Part shown: piece after piece, positions 1-64,000 of the stretch
How the letters are laid out: every line of letters starts with the position of its first letter
Position numbering within the stretch: position 1 is the first letter of the stretch
DNA from: an uncultured bacterium
Lineage (GTDB): Bacteria > Omnitrophota > Omnitrophia > Omnitrophales > Aquincolibacteriaceae
DNA length: 64,000 nt
Assembly: GCA_964482725.1 (NCBI GenBank)
Contig: CAYZYT010000005.1
Span: 88,133 to 152,132 of the forward strand
Reading direction: 5' to 3'
Made by a program: the position numbers and the translations under genes
The notes under the pieces: generated by a model
Database searches by the model: none
Seen by the model: the letters and a program-made list of their open reading frames with translations, nothing else
What the model was told of the DNA's origin: nothing

Positions 1-10200: not shown

Positions 10201-13200
10201 ACGATCTTGGCGATCCGGCGCGCCTCAACAGGCACTCTTTTATCCGCGGACCCCATGACGATCATCGCGTGAAAGTCCATCTCCGAAAGTTCCGAATCAC
10301 TGGCGACCGGCGTCCATGTGCCCGTCGTCGCGCTGTACGCCGCCCGCAATGCAAGCCCCTTCACAAGAGCCAAACCTTTCTCATTCGCGGCCGCCCGCTC
10401 CGCCGGCGTAAAAGTCCGAACCTCGGACCGAGCAACATTTACTGCAAATGATCCCTGCCAACTTTTGTTTTCCGAGCCAGTGAATTTAATCTCAGCGCCC
10501 GAGCCATCCAGATTTGATCCGTCTTCTTGCGTGGACTCTTTCCATCCAATTTGAATCTCATTCCCTTCGGGGACAAACGTGAGAGTCGGTTTACGGTCTT
10601 CCGCAAGCAGTTGTTCGATCTGAAGAAGTTTTGAATCCGGAATATTAAGCCACGCTACACGGTAATAAGGACCGTCCGAGAGGAAAGTACCCGCGCCATT
10701 TAGCGACGTCGGCAATCCGGCAATTTGCTTATCCGCAAATTTCACAACTTCCGCTTCAATAAAGCGAGCGGCATTTGGAAAACGGGTGAGTTTCCCTCCA
10801 AAAGTCCTCAGCCAAGCCATTCCATGCTTGATCCCCCAGCTTACACCGTAGATCGATGCAATAATTCCAATATCCATCGCCATATTAGAGAAAAATTCGA
10901 GAGGACTCCGCTCCCAAACAACACGCATTTGGTGGAACATTTGAGTGAACCCATTCTCATTTGCAAGGCCAAGCAGCGGAAGCGGAACGAATGACCGGAA
11001 CCCAAGAATATTCCAGCTAGGCCGCGGTTCCTGATCGTTATCCTCCGAACTTGTACTCTGCTCGGCTTGACGTTCTCTCTCAAGCCGCTCCGATTCTTCA
11101 CGCTCGGCGAGCTCTTTTGCTTCACGCGTAAGCATTTCTTTATATGCACTCACCGCATCTGCGGATCGCGGGTCTCCGATCTTCTCTAGTGCTGTAACGA
11201 CAGAATCGCTGACGAAACGATCCTTCAAAGCCGCCATCAAGGAAGGCACAGCATCGGTATCCCGCAGATCGCCAAGTGCATCAGCCGCTGCGCGACGAAC
11301 ATCGGGATACTTACTATTGAGCTGTTTCCCAAGATCCGAAAAAGCATTGAGCCCACGAAGCGCATGAATCGCAGAATCGCGAACATGTTCAAATTCATCC
11401 GACAACATCCCAACAAAAACCAGGGTCATCGACTTCTCTTTCATGTTTCCCAACACCTGCACAGCGAGAGCGCGAACATAAAAATCCTTGTCATTAAGAG
11501 TCTTGAGCAAAGCCGGCGCGGCGGGACTTCCGATCATTTGCAAATGCTTTGCCGCATCCGATTGAAACTTCGCTTGATGTAAACGCCACAAATACCAGCT
11601 GATCGGACTCGAAATACGCCAGACCGAAAAAACGATTAAACGAACGACAAGAAACGCTAAGATAAAAACAAAGATGCCTGTCACCCCGATGGTAAGCGTG
11701 GTCAATATCGGATGTGCAAGAAATTGATATCTGACCCAGTCCATCCCCCTCAAATCAAATTTACTCAAAGCTTCAAAAGCTTTATGTCTAACGTCTGGCC
11801 ATTGGTAGTCTGCTGCGACGGCCTGAAAGAGACCTGGGATAGCACGAGGATCTTTTAGCTCACCCAGAGCTTCAGCTGCATCATAAGAGACATCCAGATC
11901 ATTCGAATTATTCAAGGCGTCAATTAGTGCCGACACGACTCGCGGATCCTTCAATTGACCTAAGTCACCTAATGCTTCGAATGCAGCGAGACGCAAATTA
12001 TCATTCCGACTTCTTAAAGCAACGGTCAGGGCCGGAACGGCTCTCAAATCTTTCAGCTTACCAAGCGTGTTGGCGGCATAAACGCTAACGTCTGGGTTCG
12101 AATCCCCCAAAGCATCAATAAAGGCGTGCACATATTCCGGCGTTTTAAATGTCTCAAGAATTTTACGCGCAGTAACACGAACCCTAGTATGCCAATCATC
12201 TAAAGAATAGCCTCTTGAGAAAGGGATAAGTACCGGTACGACTCGCGGATCTTTCATTTTATCTAAAGCTTCTTCTACAGCGAGCCGCATATCAGTATCC
12301 CAAGTATTTAAGGCCTGGAACAGCGCCGGGACTGCTCTCAAATCTTTCAGCTCACCAAGCGTTCTGGCAGCATAAGAACTAACGGCCGGGTCCGAAGCCT
12401 CTAGATTTCTCATAGCCTCTTGAAACCTAGCCTCATTCTCTTTCGACAAAGCATTCAGGGGAGGAACTTGGGACGTCACCTGAACGATCGCGGAATTAGT
12501 TGCGGCAGGAACCATGTCCGACGCTTTAACGGAAACAGCCATCATTCCGACAACCGCCGCCAGCATCAATTTCTTCGCAACATTTCTTCTCAACTCCGAT
12601 CGAGCAGAAGGCTGACCTTCTTGCGAAGACTGGGCCGCAGGCCTCGGGGTAGCGTCGAATTCCTTTTGCAAAACCTCTATCTTGTCGACCACCGGCTTCC
12701 ACAACTTGGCGTCTCTTGCAACAAAAGGTTCCGACTTTTTTCCCAGTTTTTTTACCCCCGCGGCAAGCTTAACCAATTTTTCCAGGATCTCATTCTCCTC
12801 GTCCGTCGCCACGCCCTCCTGGGATCGCTTGCCCTTTGCCTTTTCCAAATCCTTAAGCAGTCGCGATTTTTCCCCCGCGATGTCATTCAACTGCGCCTCA
12901 GCCTTTTCTTTCGACTCTTTTTGCTCCTTCAGAAGCATGCCGGCTACTGCCATACGGACATCACTTGTATCTTCCTTGATCCTCAGGAGCTCATCGTTTG
13001 ACACGCCGGAAAGTTTTTTCCGCTGGACGAAATCCCACCCGAACACCCCGAGGAAGCCGAGAATGCGAACGGTATAGCTGGCGACCAGAAAAACAACCCA
13101 TATCATGATCCAAGCACTATTGCCTTGCAACCCAAGCTGAAAGAGCCCGGGAGCACCGTCCATGCCGCCAATACCGGAACCGGCCGTGATAAAGAAACTA

Positions 13201-16200
13201 TCCTTCATAAAGATCTGGTTGAACAATCCGAAGAAATGCTGCATCACATCCCAACGCCAGAAAGCAATGGTCGCAAGGATCGACGCAACGCCTCGGATCC
13301 TCATTAAAGCCGTTGCCACCTTCTGAGGAAAAACATAGCCGCTTTGATAATCCGAAAACGGTTTGATGAAGGTCGCGTACCAAAGAGGCATGGCGAGCAA
13401 TACATAAAAGAATGGTATCCAAACTGAAAACCACGGCAAACCAAAACCGACAGCAGCTAAAGTGGCTGCAACCAGAAGCATGCTAGTTCCGATCCGTCTA
13501 AACTCCCGCGCTTCATAGGGCGGTTTTCCTATCGAATCTTTCTGTGCACGCCATGATTCTTTATACAAAAACTTAAACCATTTCAATGAACTTGAGCGAT
13601 CCGATGCCATGAATTCCTTAATCGCTATCTTCAACGCATCTTCCACGGTTTTTTCCCCGCCAGGCAAAACGCGCGCCGCAGCAATATCGGCGGCAGCTTC
13701 TTTAATATGGTCGGCAGAAGTATTCCCGAGGAACCTTGCAAAATTTTCATTAAATCCCGGATTACTCTTATCATTTTTAACAAGCCAGGATTTTTCCAAA
13801 AACGTCTTCAGACGATGCTTGTATTCCTCTGAACGCAACCCCATTTTAAAAAGAAACGAGATGACAGGAACTACAAGCAATACCCCCGCAGCGAATGTAA
13901 TCCCAGTCGCTGCCCCCATACCAATACCCACCAGCATTGTGATCATGAAAAAACCGACCATAAAACCCCGGCGGGTCGTTGACGGATAAAAATATTTAGT
14001 CGGTGTTTCAGTCCGCATGATTATGTCAGCCGGCTGGGCACCCGGCGACTCCCCGAAACGGTGCAATCGGCCTATCGCTTCGCTGACTTCGGATTGATCC
14101 CAAATATCAAAAACGGAACTAAGGTAGATCGGCTCCCCTTTTTCATCCGTCCATTCAATAAAGTCTATGACCGGTCGAAACAATTTTGCCGCCCAAGCCC
14201 CGACCTTGCCCAATTTACTCTCGGGTCTTTTTTCCATGCCGGGCCCCTTCACACCCCAACTCTCGATCCAATTCAACAAGGCCCCCAGCAACGGCGTCGC
14301 AATCACCCCACCAAGGATAAAAAAGGTAAGCAACTGGGCCGCATAGACTGCCGTTACCCCATAAATGCCTGGGATAACTGCAGCTACCAGCATGAAGAAC
14401 AGGGTCGATCGCCACAAGGGGTTACTAAAAATACCACCCGTCGGCTTATCATTAAAAAACTTGGAGGGCTTAGTAAGGGCAAAGCTTCTGCCAAAAAATC
14501 TCAGATGCAGCGTCGGGATGTCATTGGAAAGCAACCACTTGGCGGACTTTTTAGCCGTCGACAAAAAGCTAGAGTCCCGGTCGTCACCGATAAGCCCCTT
14601 GCTGTCCGCACGAACCAGAAGCGCCGAATTGACACCCTGCATGGGAGCTTGGGTCGTCGCGAGTTCTTCGAAATACGCCAGAGGCAGGCTGTCCAATGCC
14701 ACAGGGTTCCAAGGCATCCGGTTCATCACGATCATCCGTGAACCGAGGACAAATGTCCGGTACAAAAACAGCGTGAAAGACCCGGCATTTCTTGCCTGCA
14801 TTTCCTTATATTTTCGGATCTTATCAATATTGGCATGCGCGTAACGAATGATCTCCCAGCTATCCGAAGGCGTTGCGGTAACGAGCTCGTCTTCACCATT
14901 ATATTTCCCGCCTAAACCGTTATCGGCATTCATAACGCCTTTAGTCGTCGTATCGGCAAGTTTCTCCTGGGTAAGCTCCTTCACCGCGGTTTCTGTCGGA
15001 AACTGCCTTTCCAATTCACGAAAAACAAACCCGGAAAGCAGAAGTATCCTTGTGTAGTAGGGATTCCAGACAAAACCCTTCATCTGCCTCGCCATCAGAC
15101 GGGCAATCTTCGTGGGAATGGTGTACTTTCCAAAAGCACGGTTGTAGTTGGAAAGCGCCGCCGCAAACAATTGGGTTCGGAAAAGCATCTTGTGAATCGC
15201 CCGTCCCTGGATCCAACCCATACTGGCCCCTTTAGATCGGTAGAAAGTGGCCCCCTGCAACACTCCCACATCCGGACGATCCGCTAGAGCACGAGTAAAA
15301 TACGGCACCGAACCCGAGAACGCGAAATTTCCACCGTCCACCGTGGTGCTGAAACGAACTTTGGGGATGGGGTCACCATTCTCGTCTTTTTCTTCCCGAG
15401 GGAGAAAATCTTTGATCGCATTTGTTTCTTTGGCCACCGAATAATCAAGAAATGGCGTTTCCGGCGTAGCAATCCCTCTGATGTAGGGGTTGCTGAGAAG
15501 GGGAAAATCAAGAAGAAGTGCGTCCGTTTCTATTTTCCCCTTGTTGACAGGATCACCCTTATAAGCCTCCAGGGCTGTTCTGGTTCCGATAAGAACTTGC
15601 CGCCCGAGATAATTTCCCTTCTTCCCAAGACGGTATTCAAAAACAGATCCCTTGGAAGTACCTGCAAGATCCCCCGAGTATTTGCCTGGCGTTCCGTCTT
15701 CACCGTAACCGGTAAATGCCCCCCACATGATAACGTTTCTTGCAGGCTTGCGATCTCCCGGAAAATAAGCAATGACAATACGTTCGTGCCCCTTGACCGT
15801 GCGAGCACCATCCTGATATTCCAGATAATCCCAAAAAGGCATAATTCTCTTATGAATTTCTTCCGATATTTTCTGTTCGTCAGCACCCCACCCGCGAGAA
15901 CCGGCCATAAGGACGACACGTGTTTGCTTAAAGTTGTTCCCGATCAATATTCTGGCAAGCGCCTCAACCACGTTATCAAGAACATCAGGATCCTTTTCCA
16001 TCAACCACGGGCAAACGAACGCGACCAGCTCGCCTTTATCAAATTTGACACTCAGCCCCTTCTTTTCAAGCTTCGCCATAAAATTCTTGTCCTTGTCGAG
16101 AACCTCATTCAGATCCATGGGTTCCCCTAGATTCTTACGAATCCTATCTTCGACCGTCACGACACTCTCCCCAGCAGCGGTAACATCTTTACGTTCACGT

Positions 16201-19200
16201 TTCGCTGCGCCAACCGCCTGAATGTCATCGATTATCGCGTCAACCTCCCCGTCAGACTTTTCCCATCCTTTGGGATCTACATCGTCGATGATCAGCCCGC
16301 TCTGTTTATCAACCAGGGGCGACATCAAGATGAGAAGCAGGATGGGAACAACGACAAAAACCAACGCGAAAGGATTCAAGCCGAACCAAATCTTTAGTCC
16401 TGCTAAAATCGCCGTCTTAAAAAACAAATCACTCACTAATACGCCTGCAACAGCTGTGCCCGCCAACAAGATAAACCCTTTCGGACGAGCCAGAAGCGTC
16501 GAGAAAAATGTTTCGCTCAAGCTGTTGTACAAACGCTTGAATACGAACATCGACGCTATGATCACGGAAGCGAACACCGCAACCGCCCAGGGTGATACCG
16601 ATGCCAGCGCCCACCCAATAATGGTGATATCCGTAAAAGCAAACAACATTTTGGCAAGATTGATTCTAAAATCGGCCAGCCGGCGGCTGAACAGCCACTG
16701 TTTTTGCGCACCCGTGAGCCCATCCTGCCTCAATTCGGAACGCACACCGGTGCTTGGCTCTGAAGTTCTAGCCGCAGAGGTTTCGCCCGCCACGGATGAA
16801 CTCGGAACGGATGGACCAGCATCAGGTGATGCGCTCTTTTTTGAAAATTTATACTTCTCAAAAAACACAGCTCTTATAGATCTAAAGACAAATGCGAGGA
16901 AAGCCGCAAGAAAAGCTATCGAGAAAATTCCGGCAAGAGGGGCTTGCAGATTTTCAAAATTAAAATAGCGAGAGAACCATACCTTCTCGGCCTTCACGAA
17001 AGGCTGGCTCTTGTCGTTCATGAAATCCATATTCAAGCGGCGCGTGATGGCGGCAAACTTGTCATTCACCAGCTGATCCTGCGCCAAATACTCCGTCGAA
17101 GGTATCTCTTTGGAAAACAGCAACTCGAAAAGACCGATACGCTTTGACGGATCCGAGTTCTGAAGATCCTCAAGAAGTGCAATTCTCAGAGGTGACTCCA
17201 CTTTAGGGCTTGGCAGATCGGAGGGTCGGATCTTCTGCTCCCGACTCGCCTCGTAGGACACATCCAAAAGCAACTGGTATTTATCATTCACTCGCTGCAT
17301 AAAATTGTAGAGATCAAGCGGCGAGATGGCATTCGCAATTAAAAGGGTTTGGAGCCTGGCCTTCAACTCTTGGCGCGCGGTATCTTTAGTCTTAGCGTCA
17401 GGCCATTTTTCATCCATCAACGCCTCAAGGCTAAGCTTTTTCTTGTCACGATTAATGATCCTGTCCACCCACATGCGCTGAGGGTCTGCGTAGCCGTCGC
17501 GGCTGTATTCCTTAACAAGTGAAGCCGTCTCCTTTCTCAGCAACTCGATTTTCTTTTGATTCTCAGCAGAAACAGGCGCCGTTTCTAAACGATTAAGCTC
17601 CTGAAGCATTTTTTGGACACCCTGCGGCAGCCTGTTGTAGGGGCTTAGGACATTCTTTGTTCCGAAGAAGGAATCGAGGGTTCCCTGCATAAGACCTTCG
17701 ACCGTCTCGGCATCCCAAACCAGCCGATCAGGCTGCTCTGCGAGGCCCAGCTTCAACATGCCGTCCGCTTCATAGAGAATTCGCTTCACATCCGGGTTAT
17801 TGATCCCAGCCGTGATCGCGTTCGCACGCAGTGTTTTGGCGAGAGCCAGCCAATCGGTCAGATATTTTTCGGGGATATCACGGTTCGCGCTGTCTTCGGC
17901 AATGCGCTGAACTTCGTCGTTGAACTGTTTGGCACTGTATTTCATTAAGTCTTTGAATTCGAGGAAACGACCTGCCGGGCCCTTGAGCAACAATTCACGG
18001 GACTGCACTTTCTTAAAAAACGTTGCCCGCTCCCGGATATTCATGAGAAGCGCGGCCGGGTCGTCCTTCGCGGAAATGGCCGCCGCCTGCTCAAGGATCT
18101 CGCGCGCCCGGTGCTGAATGCGAGCACGCGTTTCTTTATTGCTGACCTTTCCGATCCTGTCGGTAAGTTGCCCGTCCGAATCCTTTGCGCCCATCATTTT
18201 GCAAACCAGGGGCAGGACAACACCGTTAAAAAAAACGGTTTCTTCGGCGGAATCCCCCGTCCGGAGCATTTCGCCCACGAGTCCGATCTTTTCTTCGCCA
18301 TCAACCTGGATCGTGGCGATCCGGCTTACCTTGTCTTCCGGTTTCATACCGGGCTTCGCATTCGCAGCGTCGATCTCCTTGTTGGCAGCGTCGATCACCG
18401 GATTCAGGCTTTCGATAACGGTATCAAGGCCCTGGTATTTACCATTACCTGTCAGAAGAAAATCATGCAGCTCCTGATAAGGATCGGCATTCTTGGCATT
18501 GAGATCTTTAGATGTCGCAACCCCGGTGAGAAAGAATTCAAGGACCTTTTCATAGGAGCTTCTCTGGAACTCGCCCTGGATGCGTTCGAGATTCGCCTGC
18601 CGGGCCGCTTCCCGCTCGCGCCGCTTTTGGCTGATCATATATTCCGAATACTTTGAATATTCCGACTTGTCATCGTGGCGCTTGCCCGCGCTTTCCAGGG
18701 CCTGACGCTCTTTTTGCTCTGCATAATGCCCGATAAACCAGCCGGCAAAATCATTAAGGAATTTCTCCTCGTCGATCTTCGAATAGTCAGCAAACTTCGC
18801 AAGATCGCTCGTTCGGCCGAACACCGCACGCCCCAGAGATTCCTTGGCTTCTTTCATCGAGATCATCAGTTCATAAATCACCGCCTCGGCCTGCGCCGGG
18901 TTATATTCAAGAACTTCCCGCTCATCTAACGTCTTCGTTTTTCGGGCTTTGATCTCCGCCATCATCTTAACGCCCCAGTCCATGCCAAGCACTCGGCCGG
19001 ACTCTGCTTTACTCTGACTGGGGGGGATATCCATACCGAATACCTGGCGATAGAGAAACCGGTAAGCCCTCATAGGCTCGTATGTTCCTGCCGGCCGCGT
19101 ATCAATATCCTGAAAAAGTTCCGTTGCATAACGCCTTTTAATCCGAGAAATCTCATATTCTGAAATCTGCAACCTGCCGTTGCGCGCCCCACGAACAAGC

Positions 19201-22200
19201 CCAGGCAAAGCTTCAGGAGCTGAAAAATTCCCATAAGCGCTGTACAAGGCCGCATCCACGATCGCCGCATCCGAAAGCCAATCGTAAATACGCGCCATCA
19301 TCGCCCCCTCTTTTTCGGGAAAATTCCTGTGTCCCCACACCTGCATTTCCAATTCACGGGAAACGGCACCAAATATCTTCTCACTCGCCCACGCGGAATG
19401 ATGCGCCCTGACCCAAGCGATCATCGCATCGTTAGCTTTCGCAGCTTCTTCTTCGGTGAGCTTTCCAGTCTTGACCAGCTTTTCCGGGTTATTTTTGTCT
19501 ACCACGAAACCGAATTCCCGAAGCCGTTTGGCGATCTCCTTAGGGAAATTAACGGCAATGTCCGAATTTCCGGCGGCCACAAAAGCCTTCAGCACATTGA
19601 TCTCATCTTCGATCGGCTTGATTAGGGATTCCTTCTGTTCCTTAGTCAAATCCGTCTTTGCATCAATGTCCGCTTTCCGTTTCTCATCCGCCGCCAGTGT
19701 CTTCGTTGCCTCCAATCTGGCTGTTGCGTCATAAGGGTTCATCGTCAGGTAGCGTCCTTCGACGGCCGCGGCTAAAAGGCCTCTTCCCGCGAGCAGCCGG
19801 GCATAGAATTCAAGGGCCTCGCCGGTCAGTTTCATCTGCGGATAGATCGCCTCACGGAACATGACGTTACGCGAATACGCCGACAATTCCCCGCGGACAA
19901 GGCTCTCTTCCCCGGATTGGCCGACAACGGGATAAAGCGAGTTCACGGCCTGCAGATACATTTCACTTTCAACGCGGCGAAGGATCGCCTCCTTCGTTTC
20001 GGCAGCATCCTTCTCACCCAGCTTCGCGAGGCCCCAATTGACCTGCTCCGAGATCCACGCCTTGGCTTCATTCGGACTGTAGGGTTCATTCATGAGGGCG
20101 CGCTTGCCGTCTTTATCTTTCGTGATCCTCTGCAGTATCCGGAGCCGCTCGCCTTCCGACATCCAGAAAGGCCGGGGAGCTTTCGGATCGGAGTATCCTT
20201 CAAGACGGTTTTTCAGGCTTAAGCCGGCCATTTCTTTCGCGTCCAGGACCGTGCTGACCCACTGGTAATAAGCTTTGCAAAATTCCTTGTGGTCCCACGT
20301 TTTTCCCTGCATGAGTTTCTGGATATTCACGTCTTCCGCATCCAGCTGCTCACGCGTCGCTTTCACCTGAGGAGACAAACCTTCTTGCCGGCTGGCGTTA
20401 TAGATGACGACGCGGCGACCGATGACGGCCTCGGCTTCTCTGAGGATCTCCGCCGGATCACGGACCACGTTTTTGGAAACTTCTTTCCCGGACTTTGCGG
20501 CTCTGTCTTCCTCGATCTTCCAGGCCAGATCCCGGGCCACGGCCATGATATCGCCGGGCTTGGAGCGGTCGCTCTTTGCGGCGTATTCTCCCGTATCCTT
20601 ATCGGTATCCGTAAGATACTTTTCGATCATGGGCGCCCCCAGATCGGGATCAGCGAGAACATAAAAGAGCGTCCAGGCCTTGCTTTCGTCCTTGATCGAG
20701 CCGTCATTATTTAAAATGTCTCTGAAACCGGTATCCTCCCCCGTCAGTCCGCCCGAGCGCAACTTCCGGCCGATCGCCATCATGAAACCGAACTTATCGC
20801 CGGTGTCGTCATCGCCCAGATTGAACCTTTCGTTATTGCCCGGCCAATTTTTCTTCGCGGTCAGGTCCCGCAATCCGCGGCTGAGATTGAAAACCACCCC
20901 GAGCGTTTCCTTCATTTCTTTCAGGCGCACGTTCAATTTCTTGTCGGTCCAGAGATTCCGGTCGGTGATGCGCTCGTACCCGACGCCATAAAGCAGCTCA
21001 TTCAAAAGGCCCATCGCGCGGCCGAGTTCTTGCCCTTCCTTGGCATCCACCATGGAAGTTTCGATAAGATCGTAAGAATCCATTTTATCCCTGAGACTCA
21101 TGGCGCTGCCTTTTTGACGCAGGTGCGTCAGGGATTGGCGCGCGGCAAAAGCCCCGGGAGAATTCACGAACGTATCTTCGGAAAGCTCCTGCATTTTTTT
21201 CTTTTCGAGCTGTTGCTTTGCTTTCAGGTCCAAGGGGTTCCCCCGGGCATCCTTCATTTCCACGCCTGAGGCGATCTGCCGGAGCGTCGTGAGAGCGTCA
21301 AATCCTTCGTTGGGGACTGGAATATTATTGGGATCCGCCATCAGGGTCTTCATGTCCCCGATCGCGTAGGCGATCGTGGCCCAATGCTCCTTGGGGATGC
21401 CCGACTGACGGAGGGCCGCTCGCACCGCAAGCGTTCGGGCCTGTTCTACCGTTTGATCCTGATCGATATGCTTGACCGCGACGGTACCGATGGAATCATG
21501 GATCAGAGCATAATGGCGTTGCTTGTCCTTCGCGCTCATCGTCTCCGAACCCTCGGCGAGCAATTCCCGCATGGGTTTCCCTTGAGCCACCGCCGTTGCC
21601 GCGTTCAACAAAGGATGCTGGGCGAGACGCTTGAGCAAGTCACGCTCCTGTTCTTTCGTCAGGATCATGGGCTCTTCTTCTTTTGTGAGGGTCTCTCCGC
21701 TTTCCTTTTTCAGCTGCGCTTCCACACTCTTCTGTAATTGTTCAAGCTCCGGAGGCGTGTAGGTCCCGTCCACGATCGCCCGGAAATCCCACGACTCTTT
21801 CTCGCCGTAGCTGCTCTCGTCGGAATTCACACGACGGTCCTGAACGGCGCGCCAGCGCTTGTTCAGGGAATAATTCGGGAAATTTTCATTGAGGATGTCT
21901 TTGTAAGGCCGGGTTACGGTATGGCCCTTATGGGTTTCGGTGACCTTTTGATCAAAGATCGCTTTACCTTTATTGAGGTCGATCACCTCGGGACGGAGCT
22001 TGGCATCGTAGGCAAGGCCCCAGATCATGCCGAATTCGGCGGGGGCGTTAATATCGAGCTGGATCCCAAGCTTCAATTTTGCTTGAGTGCCTTTATCCAT
22101 ATCCTCGGGGAACGCCGTATCGGGAAGAGCGCGGTAATATTCCTGCAAAAGGTCGCGGGACTTGACCAGGGATCCCAAAAGCTCGAGGAACCACTTTCTG

Positions 22201-25200
22201 GCGGCCTCGGGTGTCGCTTCGATCTTGGCTTTCTCAAGGAAATCCGGGCTCTTCAATGCCCAGTCCACATGCCGCGCAACCACGAAATCCAGAAAACCGA
22301 GATATCGCAAACTGATGCCTGCTTTTTTCAGAGCATCGCCGGTCGCGGGATCGGACAAAAAGGACGCCGAGATATCCTGCTCCCAGAACGACTGAAGCGT
22401 CTGGTTCTGGATCTTTTTGATCTCCTTCGGATAAATAGCTTCCAACAATCTTCGGTTCAGCCGTTCCGTTTCCCGGGGGGTCAAGGCGGCTTTGGGATCC
22501 AGAGCCTTGGCCAGCAACACCGTGGCCTCACTATCGAGACGGCCCAGGATCTCGGGATTTCCCTGAATGCTTTTGTAGTCGCCGGCCCGCATCCGGCCCG
22601 CGAGGATCAGATTCAGCGCGTCCGCCCATACTTCCGGGGTGACCGCTTCGCCCTTCTGGAGACGGACCCTCAAGGCATCCAGTTTTCCCTGGTCCCAACC
22701 GTCGGCCAGTCCGTTCCCCTTGAGGGAATTGGCATTCAAAGCCCCGATCAGATCACTCGCCAAGAAGATAAACGAACCTTGATTACTCAGCAACTGATCC
22801 AGCACGTGGTTATCTCGGTCATCCTCCGCGGCCTTGGCAAGCGGATCGAGATACCGTTCGAGGATACCGTCCGTTTTGAGTGTCAGGACGAGATTATGCG
22901 CATCTGCATTTGCCCCGAGGATCTTGGCCAAAAGAGTATCCAGCGACTGGGCTGCACCCATCGCCTTTATGTCCGTGTAGACCTTCAGCATGGAGGCTTC
23001 CGCTTCTTTGTATTTAGTTTTCGCGGCGTTATGGCTCTTCTCAAACGGCTCGAGCGCTTTCGTTGCCGCGTTCAGTTTTTTTCCAACATTTTCGCGGGTT
23101 TCCTTTGCCGTGCTCAGTAGGCTGCTTTGAATGGAAGGAGCCGCTTCCGCCGTAGGCGTCAGGCGGTCATATTCCCGCTGGAGGGCGTCGACGATTTTTT
23201 TCTGGGCCAGAAAGGCCGCGTAAGCGCTGCCGCGCACGGTCGCAGCCTCTTTCAACGCCGTTTCGACCTCTTTGACGCGGTTCGCCACCAATTCTTTTTC
23301 TTTTGCGGCATCTTTGACATCGCCCAGCCCAAAGGCCTTGCGGGCCTCCTCCGCTTTTTTTACGGCGGGCACATCCATCGCTTTCATAAGTTCAAGGGCC
23401 TTAGGTTCAAACTCCGGACGTTGATCGGCTTCGCTGATCAGCTTTCTCGTGGGACCTGTCTGGTCGAGATTGATCTCTTTTCCATAAGCCGTGAGCAGTT
23501 CGTCAGCCTTCGCGGGCTTTTCAGCCTTCTGCTGCGCCTCAGTACGGGCCTTCACGGTCTCCCAAGATGCCGCGCGGGAAGCCTCAACGGCGACCCCGAG
23601 AACCGTCGGATCGATCTGGCCTCTCAAAAGGAACAGGCTGAAGTTGGTCCAGTTCCAGGTGTGGGCTTCGCCGACATCGTGGTAGGCCTGGTACGCTGCC
23701 ACTAATTTTCTTTCATAATCAAGCCCGGCGTCCCCGCCGACACGGCCAAGCGACGTGCTCTTCTGATTCTCTTCCCAGCCGTCGAGAAGGATCTGCAAGT
23801 TCTCCCGCGCAAGTTCCATCTGTTTCGCGGTACTTTCCAGACTGATGAGGTTCCGTTCCATCTCAAAGAAAATGGCTTTTCCGCTTTCCTCGATCTGATC
23901 CGCTTTCTTTTCCTGCTGGTATTCATTCATCCGGAGACGTAAAAAATAATCGCCCCCCATGAGCCGCAGGTTATAGCCGATTTTTGCGCGGAAAGCATCC
24001 GAGTCGTAGCCCAGCCTCGCCCACACGCTCGAAAACTGAGAGCTGTGAATTCCGCTGCGCAGGCTCTGAAGGGCCGCGAGTTCCTTGCGAAGGGCGCCGG
24101 TCATAGGATCGCCTTTACCGGAGATCCCCAAATCGCTCTTGAGACCTGCGACGCCTTCCGGGGTGGTGAGTTTCTTGGAAAATTCATCGATATTCATGAA
24201 TTGGGGATGCTCGGCCTGAAACGGGGTCCCGACCGAAGGCCGTCTTTCAAGCACCATGCCGGCGCTGTCAAAAAGCTCGCGCCTCTTTTCGTTCAGGAAG
24301 TTCCGCGCTTCCATAAAGGAAAGAGCGGCGGAATGCGCATCCCCGCGGGCGGCGTTCTTTTCTCCGGAGGAAGCAAAAAGGATATCTTCTCTGCCGCGAA
24401 TGCCATAAAGGATCGAATAGACCATTTCGCGCTGTTTGGGCTCAAGGCCTTCTATACGGGAAAGCTGGGCCTGATACTTATGATCGGCTTCGGCGATGGC
24501 CTTGATCTGTGCCTGGGTCACCGCGGTCACTTTCAGGTCCGCCGCCTGGGCCCTTAACTGATACGCCCTTCCTTGAAAATTAAAAATAGCGCCGCCGAGA
24601 TCGACCGTCGTCGTGAACGCGCGCTCCGAGGGTGTCCCCTTCACGGTTTCACTTTCGAGCCATTTGCCGTTCTCGTCCAATGCGCCGCGATTTCCGTTCG
24701 CATCGTAAAATCCGATCACGGTTTTGTTATCCAAAGGAATAGCAAGCGGTGAGCTCATGGGATCTTCAAGGCCGGATGAGGATACCGAGGTTTCCAGCCG
24801 GCCGTTATACTGGGCCGCAAAGGTCGCAAGCTGCGCCTCGAGTTCGGCGATCTTGACCGCCGCGGTCGACGCCGCCATGGCCTCAACGGAGATTACGGGT
24901 TTTTTAGACACTTGGTCACCGGCGGCCGTGATCTTTTGCCAATCAAGGACTTTGCCGGTGTAAGGCCCCTGGCCTGTTTCATGTTCGGCCGTCACAACAT
25001 CGGCGGTCGGCACCATGACTTGGGCGATGGCCTCCGAATAGATCGCGTGATTGCCAAGCCGGGAAATGGCGTCCCGGATCTGGCCGTTAACGTGCTCCAT
25101 CTTTTCCTGCAACTTGAGCAATTCCCCGAGTTCGCGTTCGGACCGCGTGGTGTCGTTATCATCCGCGCTCGAATTGACGAGACTGATCTCGCTGCCGGCG

Positions 25201-28200
25201 ATGATCCGCTCGCGCTGGTCGATCCATGCCGCCACCGCCGCCGAAAGGCCCGCCTTGAGACCTTCATACTGACGTTTCAGGATGGCCACTTCCCCCGGAG
25301 CCAGGGACGCCATGCGGTCAAAGCTGTCCAAGGTATCTTCTGCGGAAATAACGCCGACCTGCATATCGATGACTTCACGCTGGATATTTTCTTCCGTGGC
25401 CGTCTGATCGATCCCGATCACTCGCGAGGCAAAATTCCCGACAATCGGAATGTGATCTAAAAGACGGTCGCCCCACCAATAAGCAGGGCCGATAATGGGC
25501 ATCACACCCGGTTTCGTCGAACTGGTCCCGATCTCGTCATAGCCCAGCGCAAGACTGCCCTTGGCTCCAAAGCGCCACTTGGCGCCCATCAGATATTCCC
25601 GGGCTTTTTGACCGTGGAGCTGAATCAGATCGAGTTTACGAAGAATCTCGGTGACCGGGGAGATCGTGGATATGGAGCTGAGCTTCTCGCCCGCGCCGTG
25701 TATTTGCTGAAAAAGTTCTTCTTGTTCCTGGAGATATTTCACCGCGAAGTTCAGACGTTTTTTGAGTTCCAGGGCGCTCAGCGTGCCCTCCTTCGCATCC
25801 TTGTAGATCTTCTCCATCTCATTTTTAACGAAATCAGACATCTTGGCGGCGTCGACGGAGGCATGAAGGAATTGCCGGGTCACCTCCTGCAACCTATTGA
25901 GGCGCATGGCCCTGTCTTTCTTGACCGCGTCTTCTCCCGTAGCCTCCGATTTCCAATTGACCACTTCCTGAAGGCCCGTCTGAACCTTGATCATATCTTT
26001 GGAAAGCTTATCCAGCTTCAGAACCCGCGCCGAATTCTCCGGAGACATTTTCCCGAACCAAGGACTCAGCTCATCACGAAGCACCTTGATCTGCGCCACG
26101 GTCGCACCGACCGAGGCTGAAAACGCCTGAATCCCGGCGGTATCCTTGACCTTGCCGTCGGCATCCAAAAAGAGCCAAGGTGAAGTAACGACCAGTTTTT
26201 CCGCCTCGGCGAAACCTTTGATCTTTGTCTGGGCATCGATACGGGCCTGGACCGGGCCTTTCAGCTTTGCAAGGTCCGCATCCGTGAAGACTGCCGGATT
26301 CCCGCGGCGAGAAAAAACCAATCCCCGGTCGCCCTTTTCACCCAGCCATCCAAGATGCTTGACGATCTGATCAGCGTTTTGACCGAGTGCGATAAGCTGG
26401 TCGATCTCCTTGAAAACACTCTCGGCACTGGCAGCATGCTTCGCACCCAGCACCCCGGTGACAGACGCCCGCAGTGCTTTACCGGACTGTTCCTCCACAG
26501 CGGCTTTCTGTACACCCAAAGTCTCGGTCCCTTCAAGAAAGTCAACGGCGTTCGTGTCCTTCCCGAACGTGTAGATCTTGAACTGGAGCATGACTTTCGA
26601 AAGATTGTTCTGGGTCGCTTCAAGCTTGGCTTCCGCGATATCAAGATTCGCCTGCGCGTCCTTCATCTTCATCTGGGCTGCCCAGGAATAACCACCGACT
26701 TGGGGGGCCAGCCTTTTTTCAAATTTCGGCGAAATGGGTCTCTCGTCCCGTTCCGCGGCGGCAGCTTTTTCGGCTTTCTTTAATTCCTCATTACGAAGTT
26801 CGACTTCTCTCTCTGCAAGACCCACAAGTTTTGCGCCGAGCTGAATGTTATGGATCCATCCGCGCATGGTCGCGCTCAGATCCGTCGCCGTGCGTTGGAC
26901 TAACTTATCCGCGGAATCTCCGGCAAGATCCTTCTGGTTCTGGCGGGCCCAATAAGCCGTATCCGTCACGAGCGTAAGGCTCGGCCCGATATTCGCTCCC
27001 CGTTTCCAGCCTCTCTCGATCATGGTAACGTCTTTGCCGTTCCGGTCGGTGTAGCCCCAGCCGTATCCGCCGCCGAATGAGAATTTCATCCAACCCAGCA
27101 GGTTGTAGTTCAACCTGTCTTCGCCGGCCTGAAGGATCGCTTCATCGAGGCGGGGCTTTGCGGAAGCAAGGAGTTTTTGAAAATCAGGGTTGGCAGAATT
27201 CACATCTCCCTTAAACTTTGTTGCAAAGGCAAGCGCTTCATTCAAATTATTGCCCGCGACAGGGGTCTTGTCCTTGGCTCCCGCTTTCGGAGGTACGGCC
27301 CAGGACCGGAGGGTTTCTTCCCGAGCAGCTTTCAGCGCTGCCTGGATGTCCGCGACGCGTTTGGGGAACTGTTTTTCAAGATCGTTCACCGTCTTCGTGA
27401 TCTGTCCGTCCAGACCCGCGTACTGTTGCTTCCGGCTCTCGAGAAGGCTCACGGCCAATTCGGCGCCCTTGACGTCTTCGGTGATCTGTTCCTGATCGAT
27501 ATAAGCTTGGGCAAGATTGAGTCCCCGATTGGAAGCGCCGGACGGGTCACTCATGATCTGATTGATCACTTCGTCTTTCGCGCCCATCGCGCTTTTGACC
27601 TTGGCCTCATAGCTCTTTGCGGCTGCAAGGGATTGATCCAGGAGAAGTTGATCTTCATAGAAGGCACGCGCTTTCGACGAAAATTTTGCAAGCTCAGTCG
27701 CGATCGCCGCCTCCTCTAAGATCTTATCCTTATTCCGTTCCTTATAAAAAAGGCCGTGAAGGGACCAGCTAAAATCGATCCGGAGGATATCGACGGAAAA
27801 CTCATTGCCCAGATTCCAAACGCCGAGCGTGCGCAGAAGGTCCCAGCTAGCCTGACCGGCGACCGTCCCATCCACACCGCTCAATACGCTTTTTGACGCG
27901 ACTTTTTGATTGACCAGACTTTTGGCCCGAGCCATCGAGGCGGTGACCCGGTCCACCGGCATGCCTTCTTCCTTTTCGAAAACCTCCTTGATCGAATCCA
28001 GCGTAATCCCGTCAAACGGACTTTTCTCGCTCGAATCTTTTGCTTTGTCCGAATCTTTCGCCGCCGGAATGTTGATGGCATCTTCCGTGCCGCGACCTGT
28101 CAGCTGGACGATCTCCCGGCTGATAAGCTTGCGCGAGGTTTTGAGCACTACGATATCGCTTTCCACGGTTTTGATCGCCGCCGCGATCTGCCTCTGGGTC

Positions 28201-31200
28201 TGGGTGTTGTAGTCCTGACCGCGGGTCTTCATCTGATCGAGAAGATTCTGCGCCAGTTTAGTTTTCAGGGCTTCTTTCGCGGTGATCTTCGCGTTAAAGA
28301 AAGCGATCTGGAAGAATTTCTGGACGATCGCATCAAAGGTCTCCCCCTGAGCGATCTCAAGATCCGCTTTGGCGGTATCCGACTCCGCCTTCGCGACGGC
28401 CCGCTGACGGATCCACGCAAGGTTGAGAACTTCGACGCGCAAAACAAGCATGGCGTCCCAGTCCCTTTCCTTCAAGGTCTCCCGGGCCAGCGTCGTGCCG
28501 TTCTTGCTGTCATAGCAATCAAGACGGGACAGGTACGTCAAAAGCGCGGCGTCATAGGGATTCGTCAGGACAATGTCGCGACCGAGCCGTTTCTCCGCCT
28601 CAGCCTTCATCTTCACAAAGGAATCCATGATCTCGGGAAGCGTCGCCCCGCCGAAGATGTCCTTGGCATTGATCCCTGAATAGAACGGATTGTCGTAGCG
28701 CTCGGCCCAGTAGGAGGCAAACCCCATCATCTCCGCGATCGGACGGCTATAATTCGCCTGATCCGACGGATTGCTATGAGCGGTAAGATAGGCGGGACTC
28801 CGCTCCGACACCGGCACGGCCCGCAACTCCGGGGTCAAATTCCAGAAACCGCTATCGCGTCCGCCGATCGCATTGATATTCGCCGCAAACCGGCCAGTGG
28901 TAATGTCGGTCGATTTCAGATGAATGATGGTGCCGGCATCGACCTCCTTATAATTTTCAAAATGGTAAGTGTCAGCCTCCGGGTCGCCGTTCCCGATGAT
29001 CGCATACACCGTCGGATTGCCGTTTTCATCCCACGCGACCGGCGAATAGGTTTCCGTATAATCCGGCGCGTAATTCGCCTGCTTCAGGGTGACATTGCCG
29101 CTGCCGTCATCGACCCAGCTATAATCGAATTTAACGCTTGAACCTTCGGAAGTCCCGTTGTGCCCCTGATATAAAGGAAGGTCACGCGGCGTAGCGTTAT
29201 AGGAAATCGACAGGTCCAGCGTGATCAGCCGGCGGTACCAGCTCCAGGAATCATACGTCTCGTCCATGATCTTTTTCTCGATCCCGGCTTGCTTAACGAG
29301 GTGCCCGTTCTTGACCCCTTCCGCGACCCAATTTTTGACTTCCGGGCCCACGGCTTCTTTTCCGGGGATCGAAAATCCACGGTAAATGTCAACGGTGTTC
29401 TTGGCATGCGACACAATGGCCGCAGTCAGTTTCTCAATAGTAGCTTTGTCCGCCGTGACGCCTTTCGCTTTTTCAGCAATGATCGCCGCCTGGAGTTTCC
29501 GGATCTCGTCATTTTCGGGAGCAAGCTTGGCATCCATGGCCTTCTGGTTGGCCAGCACCGCAGCCTGCGTTTCTTTTTGAATGTCCTGCAAAGCGGCTTC
29601 CTGCGCAGCGATCTTCTTTCCGAGCTCCTTTTTAGCTTTTTCGTCCTTCGCCTGTCCGAGCTGGGACTTGAGATCCGTCAGCGACTTGTCTTCTTTCGAA
29701 AATTCGTCGCGGAGCTCCACCATTTTCGTGATCGTCGGCGGGAGCTTCACTTCCTGAGTTGCGGAAGCTTTGACTTCGGCTTTGACAGCCTGTTTTTCTG
29801 CCGGCGCGGGTGTGGCAGCTTTCTCCGGAGCCGCGACCGTTTTCGGCGTTTCCTTCGGAGCTTCCGGGGCCAGTTTTTCCGCGGCAACGGTCACGACGGC
29901 CGCGGCGGTGCCTGAAACGGCGGCCACAGAGGCATTCACAGCGATCGTTTTGACGGATTCGGTTTTGGAAGCTTCGACTTCCGGAGCCGCCACAGAGGCT
30001 GTTTTGAGGCGAAGGTCGTTGAGCTTCTGTTCGGCTTGGCGAAGCGCGTTAATGTGAGTCACGAGATTCTTCATGTTCGCGGGATCCGGCATCTTTTCGG
30101 ACATACCTTCTTTGACCGTAGTCCGACGCAGGACGCGCAACAAACCGTTCTTCGAACCTTCGGTCTTAAGCGCTGAAATACTTTTCAGTATTCCGTCCAG
30201 ATCGACCGGCTTTTCGGCCCGGACACCACGGAAGATCACATCACGGACGGCGTCTTTGGCATCGATCCTCCCGGCGAAGGTCAGCTGCAGATAGCTATCC
30301 AACCCTTCGATCGCCAGCACCCGTTCAGCTTTGGCAGTACGGATCTCCGTATCAACGGCTGCCCGCGACTTTGCCGCCTCTTGCGCGGCTTGGCGCTTTT
30401 GAGCTTTGGCCGCCTCGGCCGCTTTTTGGGCTGCGATACGATCCTCTTTAACTTTTTGAGCCGCAATCTTTTCCGCGGCGGCTTTTTCTTCGGCTTCGAT
30501 CGCGGCAACCGCATCCCGAGCCGCCTTATTCATGACTAGCGTCGGTTCCGTAGAAGGCTTCAGAGGAGTGCCTTCGGCTGCGAGTTTTGCTTCTTCACCG
30601 AGTTCTTCAGCGGGTGCCTTCGGAGCTTCTTTGACGGTCATCGGAGCTACCGGAACCACCACGGCAGGCTTGACTTCCGCGACCGCGGGTGCCGGAAACG
30701 CTTTCGCAAGATCGGCCGAGGTTTTTTTCATAACAGCCGCGGCTTCCTCAAGTTCTTTCTTGGATTCCGCGACCGTGACCTCAGCCTTCGCAAGTCTTTC
30801 CTTGGAGGATTCGACAGCTACGGCCGGCGCGGGAACGGCTTTGACTTGAACTTTCGCCGTTTCCACGACAGGAGCTACTGTGACTTCGGGTGTCACGACC
30901 GGAGCTTTAGGGGCTTCAACGGGAGCTTTGACAACGGGTTGAGCGGCAGGCGGTGTTAGAACCACCAACGCATTTTCCATAGGAGCTTCGGCGGCTTGAG
31001 ATGAAGAAACAAGCAATGCCCCAAGACCCGCAAATCCCGCCTCCACCCCAGATTTTACTTTCGCCCATTTGGAAGCAGACGGACTCACCCCAACGGGCCC
31101 GGCAACCGTCTGCTGATCCAGGCCTAATTGTTTTTTTGCCTCCGCTAAGATCCTGGCCGTTTCGACACCGGGCCCATAACGATCCATCGTGTCTTGTTCG

Positions 31201-34200
31201 ATTTCGGAATACTGGGCTCGTCGCATTTCAAGCGTCATTTTACTTATCGAGATTGCCGACGAAGCGTATTGCTCGGCTTGTGCGATCTGGTGATGAATGG
31301 ATGAGGGGTTCTGTAAATCTTGCGTTGAGGGCCGATCTGCGGGTGCTTGACGCATAAGAGCGGCCAGACTCTGAACAGCTTGGTGAACCCCGGAATCCTT
31401 GGAACCGTCGGAAGCTTGAACGAATTGTCTCAGCTGAGGTAAATAATAGGTCGGGACATCTTTGAAAAGCTCCGCATTCGGAACATGCATCGCCGCAAAT
31501 GCAGGCGATGTAAAATGGATAATTTCTGATTGAAGGTCAAATCCTGTCCTGGTAGTCAACTCCGCCATTCCCGAATGAAATACGCGGCCGTGCACTCCGA
31601 GGAGATCCTCTTCGACGAACAAAGCCGGTTTTACAAGCGTCCAGTCGACGAGCGACTGCAGGCCATACTCCTGCACAAAATCACTATTGGCCACCACCTG
31701 AACGAACCCGCCCTCCATACCTCCTTCAGGACCTGTCTGGAGACCGACAAAGCTGCCGAGTTCACCTCCAAGGGCATAGGCGGAAAATGTCCCTAAAGTA
31801 ACGCTCCACCCGTAATCCTCCAAGGTCGGCGCCAAACGAAGGGCTTTGAAGAATATCTTAAGCTCCTCTCCCACACTGAGCTTGAGTTTTTGTGAAACCG
31901 GCACAGCTTCCTGAGGAGGCCCCCGCTGATTGAGGTTTTGGCCAAGAATAATTTCAAAAAAGTAACGATCGCTATCACTCGCGAAAAGGATCGCGCCTTG
32001 GTTGTAAAGTTCCCGGATCTGTTGAAGATCGGCCGGGCTTGTCTTCGGATCCTGCATCAACCGATAAAAAACATCCGGGGTCAGGAGCCACGCGTAACTG
32101 TTCAATGACTTCATATTCTGTTTCGCTTCATGCTGGGCAAACATATCCGTGAGGATCTCCTTCACGCGGCCGGCTCCGAGCATTTCAACAATTCGCTTGC
32201 TCGCAAAATACCCGGCTACTTTCTGACGATACCGCAGCCAATGAAGAATAACCTGGGTCGCGAACATCGTTCCAAGCACGCCCACGGTCGCGGAGGCCGC
32301 AAGGCCGGAAATGGCCGTCACAAGCATGACGTTCGGTCCCGCCATCGCCGTCAGGAACGCGAAAAATCCGGCAAGGATCGGAATGGACGGCAAAAAGACA
32401 CCGAGCGTCAATCCGACGATAAAGGAAACCGTGCTCAATGCCATGCGGTTATTCGTGAACTGAAGGATCGGGATCACGATCAAGGCCATGGGGATCCAAA
32501 GCACCAGACGAACCGTGGCCAGAACGCCGTCGATCAGATCGATGCCGAGACTCGCCAGCTTCCACGCGATCGGGTTTTTGATCTTATCCTGAAATCCGAA
32601 AGAACCCAGCCCGTATTTATAAGTATGAACGATCGCTTTCCCCCACGACCATCTCAGAAAACCGTTATACACAAATTTCTGGAGCGCTTTTGCGTTCTGG
32701 TCGCTCCAAGTCGAATACGTCACGCCAAAAAACGGCTTCTCCTTGACTGAGGCAAGTGCACCCGCCAGTTTCTGGGCCGAAACGCCTACGGAAAGACGAC
32801 GAAATTCATATTTCGCGATCCCCCGAACGAGCCCCAGCCACTCTTTGGGATTCTTAAAAAGAAGCGCGGCACCTTTAAGCGACAAAAGCTTGCCCAAGTG
32901 CTCGCCCGACAAGAGTCCCAAATGACGGTTAATGCTTTTTTCCACAAGCTCGGGATAAAAGGCGTAGAACGCGTGGAAAGCAACCCTTAAAAGCGCAATA
33001 GTCACAATGACGAGATAAACTTTCATGGCAATCAGACCGACCACCGGCACCAAAAAGCTCGCAAGTACGCCAAGCCCCGCGACCAACCCCAATTTCATAC
33101 CGATGCTTTTCAGCCGTGCGACCCATACAGCTTTCCGGCTCTGTGCCGTACCTTTTTCAGCCGACTTCATCTTTTCGCGGTTGCGCGCCTGCTGATCTTG
33201 GCTTACCACGGCTTCATGCATCATCTCCGCAAGACGGATCATTTGGGCCTTATCCAGACTGTTCCATTCGACGCCGTTCTGCTTGAGCAGCGCATCAAGA
33301 AGCGCCGCATTCCCTTTGAAATGATTGTTCACGAGGATATCGCGAACCCGTTGACGGACCTCTTCGGTCGACAGCGCTTTCAAATACTCGACCACCGGCA
33401 TCCGGTAAGACGTTTCGGGCTGAGCTTCTGCAGCTTTGATCAGATCCGCGAGCGACGCTGCCACGGCTGGCTTCACTTCCGGTTTCTGTTCGACAACGAC
33501 CGCCGGCCTGGCGGCAGCTTGTTCCGCGGCGGCCTGCTTGGCGGCAAGCGCCTGGTCGATCTCAACGCCGACATTTGCGCCGATCGGTCCGGAAGGTCCG
33601 GCCGCGATCTTGACCGCCCGAGCGGCTAGCCGCTCATCAATGAGTTTCTGAAAAGTTTCTTTCGAATGGGTGATGGTGAATGCATTGATCGGCACGCCCA
33701 GATCCCGAGCCTCGATCAGAGTCGGCATTTTCGAATCAACCGTACGGATTTTGTCGGGAGTCAAAAAGGAAAGGATGCGGAGAACCACGGGAAGACTGAG
33801 AACCCCCTTTGCGGAGATCTTCTCCATTTCATTCATTCTAAGGTCAAAACCAAGGTTCAGGAGGAGCCGCCGATAGGCTTGATACTCCCTGTTTTCAGAA
33901 TCCTCCGCATTTAAAATGAGCTCGGCCGTAAGACCCTGGGGCAGTTCAAGACCTTGATCCTGCAAATACGCATTCAGCCTCAAGAGGTTGGTCTTGATGA
34001 GAGCCAGCTCGGATTTCTGGCGTTCCTGCTCGGATTTGATTTGCGCGGCCTTGATCGCCTCGTCGTATACCTCGCCAAACTTCGGGCCGAAGGGCTCAGG
34101 CTGAGCCGGGACTGTTTTCTGCTCAATCACTCCGGATGTGATCTCGATCGGCCTCTCATGGGTCGTTTCTTTTGCAACAAGCTCCGGTTGAGCTTTCATT

Positions 34201-36323
34201 TGCGCCAGAACTTCTTCGGGCATCAATATGCCCTTGGCCATGACATAAACCATGCTCTGATCGCCGAATTTCACAACAGTTCGACCAGCCCCCTGGATCG
34301 ACACCTCCCTGCGACGATCGTCCGTGCTGCGTTCACTGAACACGGGAATTTCTCCGTTCCCATCGCGGCTACCCACCACCCAAAGATTCCACTTTTTGTC
34401 AAAATAGGACCGCTTTAACCCTGTGCTCGCGCCCTCAACAAATGTTTGTCCTTCCTGGATCAATACCCCTTTACCTGCACGAAGCATTTCACCAAAAGTT
34501 ACCGAGGGGGCCACGTTTTTGTTCCTAAAAATACTCTGCAGTGCCGTAGCGCGAACTTCGGCTCTGGCAAACTCGAGTCTTTCGCCATCTACGCGAAGTT
34601 CTGCACGGGTCGGAGTCCCCAACTTCGCGGCCAACTGGAAGCGCGGGTCATTCAGGACCGGTGACTTGGGCACAAGGAACGCTTCCGAAAGGACTTTTTC
34701 GATCGGGAGCGGGGTTTCGCGCAGAGCGGCATCATAGAGGGCGGACTCTTTGGCTTTATTGATCGCCTTGGTGATGCGCGGGGCGACTACTATATAAGAG
34801 AGGTCCTTCTCGCGAAGGTACTTCTCGATCCCGGGCGTATGGAAACCGCCGGTGACGATGGCGGATATCTTCTGCCCGGTGGCAAAGGTTTTCTCAACCG
34901 CTCGCTCGATCAGCACCTGATCGCGTTCGAGAGCGGCTTTATAGAAGCGCTCCACACGCGGTAAGTCCTGATCGAGTGTCTTCACTTGGGACGGCAATCC
35001 GTAGGTGAAGTGGTACTTCGACATGAGCGGGTTGAGAAAACTTACGAAAGTTTCCGACTTAAACTCGTCCTGGTAGGTGTAATAGAACTCGGCGTCCTGC
35101 TTCGTGAGCGTAAAGTCGAACATCTTGCAATAGATGTCATAGATCCGGAGGATATGGTCAAGCTGGACCTGTTCGGGGGTGGTGAAGAGCTTGTTCTTGA
35201 CGGTCTTTTCAAGGAACTCGATCTCGTCAAAGATCGAAACGTCGATCGCGTCATAGAGCTTCATGTATTTAACATAGGCAAGAACATTGGCGTATTTGGT
35301 GTTGAGGTCTTCTCCATGGGTTTGAGCCACGCTCATGCCCTGGATCTCATCCTGGAGATAGCCGTAATAGGCAGCGCGTTTCATCTTCTTCATGCGGAAG
35401 TGAACGGTGTTGGTGAGGAAACGGGAAAGCTTCTCGCGCGAGAGGACGCGCTTCATGTCATTGATGAGATCGTCAGTCTCTTTTTCGGCCTTGTCAAAAT
35501 CCACCTGCTTTTCAAGGTCCACGAGCTCGATCAGGGAATGCATGCCGGGATATTCATCGAGCGCGATATTGTGCTTACGGGCCAACTCCACAAGATAACG
35601 GACATAAGAGACGAGTTCCGGTCCGCCTTCCTGGAACGCGGCGCGGCGGCGAGTCAGCTCGCGCATCTCTTCGGGAAATACGAAGCGGCTCACCCCTTGC
35701 AAGACTTTATCAAGTTCCGCGAGGATCTTTTCATCGCGATCCTTGAACTGGAGCGCGTCCACGTAGGCTTTGCGGTTTTCTTCGTAGAGGTCTTTATCTT
35801 CCACGCCAAAAAGCGTCATCGCCGGTTTTTCAACAATGGCGAGATATTCGGGGCCGGTGAGGCGACCTTCTTTCAGAAAATAATCGGCGACGTTCCGGCG
35901 GGCGTCTTTATTCGGGAAAAAGGAAAAAAGTTCGGTGTAGAGCTCACCCGAGGCGCCTTCGAGGTTCACCAGCTTAAGCTGATATTTTTCCGAGAAGTAG
36001 CGGATGATATTGGCGATATTGCGCTGGGCTTCTTCGTTGATGTGCGCGTCCTGGATCGCGAGGACGATCGTGTCGCGACTCCCTTTGAAAGTCGACTTGA
36101 TCGTTCCGTAGCTATCCGGAAGATCCGGCCGGTCGATCAGGGAAAGAACGGCATTGGCTTTGAAGGTTTCTACCGGGGTGAGGTTCGAAGGAGTCGAGGC
36201 GGCAGCATAGGCTTTGTTGATCCCACCATCCCAAACGATCGAGGTAAAGGTAAACACACAGACCGTCAAAAACGCAACGGTCCTAAGCCAAGGCTTAAAG
36301 CTTTGTGTTTGCCAGTTGATCAT
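4230..36323 (-). CDS. Giant ORF of about 32.1 kb (~10,697 aa): a membrane-anchored multidomain giant protein of unknown function. It has TM blocks, coiled-coil/low-complexity linkers, HEAT repeats and C-terminal nucleotide-sugar enzyme-like domains.
   Basis: ATG at 36323..36321 is preceded by GGAGAGGA (36334-36341); TAA lies 9 codons upstream in frame. Spot-checked minus-strand codons near 30059, 25019, 21059, 20039, 17999, 9059, 7562, 5699 and the stop TAA 4232..4230 all have codon-first base = 2 mod 3 with protein-like translation. The N-terminus reads MINWQTQSFKPWLRTVAFLTVCVFTFTSIVW. Long plus-strand ORFs across the region look like antisense shadows. No internal stop was found by manual translation, but not every codon could be machine-verified. 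Confidence 0.62.
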
Positions 36324-36426
36324 CGGATTGCCGTCCTCTCCATAAGCCGATTAGAACTGCTCTTGTACTACCAAGCTCTTGAGTCACCATTAAAACTTAT
36401 TTCAACATCTTATTAACCTCAATAGA

Positions 36427-36455
36427 AATATACACAATGGAAGCTCTACAGTCAA
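36427..36455 (-). promoter_or_regulatory. Candidate sigma70 promoter for the giant ORF: -35 TTGACT, 17-nt spacer, -10 TATATT with a TG-type extension.
   Basis: The minus strand reads ttgact-gtagagcttccattgtg-tatatt. The -35 is the reverse complement of 36450-36455 and the -10 of 36427-36432. This gives a 5' leader of roughly 100 nt before ATG 36323. Confidence 0.4.
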
Positions 36456-36903
36456 GGAAACCTAAAAAAATTTTAATGATGTAACCCCTTACCAATCAAC
36501 TGGTTGTGTTGCTCCTTAAAAAAATACCAACTTTTCTTAGATTCCATAGAATTTCTCATAGCATTAGTTGTCAGCTAAAATGGCCTGTTTTTCAACAAAA
36601 AACAGGCTTCGAGATAAAGCTATTTATCGTGTTAATAAAAAGTTTTTGAAAATAAGTTTCTTTTAATCCACGAAGAAGACGATACATAATGATCCCCTGC
36701 AAAAACTACAATCGAAAATTTTCGGCAAAAATTTCCATAGAAAAAAAATCGCGAGCATTAAATTCAAAAAACCCCGAGAAAACCCCACACAAATCCAAGA
36801 AGAGACCCAGAGATTAATCCCCAACATTAATGCCTGGAGATTTTTTTAGGAGTCGAATAATCACGGAAACCGGAAGCTCTTGCTCTGGTCTGAGAATTAA
36901 AAC

Positions 36904-36938
36904 AAAAAAGCCCCTCGCAAAAATCCCGAGGGGCTTTT
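36904..36938 (-). terminator. Intrinsic terminator hairpin (GCCCCTCG / CGAGGGGC, 9-nt loop) flanked by an A-run and a T-run. It is effectively bidirectional and most likely ends the minus-strand tRNA transcript.
   Basis: Positions 36910-36917 pair with 36927-36934. The minus strand is followed by TTTTTT; the plus strand is followed by TTTT. Confidence 0.5.
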
Positions 36939-37159
36939 CAATGATAACTGCCGTCGCCGCACAGGGTTTCAAAATCCTGGCGCGCGGTACCAATTCACAA
37001 AGAATTGGTGGACCTGCCCTTTACATTTCATTTCAAGGGCGATAAAAATCATCGAGGAGAGTCGGCGCCTTCCACTTCGTTCCAGGTCGGCCACCCGCCC
37101 TAGAAACATGACATCCCGTCATGTTTCATTACAGGTCTCCCTTCGACTCTCCTACCAAT

Positions 37160-37195
37160 AAAAAAATTGCCCGATGGCAAAAGCCACCGGGCAAT
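37160..37195 (-). terminator. Hairpin plus U-tract immediately 3' of the tRNA-like element on the minus strand.
   Basis: Minus strand reads ttgcccggtggcttttgccatcgggcaa followed by ttttttt. The stem is about 11 bp with one mismatch and an AAAA/UUUU loop. Confidence 0.5.
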
Positions 37196-37197
37196 TT

Positions 37198-37310
37198 TGG
37201 ACCTGAGGAGAGTCGAACTCCTGGCCTCTGCAACCTGCCGCGGCAGGCGCAGCGCTCTATGGCTGCTTTGTGGACGGGTCTCGCCGCGATTTTTGGCGGA
37301 AGCTACAGGC
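37198..37310 (-). pseudogene. Degenerate tRNA-Ala-derived element (tRNA-like remnant). It has a correct T-arm and 3' acceptor, but its D-loop and anticodon loop are replaced by insertions, including a perfect palindrome CCTGCCGCGGCAGG.
   Basis: The 3' 45 nt (agaggccaggagttcgactctcctcaggtcca) are near-identical to the neighbouring tRNA-Ala. The 5' acceptor strand is not complementary (atgcctg versus the required ggacctg). A roughly 42-nt insertion follows gcctgtagc, and the anticodon loop is substituted by a 16-nt hairpin. Confidence 0.4.
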
Positions 37311-37332
37311 ATGACCTCGATCATAAAAAATC

Positions 37333-37405
37333 TGGACCTGAGGAGAATTGAACTCCTGGCCTCTGCAATGCGAATGCAGCGCTCTACCAGCTGAGCTACA
37401 GGCCC
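37333..37405 (-). tRNA. tRNA-Ala (anticodon CGC)
   Basis: Minus-strand sequence is GGGCCTGTAGCTCAGCTGGTAGAGCGCTGCATTCGCATTGCAGAGGCCAGGAGTTCAATTCTCCTCAGGTCCA. It forms a cloverleaf with a 7-bp acceptor, the G3:U70 Ala identity pair, anticodon loop TTCGCAT and a TTCAATT T-loop. CCA is not encoded. Confidence 0.85.
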
Positions 37406-37464
37406 TCGATTTTTTATGATTGAGAGAACCAACCTTCAAGATTGGCCCTTACGAAGAATTCGCA

Positions 37465-38421
37465 TTATACACAATCTTCGATAATTGTCTTCAAAACATT
37501 GAAGGCTTTCTGCTGATCCCGCTCGTTGAAGATCTCGTGAAAAAAACCTTCAAGGACCGTACGGTCCTTACGCGGCGCCACCAAGCGGTCAAAGAAATGT
37601 CGCGACGCCTTCGGATCGACGATCCGCTCTTCCCCGGGCACAATCATATGAACGGGGAACGGAAGCGAGAGAATGTGCTGTTTTCGCAAGAGTTCCGTGC
37701 GTCGGGCGATCTCCCCCACCAAGCGAGAAGAGATCTGTCGAAGGATCAATGGATCTTTTCGATAGCTCGCGATCTCGGCCGGATCATGACTGAGCGTCCT
37801 TGATCGCACCGGATTCCGGTAGATGAAGCGAGGAAAAAGCATTTGCATGAAACGGTTCAGCGGGGCCACACTCCGTGAAAAGCGAAGGCCCAGGAATGGC
37901 GCCGAAAGGATCAGCATCTTGACGGGCCCCGGATTTTTCATGGCCCAAAGAGTCGCCACAAGACCGCCCAGGCTGTGCCCAAATAAAATAAATGCCGGCG
38001 GGATCGAATACTTCTTTTGGAGGTGCTCGACAAAAGCGTTTACATCCCTGAGATAATCATCGAACGAGGCCACGTCTCCGCGCGGACCGTCCGACTGTCC
38101 CATGCCTCGAAGATCCATCACCGCAAACTGAGCGGAAAGTCGCCCCGCCCCAATTTGTTGCTTTTCAGTGACGGCGAGGCTCGCCTGATTTTCAAGGCGG
38201 CCCAACTTTCCGGGAAACTTCTCATAGCGGCCTGAATGCTCTCCAAAACCATGAAGCATCACTACCGTATGACGCGCCCCGGGCGCAGGATAAAAACGAT
38301 AGAAGATCTTGGCCCCGTCCCGGCTTTTAAAATGATCGCGGATCCAACCCGTTATCGCGTCAGACATCTTGAGATACCATCTCCTTTGTGCTTTACCCGA
38401 CTTAACATCAATTCGAATCAT
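37465..38421 (-). CDS. Alpha/beta hydrolase (lysophospholipase / monoacylglycerol-lipase-like)
   Basis: Nucleophile elbow GHSLGG and an HGFGEHSGRY motif are typical of the lysophospholipase family. The ORF is in the supplied track. Confidence 0.75.
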   Translation of the reverse strand: MIRIDVKSGKAQRRWYLKMSDAITGWIRDHFKSRDGAKIFYRFYPAPGARHTVVMLHGFGEHSGRYEKFPGKLGRLENQASLAVTEKQQIGAGRLSAQFAVMDLRGMGQSDGPRGDVASFDDYLRDVNAFVEHLQKKYSIPPAFILFGHSLGGLVATLWAMKNPGPVKMLILSAPFLGLRFSRSVAPLNRFMQMLFPRFIYRNPVRSRTLSHDPAEIASYRKDPLILRQISSRLVGEIARRTELLRKQHILSLPFPVHMIVPGEERIVDPKASRHFFDRLVAPRKDRTVLEGFFHEIFNERDQQKAFNVLKTIIEDCV

Positions 38422-38528
38422 GCCCTTGAGTCATGGCAACGGCTACGGTGACGGTCATGCAACCGTGACCCGATAACGAAACGGGCATCGTTACCATAAC
38501 CGGAATCCCGGTACCCGATCCGGATCCG

Positions 38529-40400
38529 CTACAGTGGGCCGGACCCCATGGCCTTGCGTTTGCGCCATTCCTGATCGGTCCTGCGATAGAGTTCATCGAT
38601 CGCCTTTTGATGCGCCTTCATCACGACGCTTCGTTTGATCTTCAAGGTCGGCGTCATTTCCCCCGCGAACAAAGTGAATTCATGCGGCAAAAGGATAAAG
38701 GCCCGCACGGTTTCAAAACTGGCCAAACCTTCCATGCGCTTTTCAAGCCGCTCCCGGACCCAGGCCTGGACCCCGGAATGCTCCAAAAGCTTCTCATAGG
38801 AGAGATCGCTCAAGCGATGCTGTTCGGCATAATGAAGGACCTCTTGTTTGTGAGGAACGAGCAGAGCGCAGAGGTAGGAGCGCTTGTCTCCCAACACAAT
38901 GGCCTGCAAAAAGAACGGATCCCCGAGAATACGGCCTTCGATATTCTGCGGTGAAACGTTCTTCCCCCCCGCCGTCACAATGATATCTTTCTTGCGGTCC
39001 GTAATATGAAGAAAACCTTCGTCATCAAAATGCCCGATATCCCCGGTGTAGAACCAGCCCCCTTTGATACAGTCCGCCGTCGCATGAGGATTATTGTAAT
39101 AGCCCTTCATCACACAAGGTCCTTGCGTCAAGATCTCGCCATCCTCCGCAATCTTGACGCGGATCCCGGCGATGGGTTTTCCCACCGTCCCGAACCTGAA
39201 ATCATCAAGCGCATTGACGGCTATCACCGGCGATGTCTCGGTCAGACCGTAGCCCTCGAGGATCATAATATCTGCCGCGTAGAAAAACCGGGCTAATTCC
39301 TTAGGAAGGGGCGCGCCCCCTGAGATAAAAAAACGGATCCTACCGCCCATGGCTTTTTTTATTTTATTAAAGACGACCTGTTTCGCGATCCAGTGATAAA
39401 AGCCAAGCCATCTCGGAACGGGATGCTCACGCATCTTCATTTGCGCGGTCCTCGTTCCGATGCGAACCGCCCAGTTAAAAAGCCGCTGCTTCCATCTCGG
39501 CGCTTTTTGGACTTCCTCGAGGATCCGTGCATAGGTTTTTTCATAAAAGCGCGGCACGGCCACCACAATGGTAGGTTTCACTTTCCGGATATCTTCCGCA
39601 ACCGTCATAAAACTTTCGGCATACGCTATCGACACTCCGTAAGCCGCCTGATAGTAATAACCGGCCAACCGCTCAAAGATATGGCTCAGGGGAAGAAATG
39701 AAAGCACGGAATCACGGTCATCGATCTGGATGCGTTGGAAAGAACCTTGGTAGTTGGCAATAAGGTTCCGGTGTGTGAGCATCACGCCCTTCGGAGCCCC
39801 CGTCGTTCCGGAGGTGTAAATAATAGTCGCGAGATCATCCGGCCCGACGCTTTTAACGCATTGATCATAGAGGTCCCCGTGATCCAAATCATAGCAGCGC
39901 CCCGTCTCCCGGAATGCCCCCAGGGCCTGAACATCGCCCAGGTCTCCAGCCTGAAAAAGGATAATGCCCGCCGGGAGAAATTTCGATTTAAACCCTTCGA
40001 TCTTGCGGTATTGTTCTTCCGTAGAAACGAAGAGTGCTTTGAGATCGGCGTGATCGATGATGTAGCGGATGTCCTCCAGCGAAGCCGTGGGATAGATCGG
40101 CACGGTCACAGCCCCAAGGCTCAAGATCCCGAGATCGGCAAAGGTCCATTCCGGCCCATTCTCGGAGAGGATCCCGACATGATCCCCTTTACGGATGCCG
40201 AGAGACTGAAGCGCCATGGCGGTTTCCCGCGCAATCCTCATCCAATCCTGCCAACTGTAATTCCCGGTGTAGGCACCTTGGACCTTGTAAAAGAGAGCTT
40301 TCTTGGATCCGAAAAAGCGGGCGCGTTCACGGAAGACCTGGACCAGATTACCATTCTCTTCGACGCAATCGGACGGAAATCCGGAACGCTTCTGGGCCAT
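38529..40400 (-). CDS. Long-chain fatty acid--CoA ligase (AMP-dependent synthetase)
   Basis: Motifs YTSGTTGAPKGV and GYGLTE; overall ANL superfamily architecture. Confidence 0.85.
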   Translation of the reverse strand: MAQKRSGFPSDCVEENGNLVQVFRERARFFGSKKALFYKVQGAYTGNYSWQDWMRIARETAMALQSLGIRKGDHVGILSENGPEWTFADLGILSLGAVTVPIYPTASLEDIRYIIDHADLKALFVSTEEQYRKIEGFKSKFLPAGIILFQAGDLGDVQALGAFRETGRCYDLDHGDLYDQCVKSVGPDDLATIIYTSGTTGAPKGVMLTHRNLIANYQGSFQRIQIDDRDSVLSFLPLSHIFERLAGYYYQAAYGVSIAYAESFMTVAEDIRKVKPTIVVAVPRFYEKTYARILEEVQKAPRWKQRLFNWAVRIGTRTAQMKMREHPVPRWLGFYHWIAKQVVFNKIKKAMGGRIRFFISGGAPLPKELARFFYAADIMILEGYGLTETSPVIAVNALDDFRFGTVGKPIAGIRVKIAEDGEILTQGPCVMKGYYNNPHATADCIKGGWFYTGDIGHFDDEGFLHITDRKKDIIVTAGGKNVSPQNIEGRILGDPFFLQAIVLGDKRSYLCALLVPHKQEVLHYAEQHRLSDLSYEKLLEHSGVQAWVRERLEKRMEGLASFETVRAFILLPHEFTLFAGEMTPTLKIKRSVVMKAHQKAIDELYRRTDQEWRKRKAMGSGPL

Positions 40401-40410
40401 GGGCCTTTCC

Positions 40411-41121
40411 TCAGGAAGCGGCGGTTTTTACTTTGGGGGCGGTTGGAGAGACCGTCCCGGCAGGCATTTCCTTAAGAGCTTCCATCTCTTGAGTATTACG
40501 CTGGGTTTCTTCATGAATAATGCGTAACTTTTCTTGCGCTAAAAGAGCATTCTTCTCGGAAGTCTTTTGACCGTCTGGCTGCTTCTGGGAAGCATCCAGA
40601 TCATTCAAGATCTTCTGATGGATGCGTGCCTGTTCCTGAACACGCTGAAGCTGCGCGGAACGCCCGCTCTGAACACTCTTGATCTTCTTATTCAGGTCGA
40701 AAATCTTTTGGATCTCCTGACGGATCTGAGACACCGAAGCGCGCGGCGTGGGCGGCGGCGGCACATAGCCCGGCTTCACAGGCGTCGCTTTCGCAGCACG
40801 AACCGAAGGCTTTCCGACCAAAGCTTGCGTGGCAGAAGCCCCCGCAACGATCCCACTTCCCCCTTTTTCCGCCATCAACTCTTTACCGGTTTTTTTCCCG
40901 AAGAGCTTAACGATCTGATCCCCCATGGCCTGAGGCGTCGCAACTGAAGAGAACGATGTTTTCGCCTTGGATCCTTTGGGAGTCGAGGCGGATGACTTAA
41001 TTTCCGCGGAGTTTTGGGGAGCAGAGACCCCAAGGTGCAGCAGGAAGAGCATCACAAACCCACTACTGAGCTTACGCATAAGGCCTTTCATTTTCAAAAA
41101 GACTGCTGAGCCGTTGACCAC
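40411..41121 (-). CDS. Hypothetical secreted protein with a signal peptide and coiled-coil, Ala/Lys/Gln-rich sequence
   Basis: N-terminal hydrophobic signal (FVMLFLLHLGVSAPQNSAE) and low-complexity composition. No recognisable domain. Confidence 0.45.
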   Translation of the reverse strand: MVNGSAVFLKMKGLMRKLSSGFVMLFLLHLGVSAPQNSAEIKSSASTPKGSKAKTSFSSVATPQAMGDQIVKLFGKKTGKELMAEKGGSGIVAGASATQALVGKPSVRAAKATPVKPGYVPPPPTPRASVSQIRQEIQKIFDLNKKIKSVQSGRSAQLQRVQEQARIHQKILNDLDASQKQPDGQKTSEKNALLAQEKLRIIHEETQRNTQEMEALKEMPAGTVSPTAPKVKTAAS

Positions 41122-41305
41122 CGTTTTGAGGGCGTTATTATAGCTTAAAACGTTATCGAAAAAATCTGTTTTTTCTTTACCCCTTTTGTACCCTCCATAA
41201 GAGTAACGGAGAGGATCCCAAAATACAAGTGCACCCTCGACCTCAAAATAATTTCACTTGAGCCATTCCATGGCGAGTCCCCTGGGGTCAGCGACCCTTC
41301 CCGGA

Positions 41306-42493
41306 TTATTTCTGTTCAAAGATCAGCGTACCACCTTGGCCGCCGCCAACACACAACCCCGCCATTCCCAGCGCGACACCCCGCCTTTTCATTTCATGAA
41401 GCAGCGTCACGACGAGCCTCACTCCGGTCGCTCCGACCGGATGCCCGAGGGCGATCGCCCCCCCATTTACATTGACCGCCTCGCGATCCAACCCGAGCGA
41501 CTTTTCCACGGCGAGACACTGCGCGGCAAACGCCTCATTGATCTCCACGAGTTTCATATCCTTTATGACGAGCTTCGCTTTTTGAAGCGCCTTTCGGGTC
41601 GAATCGACCGGCCCCAGCCCCATGCGCCGCGGATCCACCCCGCTAAAAGCCCAGGTCCGGAGCGTCGCAAGAACCGGCAAGGCAAGTTCTTCGGCCTTGG
41701 CTCGATGGGTCACAAGCACCGCGGCGGCGCCGTCTGAAATAGGGCATGAGTTCCCGGCCGTCACGGTCCCAGGCTCTTTAAAAACGGACGGATAACCTTG
41801 AAGCTCCTGGAGGGTCAAGGCCGGGTTGGGGCTTTCATCATCCACGAAGATCGCTTGGGTATTGTCCCGCTTCGACCTCGGCGAAAGAATGACCGGAAGG
41901 ATCTCCGCCCTGAATTTTCCTGAGTGTACGGCCCGAGCCGCTTTTTGATGGGACTCGAGCGCAAATTCATCCTGCGCGGATCGACTGATCTTGAATTCCT
42001 CCGCCAGCACCTCGGCCGTCTCTCCCATCATCATCCCCGAGACCGGATCGCGGAGACCCTCCCAAAGAGAATCGATCATCCTGGAATCACGAAGTTTTTT
42101 TCCAAATCGAAGATCGCGGTTCACGAAAGGCACCGAGGACATGACCTCGACTCCCCCCGCCACCACGACGTCGGCATCCCCCACAAGGATCATCTGGGCT
42201 GCGCTCACGATCGCCTGCATACCTGAAGCGCAATTCCGGTTAACGGTAAAGGATGGAACCGAAGGCGAAATGCCGGCCATCAGCGCAATGACACGGGCAA
42301 CATTGTGGGCATCGGATTGCTGCCCCACACAGCCAAAGATCACCTCATCCACAGCTTTCGGATCCACGTGTGTGCGTTCCAAAAGGCCCCGAAGAATGAC
42401 CTCACCGAGTTTTTGATTGGTCAGGTCCTTCAGGGCACCGCCCAATTTCGCCTGGGCTGTCCGGACTGCACCGGCGATAACGATCTCTTTCAT
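41306..42493 (-). CDS. Acetyl-CoA C-acetyltransferase (thiolase II)
   Basis: Thiolase signatures NRNCASGMQA (active-site Cys), GHPVGATG and CVGGGQG. Confidence 0.85.
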   Translation of the reverse strand: MKEIVIAGAVRTAQAKLGGALKDLTNQKLGEVILRGLLERTHVDPKAVDEVIFGCVGQQSDAHNVARVIALMAGISPSVPSFTVNRNCASGMQAIVSAAQMILVGDADVVVAGGVEVMSSVPFVNRDLRFGKKLRDSRMIDSLWEGLRDPVSGMMMGETAEVLAEEFKISRSAQDEFALESHQKAARAVHSGKFRAEILPVILSPRSKRDNTQAIFVDDESPNPALTLQELQGYPSVFKEPGTVTAGNSCPISDGAAAVLVTHRAKAEELALPVLATLRTWAFSGVDPRRMGLGPVDSTRKALQKAKLVIKDMKLVEINEAFAAQCLAVEKSLGLDREAVNVNGGAIALGHPVGATGVRLVVTLLHEMKRRGVALGMAGLCVGGGQGGTLIFEQK

Positions 42494-42530
42494 TCGGGAA
42501 TTCTCCGTTAAAATGATGCGTCTTGAGGCC

Positions 42531-44570
42531 TTATTCTAGCAGAAGCTGGCGTATGTCCGCCAGTTGTTCGCGGGTCTTCTTCACACCTTCTTCGATGAAC
42601 TTGTGTGCGGAAAAGAATTCGATCCAGTGAGCGTCGGGAACGGCGGCATGGATAAAAATATCCGCCTCACTTCCTTCCATCCGCGCAATCTCAAATTCGG
42701 TGAACATGATGGAATTCATCATCACGTTAAAGATATTGGCCGTATAACGTCGCTGGATTCGATCCAGGGTCTTCATCGCGATACGCTGCCAATGACCCCG
42801 TTGTTGAAACCCCTCATGAAAGGCCTTGCGCCGCAGTTCATTACGCTCGATCAGATCCTTGGGAGCGGGCAGGACATTGACCGCGATAATTTTGCGAACC
42901 CCCATATTGGATAAGACCTTCACCGGAAGCGGATCCACGATGCCGCCATCGATGAGATAACTTCCCTTATACGGGTAGGGGCGGAGGAACCCCGGGATCG
43001 AGATCGACGCACGGACCGCATTCAGAACACTTCCGGAGTCCAACACCACCTCTTCGGAGGTTAAAAGATCCGTCGCCACCATCTTGACGGGGATCTTGAG
43101 GTCCAGGAACGTCATGTCTTTCAAATACGCCGACAAGAACTGAGTGATCTGGTTCCCTTTAAAAAATCCACGATGGATCGCCGAAATATCCCGAAAACCC
43201 AACAGCTTGAAGAAGGCATTCTTCTTATCCAGAGATTTTGCGATCTTCTCGATCTCGTACGAATCATACCCGGCCGCCCAAAGTGTCCCGATAAGAGCCC
43301 CGATGCTCGAACCCGCGAGAACGTCTACGGGGATCTTCTCCTGCTCCAGGACCCGAAGCACCCCAATGTGGGAGAGACCGTAAGCAGCACCGCTCCCCAG
43401 CACCAACCCCACTAACCGCTCCGACCATTCCTTGGCCAAAAAGGTCATGGTCTTTTCGTACTGATACCGTTGGTATTGAAGCGAGGGAAGCGTGGAAAAA
43501 AGCTGTATCTCCCCCGACGGGCCCGACCCCTCCGCGGAAAAAGACCTCCCTTCCTGGGTAGGCATGATGATCTTGATCTCGTTTTTGCTGAACCCAAAAT
43601 CCTGACAGAGCTCTCCCACTTTCTTTGAAGCGAACGTGAAAACGTCAGTTCGTTTTTCCGCCCAGAGATAGACGCGATCCGAATAATTGAGCGCTTTAAC
43701 AGCGACCGGAGTATTGCGATCCGGAAGACAGATCACCAGGTAATCATAACGGTAGGTGAGATAGGTCAGGAGCGCCGTAAATTTCTTTTCATCCTCGTCC
43801 AGGGCCGCGTTGACCGCAAAAGGCAGCAAGTCAAAACTGGTTTCGTGGACCAGGATCGACTTCTGGATCGAAGATTCATGAGACGGATCCATCGTTTTAA
43901 GATCGAACCCGGAGACATCGCTTCGGCGGAACTCGGCGGGGAGAAGATTCCTTAATTTCCCGGAAAGGTCTAGAAGCAATACCTTGTTTTGGGTCTCATG
44001 CCGTAAGGTCTTGATGAAATCCACAAGAAAAAACGCCATCCCCTCCGTGGCAGCCGCAAAATAAAAAGCCGCGATGCGAACTTCACGCCGGTGATGGCTG
44101 TAGCCCAGATCTTCGCGGGTCAGATGCCGTCCGAGGGAACGGCTGAGATGGAGCGCCAGCGCGGGGATGGCATGAAGGAGTTGTTGAAAACTCTCCGAGC
44201 TGATCTTCAGAGCCACAGCATCGGTTTTGGCCTCCACCGATGCGCTATGCACGCTTCCGGTCAAAAGAGAGGTCTCGCCAAAATGCTCCCCCCGGTAGAA
44301 AAAAAGAAGTGTGGATTCCTTTTCCGGACCTCGGGCACGGGTAAAAAGACGGAATCGTCCTGAGATAATGATATAGAAAGCGTCCGGCACCGTCCCCTCT
44401 TCATAGACAAGGTCGCCGCGTTTAAACCCCACCAAGCGGGAATGCTTCTCGATCAGGGCTTGCTCTTCCGGCGCCAGGGACGAAAAAAGAGAGATCGAAT
44501 CTGTTAAATATCCCTCCTTCACCTCGGACTTCGCTTTTTTCCCAAATGAGAAAAAATTCATCATGCCCAA
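42531..44570 (-). CDS. Patatin-like phospholipase with an N-terminal cyclic-nucleotide-binding domain (NTE/RssA-like)
   Basis: The cNMP-binding region reads FKRGDLVYEEGTVPDAFYIIISGRF...GEHFGETSLL. Patatin motifs are GSGAAYG (GxGxxG), GSSIG (GxSxG) and DGG. Confidence 0.8.
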   Translation of the reverse strand: MGMMNFFSFGKKAKSEVKEGYLTDSISLFSSLAPEEQALIEKHSRLVGFKRGDLVYEEGTVPDAFYIIISGRFRLFTRARGPEKESTLLFFYRGEHFGETSLLTGSVHSASVEAKTDAVALKISSESFQQLLHAIPALALHLSRSLGRHLTREDLGYSHHRREVRIAAFYFAAATEGMAFFLVDFIKTLRHETQNKVLLLDLSGKLRNLLPAEFRRSDVSGFDLKTMDPSHESSIQKSILVHETSFDLLPFAVNAALDEDEKKFTALLTYLTYRYDYLVICLPDRNTPVAVKALNYSDRVYLWAEKRTDVFTFASKKVGELCQDFGFSKNEIKIIMPTQEGRSFSAEGSGPSGEIQLFSTLPSLQYQRYQYEKTMTFLAKEWSERLVGLVLGSGAAYGLSHIGVLRVLEQEKIPVDVLAGSSIGALIGTLWAAGYDSYEIEKIAKSLDKKNAFFKLLGFRDISAIHRGFFKGNQITQFLSAYLKDMTFLDLKIPVKMVATDLLTSEEVVLDSGSVLNAVRASISIPGFLRPYPYKGSYLIDGGIVDPLPVKVLSNMGVRKIIAVNVLPAPKDLIERNELRRKAFHEGFQQRGHWQRIAMKTLDRIQRRYTANIFNVMMNSIMFTEFEIARMEGSEADIFIHAAVPDAHWIEFFSAHKFIEEGVKKTREQLADIRQLLLE

Positions 44571-44740
44571 TTCTCCGTTCCCAAAATATAAAAAATTAAT
44601 TGGACTAGTCCTGGCAAACTTTTATGAAAATAAAATTGAGGCCAGGGCATGGGTGGATTATCGGCAGAAAAGACTATTCCCCTTATAGTCGCAAGAACAA
44701 AGATCAGGGGAATCCCCAGAGGTCTTCAAAGAAATCCAAG

Positions 44741-44776
44741 AGAGGAAAAGAAAAAAGGAGCGCCGAAGGCGCTCCT
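44741..44776 (-). terminator. Intrinsic terminator downstream of the PilZ gene
   Basis: Stem GGAGCGCC / GGCGCTCC (44757-44764 and 44769-44776) with a GAAG loop. The minus strand is followed by ttttttcttttcc. Confidence 0.5.
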
Positions 44777-44871
44777 TTGAACTGCTTAAAATCCAAACTC
44801 TAAAACTCAAAAAAACACGTACGAAGCAACCCCTGCGAGGATCTAAAGCAAAAAAAGCTCGAAAGTCTTGC

Positions 44872-45288
44872 TTACCACTCCTGAACGCTTTCCGGGTCCG
44901 CGTAGTCATTGACCTTAGTCTCAAGCCAGTGATTGTACGCATAATCCAGCACGCGGAATTTATCGACCGGATCCATGTTGAGCAGCCGAACGCCCTGATC
45001 AAAGCCCTGGTCCGTTCCGTCAGAAGGCCTTGACCACATAACCAATCCCGAGCTAAAAATAGGCTTGGGGTCATCCGGGATCGTGATCTCCAAATCCAAC
45101 GGAGTCCCCTCTTGAAGCGACTTATCGGAGTTGATCTTCAAACCTTCGCGACAAAGGTCCCGGCTCAATCCGATCCCTTTAACGGATGTCGATTCGGTTC
45201 CGGTAAACTTCACGCTCATATACGCGTCAAAGCGCTTAAACCTGCGCTTATCTTTATCCATCGCTTCCTCCTTTACTTTTTTTCGCAC
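44872..45288 (-). CDS. PilZ-domain protein (putative c-di-GMP receptor)
   Basis: RRFKRFD (RxxxR-like) and a downstream GIGLSRDLCREGL segment resembling the DxSxxG half-site. The match is weaker than for the 46046 ORF. Confidence 0.5.
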   Translation of the reverse strand: MRKKVKEEAMDKDKRRFKRFDAYMSVKFTGTESTSVKGIGLSRDLCREGLKINSDKSLQEGTPLDLEITIPDDPKPIFSSGLVMWSRPSDGTDQGFDQGVRLLNMDPVDKFRVLDYAYNHWLETKVNDYADPESVQEW

Positions 45289-45527
45289 TCGCCACTACCG
45301 GAAAAAGCCTGACTCTCCGTTGCTTATGTATCGACTTCTTCATGCGTTTAATTAATTAAAAACACCGTCACCCAAGGCAAAAAGTAACACATAGGTTTAA
45401 ATTTTACAAGGGGACAAGGCCATTTTTTTTTGAAGAAATGCAATTCTGCGGACGCATCGATTCCACGGGACAAAAACGCTAAAAAACCAAGACGAGATAA
45501 AGATGCAACCCATTACTATGAAATAGG

Positions 45528-46031
45528 TTAGCGGAAATTAACGAACTGGATTGGGAGGGTCAACGGAGCCGTCCGAAGGTGCTGGATCACGACCTGGAGA
45601 TCATCTTTACTCTTCGATGAGACTCGGATCTCATCCCCCTGAATGGCGGTCTGAACCTTCACCGAAAGATCCTTAATGATCTTCACGATTTCTTTGGACT
45701 TCTCCTGAGGGATCCCTTGGGCAAGAGTCACTTCCTGTCGGAGACAGCCGTCAAAGGCCTTCTCCGGGGTTTTAAAATCGAGCGCCTTCGGAGAAATTTT
45801 CCGACTGGCCATCCTTGTCTTGAGAATATCCTGAAGATTCCTGAGCTTCATTTCATCATCCGCGATCAGACGAATCTTTTTCTCTTTCTCATCCTTGAGG
45901 AATTCCAAAGAGCTCTTACTCCCCTTGAAATCAAAACGGGTCTGGAGCTCTTTTTTCGCCTGATTGACGGCGTTGTCGACCTCCTGAAGATCGATCTGGG
46001 AAACGACATCAAAGGAGGATAATTGGGCCAT
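45528..46031 (-). CDS. yajQ: YajQ-family (UPF0234) nucleotide / c-di-GMP-binding protein
   Basis: N-terminus MAQLSSFDVVSQIDLQEVDNAVNQAKKELQTRFDFKGSKSSLEF matches the conserved YajQ start (SFDIVSEVDLQEV...TRFDFKG). Confidence 0.85.
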   Translation of the reverse strand: MAQLSSFDVVSQIDLQEVDNAVNQAKKELQTRFDFKGSKSSLEFLKDEKEKKIRLIADDEMKLRNLQDILKTRMASRKISPKALDFKTPEKAFDGCLRQEVTLAQGIPQEKSKEIVKIIKDLSVKVQTAIQGDEIRVSSKSKDDLQVVIQHLRTAPLTLPIQFVNFR

Positions 46032-46045
46032 CGGGCGAAAAAGGG

Positions 46046-46414
46046 TTAAGCTTTTTTTGAAGGAGGAGTAATGAAAGCTCTCAAACGCTTGCGGGAAAAA
46101 TCGTCGAGATCGAGGAATTCAAGGCCTGTGTCAAAATTCTTCTTCGCCGACTTCCGGTCCTGGCTCGGGATCACCCACACGCTACGCCCCGTGCATTGAA
46201 CAGGCGGCTCGCCATCCTTCAGCTCCAGGCTGATCTTGCAACGGTCGAAACGTTCCAAAGGTTCTGGAAGCATGACCGAAACACCCCCCATCCCAACATC
46301 CTCCGTGCTTGCGGTAAAGGCCTTCTGCTTGCCCACCGGCTGGATCGCGACTTCACAGGTCAGGTGGAGCCGCGGAAATTTTCGTTTATTAAAACCATCC
46401 CACAGAGAGTTCAT
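46046..46414 (-). CDS. PilZ-domain protein
   Basis: RKFPRL (RxxxR) and DVGMGGVSV (D-x-S/G-x-G-G) PilZ signature. Confidence 0.65.
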   Translation of the reverse strand: MNSLWDGFNKRKFPRLHLTCEVAIQPVGKQKAFTASTEDVGMGGVSVMLPEPLERFDRCKISLELKDGEPPVQCTGRSVWVIPSQDRKSAKKNFDTGLEFLDLDDFSRKRLRAFITPPSKKA

Positions 46415-47460
46415 GACCGGTTCGTCCTGACAAAAGCATCTTGAAAAGGCCGGGCGACCTCGTGCCCGCGGAATTTTAAAAGCTGGGCTTGAGCATCCGC
46501 GGCCGTGTGAAATCCACCGATAAGGACCATGTAAAAAACCCGTCCGCTGGGCCGTGCGCTCTCCTTAACAAAAGCTCGAAAACCCGCGCTCTTCAAGGAT
46601 TTTACGATCGAATTGGCATCCTGCGCCGCGGGATAAGTCACGACCTGGATCACATACGATTCAGCAGCCAAAAGTGCGGGCTTCGAAGCCGTTCCTTCAG
46701 AAATGGTTTTTGCAGTTCGGATCGGCGCCGGTGTGATCACAACGGGGCGCTCTACCGCAGGCTTCGCCGGAACAACCGCTTCCACTACCTCGGGAGTTTT
46801 CACCGAAACCGCCTCTCCGGGAATCCGATACCGTGCACGCATCGCATCTTCCCTCTGAGAATTGAGCGCATTCACTCCCCAAAAAAGAAGGAAAACAACT
46901 AGGATCGCGGCCGCCCAATAGAAAACACGCCTTAGCGCGACCTGTTGGGGATCCCTCATAAACCTAAACAGCTCGCCCGCCGTTTCAGCGAACTTTTTCA
47001 AAAGCGCCAGGAACCCGCCCCCCTTATTTCCCGCGGGGCGATCGCCGCGAAAACGAGCGTGGGAATCCGAACTGAACGATACCGGAGAGGAATAAACGGG
47101 CTTCTTTTCAAAATCGCGAAGCGGTACATAGCGAGCCGTATGATCCGTAGGCTTTTGTTCCGGAGAAGCCTGTCGAGGAGGATAGTTCGCTTCGGACAAT
47201 ACATCTTTTTGAGCACTAAAAAGATCTGAAACATCCGTCTTCTCGGCTGAAGATTCTTTCGAAAAGAACGTCGGCGACGCGGGTTCCTTGGGCTGCTCCC
47301 GCCCCCCGGTCACAACAGGAGAGATCCCGTCGGAAAATTCGCCATAGAGTTTTTTTTGGATCTCGGATTCCGAAAGCACAGAAGATGACATTTCGGTGTT
47401 TTTTTTCTTGTTAAAAAGCCCCATGCTAGGCTTTCTCCTTCCGGGCATGGACATCTTCAC
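46411..47460 (-). CDS. SPOR-domain membrane protein (peptidoglycan-binding); the real start is probably downstream of the track start
   Basis: One TM segment (AAAILVVFLLFWGV) and a C-terminal SPOR-like segment (YVIQVVTYPAAQDANSIVKSLKSAGFRAFV...VLIGGFHTAADAQA). Confidence 0.6.
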   Translation of the reverse strand: MKMSMPGRRKPSMGLFNKKKNTEMSSSVLSESEIQKKLYGEFSDGISPVVTGGREQPKEPASPTFFSKESSAEKTDVSDLFSAQKDVLSEANYPPRQASPEQKPTDHTARYVPLRDFEKKPVYSSPVSFSSDSHARFRGDRPAGNKGGGFLALLKKFAETAGELFRFMRDPQQVALRRVFYWAAAILVVFLLFWGVNALNSQREDAMRARYRIPGEAVSVKTPEVVEAVVPAKPAVERPVVITPAPIRTAKTISEGTASKPALLAAESYVIQVVTYPAAQDANSIVKSLKSAGFRAFVKESARPSGRVFYMVLIGGFHTAADAQAQLLKFRGHEVARPFQDAFVRTNRS

Positions 47461-47923
47461 GAAGACATAGCGACAGCTTGATCAGCTCGATGGGCCCCAG
47501 GACGATATGCGCCCGCTGAACAAAGCCATTCTTACGACAAAGATCTATCGCTCCCGACATCTTGGAGGTAGTCTTAAAAATAACTTCTTCGTACCCCATC
47601 TCACGGCAAAAATCGAGTGCGCGATCGATCAACTTCTTACCGATCTTCAGATTGCGATGCGTGGGGGCGACGAACAAACGACGGAGCAACGCGACGCGTC
47701 CATCCTCTTTCTTGATCGCAACGGTCCCCACCACTTGATGTGATTGATTATCCACCGCCACAAAGAACGCCTCCCCGATACCGCCGTAGGATTTTTCGAT
47801 ACACTCGACATCCTCTGTCGGATAAGCATGCTTGGCGTCATGGAACTCGCTGTCCATAATGCTGCTGATGAGATCGACCACTGCCGCATCATCATCTTTC
47901 ATGGATCTTCGGATCGTGATCAT
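47426..47923 (-). CDS. GNAT-family N-acetyltransferase
   Basis: Acetyl-CoA-binding core RRLFVAPTHRNLKIGKKLIDRAL. Confidence 0.7.
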   Translation of the reverse strand: MITIRRSMKDDDAAVVDLISSIMDSEFHDAKHAYPTEDVECIEKSYGGIGEAFFVAVDNQSHQVVGTVAIKKEDGRVALLRRLFVAPTHRNLKIGKKLIDRALDFCREMGYEEVIFKTTSKMSGAIDLCRKNGFVQRAHIVLGPIELIKLSLCLREDVHARKEKA

Positions 47924-47944
47924 AAAGGGATCGATTGAGCTCCG

Positions 47945-48238
47945 TTAAGCTTTTTTGGAATCGCCGGCTGGTTTTCCAGCAGCCTTACCGGCGGGCTTCG
48001 CGGCGGCCGCGGGTGCTGCGGCGCCCGGAGCTGCGGCTCCGTCAGCAGCGCCTGCCTTCGCCTCTTTGACCTTCTTCATCTTGATCTTCTGGGACTTTAC
48101 TTTGGGAAGGTTGTAAGCCGTTCCACCCTCGGTCCACTTACCCATCTCTTGAAGCTTTTTAACGCGTTCGAGACGCTTGAAAACATTTCGGTGTTTGGCT
48201 CCGACACTGTCAGAACGCAAGCTAGGATGCTGGGACAT
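47945..48238 (-). CDS. Small basic protein with an Ala/Lys/Pro-rich histone-H1-like C-terminal tail
   Basis: 97 aa with an AAAPGAAAPAAAAKPAGKAAGKPAG tail. AAAGGAG RBS about 12 nt upstream of the ATG, and TATAAT -10 at 48381-48386 (minus strand). Confidence 0.55.
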   Translation of the reverse strand: MSQHPSLRSDSVGAKHRNVFKRLERVKKLQEMGKWTEGGTAYNLPKVKSQKIKMKKVKEAKAGAADGAAAPGAAAPAAAAKPAGKAAGKPAGDSKKA

Positions 48239-48380
48239 AAGACAATAAACTCCTTTGTTAGTACCGCGTTCCCTTTGATTCTAGGGGTTAACGATACACG
48301 ACTGCGAACTCTTAACCTCAACAGTAACGCAGCATTAGTGAATTGGATCGGCCCGAACAGTTGTGCTGTTGGAGGAGCGT

Positions 48381-48386
48381 ATTATA
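48381..48386 (-). promoter_or_regulatory. -10 hexamer TATAAT for the small basic protein gene, located just downstream of the tandem repeats
   Basis: The reverse complement of attata at 48381-48386 gives tataat about 140 nt upstream of ATG 48238. Confidence 0.4.
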
Positions 48387-48407
48387 CCGATGCAGAATGA
48401 AAATGGC

Positions 48408-48573
48408 TAGTCCCAATTCTTATCAATTTCAGCAAATCTGAAATTGGGGCAATCCTTGTTACCCTTATGGTAAAGAATGAAAAACAAGGATAGTCCCAAT
48501 TCTTATCAATTTCAGCAAATCTGAAATTGGGGCAATCCTTGTTACCCTTATGGTAAAGAATGAAAAACAAGGA
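48408..48573. repeat. Perfect tandem direct repeat, 2 x 83 bp. Each unit contains nested, mutually exclusive palindromes (caatttcag/ctgaaattg and cccaatt/aattggg).
   Basis: Unit tagtcccaattcttatcaatttcagcaaatctgaaattggggcaatccttgttacccttatggtaaagaatgaaaaacaagga occurs at 48408-48490 and again at 48491-48573, read directly from the sequence. Confidence 0.9.
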
Positions 48574-48634
48574 AAGCTGAAAAGCCTCGGAAAGATCTTA
48601 TTTTAAAGCGGCTTAAAAAAAGAATGAGACCGGA

Positions 48635-49282
48635 TCAGCGAACCATCGGCCTGACATAAGCGTCGCCAGAGACAAGCCCCTGACCTCTCAGTTGCTTGAG
48701 TATCTGGGTGGCATCCTGGCGCGACTGGAATGCCGCAATACAAACCTGGAGATGTTTGCCACTCGGGATCACGAAAGACGTATATCCCTTTTGAGAAAGT
48801 TTTTGGATCTCACGATCCGCGGCCGACTGGGTGATGTAGGTCACATGCTGGATCGTAAACTTTCCGTCAGGCTTCGCGACCTTCGCCACGGGCTTCGGCA
48901 ACTCCGGCACCGTGATCGGGACCTCTTGGGGGACCGACTCATCGATCACAGCCACCCCGGGGGTCTTCGCGACAGAAGCAACAACGGCCGGCGCAGATTC
49001 CTCCGGAAGAACTTCGGCCGCAGTCGAACGGATCACCTGACTCTCGCGCGAAGAAGACCACTTCCCCTTTTCAACGCCCCAGGAAAAGGTCAGCACATAA
49101 ACAACCAGGAGGACAAGAATGAGCCCGATCGCTTGATCGAGACGCAGCGTGATAAAGTTCTTTTCGAGAAAAGAAGTTTTTGGGACCGCGGGTTCTTCTG
49201 AAAGAGTGCGGGGTGATGGCAGATCAAATAATTCCGTTTGCATGATTGGTTCCTCCGTACAACTATTTACGACAAATTGCAC
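48635..49282 (-). CDS. SPOR-domain membrane protein
   Basis: TM segment (LILVLLVVYVLTF) and C-terminal SPOR-like segment (FTIQHVTYITQSAADREIQKLSQKGYTSFVIPSGKHLQVCIAAFQSRQDATQ). Confidence 0.6.
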   Translation of the reverse strand: MQFVVNSCTEEPIMQTELFDLPSPRTLSEEPAVPKTSFLEKNFITLRLDQAIGLILVLLVVYVLTFSWGVEKGKWSSSRESQVIRSTAAEVLPEESAPAVVASVAKTPGVAVIDESVPQEVPITVPELPKPVAKVAKPDGKFTIQHVTYITQSAADREIQKLSQKGYTSFVIPSGKHLQVCIAAFQSRQDATQILKQLRGQGLVSGDAYVRPMVR

Positions 49283-49475
49283 GGAAGATTTAATTAAAAT
49301 TGGAGGGTGGCTGATGGAGGGAGGCTGACGTCACGCCCCTATTTCTTTGTTTTACTCCGTCCGCCCTCTTCCATCCCACTTTTACGGGTGATCTTGATTC
49401 GCTTGGATGGGCGGTCCGCTTACTTCGCCAGTTTAATCCGGCTAGGCGGCCCGTCTGAGAATCGACAAGGCTCGC

Positions 49476-50141
49476 CTACTTTGCAAGTTTGATACGTTGG
49501 GGCGGCCACCAGATCATGAAGGCCTTCCCCACCAGATCCTTTTTCGGAACGAATCCCCACTGACGGCTGTCGGCCGAATGAGCGGAATTGTCCCCCAACG
49601 CAAAATAGTGGCCCTCCGGCACCCGGATCACTTCGCCGGACTTGCCGAATTTCCAGTCCTCGACATTGTAATAGGTGTTCCCGGAGAACGGCAGCTCCGT
49701 CATCGGCTTCCCATTGACAAGCAGAATGCCTTTGCGTATCTCGAGCGTTTCTCCCGGAAGCCCCGCAAGACGTTTCACGAAATCTTTTTTCCGATCCAGC
49801 GGATACTTGAACACGATGATATCCCCGCGCTCGGGAGCATGGAAACGATAACTCAACTTATCAACGAAGATCTTGTCCTCTTCCATAAAAGTCGGCTTCA
49901 TGGACCCTGTCGGGATCTTGTAGGGCCCAAAAATGAAGGTGCGGATAAAAATGGCGAGGATGGCCGCGATCAGGAGCGGCTCACCCCAGTTCTTCCATTT
50001 TTCGAAAAGCCACTTCCGGGGCTCAGCCCGGGCAAACCGCCACTCATGGGCAAGCTTGGCCCGGTACATATAGGCCAGCACGCCTGCCACCGGCAGGAGC
50101 CAAAAATATTTCCGAAGGAGCTGAACAGGATTCCATTCCAT
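49476..50141 (-). CDS. lepB: Signal peptidase I
   Basis: GSMKPTF catalytic Ser region, GDNSAHSADSRQWGFV box and N-terminal TM. Confidence 0.9.
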   Translation of the reverse strand: MEWNPVQLLRKYFWLLPVAGVLAYMYRAKLAHEWRFARAEPRKWLFEKWKNWGEPLLIAAILAIFIRTFIFGPYKIPTGSMKPTFMEEDKIFVDKLSYRFHAPERGDIIVFKYPLDRKKDFVKRLAGLPGETLEIRKGILLVNGKPMTELPFSGNTYYNVEDWKFGKSGEVIRVPEGHYFALGDNSAHSADSRQWGFVPKKDLVGKAFMIWWPPQRIKLAK

Positions 50142-50142
50142 A

Positions 50143-51963
50143 TTATTCCACCTTTAAGATGCTGATGAACGCCTCTTGGGGAAGATCGACCTTCCCGATC
50201 TTTTTCATGCGCTTCTTCCCTTCCTTCTGCTTCTCCCAGAGCTTGCGCTTGCGCGTGATGTCGCCACCATAGCACTTGGCCGTCACGTTCTTCTTGATCG
50301 CCGCGATCGAATCGCGCGCAATAATCTTCGCCCCGATCGCCGCCTGGATCACAACTTCAAACATCTGCTTCGGGATCACTTCCTTGAGCTTCTCCACGAG
50401 CGCCTTGCCGCGCGGATACGCTTTTTCCTTCCAAGTGATGATTGCAAGCGCATCAACAGGCTCCCCGTTGATCAGGATATCCATCTTGACGAGTTCTGAC
50501 GGCTTGTGGCCGATGAATTCATAATTAAGCGATCCATAACCCGCCGTAAGCGACTTGATCTTATCATAAAAATCCATGACGACCTCGGAGAACGGGATCT
50601 CATAGGTCAGCACCGCCCGCGTCGCGTCGAGATATTCTGTGCTCTTATAGGTACCGCGGCGATCCTGGCAAAGCTGCATGATCACCCCGAGCGCGGTGGA
50701 CGGGACCATCACATGAGCGCGGATATACGGCTCCTCAATAATTTCGATCTTCTGAACGTCCGGCAGATCGGTGGGATTCTCGATATCGAGGATCTCCCCT
50801 TTGGTGGTCAGCACTTTATACCGGACGTTCGGTGCGGTGATAATAAGCTGGAGATTAAATTCGCGCTCGAGCCGCTCCTTGATGATATCCATATGGAGAA
50901 GTCCGAGGAATCCGCAGCGGAATCCGTGCCCAAGCGACGCCGAGGATTCCGGCTCATAAACGAACGAAGAATCGTTCAGCCGGAGTTTCGCGAGCGCCTC
51001 CCGGAGGAGCGCAAAATCATTGGCCTGGATCGGGTAGAGGCCGCAGAAAACCATCGGCTTCACGTCCTGGTACCCCGGCAAAGCCTCCGCGGCGGGATTC
51101 AGGGCCAGCGTCATCGTATCCCCGATCTTCACATCCGCGATATCCTTGATATTCGCATGCACGTAGCCGACGGCTCCGGCACCCAGCTCATCGACGGCTT
51201 CCGGGTTCGGATTAAAAATGCCGATCTGATCGACTTCGTGCTGATGCCCTGTCTGCATCATCAGGACCTGATCGTGCGTCCGGAGCTTCCCGTCAATAAT
51301 ACGGAAATACGCCACGACGCCTTGGTAGCTGTCAAACTTGGAATCGAAAATAAGGGCCCTCAAGGGCTTGTCGATATCCCCCTGCGGCGGCGGGATCTTG
51401 TCGATGATAGCCTTCAGGATCTCCTCGGTACCTTCCCCGGTCTTGGCGCTCGAAAAAATGATCTCTTTTTCATCCACGCCTAAAAAATCCACGATCTCTT
51501 TCTTGACCCGCTCCGGCTCTGCGGTCGGAAGATCGATCTTGGTCACGATCGGAATGATCTTGAGGTTGCGTTCCATGGCCAGATAAAGGTTCGTCACCGT
51601 CTGCGCCTGGATCCCCTGCCCGGCATCCACCAGGAGGAGAACGCCCTCGCAGGCCGCGAGGCTTTTGGAAACCTCGTAAGTAAAATCGATATGGCCCGGC
51701 GTGTCGATCAGGTTGAGCCAGTGCCCTTTGTAATGAATACGCACCGCACGAGCTTTGATCGTGATGCCGCGCTCGCGCTCCAGCTCCATATCATCAAGGA
51801 TCTGGTCGCGGAACTCACGTTTGGTGATCGCGCCCGTATCCAATAGCAGGCGGTCGGCAAGTGTGGATTTCCCATGATCAATATGCGCGATGATGGAGAA
51901 ATTACGAATTTTGGAGGGATTCACCCCGTTAGAACCACCGCTCTGATTGGAGCTCTCTGCCAC
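50143..51963 (-). CDS. lepA: Elongation factor 4 (LepA)
   Basis: FSIIAHIDHGKSTLADRLL G1 motif, DTPGHIDF, and the LepA-specific C-terminal region. 606 aa. Confidence 0.95.
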   Translation of the reverse strand: MAESSNQSGGSNGVNPSKIRNFSIIAHIDHGKSTLADRLLLDTGAITKREFRDQILDDMELERERGITIKARAVRIHYKGHWLNLIDTPGHIDFTYEVSKSLAACEGVLLLVDAGQGIQAQTVTNLYLAMERNLKIIPIVTKIDLPTAEPERVKKEIVDFLGVDEKEIIFSSAKTGEGTEEILKAIIDKIPPPQGDIDKPLRALIFDSKFDSYQGVVAYFRIIDGKLRTHDQVLMMQTGHQHEVDQIGIFNPNPEAVDELGAGAVGYVHANIKDIADVKIGDTMTLALNPAAEALPGYQDVKPMVFCGLYPIQANDFALLREALAKLRLNDSSFVYEPESSASLGHGFRCGFLGLLHMDIIKERLEREFNLQLIITAPNVRYKVLTTKGEILDIENPTDLPDVQKIEIIEEPYIRAHVMVPSTALGVIMQLCQDRRGTYKSTEYLDATRAVLTYEIPFSEVVMDFYDKIKSLTAGYGSLNYEFIGHKPSELVKMDILINGEPVDALAIITWKEKAYPRGKALVEKLKEVIPKQMFEVVIQAAIGAKIIARDSIAAIKKNVTAKCYGGDITRKRKLWEKQKEGKKRMKKIGKVDLPQEAFISILKVE

Positions 51964-52030
51964 CTTAAAAATCCTTTTGTTAAATGAAACGAATTAAACC
52001 GCTGGAAAGTCTAGTTTCTAACGGGGTCCA

Positions 52031-52681
52031 TCAGAATTTCTTGAAGATCTCACGGAATTCATGAACGGCCTTCGCGCGATCGGCTTTTCCGAAAACGGCG
52101 CTTCCCGCGACCAGAATATCGGCACCGGCCTCAAGCGCTTGGGAAGCATTCCCGACCCCGATACCGCCATCCACGGAAATAAGTCCCTGAAACTTTGAAC
52201 GCAGGACCTTGACCTTGTCCATCATCTCCGGCATGAACGACTGTCCACCGAACCCCGGCTCCACCGACATCACAAGAACAAGGTCCAACTCCGGAAGATA
52301 AGGAAATAGCGTTTCGACAGCGGTCTTTGGCCGGAGCGAAAGCCCCGCCTTGGCGCCCGATTCCCTGATCTTTTTAAGCAATCCGTGGATATCATTTTCC
52401 GCCTCCACATGGACCGTGATCCAGTCCGCGCCGGCCTTGCGGAATTCGGCAATATAGCGGGACGGCGTATCGATCATCAAATGGACATCGAGAGGAATCT
52501 CTGTCACCCGGTGAAGTGCGGCCACCACGAGCGGCCCGATCGTAAGATTCGGCACAAAATGCCCGTCCATCACGTCGATATGGAGCGCATCACAACCGGC
52601 TTTTTCCACATCCCGGACTTCCTCAGCTAAGCGACTGAAATCCGCGGACAACAAACTCGGTGCGATCATGATTTTTTTCAC
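52031..52681 (-). CDS. rpe: Ribulose-phosphate 3-epimerase
   Basis: SLLSADFSRLAEEV...HIDVMDGHFVPNLT and GADWITVH motifs. 216 aa. Confidence 0.9.
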   Translation of the reverse strand: MKKIMIAPSLLSADFSRLAEEVRDVEKAGCDALHIDVMDGHFVPNLTIGPLVVAALHRVTEIPLDVHLMIDTPSRYIAEFRKAGADWITVHVEAENDIHGLLKKIRESGAKAGLSLRPKTAVETLFPYLPELDLVLVMSVEPGFGGQSFMPEMMDKVKVLRSKFQGLISVDGGIGVGNASQALEAGADILVAGSAVFGKADRAKAVHEFREIFKKF

Positions 52682-52820
52682 GGCTTTCTCCTTTTAATAT
52701 CCAGAAAAACAACCGTCATCCTGAGCGGAGCGAAGGATCTCGCTTCGAGATTCTTCGCCTGATTTCCCGCCTCTGCCGGGACAAGCATCAGTCTCAGAAT
52801 GACGTATTTGTTAAAGCCTC

Positions 52821-54101
52821 TTACGCTCCATCAATTACAAGATTTTTTGTGATCTCACGCTGCATCTTTTCAGGCACCGGCCCAATGAGCGAAAGATTCA
52901 GATTCCCCGTCCTGAAGATCCCTTGCGCAACGCGTTGAATATCCTCCATCGTCGTCGTCTCGATCTGGCGACGGATCTCCGCCTTATCCGGCAATTCCCC
53001 GGAACAAAGCGCTTTTTCGCCCGTCCAAAGCAAATGATCGAGCGTGTCTTCCACGCCCATCGAAACCTGACTCATAAAATAATCTTTCGCGCGACGGAGC
53101 TCGTCCGGCTTCACAAAACTTTTCCGCACTTTCGCGAGCTCTTTCAGGATCACCGCCACGGCACGCACGGTCTTTTTCGTTTCGACCCCAGCGGACACCG
53201 TAAAAGCCCCGGCATCCTGATAACCCGAAATGCCAGATTTGATCTCGTACGCCAAACCACGTTTTTCGCGGACTTCTTCGAAAAGACGGCTCGACATGTT
53301 CGCCCCTAGCATCACATGAAGAAGCCCCAGTTTGTAGCGGTCCGGATGCATGCGCGGCAGGGCGTGAAGCCCGATCACCAGATGCGTCTGCTCGGTCGCT
53401 TTCTCGTAGAAATGCGTGCGCGGCTTCGTCTGAGCGCTTTTGGCCGGAACAAACGCGGAAGGTTTCTCGGCTTTGCGTGTTTTATAGATATCCGCCACGC
53501 GCGCCAAAACCTCCTCGTGGTCCACATCGCCGGAGACCGAAACCAGGATATTGCTGTTATGGTAATAATCCTTCATGTATTTTCGAAGGTCGGTGCGTGA
53601 CATCCCGGAAACTGTCTCCGGAGTACCGGCCAGCGTTCTCCCCAACGGCTGGTCCGGCCACAGAAGCTCCCCCATCAGATCATGCACATGGTGGGCCGGC
53701 ACATCTCGATACATTTTGATCTCTTCAAGGATCACGGTCCTCTCCTTGGCAAGCTCATCCGCCGGAACGGTCGAATGAAGCACCATGTCGGAAAGAACGT
53801 CGAGCGCCCGCGGATAATATTGCTTCAGAAGCTTTGCGAAATAACAGGTCATCTCCTCGCCAGTGAACGCATTCAGGACCCCACCCACGCCCTCGATCTC
53901 TTCCTTGATCCGGCGCGTATTCCGCGTCGGTGTGCCCTTAAACATCATATGTTCCAGGTAATGCGAGATCCCCGAGATCTTCTTGGATTCATAGCGGCCC
54001 CCGGCCTTCACCCATATCGCCACAGCCGCCGACTCGCGATTGGACATCGGCACGGTTAAAACCCGGAGTCCATTTTCCAATGTCGTTAAATTATAACTCA
54101 T
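52821..54101 (-). CDS. M16-family zinc metallopeptidase (pitrilysin-like)
   Basis: Inverted zinc motif HxxEH in GISHYLEHMMFKGT. About 426 aa, typical of M16B. Confidence 0.8.
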   Translation of the reverse strand: MSYNLTTLENGLRVLTVPMSNRESAAVAIWVKAGGRYESKKISGISHYLEHMMFKGTPTRNTRRIKEEIEGVGGVLNAFTGEEMTCYFAKLLKQYYPRALDVLSDMVLHSTVPADELAKERTVILEEIKMYRDVPAHHVHDLMGELLWPDQPLGRTLAGTPETVSGMSRTDLRKYMKDYYHNSNILVSVSGDVDHEEVLARVADIYKTRKAEKPSAFVPAKSAQTKPRTHFYEKATEQTHLVIGLHALPRMHPDRYKLGLLHVMLGANMSSRLFEEVREKRGLAYEIKSGISGYQDAGAFTVSAGVETKKTVRAVAVILKELAKVRKSFVKPDELRRAKDYFMSQVSMGVEDTLDHLLWTGEKALCSGELPDKAEIRRQIETTTMEDIQRVAQGIFRTGNLNLSLIGPVPEKMQREITKNLVIDGA

Positions 54102-54232
54102 CCTTAAACCTTTGCTGTTTGTTGCGTTGTCCGGCTACGGTAACGATATCCGTTTCGTCTTACGGTTAGGGCCTTACAGCTTCAAGCCGCGACCTAACCC
54201 CGTGACCGATGCGGGCTTCGTAGCCGTTGCTG

Positions 54233-54658
54233 TTACAGATTCGCTGTCTGACAATCCAAATAGTTCTGCAGTATTCTCTGTGCTGCCAGCTGATCGATCA
54301 CTTCTTTCCGTCTGTCTCGTCTTACATCCGCCGAGATCAGCATCCGCTCGACTTCCTTCGACGAAAGCCGTTCGTCCCACATCACCATCGGCACCGTGAT
54401 CCGCGACTGGTACCACTCGACTTCCTGGACCCGCTTCGTAGCCGCGATCCCCATCTCACCCTTCATCGTGATAGGAAGCCCGACCACGACCTTCTCCGCC
54501 TTGTGCTCAAGGATCAACTTCTTGATCTCGGCCAGCACCTGCTCCCGGCCCCGCACCTCGATCGTTTTCACCGGAAACGCCATCGTGGTCCCGGCCGGCA
54601 CGAACGCCACCCCGATCCTTTTTTCCCCGAGATCAAGTCCGAGCAGCGCGCCGCTCAT
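54233..54658 (-). CDS. ruvX: Putative pre-16S rRNA nuclease / Holliday junction resolvase-like YqgF (RuvX)
   Basis: LLGLDLGEKRIGVAF N-terminus. 141 aa. Overlaps trpA by 4 nt. Confidence 0.85.
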   Translation of the reverse strand: MSGALLGLDLGEKRIGVAFVPAGTTMAFPVKTIEVRGREQVLAEIKKLILEHKAEKVVVGLPITMKGEMGIAATKRVQEVEWYQSRITVPMVMWDERLSSKEVERMLISADVRRDRRKEVIDQLAAQRILQNYLDCQTANL

Positions 54659-55461
54659 GCCCCGTGTACCGCACGAGCCATCGTTTCAATAAAGCGTTCA
54701 GCGGCGGGGACGCCCTTCTTCAGATGATTGATCACGGCACTTCCGACGATCACGCCGTCCGCCATGCGGGAGATATCCCGCGCCTGATCCGGCGTGGAGA
54801 TCCCGAAACCTGCCAGGACCGGCTTCGCGGTCATGCGCTTTAATTTCAAAAGATGGGCCTTTAGGTCCGAGGGCACCGCCTTCCGTGCGCCCGTCACTCC
54901 CCGGAGCGAGACATAATAGATGAATCCTTGCGACTTCCCTACAAGCATCTTCGCCCGTTTGTCCTTGGTCGTCGGAGCAACGAGCTGCACCATGTGCAGC
55001 TTTTGCTTCCGGCATGCTTTCTGGAACTCCGGCTCTTCTTCCGGAGGAAGATCCGGAATGATCAATCCATCCAACCCGGCAGCCCGCGCATCACGAGCAA
55101 AATCGATAGCACCGTAGGAGAAGACCGGGTTGAAATATCCGAAAAAAACGACCGGGATTTTACAACCTTTTTGACGAAGCCGGCGCACGAGCGCGAACGC
55201 GTCCTTGATCGAAACATTTTTCTTTATGGCCTGCTCTGAGGAATACTGGATCGTCGGTCCGTCCGCGAGCGGGTCGGAGAACGGGAAACCCAGCTCTAGG
55301 ATATCCACTCCGGCTGCGGCCGAGGAAAGGATCAGACGCTCCGTCGCAGCAAGGCTCGGATACCCCAGCGTAAGGAAGACGCAAAAAAGCTTCTTCCCTT
55401 GTTGATGGGTTTGTTTGATCCGTTCAGACAACAAGTTTTTCAACGATTTTTTCCCTTTCAC
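54655..55461 (-). CDS. trpA: Tryptophan synthase alpha chain
   Basis: ELGFPFSDPLADGPTIQ active-site region. 268 aa. Confidence 0.9.
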   Translation of the reverse strand: MKGKKSLKNLLSERIKQTHQQGKKLFCVFLTLGYPSLAATERLILSSAAAGVDILELGFPFSDPLADGPTIQYSSEQAIKKNVSIKDAFALVRRLRQKGCKIPVVFFGYFNPVFSYGAIDFARDARAAGLDGLIIPDLPPEEEPEFQKACRKQKLHMVQLVAPTTKDKRAKMLVGKSQGFIYYVSLRGVTGARKAVPSDLKAHLLKLKRMTAKPVLAGFGISTPDQARDISRMADGVIVGSAVINHLKKGVPAAERFIETMARAVHGA

Positions 55462-55469
55462 ATTTCGGA

Positions 55470-55530
55470 CTATAGACCACAGACACGAGACAAGAGAAAA
55501 AATGTCGCTAGTCTGTGGTCTCTGGTCTGT
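55470..55530 (-). promoter_or_regulatory. Hairpin-forming spacer (11-bp inverted repeat AGACCACAGAC / GTCTGTGGTCT with a loop of about 27 nt) between trpB and trpA
   Basis: Read directly from the sequence. trpB and trpA are usually overlapping or tightly coupled; here they are separated by a 73-nt structured spacer. Confidence 0.3.
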
Positions 55531-55534
55531 AGTC

Positions 55535-56761
55535 TCAGAGGTATTTCTGCACCGTATGAATGTCTTTATCGCCGCGGCCGGAAAGACACACGATCACGAT
55601 ATCGTTTTTCTTTATTCTAGGCATGAGCTTCGGAAGATAACCCAGCGCGTGCGCAGGCTCGAGCGCCGGCATGATTCCTTCAAGCTTTGTTAATAGATCG
55701 AATCCCTTGAGCGCGTCCTTGTCCGTCACGGCTTGATAGTCCACGCGTCCCGAATCTTTCAAATACGAATGCTCCGGCCCCACGGACGGATAATCCAGAC
55801 CCGCCGAGATCGAATGCGCCAACTGCACCTGGCCGTTCTTGTCCTGAAGCAAATAACTCTTCATGCCATGCAAAATGCCGGGCCTTCCCTTCGTGATCGA
55901 TGCCGCGTGATGCGCGGTGTTCACCCCTTCGCCGGCCGCTTCGATCCCAAGAATGCGAACATTCCGATCCTTAAGGAACGGATGGAAAAACCCCATGGAG
56001 TTACTGCCACCGCCGACACAGGCTAAAAGATAATTCGGGAGACGCCCGACGGCCTTGACGATCTGCCGTCGCGTTTCCGTTCCGATCACTTCCTGAAAAT
56101 CGCGTACCATCCCCGGATAAGGATGCGGCCCCACGACTGAGCCCAACAGATAATGCGTGTCCTCCACATTCGTGACCCAATCCCGAATGGCTTCGTTCGT
56201 CGCGTCCTTCAGGGTCTTCGATCCCGAATGGACCGGCCGCACTTCCGCGCCCAGCAGCTTCATCTTGTAAACATTCAGGGCCTGGCGCTCGATATCCACC
56301 GCGCCCATGTAGACCACGCACTTGAGCCCGAACACGCAGGCCGCCGTCGCGGACGCAACGCCATGCTGCCCGGCCCCGGTTTCGGCCACAAGACGCGTTT
56401 TCCCGAGCCGTTTGGCCAAAAGCCCCTGGGCAAGCGTGTTATTGATCTTGTGAGCGCCGGTGTGGAGAAGGTCTTCGCGCTTCAGGAAGATCCTTCCGCG
56501 GCCAAAATGCGCGGAGAGATTTTTCGCTTCATAAAGAGGGGTTGGACGTCCGGCGTAGTTCTCGAGATAAGAACGCAATTCTTCCCGGAACTTCTTATCG
56601 CCTTTGATCGACTGATAAGCCGCGGTCAATTCTTCGCAGGCCTTCACAAGCGTTTCGGGAACATAGCGTCCGCCATAAGGACCGAAATGACCTTTCGCGT
56701 CTGGAACCTTTTTTATTCCTCCCGAAAAGCAACGCTGTCTTACACAAGGCTTCAATGTCAA
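55535..56761 (-). CDS. trpB: Tryptophan synthase beta chain
   Basis: PLP-binding region HTGAHKINN and GGGSNSMG. 408 aa. Confidence 0.92.
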
Positions 56762-56821
56762 AATCCTCTCAGAGACCGGTCCGCAGCAACTGTCACGAAA
56801 TTTGATCTTCTAACGCGGGGT

Positions 56822-57685
56822 TCACACCTCAACCTCAGCAATATCCGAATCCTTCACCCAACCGCTCTCCCCGTTCGTTAAAAGTACACGGCTCCAATCT
56901 TCGCGCCGGTCCATCACAAACACCTTGATGCCTTCCCCCATGCGGAACGCGACCTGGTCCCGTTCCGACGGCCCGTAACGGGCTTCGCACTCTTTTTGCA
57001 TCACGATCGCATCCCGGATCACGTTGCTCTGAACCTGTTTGCCGAACGCCACAAGCGCCGCGAGTAAAAGCAAAATAAAAACAAACTGCTGCCATGGATT
57101 CCAGAAAACCCCGCGCCCGCTCAAAAAATAAAGAATCCCGCCGGCCAGAAAAACAAACAGAAACGCGAGAGCTACAACATAGATTTCTTTCTCGGTCGCA
57201 TATTTAAGAACGACCTCCGTGGCCTTCAAGTACCAATTCCGCGTATCCTCGACACGATATTCCAGGAGTCCACGCGTGTAACGCAAATTCGCCCGGATGT
57301 CTCCGTTCCGGGGATCGAGACGCAGAGCTTTTTCATAATTCAGGATCGCCTGGCTCAATTTCCCAAGCCGCACATAGGTATTTGCGAGATTATAATAGAA
57401 TACCGCCATACGGGGTTCCGCAGCGATCAAGGACTCATAAAGCTCCGAAGCTTTCGCGTAGTCTCCGGTCCGGTAGCTCGTGTTGGCATCCTGAAAGAAC
57501 CTTGAAGCCGGAGTCTCCGCATGCACCGCGGGCGCAAAACATAACGCGATCCATAAAAAGAACGTCAGCCGTTTCATCCCGTTAGAAAAATCAACGCCTT
57601 TCTTCAAAGTGCGCATCCCCGTCATTCTCGCACACGTTGCATTGAATGGAACCGTTATGAAATTTATTTTTCTAACGGGATTCAT
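56822..57685 (-). CDS. TPR-repeat protein with a C-terminal SH3b-like domain (BatE-like); signal peptide present
   Basis: TPR units (YRTGDYAKASELYESL...NLANTYVRLGKLSQAILNYEKALRLDP) and a C-terminal SGWVKDSDIAEV SH3-type ending. Confidence 0.5.
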   Translation of the reverse strand: MNPVRKINFITVPFNATCARMTGMRTLKKGVDFSNGMKRLTFFLWIALCFAPAVHAETPASRFFQDANTSYRTGDYAKASELYESLIAAEPRMAVFYYNLANTYVRLGKLSQAILNYEKALRLDPRNGDIRANLRYTRGLLEYRVEDTRNWYLKATEVVLKYATEKEIYVVALAFLFVFLAGGILYFLSGRGVFWNPWQQFVFILLLLAALVAFGKQVQSNVIRDAIVMQKECEARYGPSERDQVAFRMGEGIKVFVMDRREDWSRVLLTNGESGWVKDSDIAEVEV

Positions 57686-59601
57686 TTCCGCATCCTTTCG
57701 ATCCGGTTCACCGTATCCTGGAAGATCTTGAGTCCGATCTTTTTCGACGCCTGCGGGATCGAGCCCTTTCCAAAACGGAACTCATCACAAAGACGGTAAA
57801 GCGCAAGCACGTCTTTCAGATAGGCGCTCTCCGCCCCGAAGTGCGCGGTCAAAGTCTCGGCCAGATCCTGCCGCGTCACACCGTGAGTCGAAAGATTCCA
57901 CTTGTCCGTGATGTATTGGATCATAGCCTTTTCAAGGTCTGCAAAAAAGATCTCCGTATCTTCGTCCCTCGAAGAGTGAGCGAGTTTCTTGAGTTTGTTA
58001 ATGTTGGCCGCCGCGGTCCCTCGGGCCGTCTTCCGACGCCTGAGAGCGTGATCTTTTGAAAAAAGACGGTCCTGACGATCCTTCATCCAAAGCACCACGA
58101 GCAACGCAAAAAGGGAAAGATCTCCCCCCAGAAGGATCGTGTAGGCCCCATCCACCGCGTGCGCCGGAATAGCCTCGGGATTTTTTTCGTTGATATAGCG
58201 GATATCCTTCCCTTCCGACTTGACCTGTTTTTGAAAAATGGCATTGCCGGCAAGCTCCTGCGGCATCTGGAAATTCTGCTCGGAATGCTCCACCTGGATC
58301 GGAAAATTCGGGGTCGTCAAGGTCACGTATTTTTCCTGCCGGGGATCAAAAAAACTGAACTCGATCGGAGGAACAAAAGAATCCCCCTCCTCCTTCGGGA
58401 TAAAAACGACCTCAAAGCTCTTCGTGCCCCCGATCACGTTCTCGGTCTGAAAAAGTTTTGAATTAGTGTCGGAGTCATAGGTCTTAAAACCCGTAAGCGC
58501 CGGAACTTTCGGCCGCGTGATCGTCTCAATATTGCCTTCCCCCTCAATGACCATTTTTAGCGTCACAGGCTCATTCTGCTTCACCTTATCCCGATCGATC
58601 GTGGCCGAGAGACGGAAGTTCCCCACCGCGCCCTGGAAACTTGCCGGCTTGCCCTTTTCCGGCAAAGCCTTCACCACAAGCTGGATGGGCGGAGGCGAGA
58701 GCAAGCGATTCTGTCTCCGCGCAAAAAAAGCGCCGCCCGTAAAAAAGCTGTCGCTGAAAAATTCATCGAAAGCATTCGACCCTTGCTGCTCTTCGCGGAT
58801 CGAGACCTTCAGACTTCCGGGCTGGATCGTATAGTTGCCGGGGGCGGTCGGGAAAAGAGCGAGTTTTTTCACGTCGGCCTTCACATAACGCTTGCCGTTC
58901 ATGCGAACCGTCTCGCGGGCGACATCCCGATCCATCGGAAATTCCTCGATCCAAAACCCGCTCGTCTCAGGTTCTTTGTCAAACCCTTCATACCGTGTGT
59001 CATAGCGGGTGTAAAGGGAATAGGTCAAAAGCATCTGCTCGTTCTGAAAAAGGGTCTTCCGATCCACCCATGCCTGGACGAAAATGTTGTCATCCGTCCC
59101 CGGAGACACCGAAACGGCCCGATCCTGATCGACCGGTTGCGTTACCGGAGGGGAAAACCGCGCAGGCTGCTGCGTTGCCACACGTTGCGGCGCGACTTGC
59201 GTCTGCGCCATCTGGTTCTGGCCTCCCGAAACTTCAATCACAAGAGGCTCGGTCCGAAGGACCGTCTGGCCCGACTGAACTTCCACCGGACTCAGAGTGA
59301 AACGTCCGGCCCTTTGTGGGATGAGCGTGTAGCTGAACTCGACATTTGCAGAGGTCATCCCGTTGACGACCGAGATGTGTGAAGCGCGACCGGTATAGTA
59401 GGTTTGAAAACCATCGAGTTGCGAAAGTCTCGGCGCCTGAAGATTCATACTCTGCCCCGTGACGCGGATACTGAGCCGAACCTCTTCCCCGACCTGCACC
59501 GATCGCTTGCTCAGAGTGGCGGACACACGAACTTCCTCGGCCTGAAGGGACGGGGCAAAAACACCCCAGAGAATGAATGCTGTTAAAAGGATTTTTTTCA
59601 T
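57682..59601 (-). CDS. Secreted protein with a C-terminal TM anchor (BatD-like), translationally coupled to the TPR/SH3b gene
   Basis: N-terminal signal peptide (MKKILLTAFILWGVFAPSLQA), about 640 aa, and C-terminal TM (LFALLVVLWM). Gene order resembles a Bat-type pair. The assignment is tentative. Confidence 0.45.
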   Translation of the reverse strand: MKKILLTAFILWGVFAPSLQAEEVRVSATLSKRSVQVGEEVRLSIRVTGQSMNLQAPRLSQLDGFQTYYTGRASHISVVNGMTSANVEFSYTLIPQRAGRFTLSPVEVQSGQTVLRTEPLVIEVSGGQNQMAQTQVAPQRVATQQPARFSPPVTQPVDQDRAVSVSPGTDDNIFVQAWVDRKTLFQNEQMLLTYSLYTRYDTRYEGFDKEPETSGFWIEEFPMDRDVARETVRMNGKRYVKADVKKLALFPTAPGNYTIQPGSLKVSIREEQQGSNAFDEFFSDSFFTGGAFFARRQNRLLSPPPIQLVVKALPEKGKPASFQGAVGNFRLSATIDRDKVKQNEPVTLKMVIEGEGNIETITRPKVPALTGFKTYDSDTNSKLFQTENVIGGTKSFEVVFIPKEEGDSFVPPIEFSFFDPRQEKYVTLTTPNFPIQVEHSEQNFQMPQELAGNAIFQKQVKSEGKDIRYINEKNPEAIPAHAVDGAYTILLGGDLSLFALLVVLWMKDRQDRLFSKDHALRRRKTARGTAAANINKLKKLAHSSRDEDTEIFFADLEKAMIQYITDKWNLSTHGVTRQDLAETLTAHFGAESAYLKDVLALYRLCDEFRFGKGSIPQASKKIGLKIFQDTVNRIERMRK

Positions 59602-59634
59602 ATAAAGGTCACTTGGACGGGTATTGTATAGGAA

Positions 59635-60591
59635 TCACAACGCAATTTCAAACAACGAGTTAAGTAAGGTACGCTTTAATGACAGTGTCTGGAGCAGTCG
59701 CTCGAGTTCCCCGGGAGTTTTCACTCGCGCGTGGAGCTCGAATCCGGACTCTTCAAACCCCTGAACAGGCTCCAAGCGAAACTCTTTGGCATCGCGAAGA
59801 ATATCCGCCCGTCGCTCCTCGAAGGCTTCGAGATAAAGCGCATACCCCGGAAAACGTAACCGCTTGACGCGAGCAAAGAACCGGTCCGCTTTCGTGCGCG
59901 GGTCCATACCGCGAACGTCCAACTTTGCGAGGAGCTGATGCTCCCGGCAAAGTGCCCGGAGGGATTTCCCCGTCCCCTTCATGAGATCCGCCAACCATTC
60001 TCCGGACTGAGACAGCTGGGAACTCGTCAGCCTCACTTGGGCCCCGATCTTCTGAGAGAAATAATCCTGGTCGTCTCCCGAGAATTTCAAAAAAGATAAG
60101 ATCCCTCGAAGCGGTAAAGACCCGTCCTCCACAAGGTCCTTGAAGGACGTTTGAAATCGATCCGCCTTTCGGTAAAACTCTAGCAAAGCCTTATCTCCCG
60201 GGAGTCCCAGTAGAGGCATGACCCCAGAAAGGATCTCAGTATCTTCAAGGTGGAATTCCCGGGCCGCCATCCCAAGCGCCCGAGCCCGATCCATGTCCGA
60301 GCATCCCTGCTTCCAGTTGGAAACCAGATTCAAAAGAAAAGCTTCCTTCGGCTCCATGGCCTCCGCGACAAGCACCGGCACTTCCTTCATCTTCAAACCC
60401 TGCGCCGCAAAGAGGCGCTTGTGGCCCACGATAACGACCGGACGCTCCGCATGCGTTACCACGAGCGGCATCAGAATCCCAAAACGTTTCAACGAAGCCT
60501 TGAGAGCGTCATCCCGAAGACGATACCGAAAGCAATGCGGCATGCCCTTGGAGAGCTTGGAGATCTTCAGGACTTTATCGTAGCGAGCCAT
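59635..60591 (-). CDS. ParB/Srx-like N-terminal nuclease-domain protein
   Basis: ILMPLVV...VIVGHKRLFAAQGLKMKEVPVLV resembles the ParB N-terminal box (GERRxxAA...VPAIV). Confidence 0.45.
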   Translation of the reverse strand: MARYDKVLKISKLSKGMPHCFRYRLRDDALKASLKRFGILMPLVVTHAERPVVIVGHKRLFAAQGLKMKEVPVLVAEAMEPKEAFLLNLVSNWKQGCSDMDRARALGMAAREFHLEDTEILSGVMPLLGLPGDKALLEFYRKADRFQTSFKDLVEDGSLPLRGILSFLKFSGDDQDYFSQKIGAQVRLTSSQLSQSGEWLADLMKGTGKSLRALCREHQLLAKLDVRGMDPRTKADRFFARVKRLRFPGYALYLEAFEERRADILRDAKEFRLEPVQGFEESGFELHARVKTPGELERLLQTLSLKRTLLNSLFEIAL

Positions 60592-61691
60592 TCCTTCTCC
60601 AATTGTGAGGTAGAGATCCCAAGCACTTCCTCGATCGCCTGTTCCGCGGGCTTCCCTTCCTTGAACTTCACCAGGATCTCTTTCATTCGGTACAGTTGAA
60701 AACGCTCCACCAGATAGCGAACAAGCACGAACACCTCCTGGTAAAAAAGCGCGACCTCCAGAGGGTCCATCTTGTCTATTTGCAAACTCTCGGAAAGGAG
60801 CCGGCTCATCGGCATGAGGGCCTGCGTCCGAACGGCCGCGTTAAAAACCGTCGTATCCACCGGCTGGACCTTATTTTGCTCATATTGAGCCAGACCTTCA
60901 TGGATCCAGGCCGGAGCACGCGCCCCACTCAGGGCCGACACGAATGCGTGGGTCATCTCGTGAACTGCGGCCGACCGCAAGTCGGCCTCTCTAAAACCCT
61001 GGCGATAGGCCGGAAGCCGAATTTTCCCGTCATAGAGCCCCCCCACCCACAAGGATTGTCCGGTCACAGCATGAAAATCTTTCCCGGAATAAAAAAGAAC
61101 CGTGGTCTTATGATTGAAATAAGCGCCGAAGTCCTGCGAGATCTGGCGGTACACCTCCCGCAAGAGGGTCTTCAACCAATCCCCTTCGTAGCCCTGCTCG
61201 CCCTTCCGGTATTTGATGATGAAGTGCTCTTCATCGTAAGTATCGAGATCTTTTTCGACTAAATTTTCTTTTTGGATCTTTTCGATCTTCTGGCGCAACC
61301 GTGTCGAGGGGCTCACGAGATAACTTTGTTTATAAAAATTTTCAGCCTTTTTAAAATTCTGTTGGAGATTCTCGATCTCCCCCAGAAGCTCCAGGGCCAA
61401 GGCGTTCCTCGGCTCCAGCGAAAGCGACTCATTGAGCGCATCGCGGGCCAGCTCGAATTCATTTTTCTCAAAGAACTTAACCGCGTCATTATAAAGCTCG
61501 ATCGCCATAGGCGTCATCGGCGCACGCCCGCCCTTCCCGGCGTAAAACCTCTCGATCTCGATCTTTTGCCGGCGTTCCACCGTCTCTTTGCCGCGGTCAT
61601 CCCCGTTGGGGGCGGCATAGGTACAATCTGCAGCAAGAAAAATCAAAAACGGTAGCGCAACGCACAACGCGCAACGCGCAACGATTTTCAT
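60567..61691 (-). CDS. Secreted TPR-containing protein with an HExxH zinc-metalloprotease-like motif. The start is probably the MKIVARCAL Met, not the upstream track start at 61787.
   Basis: Signal peptide (ALCVALPFLIFLAADCTYA), TPR-like segment, and HEMTHAFVSAL...EGLAQYE (HExxH + E). Confidence 0.5.
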   Translation of the reverse strand: MKIVARCALCVALPFLIFLAADCTYAAPNGDDRGKETVERRQKIEIERFYAGKGGRAPMTPMAIELYNDAVKFFEKNEFELARDALNESLSLEPRNALALELLGEIENLQQNFKKAENFYKQSYLVSPSTRLRQKIEKIQKENLVEKDLDTYDEEHFIIKYRKGEQGYEGDWLKTLLREVYRQISQDFGAYFNHKTTVLFYSGKDFHAVTGQSLWVGGLYDGKIRLPAYRQGFREADLRSAAVHEMTHAFVSALSGARAPAWIHEGLAQYEQNKVQPVDTTVFNAAVRTQALMPMSRLLSESLQIDKMDPLEVALFYQEVFVLVRYLVERFQLYRMKEILVKFKEGKPAEQAIEEVLGISTSQLEKEWLATIKS

Positions 61692-61693
61692 AA

Positions 61694-62878
61694 TCACGAG
61701 CCTCGAGTCTCTGGTCTCTGGTCTAAAGTCGGGTGTTTGGCCATTTTCACACGTTTGCCGATCGACGGATGGTCGTAAAAAAACCACTCATACCAAGACG
61801 GCGGCTCCGGATCTGCGAGGTTCTGCGCACCCAGTTTCTCCATACAAGTAATGAAAACTTCCGGTGTCCCAAGCGCTTTTAATGCGAACTCATCCGCGGC
61901 CCGTTCCCGCCGCCTGGAATAACCGTTCATGATCGGCATCAGGATCAGATTGACAACATAAAAGATCAAGAAAAGCAACGGCAAGCCCGCCGCATCCGCC
62001 GTGGAATTCAAGGACAGCCCAGGGGCCAGCGCATTCATTCCAAAGAACCCGGTGGCAAACGCCATAAGCGAAGCCACGAGGCCAAACGCCAGCAGCCGCC
62101 AGATATCACGATTTTTGAAATGGCCCAGCTCATGCGCCACGACCACCTCCACCTCGGAATGCGTGAAGTTCTGAGTTAACGTATCGCTTAAAACCACGCG
62201 CTTGGTCCTCCCGAGTCCCATGAACGCCGCGTTCGCCTTCTTGGTCGTCTTGCTCAAATTGAGCGAATAGACGTTCCCGACCGGCATGTCAAAACGGGCA
62301 GCAAGTTTCAGAACTTTCGTCTCCAGTTCCTTATCTTCAAGCCTACCATACTTATAGAAAAGCGGGACGATCACAACAGGGAAAACCTTCCCGAGGATAT
62401 AACTCACGAACGCGTAAGCCGCCCAGGCCCAGACCCACCAGCTCCAAGGGAACTGTCGGATCAAAAAATACAAACATTCCAGAAGGACGAGCGACAACAC
62501 AAATGAAAGCAGCGTCTTCTTCCCGAGATCCAAAAGCCACTGGCCGAAGTTCTGGTTCGAGAGACCAAATTGGTGCTCCAGAACAAATCCGGAATAAAAA
62601 GAAAGCGGCAGATCGAAGATCAGAAAAAAAAGGGAAAAGAGAACAAAATAGACCGCGATAACACCCCACTCACTGACTCCGGCGAGCGCAATGGCGTTCT
62701 GCCGCATCCCGAACGTCCATCCGCTCGCGATCAGGATGCCGAGAAGCGCTGGCGTAAGGATAAGGTGGAAAAGCGTCAGCTTGCGCTTGATGCCTTGATA
62801 TGCCGCAGCTTGTTTCGATTGATCAGCCTGTATTTCCATATCGGCCCTCAGTGGCAGGTCGCATATCGTATGTCGCAT
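61694..62878 (-). CDS. M48-family (HtpX/Ste24-like) integral-membrane zinc peptidase
   Basis: Multi-TM N-terminus, VVVAHELGHFKNRD (HExxH) and downstream ERAADEFA Glu ligand. Confidence 0.8.
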   Translation of the reverse strand: MRHTICDLPLRADMEIQADQSKQAAAYQGIKRKLTLFHLILTPALLGILIASGWTFGMRQNAIALAGVSEWGVIAVYFVLFSLFFLIFDLPLSFYSGFVLEHQFGLSNQNFGQWLLDLGKKTLLSFVLSLVLLECLYFLIRQFPWSWWVWAWAAYAFVSYILGKVFPVVIVPLFYKYGRLEDKELETKVLKLAARFDMPVGNVYSLNLSKTTKKANAAFMGLGRTKRVVLSDTLTQNFTHSEVEVVVAHELGHFKNRDIWRLLAFGLVASLMAFATGFFGMNALAPGLSLNSTADAAGLPLLFLIFYVVNLILMPIMNGYSRRRERAADEFALKALGTPEVFITCMEKLGAQNLADPEPPSWYEWFFYDHPSIGKRVKMAKHPTLDQRPETRGS

Positions 62879-62932
62879 GTCGTCTGCACACCGCCGTCTT
62901 CCTATTTCGACATACGACCTACCACCTACGAC

Positions 62933-63679
62933 TTACTGTTTTTCGCTAAATTCCGTCATCACTCCCAAATGATCCGACGGCCAAATCCCATCCCGGGGTT
63001 CCTGGAACACCACCCGCGAAGCAAGGATCTTTTTGAAAGGCCCCGTCCGCTCCCGGATAAAAATATAATCGATGCGTCGCTCGGCCATCTTGACTCGTTC
63101 CGCTTCCGCATAGGGATTCCTGTAATCCCAGGTGAGTCCCGGATCGCCCGGATTTTTTGTCTGAAAGGTATCGCACCATTTCATCGTCTCCCGGAAATAG
63201 GCCACCGAGGGCGTCTCCGGTCCCGCATTAAGATCTCCCAGGAGCGCCACGGGGAGATTCGCGGCCATCCTCGCCGCAAACGCCTCAAGCTCCAGTGTCT
63301 GCTTCAGCCGCACCTCCTGCTCGTCCATTTTCCAGGAAAGATGCGTGTTAAAAAGAGCGATCTTCTCCCCACCCGTATCGACCTGCATATAAAAAGCATA
63401 CCGAAGGTAATCTTCGGTCGGCGACTGGGTCTTCATCACCAGGCATTCCTGTTCGACCGGCTTGAATTTCGAAAGAAAGATCAGTCCGGAGTGTTCGCCG
63501 CTCACCGCCAAGTACGGGTAACCGCTCCGCTCACGGACCTCGCGGGCCCAGTCCATGCTGAAAACTTCCTGAAAGCCGACCACATCGGCATCGTATCCCC
63601 GAAGCCCCCGGAAGATCAGTTCCCAGCGCTCACGCCACGGGCCACGTTCCTGCCAAGTATTTAAAGTGAGGATTTTCAT
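62933..63679 (-). CDS. Endonuclease/exonuclease/phosphatase (EEP) family protein
   Basis: N-terminal LTLNTW...VVGFQEV and C-terminal SDHLGV motifs. Confidence 0.8.
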   Translation of the reverse strand: MKILTLNTWQERGPWRERWELIFRGLRGYDADVVGFQEVFSMDWAREVRERSGYPYLAVSGEHSGLIFLSKFKPVEQECLVMKTQSPTEDYLRYAFYMQVDTGGEKIALFNTHLSWKMDEQEVRLKQTLELEAFAARMAANLPVALLGDLNAGPETPSVAYFRETMKWCDTFQTKNPGDPGLTWDYRNPYAEAERVKMAERRIDYIFIRERTGPFKKILASRVVFQEPRDGIWPSDHLGVMTEFSEKQ

Positions 63680-63761
63680 AAAAACGTGTTAAGTGGTAAG
63701 CGGTAAGTAAAATCATTCGCCAGCCTGGGCTCTTCACCTCTTACCCCTTATCACTTACAAC

Positions 63762-64000
63762 TTACCCCTGTTTTTGGTGTCTTATATGCTCCAATCTCCC
63801 GATCATTTCATGACGGATCTTTTCTTTGGCTTCGTCCATCGAACTGTCCTCAAAATCATCCAGAGATACGGGTTTCCCGATCGAGACGATGAACGTACTT
63901 TTCTTTTTTATCAGCCAGGATCGCTTGGGCAGCGCCTGACCGGTTCCGTCGACCACGACCGGAAGGATCTCGATCTTGTTGTCACGTGCGAGCTTGAAGG
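63762..64000 (-). CDS. Partial CDS (3' end only): probable lysophospholipid (PlsC-type) acyltransferase C-terminus, continuing beyond the window
   Basis: Frame is open to the window end (FKLARDNKIEILPVVVDGTGQALPKRSWLIKKK...). Weak family-level resemblance only. Confidence 0.4.
   Translation of the reverse strand, partial: FKLARDNKIEILPVVVDGTGQALPKRSWLIKKKSTFIVSIGKPVSLDDFEDSSMDEAKEKIRHEMIGRLEHIRHQKQG

Follow-up and report, generated by a model that had tools for sequence, protein, structure and literature searches.

The window, a stretch of 64,000 nt of DNA, contains on its minus strand a single frame without stop codon that runs from position 36353 down to position 1 (36.3 kb). The giant ORF within this frame and the features assigned to its product are listed in Table 1. 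An GGAGAGGA motif lies 9–16 nt upstream of the ATG at 36323, and residue 1 of the giant protein aligns with residue 1 of the homologs P0004–P0009. At the other end, the last aligned point is giant aa 12104, which pairs with residue 5471 of the 5491 residues of P0124. About 20 aa are therefore probably missing from the C-terminus and, as judged from this alignment, the complete protein probably comprises ~12,130 aa. The sequence-only reading had given the span of the protein as 11600–33130; the hydrophobic clusters that it reported lie inside these limits, but the gene runs far past both ends and the N-terminal anchor falls outside.

LepA, also encoded in the window (50143–51963), was 92–96% identical to the protein of four MAGs, three of which are named Omnitrophota/Omnitrophica, and the giant locus is syntenic with the Omnitrophota contig L081. 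On the basis of the LepA identity and the synteny the window is assigned to the Omnitrophota, a placement that we regard as established by these comparisons; the closest homologs of the giant protein are annotated as Candidatus Omnitrophota. Annotated domains are few and divergence is rapid: the first ~8,000 aa gave no Pfam match, and a relative with a 77%-identical N-terminus showed no BLAST similarity further downstream.

Table 1. Features of the giant ORF and its product. Positions are those of the window; KD, Kyte-Doolittle hydropathy.
Feature	Residues (aa)	Position (nt)	Strand	Basis or remark
Giant ORF		1..36323	-	ATG 36323; at least 12,107 codons; 3' end cut by window edge
N-terminal signal-anchor or signal-peptide helix (predicted)	12-32	36228..36290	-	KD 1.72
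Conserved N-terminal module	~60-550	34674..36146	-	Homologs, alignment A2, AF2 pLDDT 83
TM block A	1076-1358	32250..33098	-	~5-6 helices, hydropathy
TM block B	6462-6670	16314..16940	-	B1, 77-aa Ser/Pro-rich linker, B2-B5
Conserved inter-block soluble region	6671-7306 (~640 aa)	14406..16313	-	84-88% identity to L082
TM block C	7307-7763	13035..14405	-	Three tight hairpins and final helix C7
HEAT-repeat array upstream of helix D	7971-8206	11706..12413	-	AlphaRep/HEAT PDB sequence matches; Pfam HEAT_2
Single helix D	8207-8233	11625..11705	-	KD 2.81; Hessa-type sum -2.5
HEAT repeats downstream of helix D	8266-8398	11130..11528	-	Pfam HEAT_EZ, HEAT_PBS; PDB match 8335-8398
DUF218 domain	8686-8803	9915..10268	-	PF02698, 32.1 bits, cut-off 27.6
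UDPGP-like nucleotidyltransferase	9648-9845	6789..7382	-	PF01704, 23.2 bits, cut-off 22: borderline
NAD-dependent epimerase/dehydratase (Rossmann)	11452-11617	1473..1970	-	PF01370, 34.7 bits, cut-off 20.9

Hydrophobic segments

Helices were called from Kyte-Doolittle 19-mers scoring at least 1.6 and from a Hessa-type scale; the numbers of helices inside long hydrophobic runs are manual calls from hydropathy. The two scales gave ~20 helices at five sites along the giant protein. The 20 called helices had a median spacing of 39 aa, and none of 10,000 random placements was equally tight. Ten 19-mers scored ≤1.0 kcal/mol on the Hessa-type scale, against 0.99±0.94 in 200 composition shuffles. Uncharged hydrophobic runs of 20–61 aa are present, the long ones (34–61 aa) having a mean KD of 1.6–2.1. 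Lys/Arg-rich flanks lie beside the hydrophobic segments, and homologs of just 20–40% identity are hydrophobic at the equivalent positions.

In principle, the clusters could belong to the buried interior of soluble domains, or the ORF could be an artefact of assembly or annotation: the TM calls rest on hydropathy scales, and the AF2 model of block C was uninformative (pLDDT 36). However, long uncharged runs of this hydrophobicity are not a feature of soluble folds, and the low-energy 19-mers are in ten-fold excess over the shuffles. Likewise, an artefact is at odds with colinear, stop-free homologs in independent assemblies (L082, 7,170 codons; P0124; P0125; P0129) and with the conservation of amino acids despite synonymous divergence (see below). 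We consider this explanation extremely improbable and, from the sequence features given here, the clusters are membrane-spanning segments and not globular cores.

The clusters at all four sites reported by the sequence-only reading were thus recovered with the Kyte-Doolittle 19-mers, far above chance and recurring in related giants, and its four quoted peptides are all present in the translation. Its preference for membrane helices over buried cores agrees with the uncharged runs, the conserved hydrophobicity and the Lys/Arg-rich flanks. Of the at least four polytopic blocks that it proposed, A, B and C are polytopic, but D is one helix of 27–31 aa. The several helix clusters along the protein bear out the statement that it is not a single anchor plus a fibre.

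N-terminal module and block A

The helix near residue 12 was absent from the earlier list of clusters. It recurs in most homologs, and the AF2 model shows a helix over residues 11–41. For the module that follows, at least 145 homologs were found in large proteins of Omnitrophota and Elusimicrobia, and H94, E122, R467, G492, G493 and H495 are invariant (alignment A2). The Ere/ChaN/TraB-GumN/TIKI superfamily is defined by a split alpha/beta core in which His, Glu, Arg and Gly-x-x-His are invariant. The N-terminal module has corresponding invariant residues and possibly a similar core but differs by a helical insertion of ~300 aa, and it shows neither a significant structure match nor profile similarity. 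EreC, BcR135 and ChaN were in the top 20 of a Foldseek search, with weak scores (E 0.4–1.8; TM-score ≤0.23), and the A2 profile gave nothing relevant among PDB sequences and no Pfam match.

Block A is made up of one 42-aa hairpin, a helix on its own and a run of 61 aa that counts as three or two helices. Its sequence is not conserved relative to P0129 (z 1.7) and is weakly conserved relative to P0125 (z 8.5); in both proteins, TM segments cluster at the corresponding relative position. The layout of helices in P0129 (12, 1283–1548 and 7160–7356) and in P0125 (12, 1269–1402, 5501–5659 and 6389–6966) resembles that of the giant protein.

Conserved membrane core

Block B is homologous in P0125, P0126, P0127, P0129, P0130 and P0131, and B2–B5 are 88–100% identical to those of the ortholog L082. 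The inter-block region was found in 13 homologs; no Pfam family and no PDB sequence matched it. It includes a juxtamembrane domain (aa ~6980–7306) with invariant H, R..FGKY, PYYT, NGEDE, DDR, KW and ND.P (alignment A3). The hairpin runs of block C are 44, 37 and 34 aa long with loops of ~100 aa between them, and the hydrophobic segments stay in register among the homologs (alignment A1).

Over aa 6559–7811 the identity to L082 is 84–100%, compared to 35–54% in the flanks of L082. The core residues are identical despite differences at 41–46% of the fourfold-degenerate sites; in C1–C2, 44 of 44 residues are identical and 11 of 27 fourfold-degenerate sites differ. The synonymous divergence is 24–46% in the core and 68% in the flanks. 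Given the lower value in the core, more recent exchange, in addition to selection, could account for part of the high identity. By these alignments, blocks B and C and the ~640 aa between them are one conserved core, for which no match was found in Pfam or among PDB sequences and which is the new result here.

This core would be under strong purifying selection, and it is likely the functional centre of the protein and not merely a tether. One speculative, rather unlikely proposal is that aa 6559–7811 (B2–B5, the juxtamembrane domain, the C hairpins and C7) form a membrane-embedded module, an enzyme or a translocase, that has not been described before and is specific to giants of the Omnitrophota type. 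It might, for instance, act as a glycan synthase/exporter supplied by the C-terminal sugar-nucleotide-type domains, or as a built-in inserter/exporter of the neighbouring mega-domains that replaces the SecA-like domains of other giants. At ~1,250 aa, and under far stronger selection than the other parts of the protein, the core is of a size that structure prediction or expression could handle.

HEAT repeats and C-terminal domains

Helix D, the most hydrophobic segment of the giant protein, is set between HEAT repeats; HEAT_2 (PF13646) matched five stretches (E 1.3e-49). The whole segment of HEAT repeats and helix D (aa 7812–8621) is missing in the orthologs L082 and P0124.

Orthologs have their domains in shuffled order. 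This points to modularity and would fit a polyprotein, that is, an ORF product cleaved into several ordinary membrane proteins with each TM block in a different mature protein. The equivalent region in L081 is called as two genes (1,297 and 7,903 aa), and cleavage has been raised for giants with C39 or S8 peptidase domains (West-Roberts et al. 2023). Against such processing, which we judge quite improbable, no peptidase family was detected in the giant protein by Pfam, and the N-terminal module has no significant resemblance to Ere/ChaN/TIKI proteins.

Topology

At least five hydrophobic runs of 34–61 aa carry Lys/Arg on both outer flanks. Going by this charge pattern these runs are tight hairpins, and the neighbouring regions would therefore lie on the same side of the membrane. 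An extra hydrophobic run of ~40 aa in P0124, at a position where the giant protein has a soluble loop, makes that insertion hairpin-sized as well. A TopPred-like enumeration yielded near-tied scores of 33, 32 and 30, with every solution violating something. Parity and positive-inside counts gave no self-consistent global topology, and none fitted the positive-inside rule and cytoplasmic enzymes together. The helix number after block C varies between orthologs: L082 is without a helix past C7 and D is present here, which, read in the simplest way, would put the C-terminal enzymes on opposite sides in the two proteins.

A strictly alternating arrangement, with an odd effective number of crossings per block, would place the N-terminal module outside; the 5.1-kaa central region and the stretch between blocks B and C would face opposite sides, with the HEAT array outside and the enzymes inside. 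The manual helix counts of four sites are all odd (N 1, B 5, C 7, D 1), the best positive-inside enumeration has aa 1359–6461 outside and the B and C loops inside, and most annotated domains of such giants were predicted to be extracellular by West-Roberts et al., who themselves call such predictions unreliable. The counts, however, hinge on how the 34–61-aa runs are split, and the competing solutions score nearly equal. A central region on the outside would also leave either the Lys/Arg-rich flanks of block A or the nucleotide-dependent enzymes outside, and both L082 and P0124 differ from the giant protein in helix number after C7. We regard strict alternation as possible but doubtful. The alternating cytoplasmic and extracytoplasmic mega-domains of the sequence-only reading are only partly supported: there are membrane segments and no lone anchor plus fibre, but many helices form hairpins that lead back to the same side, and the parity and positive-inside counts do not agree on one topology.

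At the other extreme, the large regions could all be cytoplasmic, with hairpin or re-entrant anchors and no large domain translocated except perhaps the N-terminal module. Such a tethered protein would account for the tight hairpins with Lys/Arg on both flanks, for the nucleotide-dependent enzyme folds and for the HEAT repeats, and it would need no Sec translocation of thousands of residues; in a 2026 preprint (bioRxiv 10.64898/2026.06.07.730766), a TM-only class is described as anchored in the membrane, with most of the protein on the cytoplasmic side. The single helices N, A3, B1, C7 and D must switch sides, however, unless undetected partners pair them; the strong positive charge of the loop that follows B1 speaks for an outside-to-inside orientation of B1, and the N-terminal helix resembles a signal anchor. 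A wholly cytoplasmic arrangement is somewhat unlikely in our view.

The reading that we favour, and consider probable, is that of an ordinary member of the Omnitrophota giant membrane-associated proteins: one polypeptide of ~12,130 aa, attached at five cytoplasmic-membrane sites by ~20 helices, mostly hairpins, and combining variable anchors with a conserved core. The N-terminal helix, block A and helix D would be the variable anchors, which show fast sequence turnover or occur in some orthologs only. The core would consist of B2–B5, block C and, between them, the ~640-aa soluble region, in which acidic and basic motifs are invariant. Most helices would be tight hairpins, with entry and exit on one and the same Lys/Arg-rich (cytoplasmic) side. 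The N-terminal module would be exported, and the block B and C loops and the nucleotide-dependent C-terminal domains (UDPGP-like, epimerase and DUF218) would be on the cytoplasmic face. We infer the sidedness of the regions, and the same holds for a catalytic or transport function of the core. Since much of the TM content apparently consists of hairpins, large 'extracellular' assignments made in this class from simple helix counts may be wrong.

Comparison with known giant proteins

Repeated membrane crossing had been called unusual in the sequence-only reading, but is the rule in the Omnitrophota. Multiple TM helices were reported in most Omnitrophota giant ORFs (Seymour et al. 2023, PMC10066038), every full-length giant was described with numerous TM regions (West-Roberts et al. 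2023, bioRxiv 10.1101/2023.11.21.568195), and the 2026 preprint gives a mean of 22.2 and a median of 16 TM helices for proteins of ≥10,000 aa. With ~20 helices at five sites by hydropathy, the giant protein falls within the latter distribution and is not unusual for its lineage. Because many TM helices are expected in giant proteins, the locus leaves the overall picture unchanged; how a membrane protein of >1 MDa is made, inserted and used is a question for the whole Omnitrophota class, in which topology predictions are acknowledged to be unreliable.

The 39,678-aa ORF of Ca. Velamenicoccus archaeovorus has 42 TM helices (Kizina et al. 2022 as cited in Seymour et al. 2023, PMC10066038). Compared by the description of that giant, the two share the phylum, a single ORF of >20 kb, dozens of predicted TM helices along the chain, few annotated domains and weak conservation outside islands; the present one (36,323 nt stop-free to the window edge, >10,000 aa) has about one third of the length and about 20 helices. 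No adhesin, dockerin or discoidin domains were detected by Pfam.

Two types of giants were described by West-Roberts et al. 2023, with a focus on 30,000 aa, compared to ~12 kaa here. Archaeovorin-type giants have divergent SecA_DEAD/SecA preprotein-binding domains, found by structure-based detection, and often C39 or S8 peptidases; Dockerin-type giants have dockerin, TSP3 and discoidin repeats and an N-terminal majority that is free of TM segments. The Dockerin-type assignment was rejected, as dockerin, TSP3 and discoidin had no Pfam match and TM segments occur from aa 12 onwards. For the Archaeovorin type, no SecA_DEAD (PF07517), C39 (PF03412) or S8 peptidase match was found at Pfam sensitivity (1,000-aa tiles; E ≤ 0.1 for aa 1–10000 and E ≤ 0.05 for aa 10001–12107). 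With no SecA-like, C39 or dockerin domain found, the protein fits neither subtype; it is like both in its many TM regions, embedded sugar-metabolism-type enzyme domains and ambiguous topology.

The 'multi-enzyme metabolic' and 'HEAT tandem-repeat scaffold' proteins of the 2026 survey of complete Omnitrophota genomes are similar in their PF13646 arrays, several unrelated enzyme Pfams and large Pfam-dark stretches; here, PF13646 arrays occur together with DUF218, UDPGP and Epimerase domains, all above the cut-offs. The grouping of TM helices in conserved modules, the B–C core and the N-terminal module are not described in the available part of that survey. Overall, the locus is a new example of a hallmark of the phylum, giant proteins that are repeatedly anchored in the membrane, and not a new kind of thing.

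Extent and build of the giant open reading frame

The minus-strand frame that encodes the giant protein (the giant) was free of stop codons from 36353 to window position 1 in a direct stop scan. Its first ATG, at 36323, is followed by 12,107 codons up to the window edge. This start was confirmed by alignment, residue 1 of the giant pairing with residue 1 of many homologs; the motif GGAGAGGA lies 9–16 nt 5′ of the ATG. The homologous giant P0124 (5,491 aa) is colinear with aa 7035–12104 and ends 20 residues further on, which suggests that the full length is probably ∼12,130 aa. The sequence-only reading was right to place all membrane clusters inside one gene, but the gene is much larger than the span it had assigned. 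According to Tandem Repeats Finder the gene contains no DNA tandem repeats, and thus the giant is not a repeat-built fibre.

Cysteine is extremely depleted in the giant (8 of 12,107 residues or 0.07%, versus 0.73% in 21 neighbouring ORFs) and likewise scarce in homologous giants (0–11 per 4,000–7,700 aa). A plus-strand ORF at 3528–7010 (1,160 aa, ATG start) was rejected as a gene, being a same-phase antisense shadow of the giant. Stops in its frame derive only from sense TTA, CTA and TCA codons of the giant, which are rare (122 of 12,107), and the longest gap free of these codons (1,162 codons, nt 7010–3524) coincides with this ORF.

Membrane segments

Transmembrane (TM) candidates were taken as 19-residue Kyte-Doolittle windows of ≥1.6. 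Hydrophobic clusters were found at each of the four places where polytopic blocks had been claimed (blocks A, B and C and helix D), but site D is a single helix and therefore not polytopic; an N-terminal helix had been overlooked. By our calls there are 1 helix at the N-terminus, 5–6 in block A, 5 in block B (B1–B5), 7 in block C (C1–C7; 8 if the weak segment 7675–7692 is included) and 1 at D, while ∼10,800 of the 12,107 residues are without a convincing TM segment. On a Hessa-type insertion scale, ten 19-mers were at or below 1.0 kcal/mol, as compared to 0.99±0.94 in composition shuffles. The median distance between the 20 called helices is 39 residues, a degree of clustering that was not reached in any of 10,000 random placements.

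Features of the giant, with their detection and identity to the metagenome ortholog L082
Feature	Residues (aa)	Window (nt)	Strand	Detection	Identity to L082
N-terminal helix	12–32	36290–36228	-	Kyte-Doolittle	
N-terminal module	∼60–550	34674–36146	-		
Block A	1076–1358	33098–32250	-	Kyte-Doolittle	
Region ahead of block B	5036–6460				48%
Block B	6462–6670	16940–16314	-	Kyte-Doolittle	
B1 and linker					45–55%
Core (B2–B5, inter-block region, block C)	6559–7811				
B2–B5 (helices and B3–B4 loop)					88–100%
Inter-block region	6671–7306				84–88%
Juxtamembrane domain	∼6980–7306	14406–15386	-		
Block C	7307–7763	14405–13035	-	Kyte-Doolittle	
C1–C2					100% (44/44)
C3–C6 (helices and C4–C5 loop)					73–78%
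C7					96%
HEAT array and helix D	7812–8621	10461–12890	-		absent
Signal-peptide-like segment	∼7909–7940	12504–12599	-		
HEAT repeats	7971–8206, 8266–8398				
Helix D	8207–8233	11705–11625	-	Kyte-Doolittle	
DUF218	8686–8803		-	Pfam	
UDPGP-like domain	9648–9845		-	Pfam, borderline	
NAGPA match	10354–10410		-	Pfam, sub-threshold	
NAD-dependent epimerase domain	11452–11617		-	Pfam	
Downstream enzyme region					35–54%

The possibilities that the hydrophobic segments are cores of soluble domains, or that the ORF is an assembly artefact, were ruled out by colinear homologs with matching TM clusters, by the register of the block C segments and by uncharged hydrophobic runs of 20–61 residues. An exhaustive HMMER search with aa 6440–7639 yielded 16 relatives, among them fragments or complete proteins of 4,217–7,727 aa. 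P0129 is colinear with aa 1–6998 of the giant and has helices at 12, 1283–1548 and 7160–7356; those of P0125 lie at 12, 1269–1402, 5501–5659 and 6389–6966. P0132, P0133, P0136 and P0137 each have two TM clusters, ∼700–1,400 residues apart. In the alignment the hydrophobic segments of block C are in register among homologs at 19–41% identity; the similarity of block A to the equivalent cluster of P0129 was not significant (z 1.7). A protein homolog search with aa 6400–8300 returned HEAT proteins only (no match beyond ∼3,500 aa in that collection), and no match was obtained with the block C alignment in a protein homolog search, with blocks B–C in a scan of genome contigs, or in an exact 40-mer search of metagenome contigs.

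A conserved membrane core

The ortholog L082 was found in a metagenome scan on contig Ga0182027_10000292, and its whole 21.5-kb locus is one stop-free frame. Identity to the giant differs sharply between regions (see table). In the core 41–46% of the fourfold-degenerate sites differ although the residues are identical, showing that amino-acid identity is kept by selection; since the flank differs at 68% of such sites, some more recent exchange may have contributed as well. The soluble juxtamembrane domain directly before C1 was found in 13 homologs, and its motifs H, R..FGKY, PYYT, NGEDE, DDR, KW and ND.P are invariant in 8 homologs. Such a pattern would suit a site for catalysis or metal binding; the domain matched no Pfam family, and a profile search of PDB sequences gave no match. 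An AF2 model of block C from a 6-sequence alignment was unusable (pLDDT 36).

The HEAT array with helix D is absent from both L082 and P0124 and is a lineage-specific insertion. In L082, segments matching aa 8622–8907 and 8908–9214 occur in reversed order, indicating that the gene evolves as a mosaic. Overall, the sequence comparisons describe the membrane sites as one conserved core and not as four equal blocks. We consider this unannotated, strongly conserved B–C membrane core the most interesting part of the giant.

Proposed hairpins and topology

Several charge-free hydrophobic runs exceed the length of one helix: 42 aa (1076–1117) and 61 aa (1298–1358) in block A, and 44 aa (7307–7350), 37 aa (7456–7492) and 34 aa (7615–7648) in block C. 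Runs of ≥35 aa make up 22 of the 81 in the family as a whole. Both outer flanks of the long runs are rich in Lys/Arg (for example, 3 before C3, 4 after C4 and 4 before C5), and we read the runs as tight helical hairpins inserted from the cytoplasmic face. In the block C alignment P0124 has an additional run of ∼40 aa where the giant has a soluble loop; this change is hairpin-sized and keeps the parity, which supports the hairpin reading.

The hairpin flanks argue that the loops of blocks B and C are cytoplasmic, and from its nucleotide-dependent folds we infer the same for the C-terminal third. The N-terminal helix resembles a signal anchor; as such it would direct export of the conserved N-terminal module. 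A TopPred-like enumeration gave near-ties (33, 32, 30) and no unique topology, the top solutions placing C-terminal enzymes or Lys/Arg-rich flanks outside. Moreover, after C7 there is no helix in L082 versus helix D in the giant, and thus no self-consistent global model was obtained. Just ahead of the HEAT array lies an internal signal-peptide-like segment, RSELRRNVAKK-LMLAAVVGMMAVSV-KASDMVPAA. Speculatively, its weak stretch 7918–7940, if membrane-inserted, would pair with helix D and give the insertion even parity. The proposal of alternating cytoplasmic and extracytoplasmic mega-domains is weakened by the hairpin organisation. A similar inconsistency, between TMHMM and DeepTMHMM, has been reported for giant proteins (West-Roberts et al. 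2023, bioRxiv 10.1101/2023.11.21.568195).

Other domains and genomic surroundings

HEAT repeats flank helix D on either side. Pfam searches with 4,000-aa and 1,000-aa tiles found no family in aa 1 to ∼8,000; NCBIfam added nothing beyond HEAT-type matches, a PDB sequence search with the whole giant gave HEAT/alphaRep matches only, and SecA-like, C39/S8 and dockerin domains were not detected in the giant.

At least 145 large Omnitrophota and Elusimicrobia proteins share the conserved N-terminal module, and their C-terminal domains differ widely (PGK, PEP-utilising, UbiB, SecA, AAA). Residues H94, E122, R467, G492, G493 and H495 are invariant, and AF2 modelled the module with confidence (pLDDT 83). 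A fold search with this model returned non-significant matches only, EreC, BcR135 and ChaN among them, and a profile search of PDB sequences returned nothing; the module may be a distant Ere/ChaN/TIKI-like hydrolase.

A gap of 1.1 kb (36324–37464), in which no ORF of ≥150 aa was found, precedes the giant; the surrounding 2-kb window has a lower GC content (47.6%). Upstream of this gap, within 36324–44570, lie same-strand lipid-related genes for an S33-type hydrolase, an acyl-CoA synthetase-like AMP-binding enzyme, a thiolase and a cNMP-binding patatin phospholipase; a look-up of contigs encoding the hydrolase found none on record. This gene order is conserved in the syntenic relative L081 (JGI Ga0378408_0000201, 10001–23894), where two genes of 1,297 and 7,903 aa, with a 13-nt overlap, were called at the locus of the giant. 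The second carries a GDPGP1-type domain, and BLAST found no similarity to the giant in its first 3,337 aa, despite a 77% identical N-terminal module.

Comparison with known Omnitrophota giants

The lepA gene (50143–51963, minus strand) matches its counterparts in four MAGs at 92–96% identity, and three of these MAGs are named Omnitrophota/Omnitrophica; the genes upstream of the giant are syntenic with an Omnitrophota contig. Giant ORFs of >20 kb occur in most Omnitrophota classes, and in most of them multiple TM helices are predicted, 42 in the case of the 39,678-aa ORF of V. archaeovorus (Seymour et al. 2023, PMC10066038). A 2026 survey (bioRxiv 10.64898/2026.06.07.730766) gives 85% of 916 long proteins as TM-containing, with a mean of 22.2 and a median of 16 helices in proteins of ≥10 kaa, and describes HEAT-scaffold and multi-enzyme classes. 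With ∼20 helices in 12.1 kaa the giant is typical by these counts, and repeated membrane crossing, first taken as unusual, is not so in Omnitrophota. The giant lacks the defining features of the Archaeovorin and Dockerin subtypes but shows those of the general class, and thus belongs to an already known class of Omnitrophota giants.

Follow-up and report, generated by a model that had tools for sequence, protein, structure and literature searches.

Background

Bacterial genomes carry several kinds of small dispersed repeat, and the repeat family described here, from the candidate phylum Omnitrophota, resembles REP/BIME sequences, MITEs, BOX elements and, especially in its in-frame insertion, Rickettsia palindromic elements (RPEs), but is a member of none of them. 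RPEs are small, hairpin-forming, non-coding repeats of ~100-150 bp that to our knowledge are restricted to Rickettsia and that lie between genes, beside RNA genes or in frame within genes whose ORF is kept. The Omnitrophota repeat shares these traits and placements, the in-frame case being a stretch of 28 codons in a histidine kinase gene. It is unrelated in sequence to RPEs and differs from them in its length of 80 nt, its matching C-Y-R flanking triplets and its head-to-tail arrays. REPs are single hairpins of 20-40 nt with a GTAG head, typically paired in inverted orientation. REP/BIME sequences and REPINs (associated with RAYT Y1 transposases) resemble the Omnitrophota element in being high-copy and mostly extragenic, in lacking long terminal inverted repeats, in forming composite arrays and in having a structure maintained by compensatory changes. 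However, the Omnitrophota element has two distinct hairpins over its 80 nt, lacks the GTAG head and forms direct arrays with an 83-84-nt period; no RAYT was seen among the proteins encoded near its copies.

The MITEs, among them Correia/NEMIS, RUP and ERIC, are likewise small and non-autonomous, with short duplicated target flanks, presence/absence polymorphism and insertions beside promoters and gene ends. Two properties of classical MITEs, a non-coding sequence below ~500 bp and a target duplication, were found in the Omnitrophota element, whereas the third, clear terminal inverted repeats (at least ~10 nt) that match a parent IS, was not: its ends (TCCTTGTC... and ...AATTGGGA) are inverted only over TCC/GGA (3 nt), after which the left end is variable between copies for 5 nt. 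It also differs in that its flanking triplet varies between subfamilies in one genome and tracks an internal triplet, which would not be expected of a single DDE transposase whose target preference is fixed. The pneumococcal BOX element (boxA-boxB(n)-boxC) is similarly modular, with a variable number of tandem internal modules, a stable secondary structure and intergenic positions near promoters, but its sequences and module structure are unrelated, and we know of no reported target duplication for it. Finally, IS200/IS605 ends and PATEs have hairpins instead of inverted terminal repeats, empty sites that look precisely restored, and a flanking target complementary to an internal guide, for which the Omnitrophota counterparts would be the flank/internal triplets CCG/CGG, CCA/TGG and CGG/CCG. 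IS200/IS605 elements have two similar subterminal hairpins and insert on the 3' side of a target of four or five nucleotides, which is not duplicated; in contrast, the hairpins of the Omnitrophota element are dissimilar, the same triplet stands on both sides, and no Y1 transposase was identified near the copies. We found no description of such repeats in Omnitrophota (Omnitrophica) in the searchable literature, and the family is apparently undescribed.

Tandem array upstream of a small-basic-protein gene

The window, i.e. the whole 64-kb stretch of Omnitrophota DNA analysed here, contains a single outstanding tandem array, located at 48408-48573 (period 83, 2.0 copies, 100% matches, score 332 in Tandem Repeats Finder, TRF). 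Its two units are the only copies of the 83-bp sequence in the window when up to 3 mismatches are allowed, with 0 expected by chance. The preliminary description of this locus, made from the sequence alone, had reported two identical, non-coding units between a SPOR-domain gene and the -10 of a small-protein promoter, and each of these points was confirmed. The -10 proved to be paired with a -35-like hexamer at a regular spacing (Table 1). Each unit contains the 9-bp stem CAATTTCAG/CTGAAATTG (48424-48432/48438-48446 and 48507-48515/48521-48529) and the overlapping CCCAATT/AATTGGG stem, which had been proposed as alternatives; both are present and, as detailed below, backed by compensatory changes across the family. 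Three further features had not been recognized: a second hairpin in each unit, TCCTTGTT..22 nt..AACAAGGA (inverted repeat I10), a 19-nt imperfect inverted repeat (I2/I3) that spans the unit junctions, and the position of the -35, which straddles the proximal repeat boundary. Comparison of empty and occupied sites was used to set the boundaries of the copies. By these boundaries, 80 nt of the 83-bp unit form an element with two hairpins, and the other 3 nt are a flanking triplet of the C-Y-R type, here CTA.

Table 1. Features of the repeat locus and its surroundings in window coordinates. R1, covariance model built from 102 copies of the element
Feature	Position	Strand	Evidence and remarks
Decayed copy of the element family (hairpin 1 CCTGGC/GCCAGG and degenerate core)	44572..44656	-	R1 25 bits, E=2e-4, filters off; inspected
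Small basic protein gene (TIGR04137)	47945..48238	-	97 aa; NCBIfam 68.8 bits, cut-off 50
Second lineage-specific insertion (~80 nt) in the 5' UTR, from a different small repeat family (family B)	48250..48340	-	Absent from L005-L010; present in L133; related copies in L123, L050, L041, L037
Sigma-70-type promoter of the small-basic-protein gene: -35 TAGCCA (48404-48409), 17-nt spacer, -10 TATAAT (48381-48386)	48381..48409	-	Consensus scan, 10/12 matches
Right flanking triplet CTA; TA = first two bases of the -35 TAGCCA	48408..48410	-	Site comparison
Hairpin 2/conserved core of copy 2, CCCCAATTTCAG-N5-CTGAAATTGATAAGAATTGGGA	48411..48449	-	I7/I8 and covariation; copy 1 equivalent 48494-48532
Element copy 2 (proximal, promoter side), 80 nt, identical to copy 1	48411..48490	-	TRF 100% identity; R1 match 48404-48499, 95 bits, E=2e-22
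Junction triplet CTA, common to copies 1 and 2	48491..48493	-	Left = right triplet in 39/56 sites
Element copy 1 (distal, SPOR side), 80 nt, TCCTTGTT...AATTGGGA	48494..48573	-	TRF; R1 match 48500-48576, 67 bits
Hairpin 1 of copy 1, stem TCCTTGTT/AACAAGGA, 22-nt T-rich loop	48536..48573	-	Inverted repeat I10 and covariation; copy 2 equivalent 48453-48490
Left flanking triplet CTT, degenerate copy of the CTA target	48574..48576	-	Reads cagCTT|TCCTTG; uninterrupted site of relatives has CTA or CTG
SPOR-domain protein gene	48635..49243	-	ATG at 49243; ORF reaches GTG at 49282; 202-aa product on record in other assemblies

A coding function of the array was rejected. The ORFs across the units are short frames without support, and neither a 62-aa ORF (48382-48570) nor a 15-codon plus-strand frame is conserved across copies, because the ATG falls in the variable loop. 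A consensus scan found neither a promoter nor an intrinsic terminator inside the 83-bp unit, the small-protein promoter being the sole match; TTGACA- and TATAAT-like hexamers in some copies were dismissed by eye for wrong spacing.

All local genes lie on the minus strand, in the order lepA, signal peptidase I, SPOR-domain gene, repeat, 97-aa gene, GNAT acetyltransferase, second SPOR gene, PilZ and YajQ. Good alignment with homologues of the small basic protein is limited to the ~50 N-terminal residues, the C-terminal half (window 47945-48100) being of low complexity and rich in Lys, Ala, Pro and Gly. The family assignment retains the small basic protein of the preliminary description, whereas the epithet histone-like was only an impression from the Lys/Ala/Pro-rich tail. 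The -10 block (GCATCGGTATAATACG) and the early 5' UTR are invariant across the species compared. Just after the -10, the segment at 48356-48380 (minus strand) reads CTCCTCCAACAG-N5-CTGTTCGG, a 5-bp hairpin that is near-invariant across species with or without the repeat and that could be a leader element of the small-basic-protein mRNA. The family B insertion further downstream has inverted-repeat-like ends (CTAATGCTGCG...CGCGGTACTAAC), and in several genomes the main element is inserted in the middle of family B, at GTA-CYG-TTAAC. Elsewhere in the window, the decayed copy of the main element adjoins the start of a large gene (42531-44570) on its upstream side, and its degenerate core includes a GGAG that resembles the ribosome-binding site of this gene. 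Tandem Repeats Finder also reported 7-nt tandem repeats at 55511-55536, 61707-61724, 61655-61683 and 62854-62882; the heptamer GTCTCTG is repeated at two separate places in the window, with GCGCAAC x4 and GCATGTC x4 nearby.

Assembly support for the tandem

Mis-resolved graph loops can give perfectly identical short tandem units, and the preliminary description had named a single-unit locus, duplicated by the assembler, as an alternative. Our evidence on this point comes from contigs, and we regard this alternative as very improbable. Logan contigs (k=31) of three sequencing runs were recovered by exact-protein look-ups. Their breaks fall in the units at a depth of exactly 30 nt (k-1): two of them start 30 nt into the proximal unit and two stop 30 nt into the distal unit. 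Such breaks are the signature of a graph branch between unit-flank and unit-unit junctions, and are expected on both sides if the junction k-mers are present in the reads. In addition, three units that differ slightly occupy this site in an independent JGI contig from a ~97%-identical strain, and tandem arrays are found there in other species. The 2 x 83-bp repeat is therefore not an artefact of one assembly.

Insertion and copy number at the promoter site

In six contigs of relatives with the same gene order (L005-L010), the SPOR and small-protein genes are separated by ~150 nt, and the alignment runs uninterrupted through ...CTTTTCAG-CT(A/G)-G(C/G)C(A/T)TTT...GCATCGGTATAATACG.... Compared with these contigs, the window contains exactly 166 extra nt (2 x 83) at the upstream edge of the -35. 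Since relatives with the same gene order have an uninterrupted site without units, the units represent an insertion, and the duplication of CTA keeps the -35 hexamer intact. The occupied junction ...ATTGGGA-CTA-GCCATTT...GTATAAT was found elsewhere with one clean copy (L065) or with composite or tandem arrays (L051, L057, L081, L098), and a metagenome scan for it yielded ten further contigs with 1 to 4 or more units. Altogether, the array length at this promoter is 0, 1, 2, 3 or 4+ units across strains and species.

The closest comparison is the three-unit JGI strain (L133), which shares ~97% identity with the window over 3 kb, along with the 5' UTR insertion. The two units of the window are identical to each other, as are the second and third units of L133, while its first unit differs from the second at 2 nt. 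Whichever window unit is compared with whichever L133 unit, the same three positions in loop 1 are different, and a 53-nt core is identical in all five units. The units are thus homogenised within each strain, which points to recent local duplication and contraction and not to two independent insertions; the recent duplication or active copy-number variation suspected in the preliminary description is borne out by this comparison. JGI samples 3300029286 and 3300029268 (L009/L130 and L010/L133) contain related populations with an empty site, two-unit and three-unit arrays at this promoter. Upstream of the small-protein promoter in L081, L098, L057 and L125/L126 we observed a variant core module (CCCAATCTCAGCTTCGCTTCGATTGATTGGGATTGGGAC) and extra hairpin-1 modules, both without their partners. 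These partnerless modules indicate a modular family, with arrangements such as H1-H1-core'-core-(H1-core)n.

Distribution and architecture of the family

The core pattern CCCAATTTCAG-N5-CTGAAATTG, with 20 specified bases, was scanned in GTDB with one genome per species (596 Gb). At least 113 matching stretches were obtained, compared with ~1 expected by chance according to our calculation. Nearly all of the matches listed come from Omnitrophota MAGs, in at least 18 assemblies and often with 5-9 per assembly, while five matches outside this phylum consist of the palindrome alone, with nothing else of the element. Viral contigs gave 0 matches to the core pattern, and a phage origin was rejected on this ground. 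The exact 20-nt core seed biases the sample of copies. In the 706 kb of loci that were fetched, the covariance model R1 found 156 copies, of which about 50 lack the exact core. Within the window, the 64 kb covered of its own genome, R1 detected the two intact units and the decayed copy.

Read on the minus strand of the window, the layout of the family comprises an optional ATTGGGA and a C-Y-R triplet, followed by TCC with 5 variable bp, a T-rich loop of ~22 nt, the complementary 5 bp with GGA, and the internal triplet with a subsequent C. The core CCCAATTTCAG-N5-CTGAAATTG then leads through ATARGWATTGGGA to the second C-Y-R triplet. About 45 nt of the element are conserved at >=90% across copies. 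The repeat matched no family in Rfam 15, even at E up to 10. The only gathering-level Rfam match in the window is a tRNA (37333-37405), and the best permissive match in 48100-48800 reached 20 bits against a cut-off of 76.8.

Within one and the same genome, composites of two to three family members (~270-320 nt) appear more than once, at unrelated positions. A larger repeat ('site 3'), considered as a possible IS, turned out to be only such a 270-320-nt composite. At an orthologous intergenic site (L084 1861-2363 versus L032 4356-4842 and L120), the flanking genes match on one strand and a ~490-nt repeat composite on the other. This mismatch implies opposite orientations of the whole composite between species, brought about by inversion or by separate insertions.

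The preliminary description had contrasted its promoter-based readings with a generic, REP-like element common throughout the genome and unconnected with promoters. The distribution found here is essentially that of such a dispersed element, yet the promoter-adjacent site is occupied in many species.

Conserved structure and readings that depend on it

RNAalifold, applied to a MAFFT alignment built from sequence only, predicted stem 1 and hairpin 2. In stem 1 of the structure that we specified, 93% of alignment cells are paired, compared with at most 45% when the partners are slid, and double-sided changes number 230 cells versus 84 +/- 7 in shuffles (0/500). They occur in 10 of the 11 pairs of stem 1; for instance, pair 18-51 is UA in 50 copies, AU in 27, GC in 14 and CG in 3. 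Because hairpin 2 is fixed by the search pattern, its covariation was judged on pattern-independent R1 matches. Its inner stem occurs as CAG/CTG, CAA/TTG, CCA/TGG and CCG/CGG, with CAATC/GATTG replaced by CGATC/GATCG, and its outer stem as CCCAATT/AATTGGG, CCTGATT/AATCAGG and TCATGATT/AATCATGA. The structure of the element is under selection.

Such covariation in both hairpins would be expected of a structured RNA, i.e. a multi-copy small RNA or a cis-acting leader or processing element, in which case the promoter array would be transcribed and act at the RNA level. Copies retained at orthologous intergenic sites across species, the better folding of single units than of shuffled sequences (z -2.4 to -3.8, a modest excess) and the short distance to the downstream gene boundary (<=10 nt at 17 of 60 sites) also favour this reading. 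However, when one copy per independent site is considered, stem 1 mismatches comprise 23 G.U and 23 A.C. A strand-specific RNA should tolerate G.U on one strand only, and the equal counts therefore show no RNA-strand signature. The lack of a promoter or terminator in the unit and the absence of an Rfam match speak against an RNA as well, as do several properties of the insertion sites described below: near-equal numbers in the two orientations between co-directional genes, duplicated triplets, empty sites in homologous loci, and a reverse-strand, in-frame insertion in a kinase gene. We consider a structured RNA unlikely. The narrower suggestion of the preliminary description, a small RNA dedicated to this promoter, is not supported: close relatives lack the unit at this site, and the element is dispersed in many copies per genome, with duplicated triplets and empty sites.

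The preliminary description had also likened the units to an operator array for a dimeric regulator, and a palindromic core bound by a regulator or nucleoid protein could in principle make the two units a binding-site array that regulates the promoter. Consistent with this are the perfect 9+9 palindrome within a core of ~45 highly conserved nt, the 83-84-bp period, which by our arithmetic is close to 8 helical turns, and the position beside the -35 of a conserved promoter at a site occupied in many species. In contrast, the stems change sequence and yet keep complementarity, which agrees with nucleic-acid folding and not with a fixed protein operator. Moreover, close relatives keep the same conserved promoter without any unit, and the copies are not promoter-specific but dispersed in both orientations, after tRNAs, at stop codons and, in frame, inside the kinase gene. 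An operator array is accordingly quite unlikely. IHF binds some REP and Correia elements, and incidental binding of a host protein may likewise occur here.

Insertion sites and probable mobility

For the analysis of sites, copies were grouped by their flanks into 60 sites, and orientations were counted relative to genes called by a crude codon-score caller trained on these loci. By these counts, the element between co-directional genes has the same orientation at 23 sites and the opposite one at 20, whereas 10 sites lie between divergent genes and 2 between convergent genes. Of 56 independent sites, 39 have the same triplet on the left and on the right, compared with 12 expected (0/2000 shuffles). 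Besides the small-protein promoter, homologous loci that are empty and keep one triplet exist for L013 (versus L085), L036/L053 (versus L104), L043 (versus L111/L087) and L074 (versus L050). At 9 of the 60 sites, an opposite-strand ORF ends in a TAG stop supplied by the right CTA triplet. Some copies begin within the last 3-4 nt of tRNA-Val genes (366-439/427-523 in L078 and 5998-6073/5916-6012 in L100), and the 3' end of the tRNA is restored by the duplicated triplet.

A longest-ORF caller had placed 47 of 114 copies inside ORFs; this result was discarded, and a re-test with unmasked elements left one genuine in-gene site. There, an insertion of 84 nt adds 28 codons in frame (AVPILINFRESEIGAVPTTISEKKSKVGTV), with the element on the reverse strand, to a HAMP-PAS-HisKA-HATPase_c histidine kinase in four species (L018, L079 at 3488-3584, L106, L112). 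It is located in the extracytoplasmic Cache-like sensor region between the two copies of a duplicated CGG; a homologue with 85% identity (L109, ~4540-4700) lacks it.

The 744 proteins predicted near copies (~0.9 Mb) yielded neither a transposase nor any other autonomous partner. Neighbour proteins that recur in several copies were rejected as partners because they are of housekeeping types (MnmA, glycosyltransferase, prepilin peptidase, PstB and PilT-like). Taken as a whole, the repeat is best read as a non-autonomous mobile repeat of the MITE/REP/RPE kind that was locally expanded by tandem duplication, and we hold this to be probable. Several observations temper it. The copies have no autonomous partner among the neighbouring proteins, and their terminal inverted repeats do not exceed TCC/GGA. 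Many copies occupy orthologous positions between species, so that the distribution could be largely old and vertically inherited. The core is also conserved beyond the need of a purely selfish, decaying element, so that a role for the host, for example in binding a protein or in processing RNA, is conceivable.

As a non-autonomous mobile repeat, a copy of the element would land at a short C-Y-R triplet in either orientation, with the triplet then present on both sides. In the lineage of the window, a copy is present at CTA immediately before the -35 of the small-basic-protein promoter, and the second, identical copy probably arose recently by local tandem duplication through slippage or unequal recombination between units; the array length does change between closely related strains. 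The hairpins and the highly conserved core of ~45 nt are likely to be recognition features for a mobilising enzyme that probably acts on DNA. At the promoter itself, the array presumably has no dedicated regulatory role. It does replace the region from -36 to -200, and expression might change as a side effect; for the small-basic-protein gene, regulation by the array is possible, but nothing points to it.

Internal triplet and possible target choice

The internal triplet, located at the hinge of the two hairpins, covaries with the flanking triplets. The combinations of left/internal/right triplets were CTA/TTG/CTA at 18 sites, CCG/CGG/CCG at 7, CTG/CTG/CTG at 4, CCA/TGG/CCA at 3 and CGG/CCG/CGG at 2. 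Pairing between the internal triplet and the flank is a plain extension of stem 1, in which the middle base often forms a T.T mismatch. Different triplet types coexist in one assembly, as in JBAZER01, where L011, L018, L046 and L073 differ. A flanking triplet that varies between subfamilies and tracks the internal one is unexpected for a single transposase with a fixed target preference, and the pattern in the aligned copies suggests that the element itself may specify or carry its triplet. Such tracking resembles the guide-target pairing of IS200/IS605 or the core identity in site-specific recombination.

A further-reaching possibility, which we put forward tentatively and regard as doubtful, is that the family constitutes a new type of hairpin-based mini-transposon, whose target would be chosen by the element via its internal triplet. 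This triplet is complementary to both flanks and to the junction of a hypothetical tandem or circular 83-nt form, and the specificities CTA, CCG, CTG and CGG coexist within single genomes. If true, insertion would be guided by nucleic acid, with an enzyme of the HUH/Y1 or IS110 kind, instead of following a fixed protein target preference.

Significance

The array itself is unremarkable, although the family behind it is interesting: a mobile repeat beside a promoter was recently duplicated in tandem. With the family in view, a promoter curiosity becomes evidence for an abundant and apparently undescribed repeat family in a poorly studied candidate phylum. Its elements break short-read assemblies, as seen here in contigs that stop inside units, seed spurious ORFs and mimic regulatory sites. 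They also reshape promoters, untranslated regions and, at one site, a protein sequence. The variable array length at the small-protein promoter provides a strain or population marker for Omnitrophota. Should the internal triplet indeed specify the target, nature would offer in this family a compact case of an element that encodes its own choice of target.
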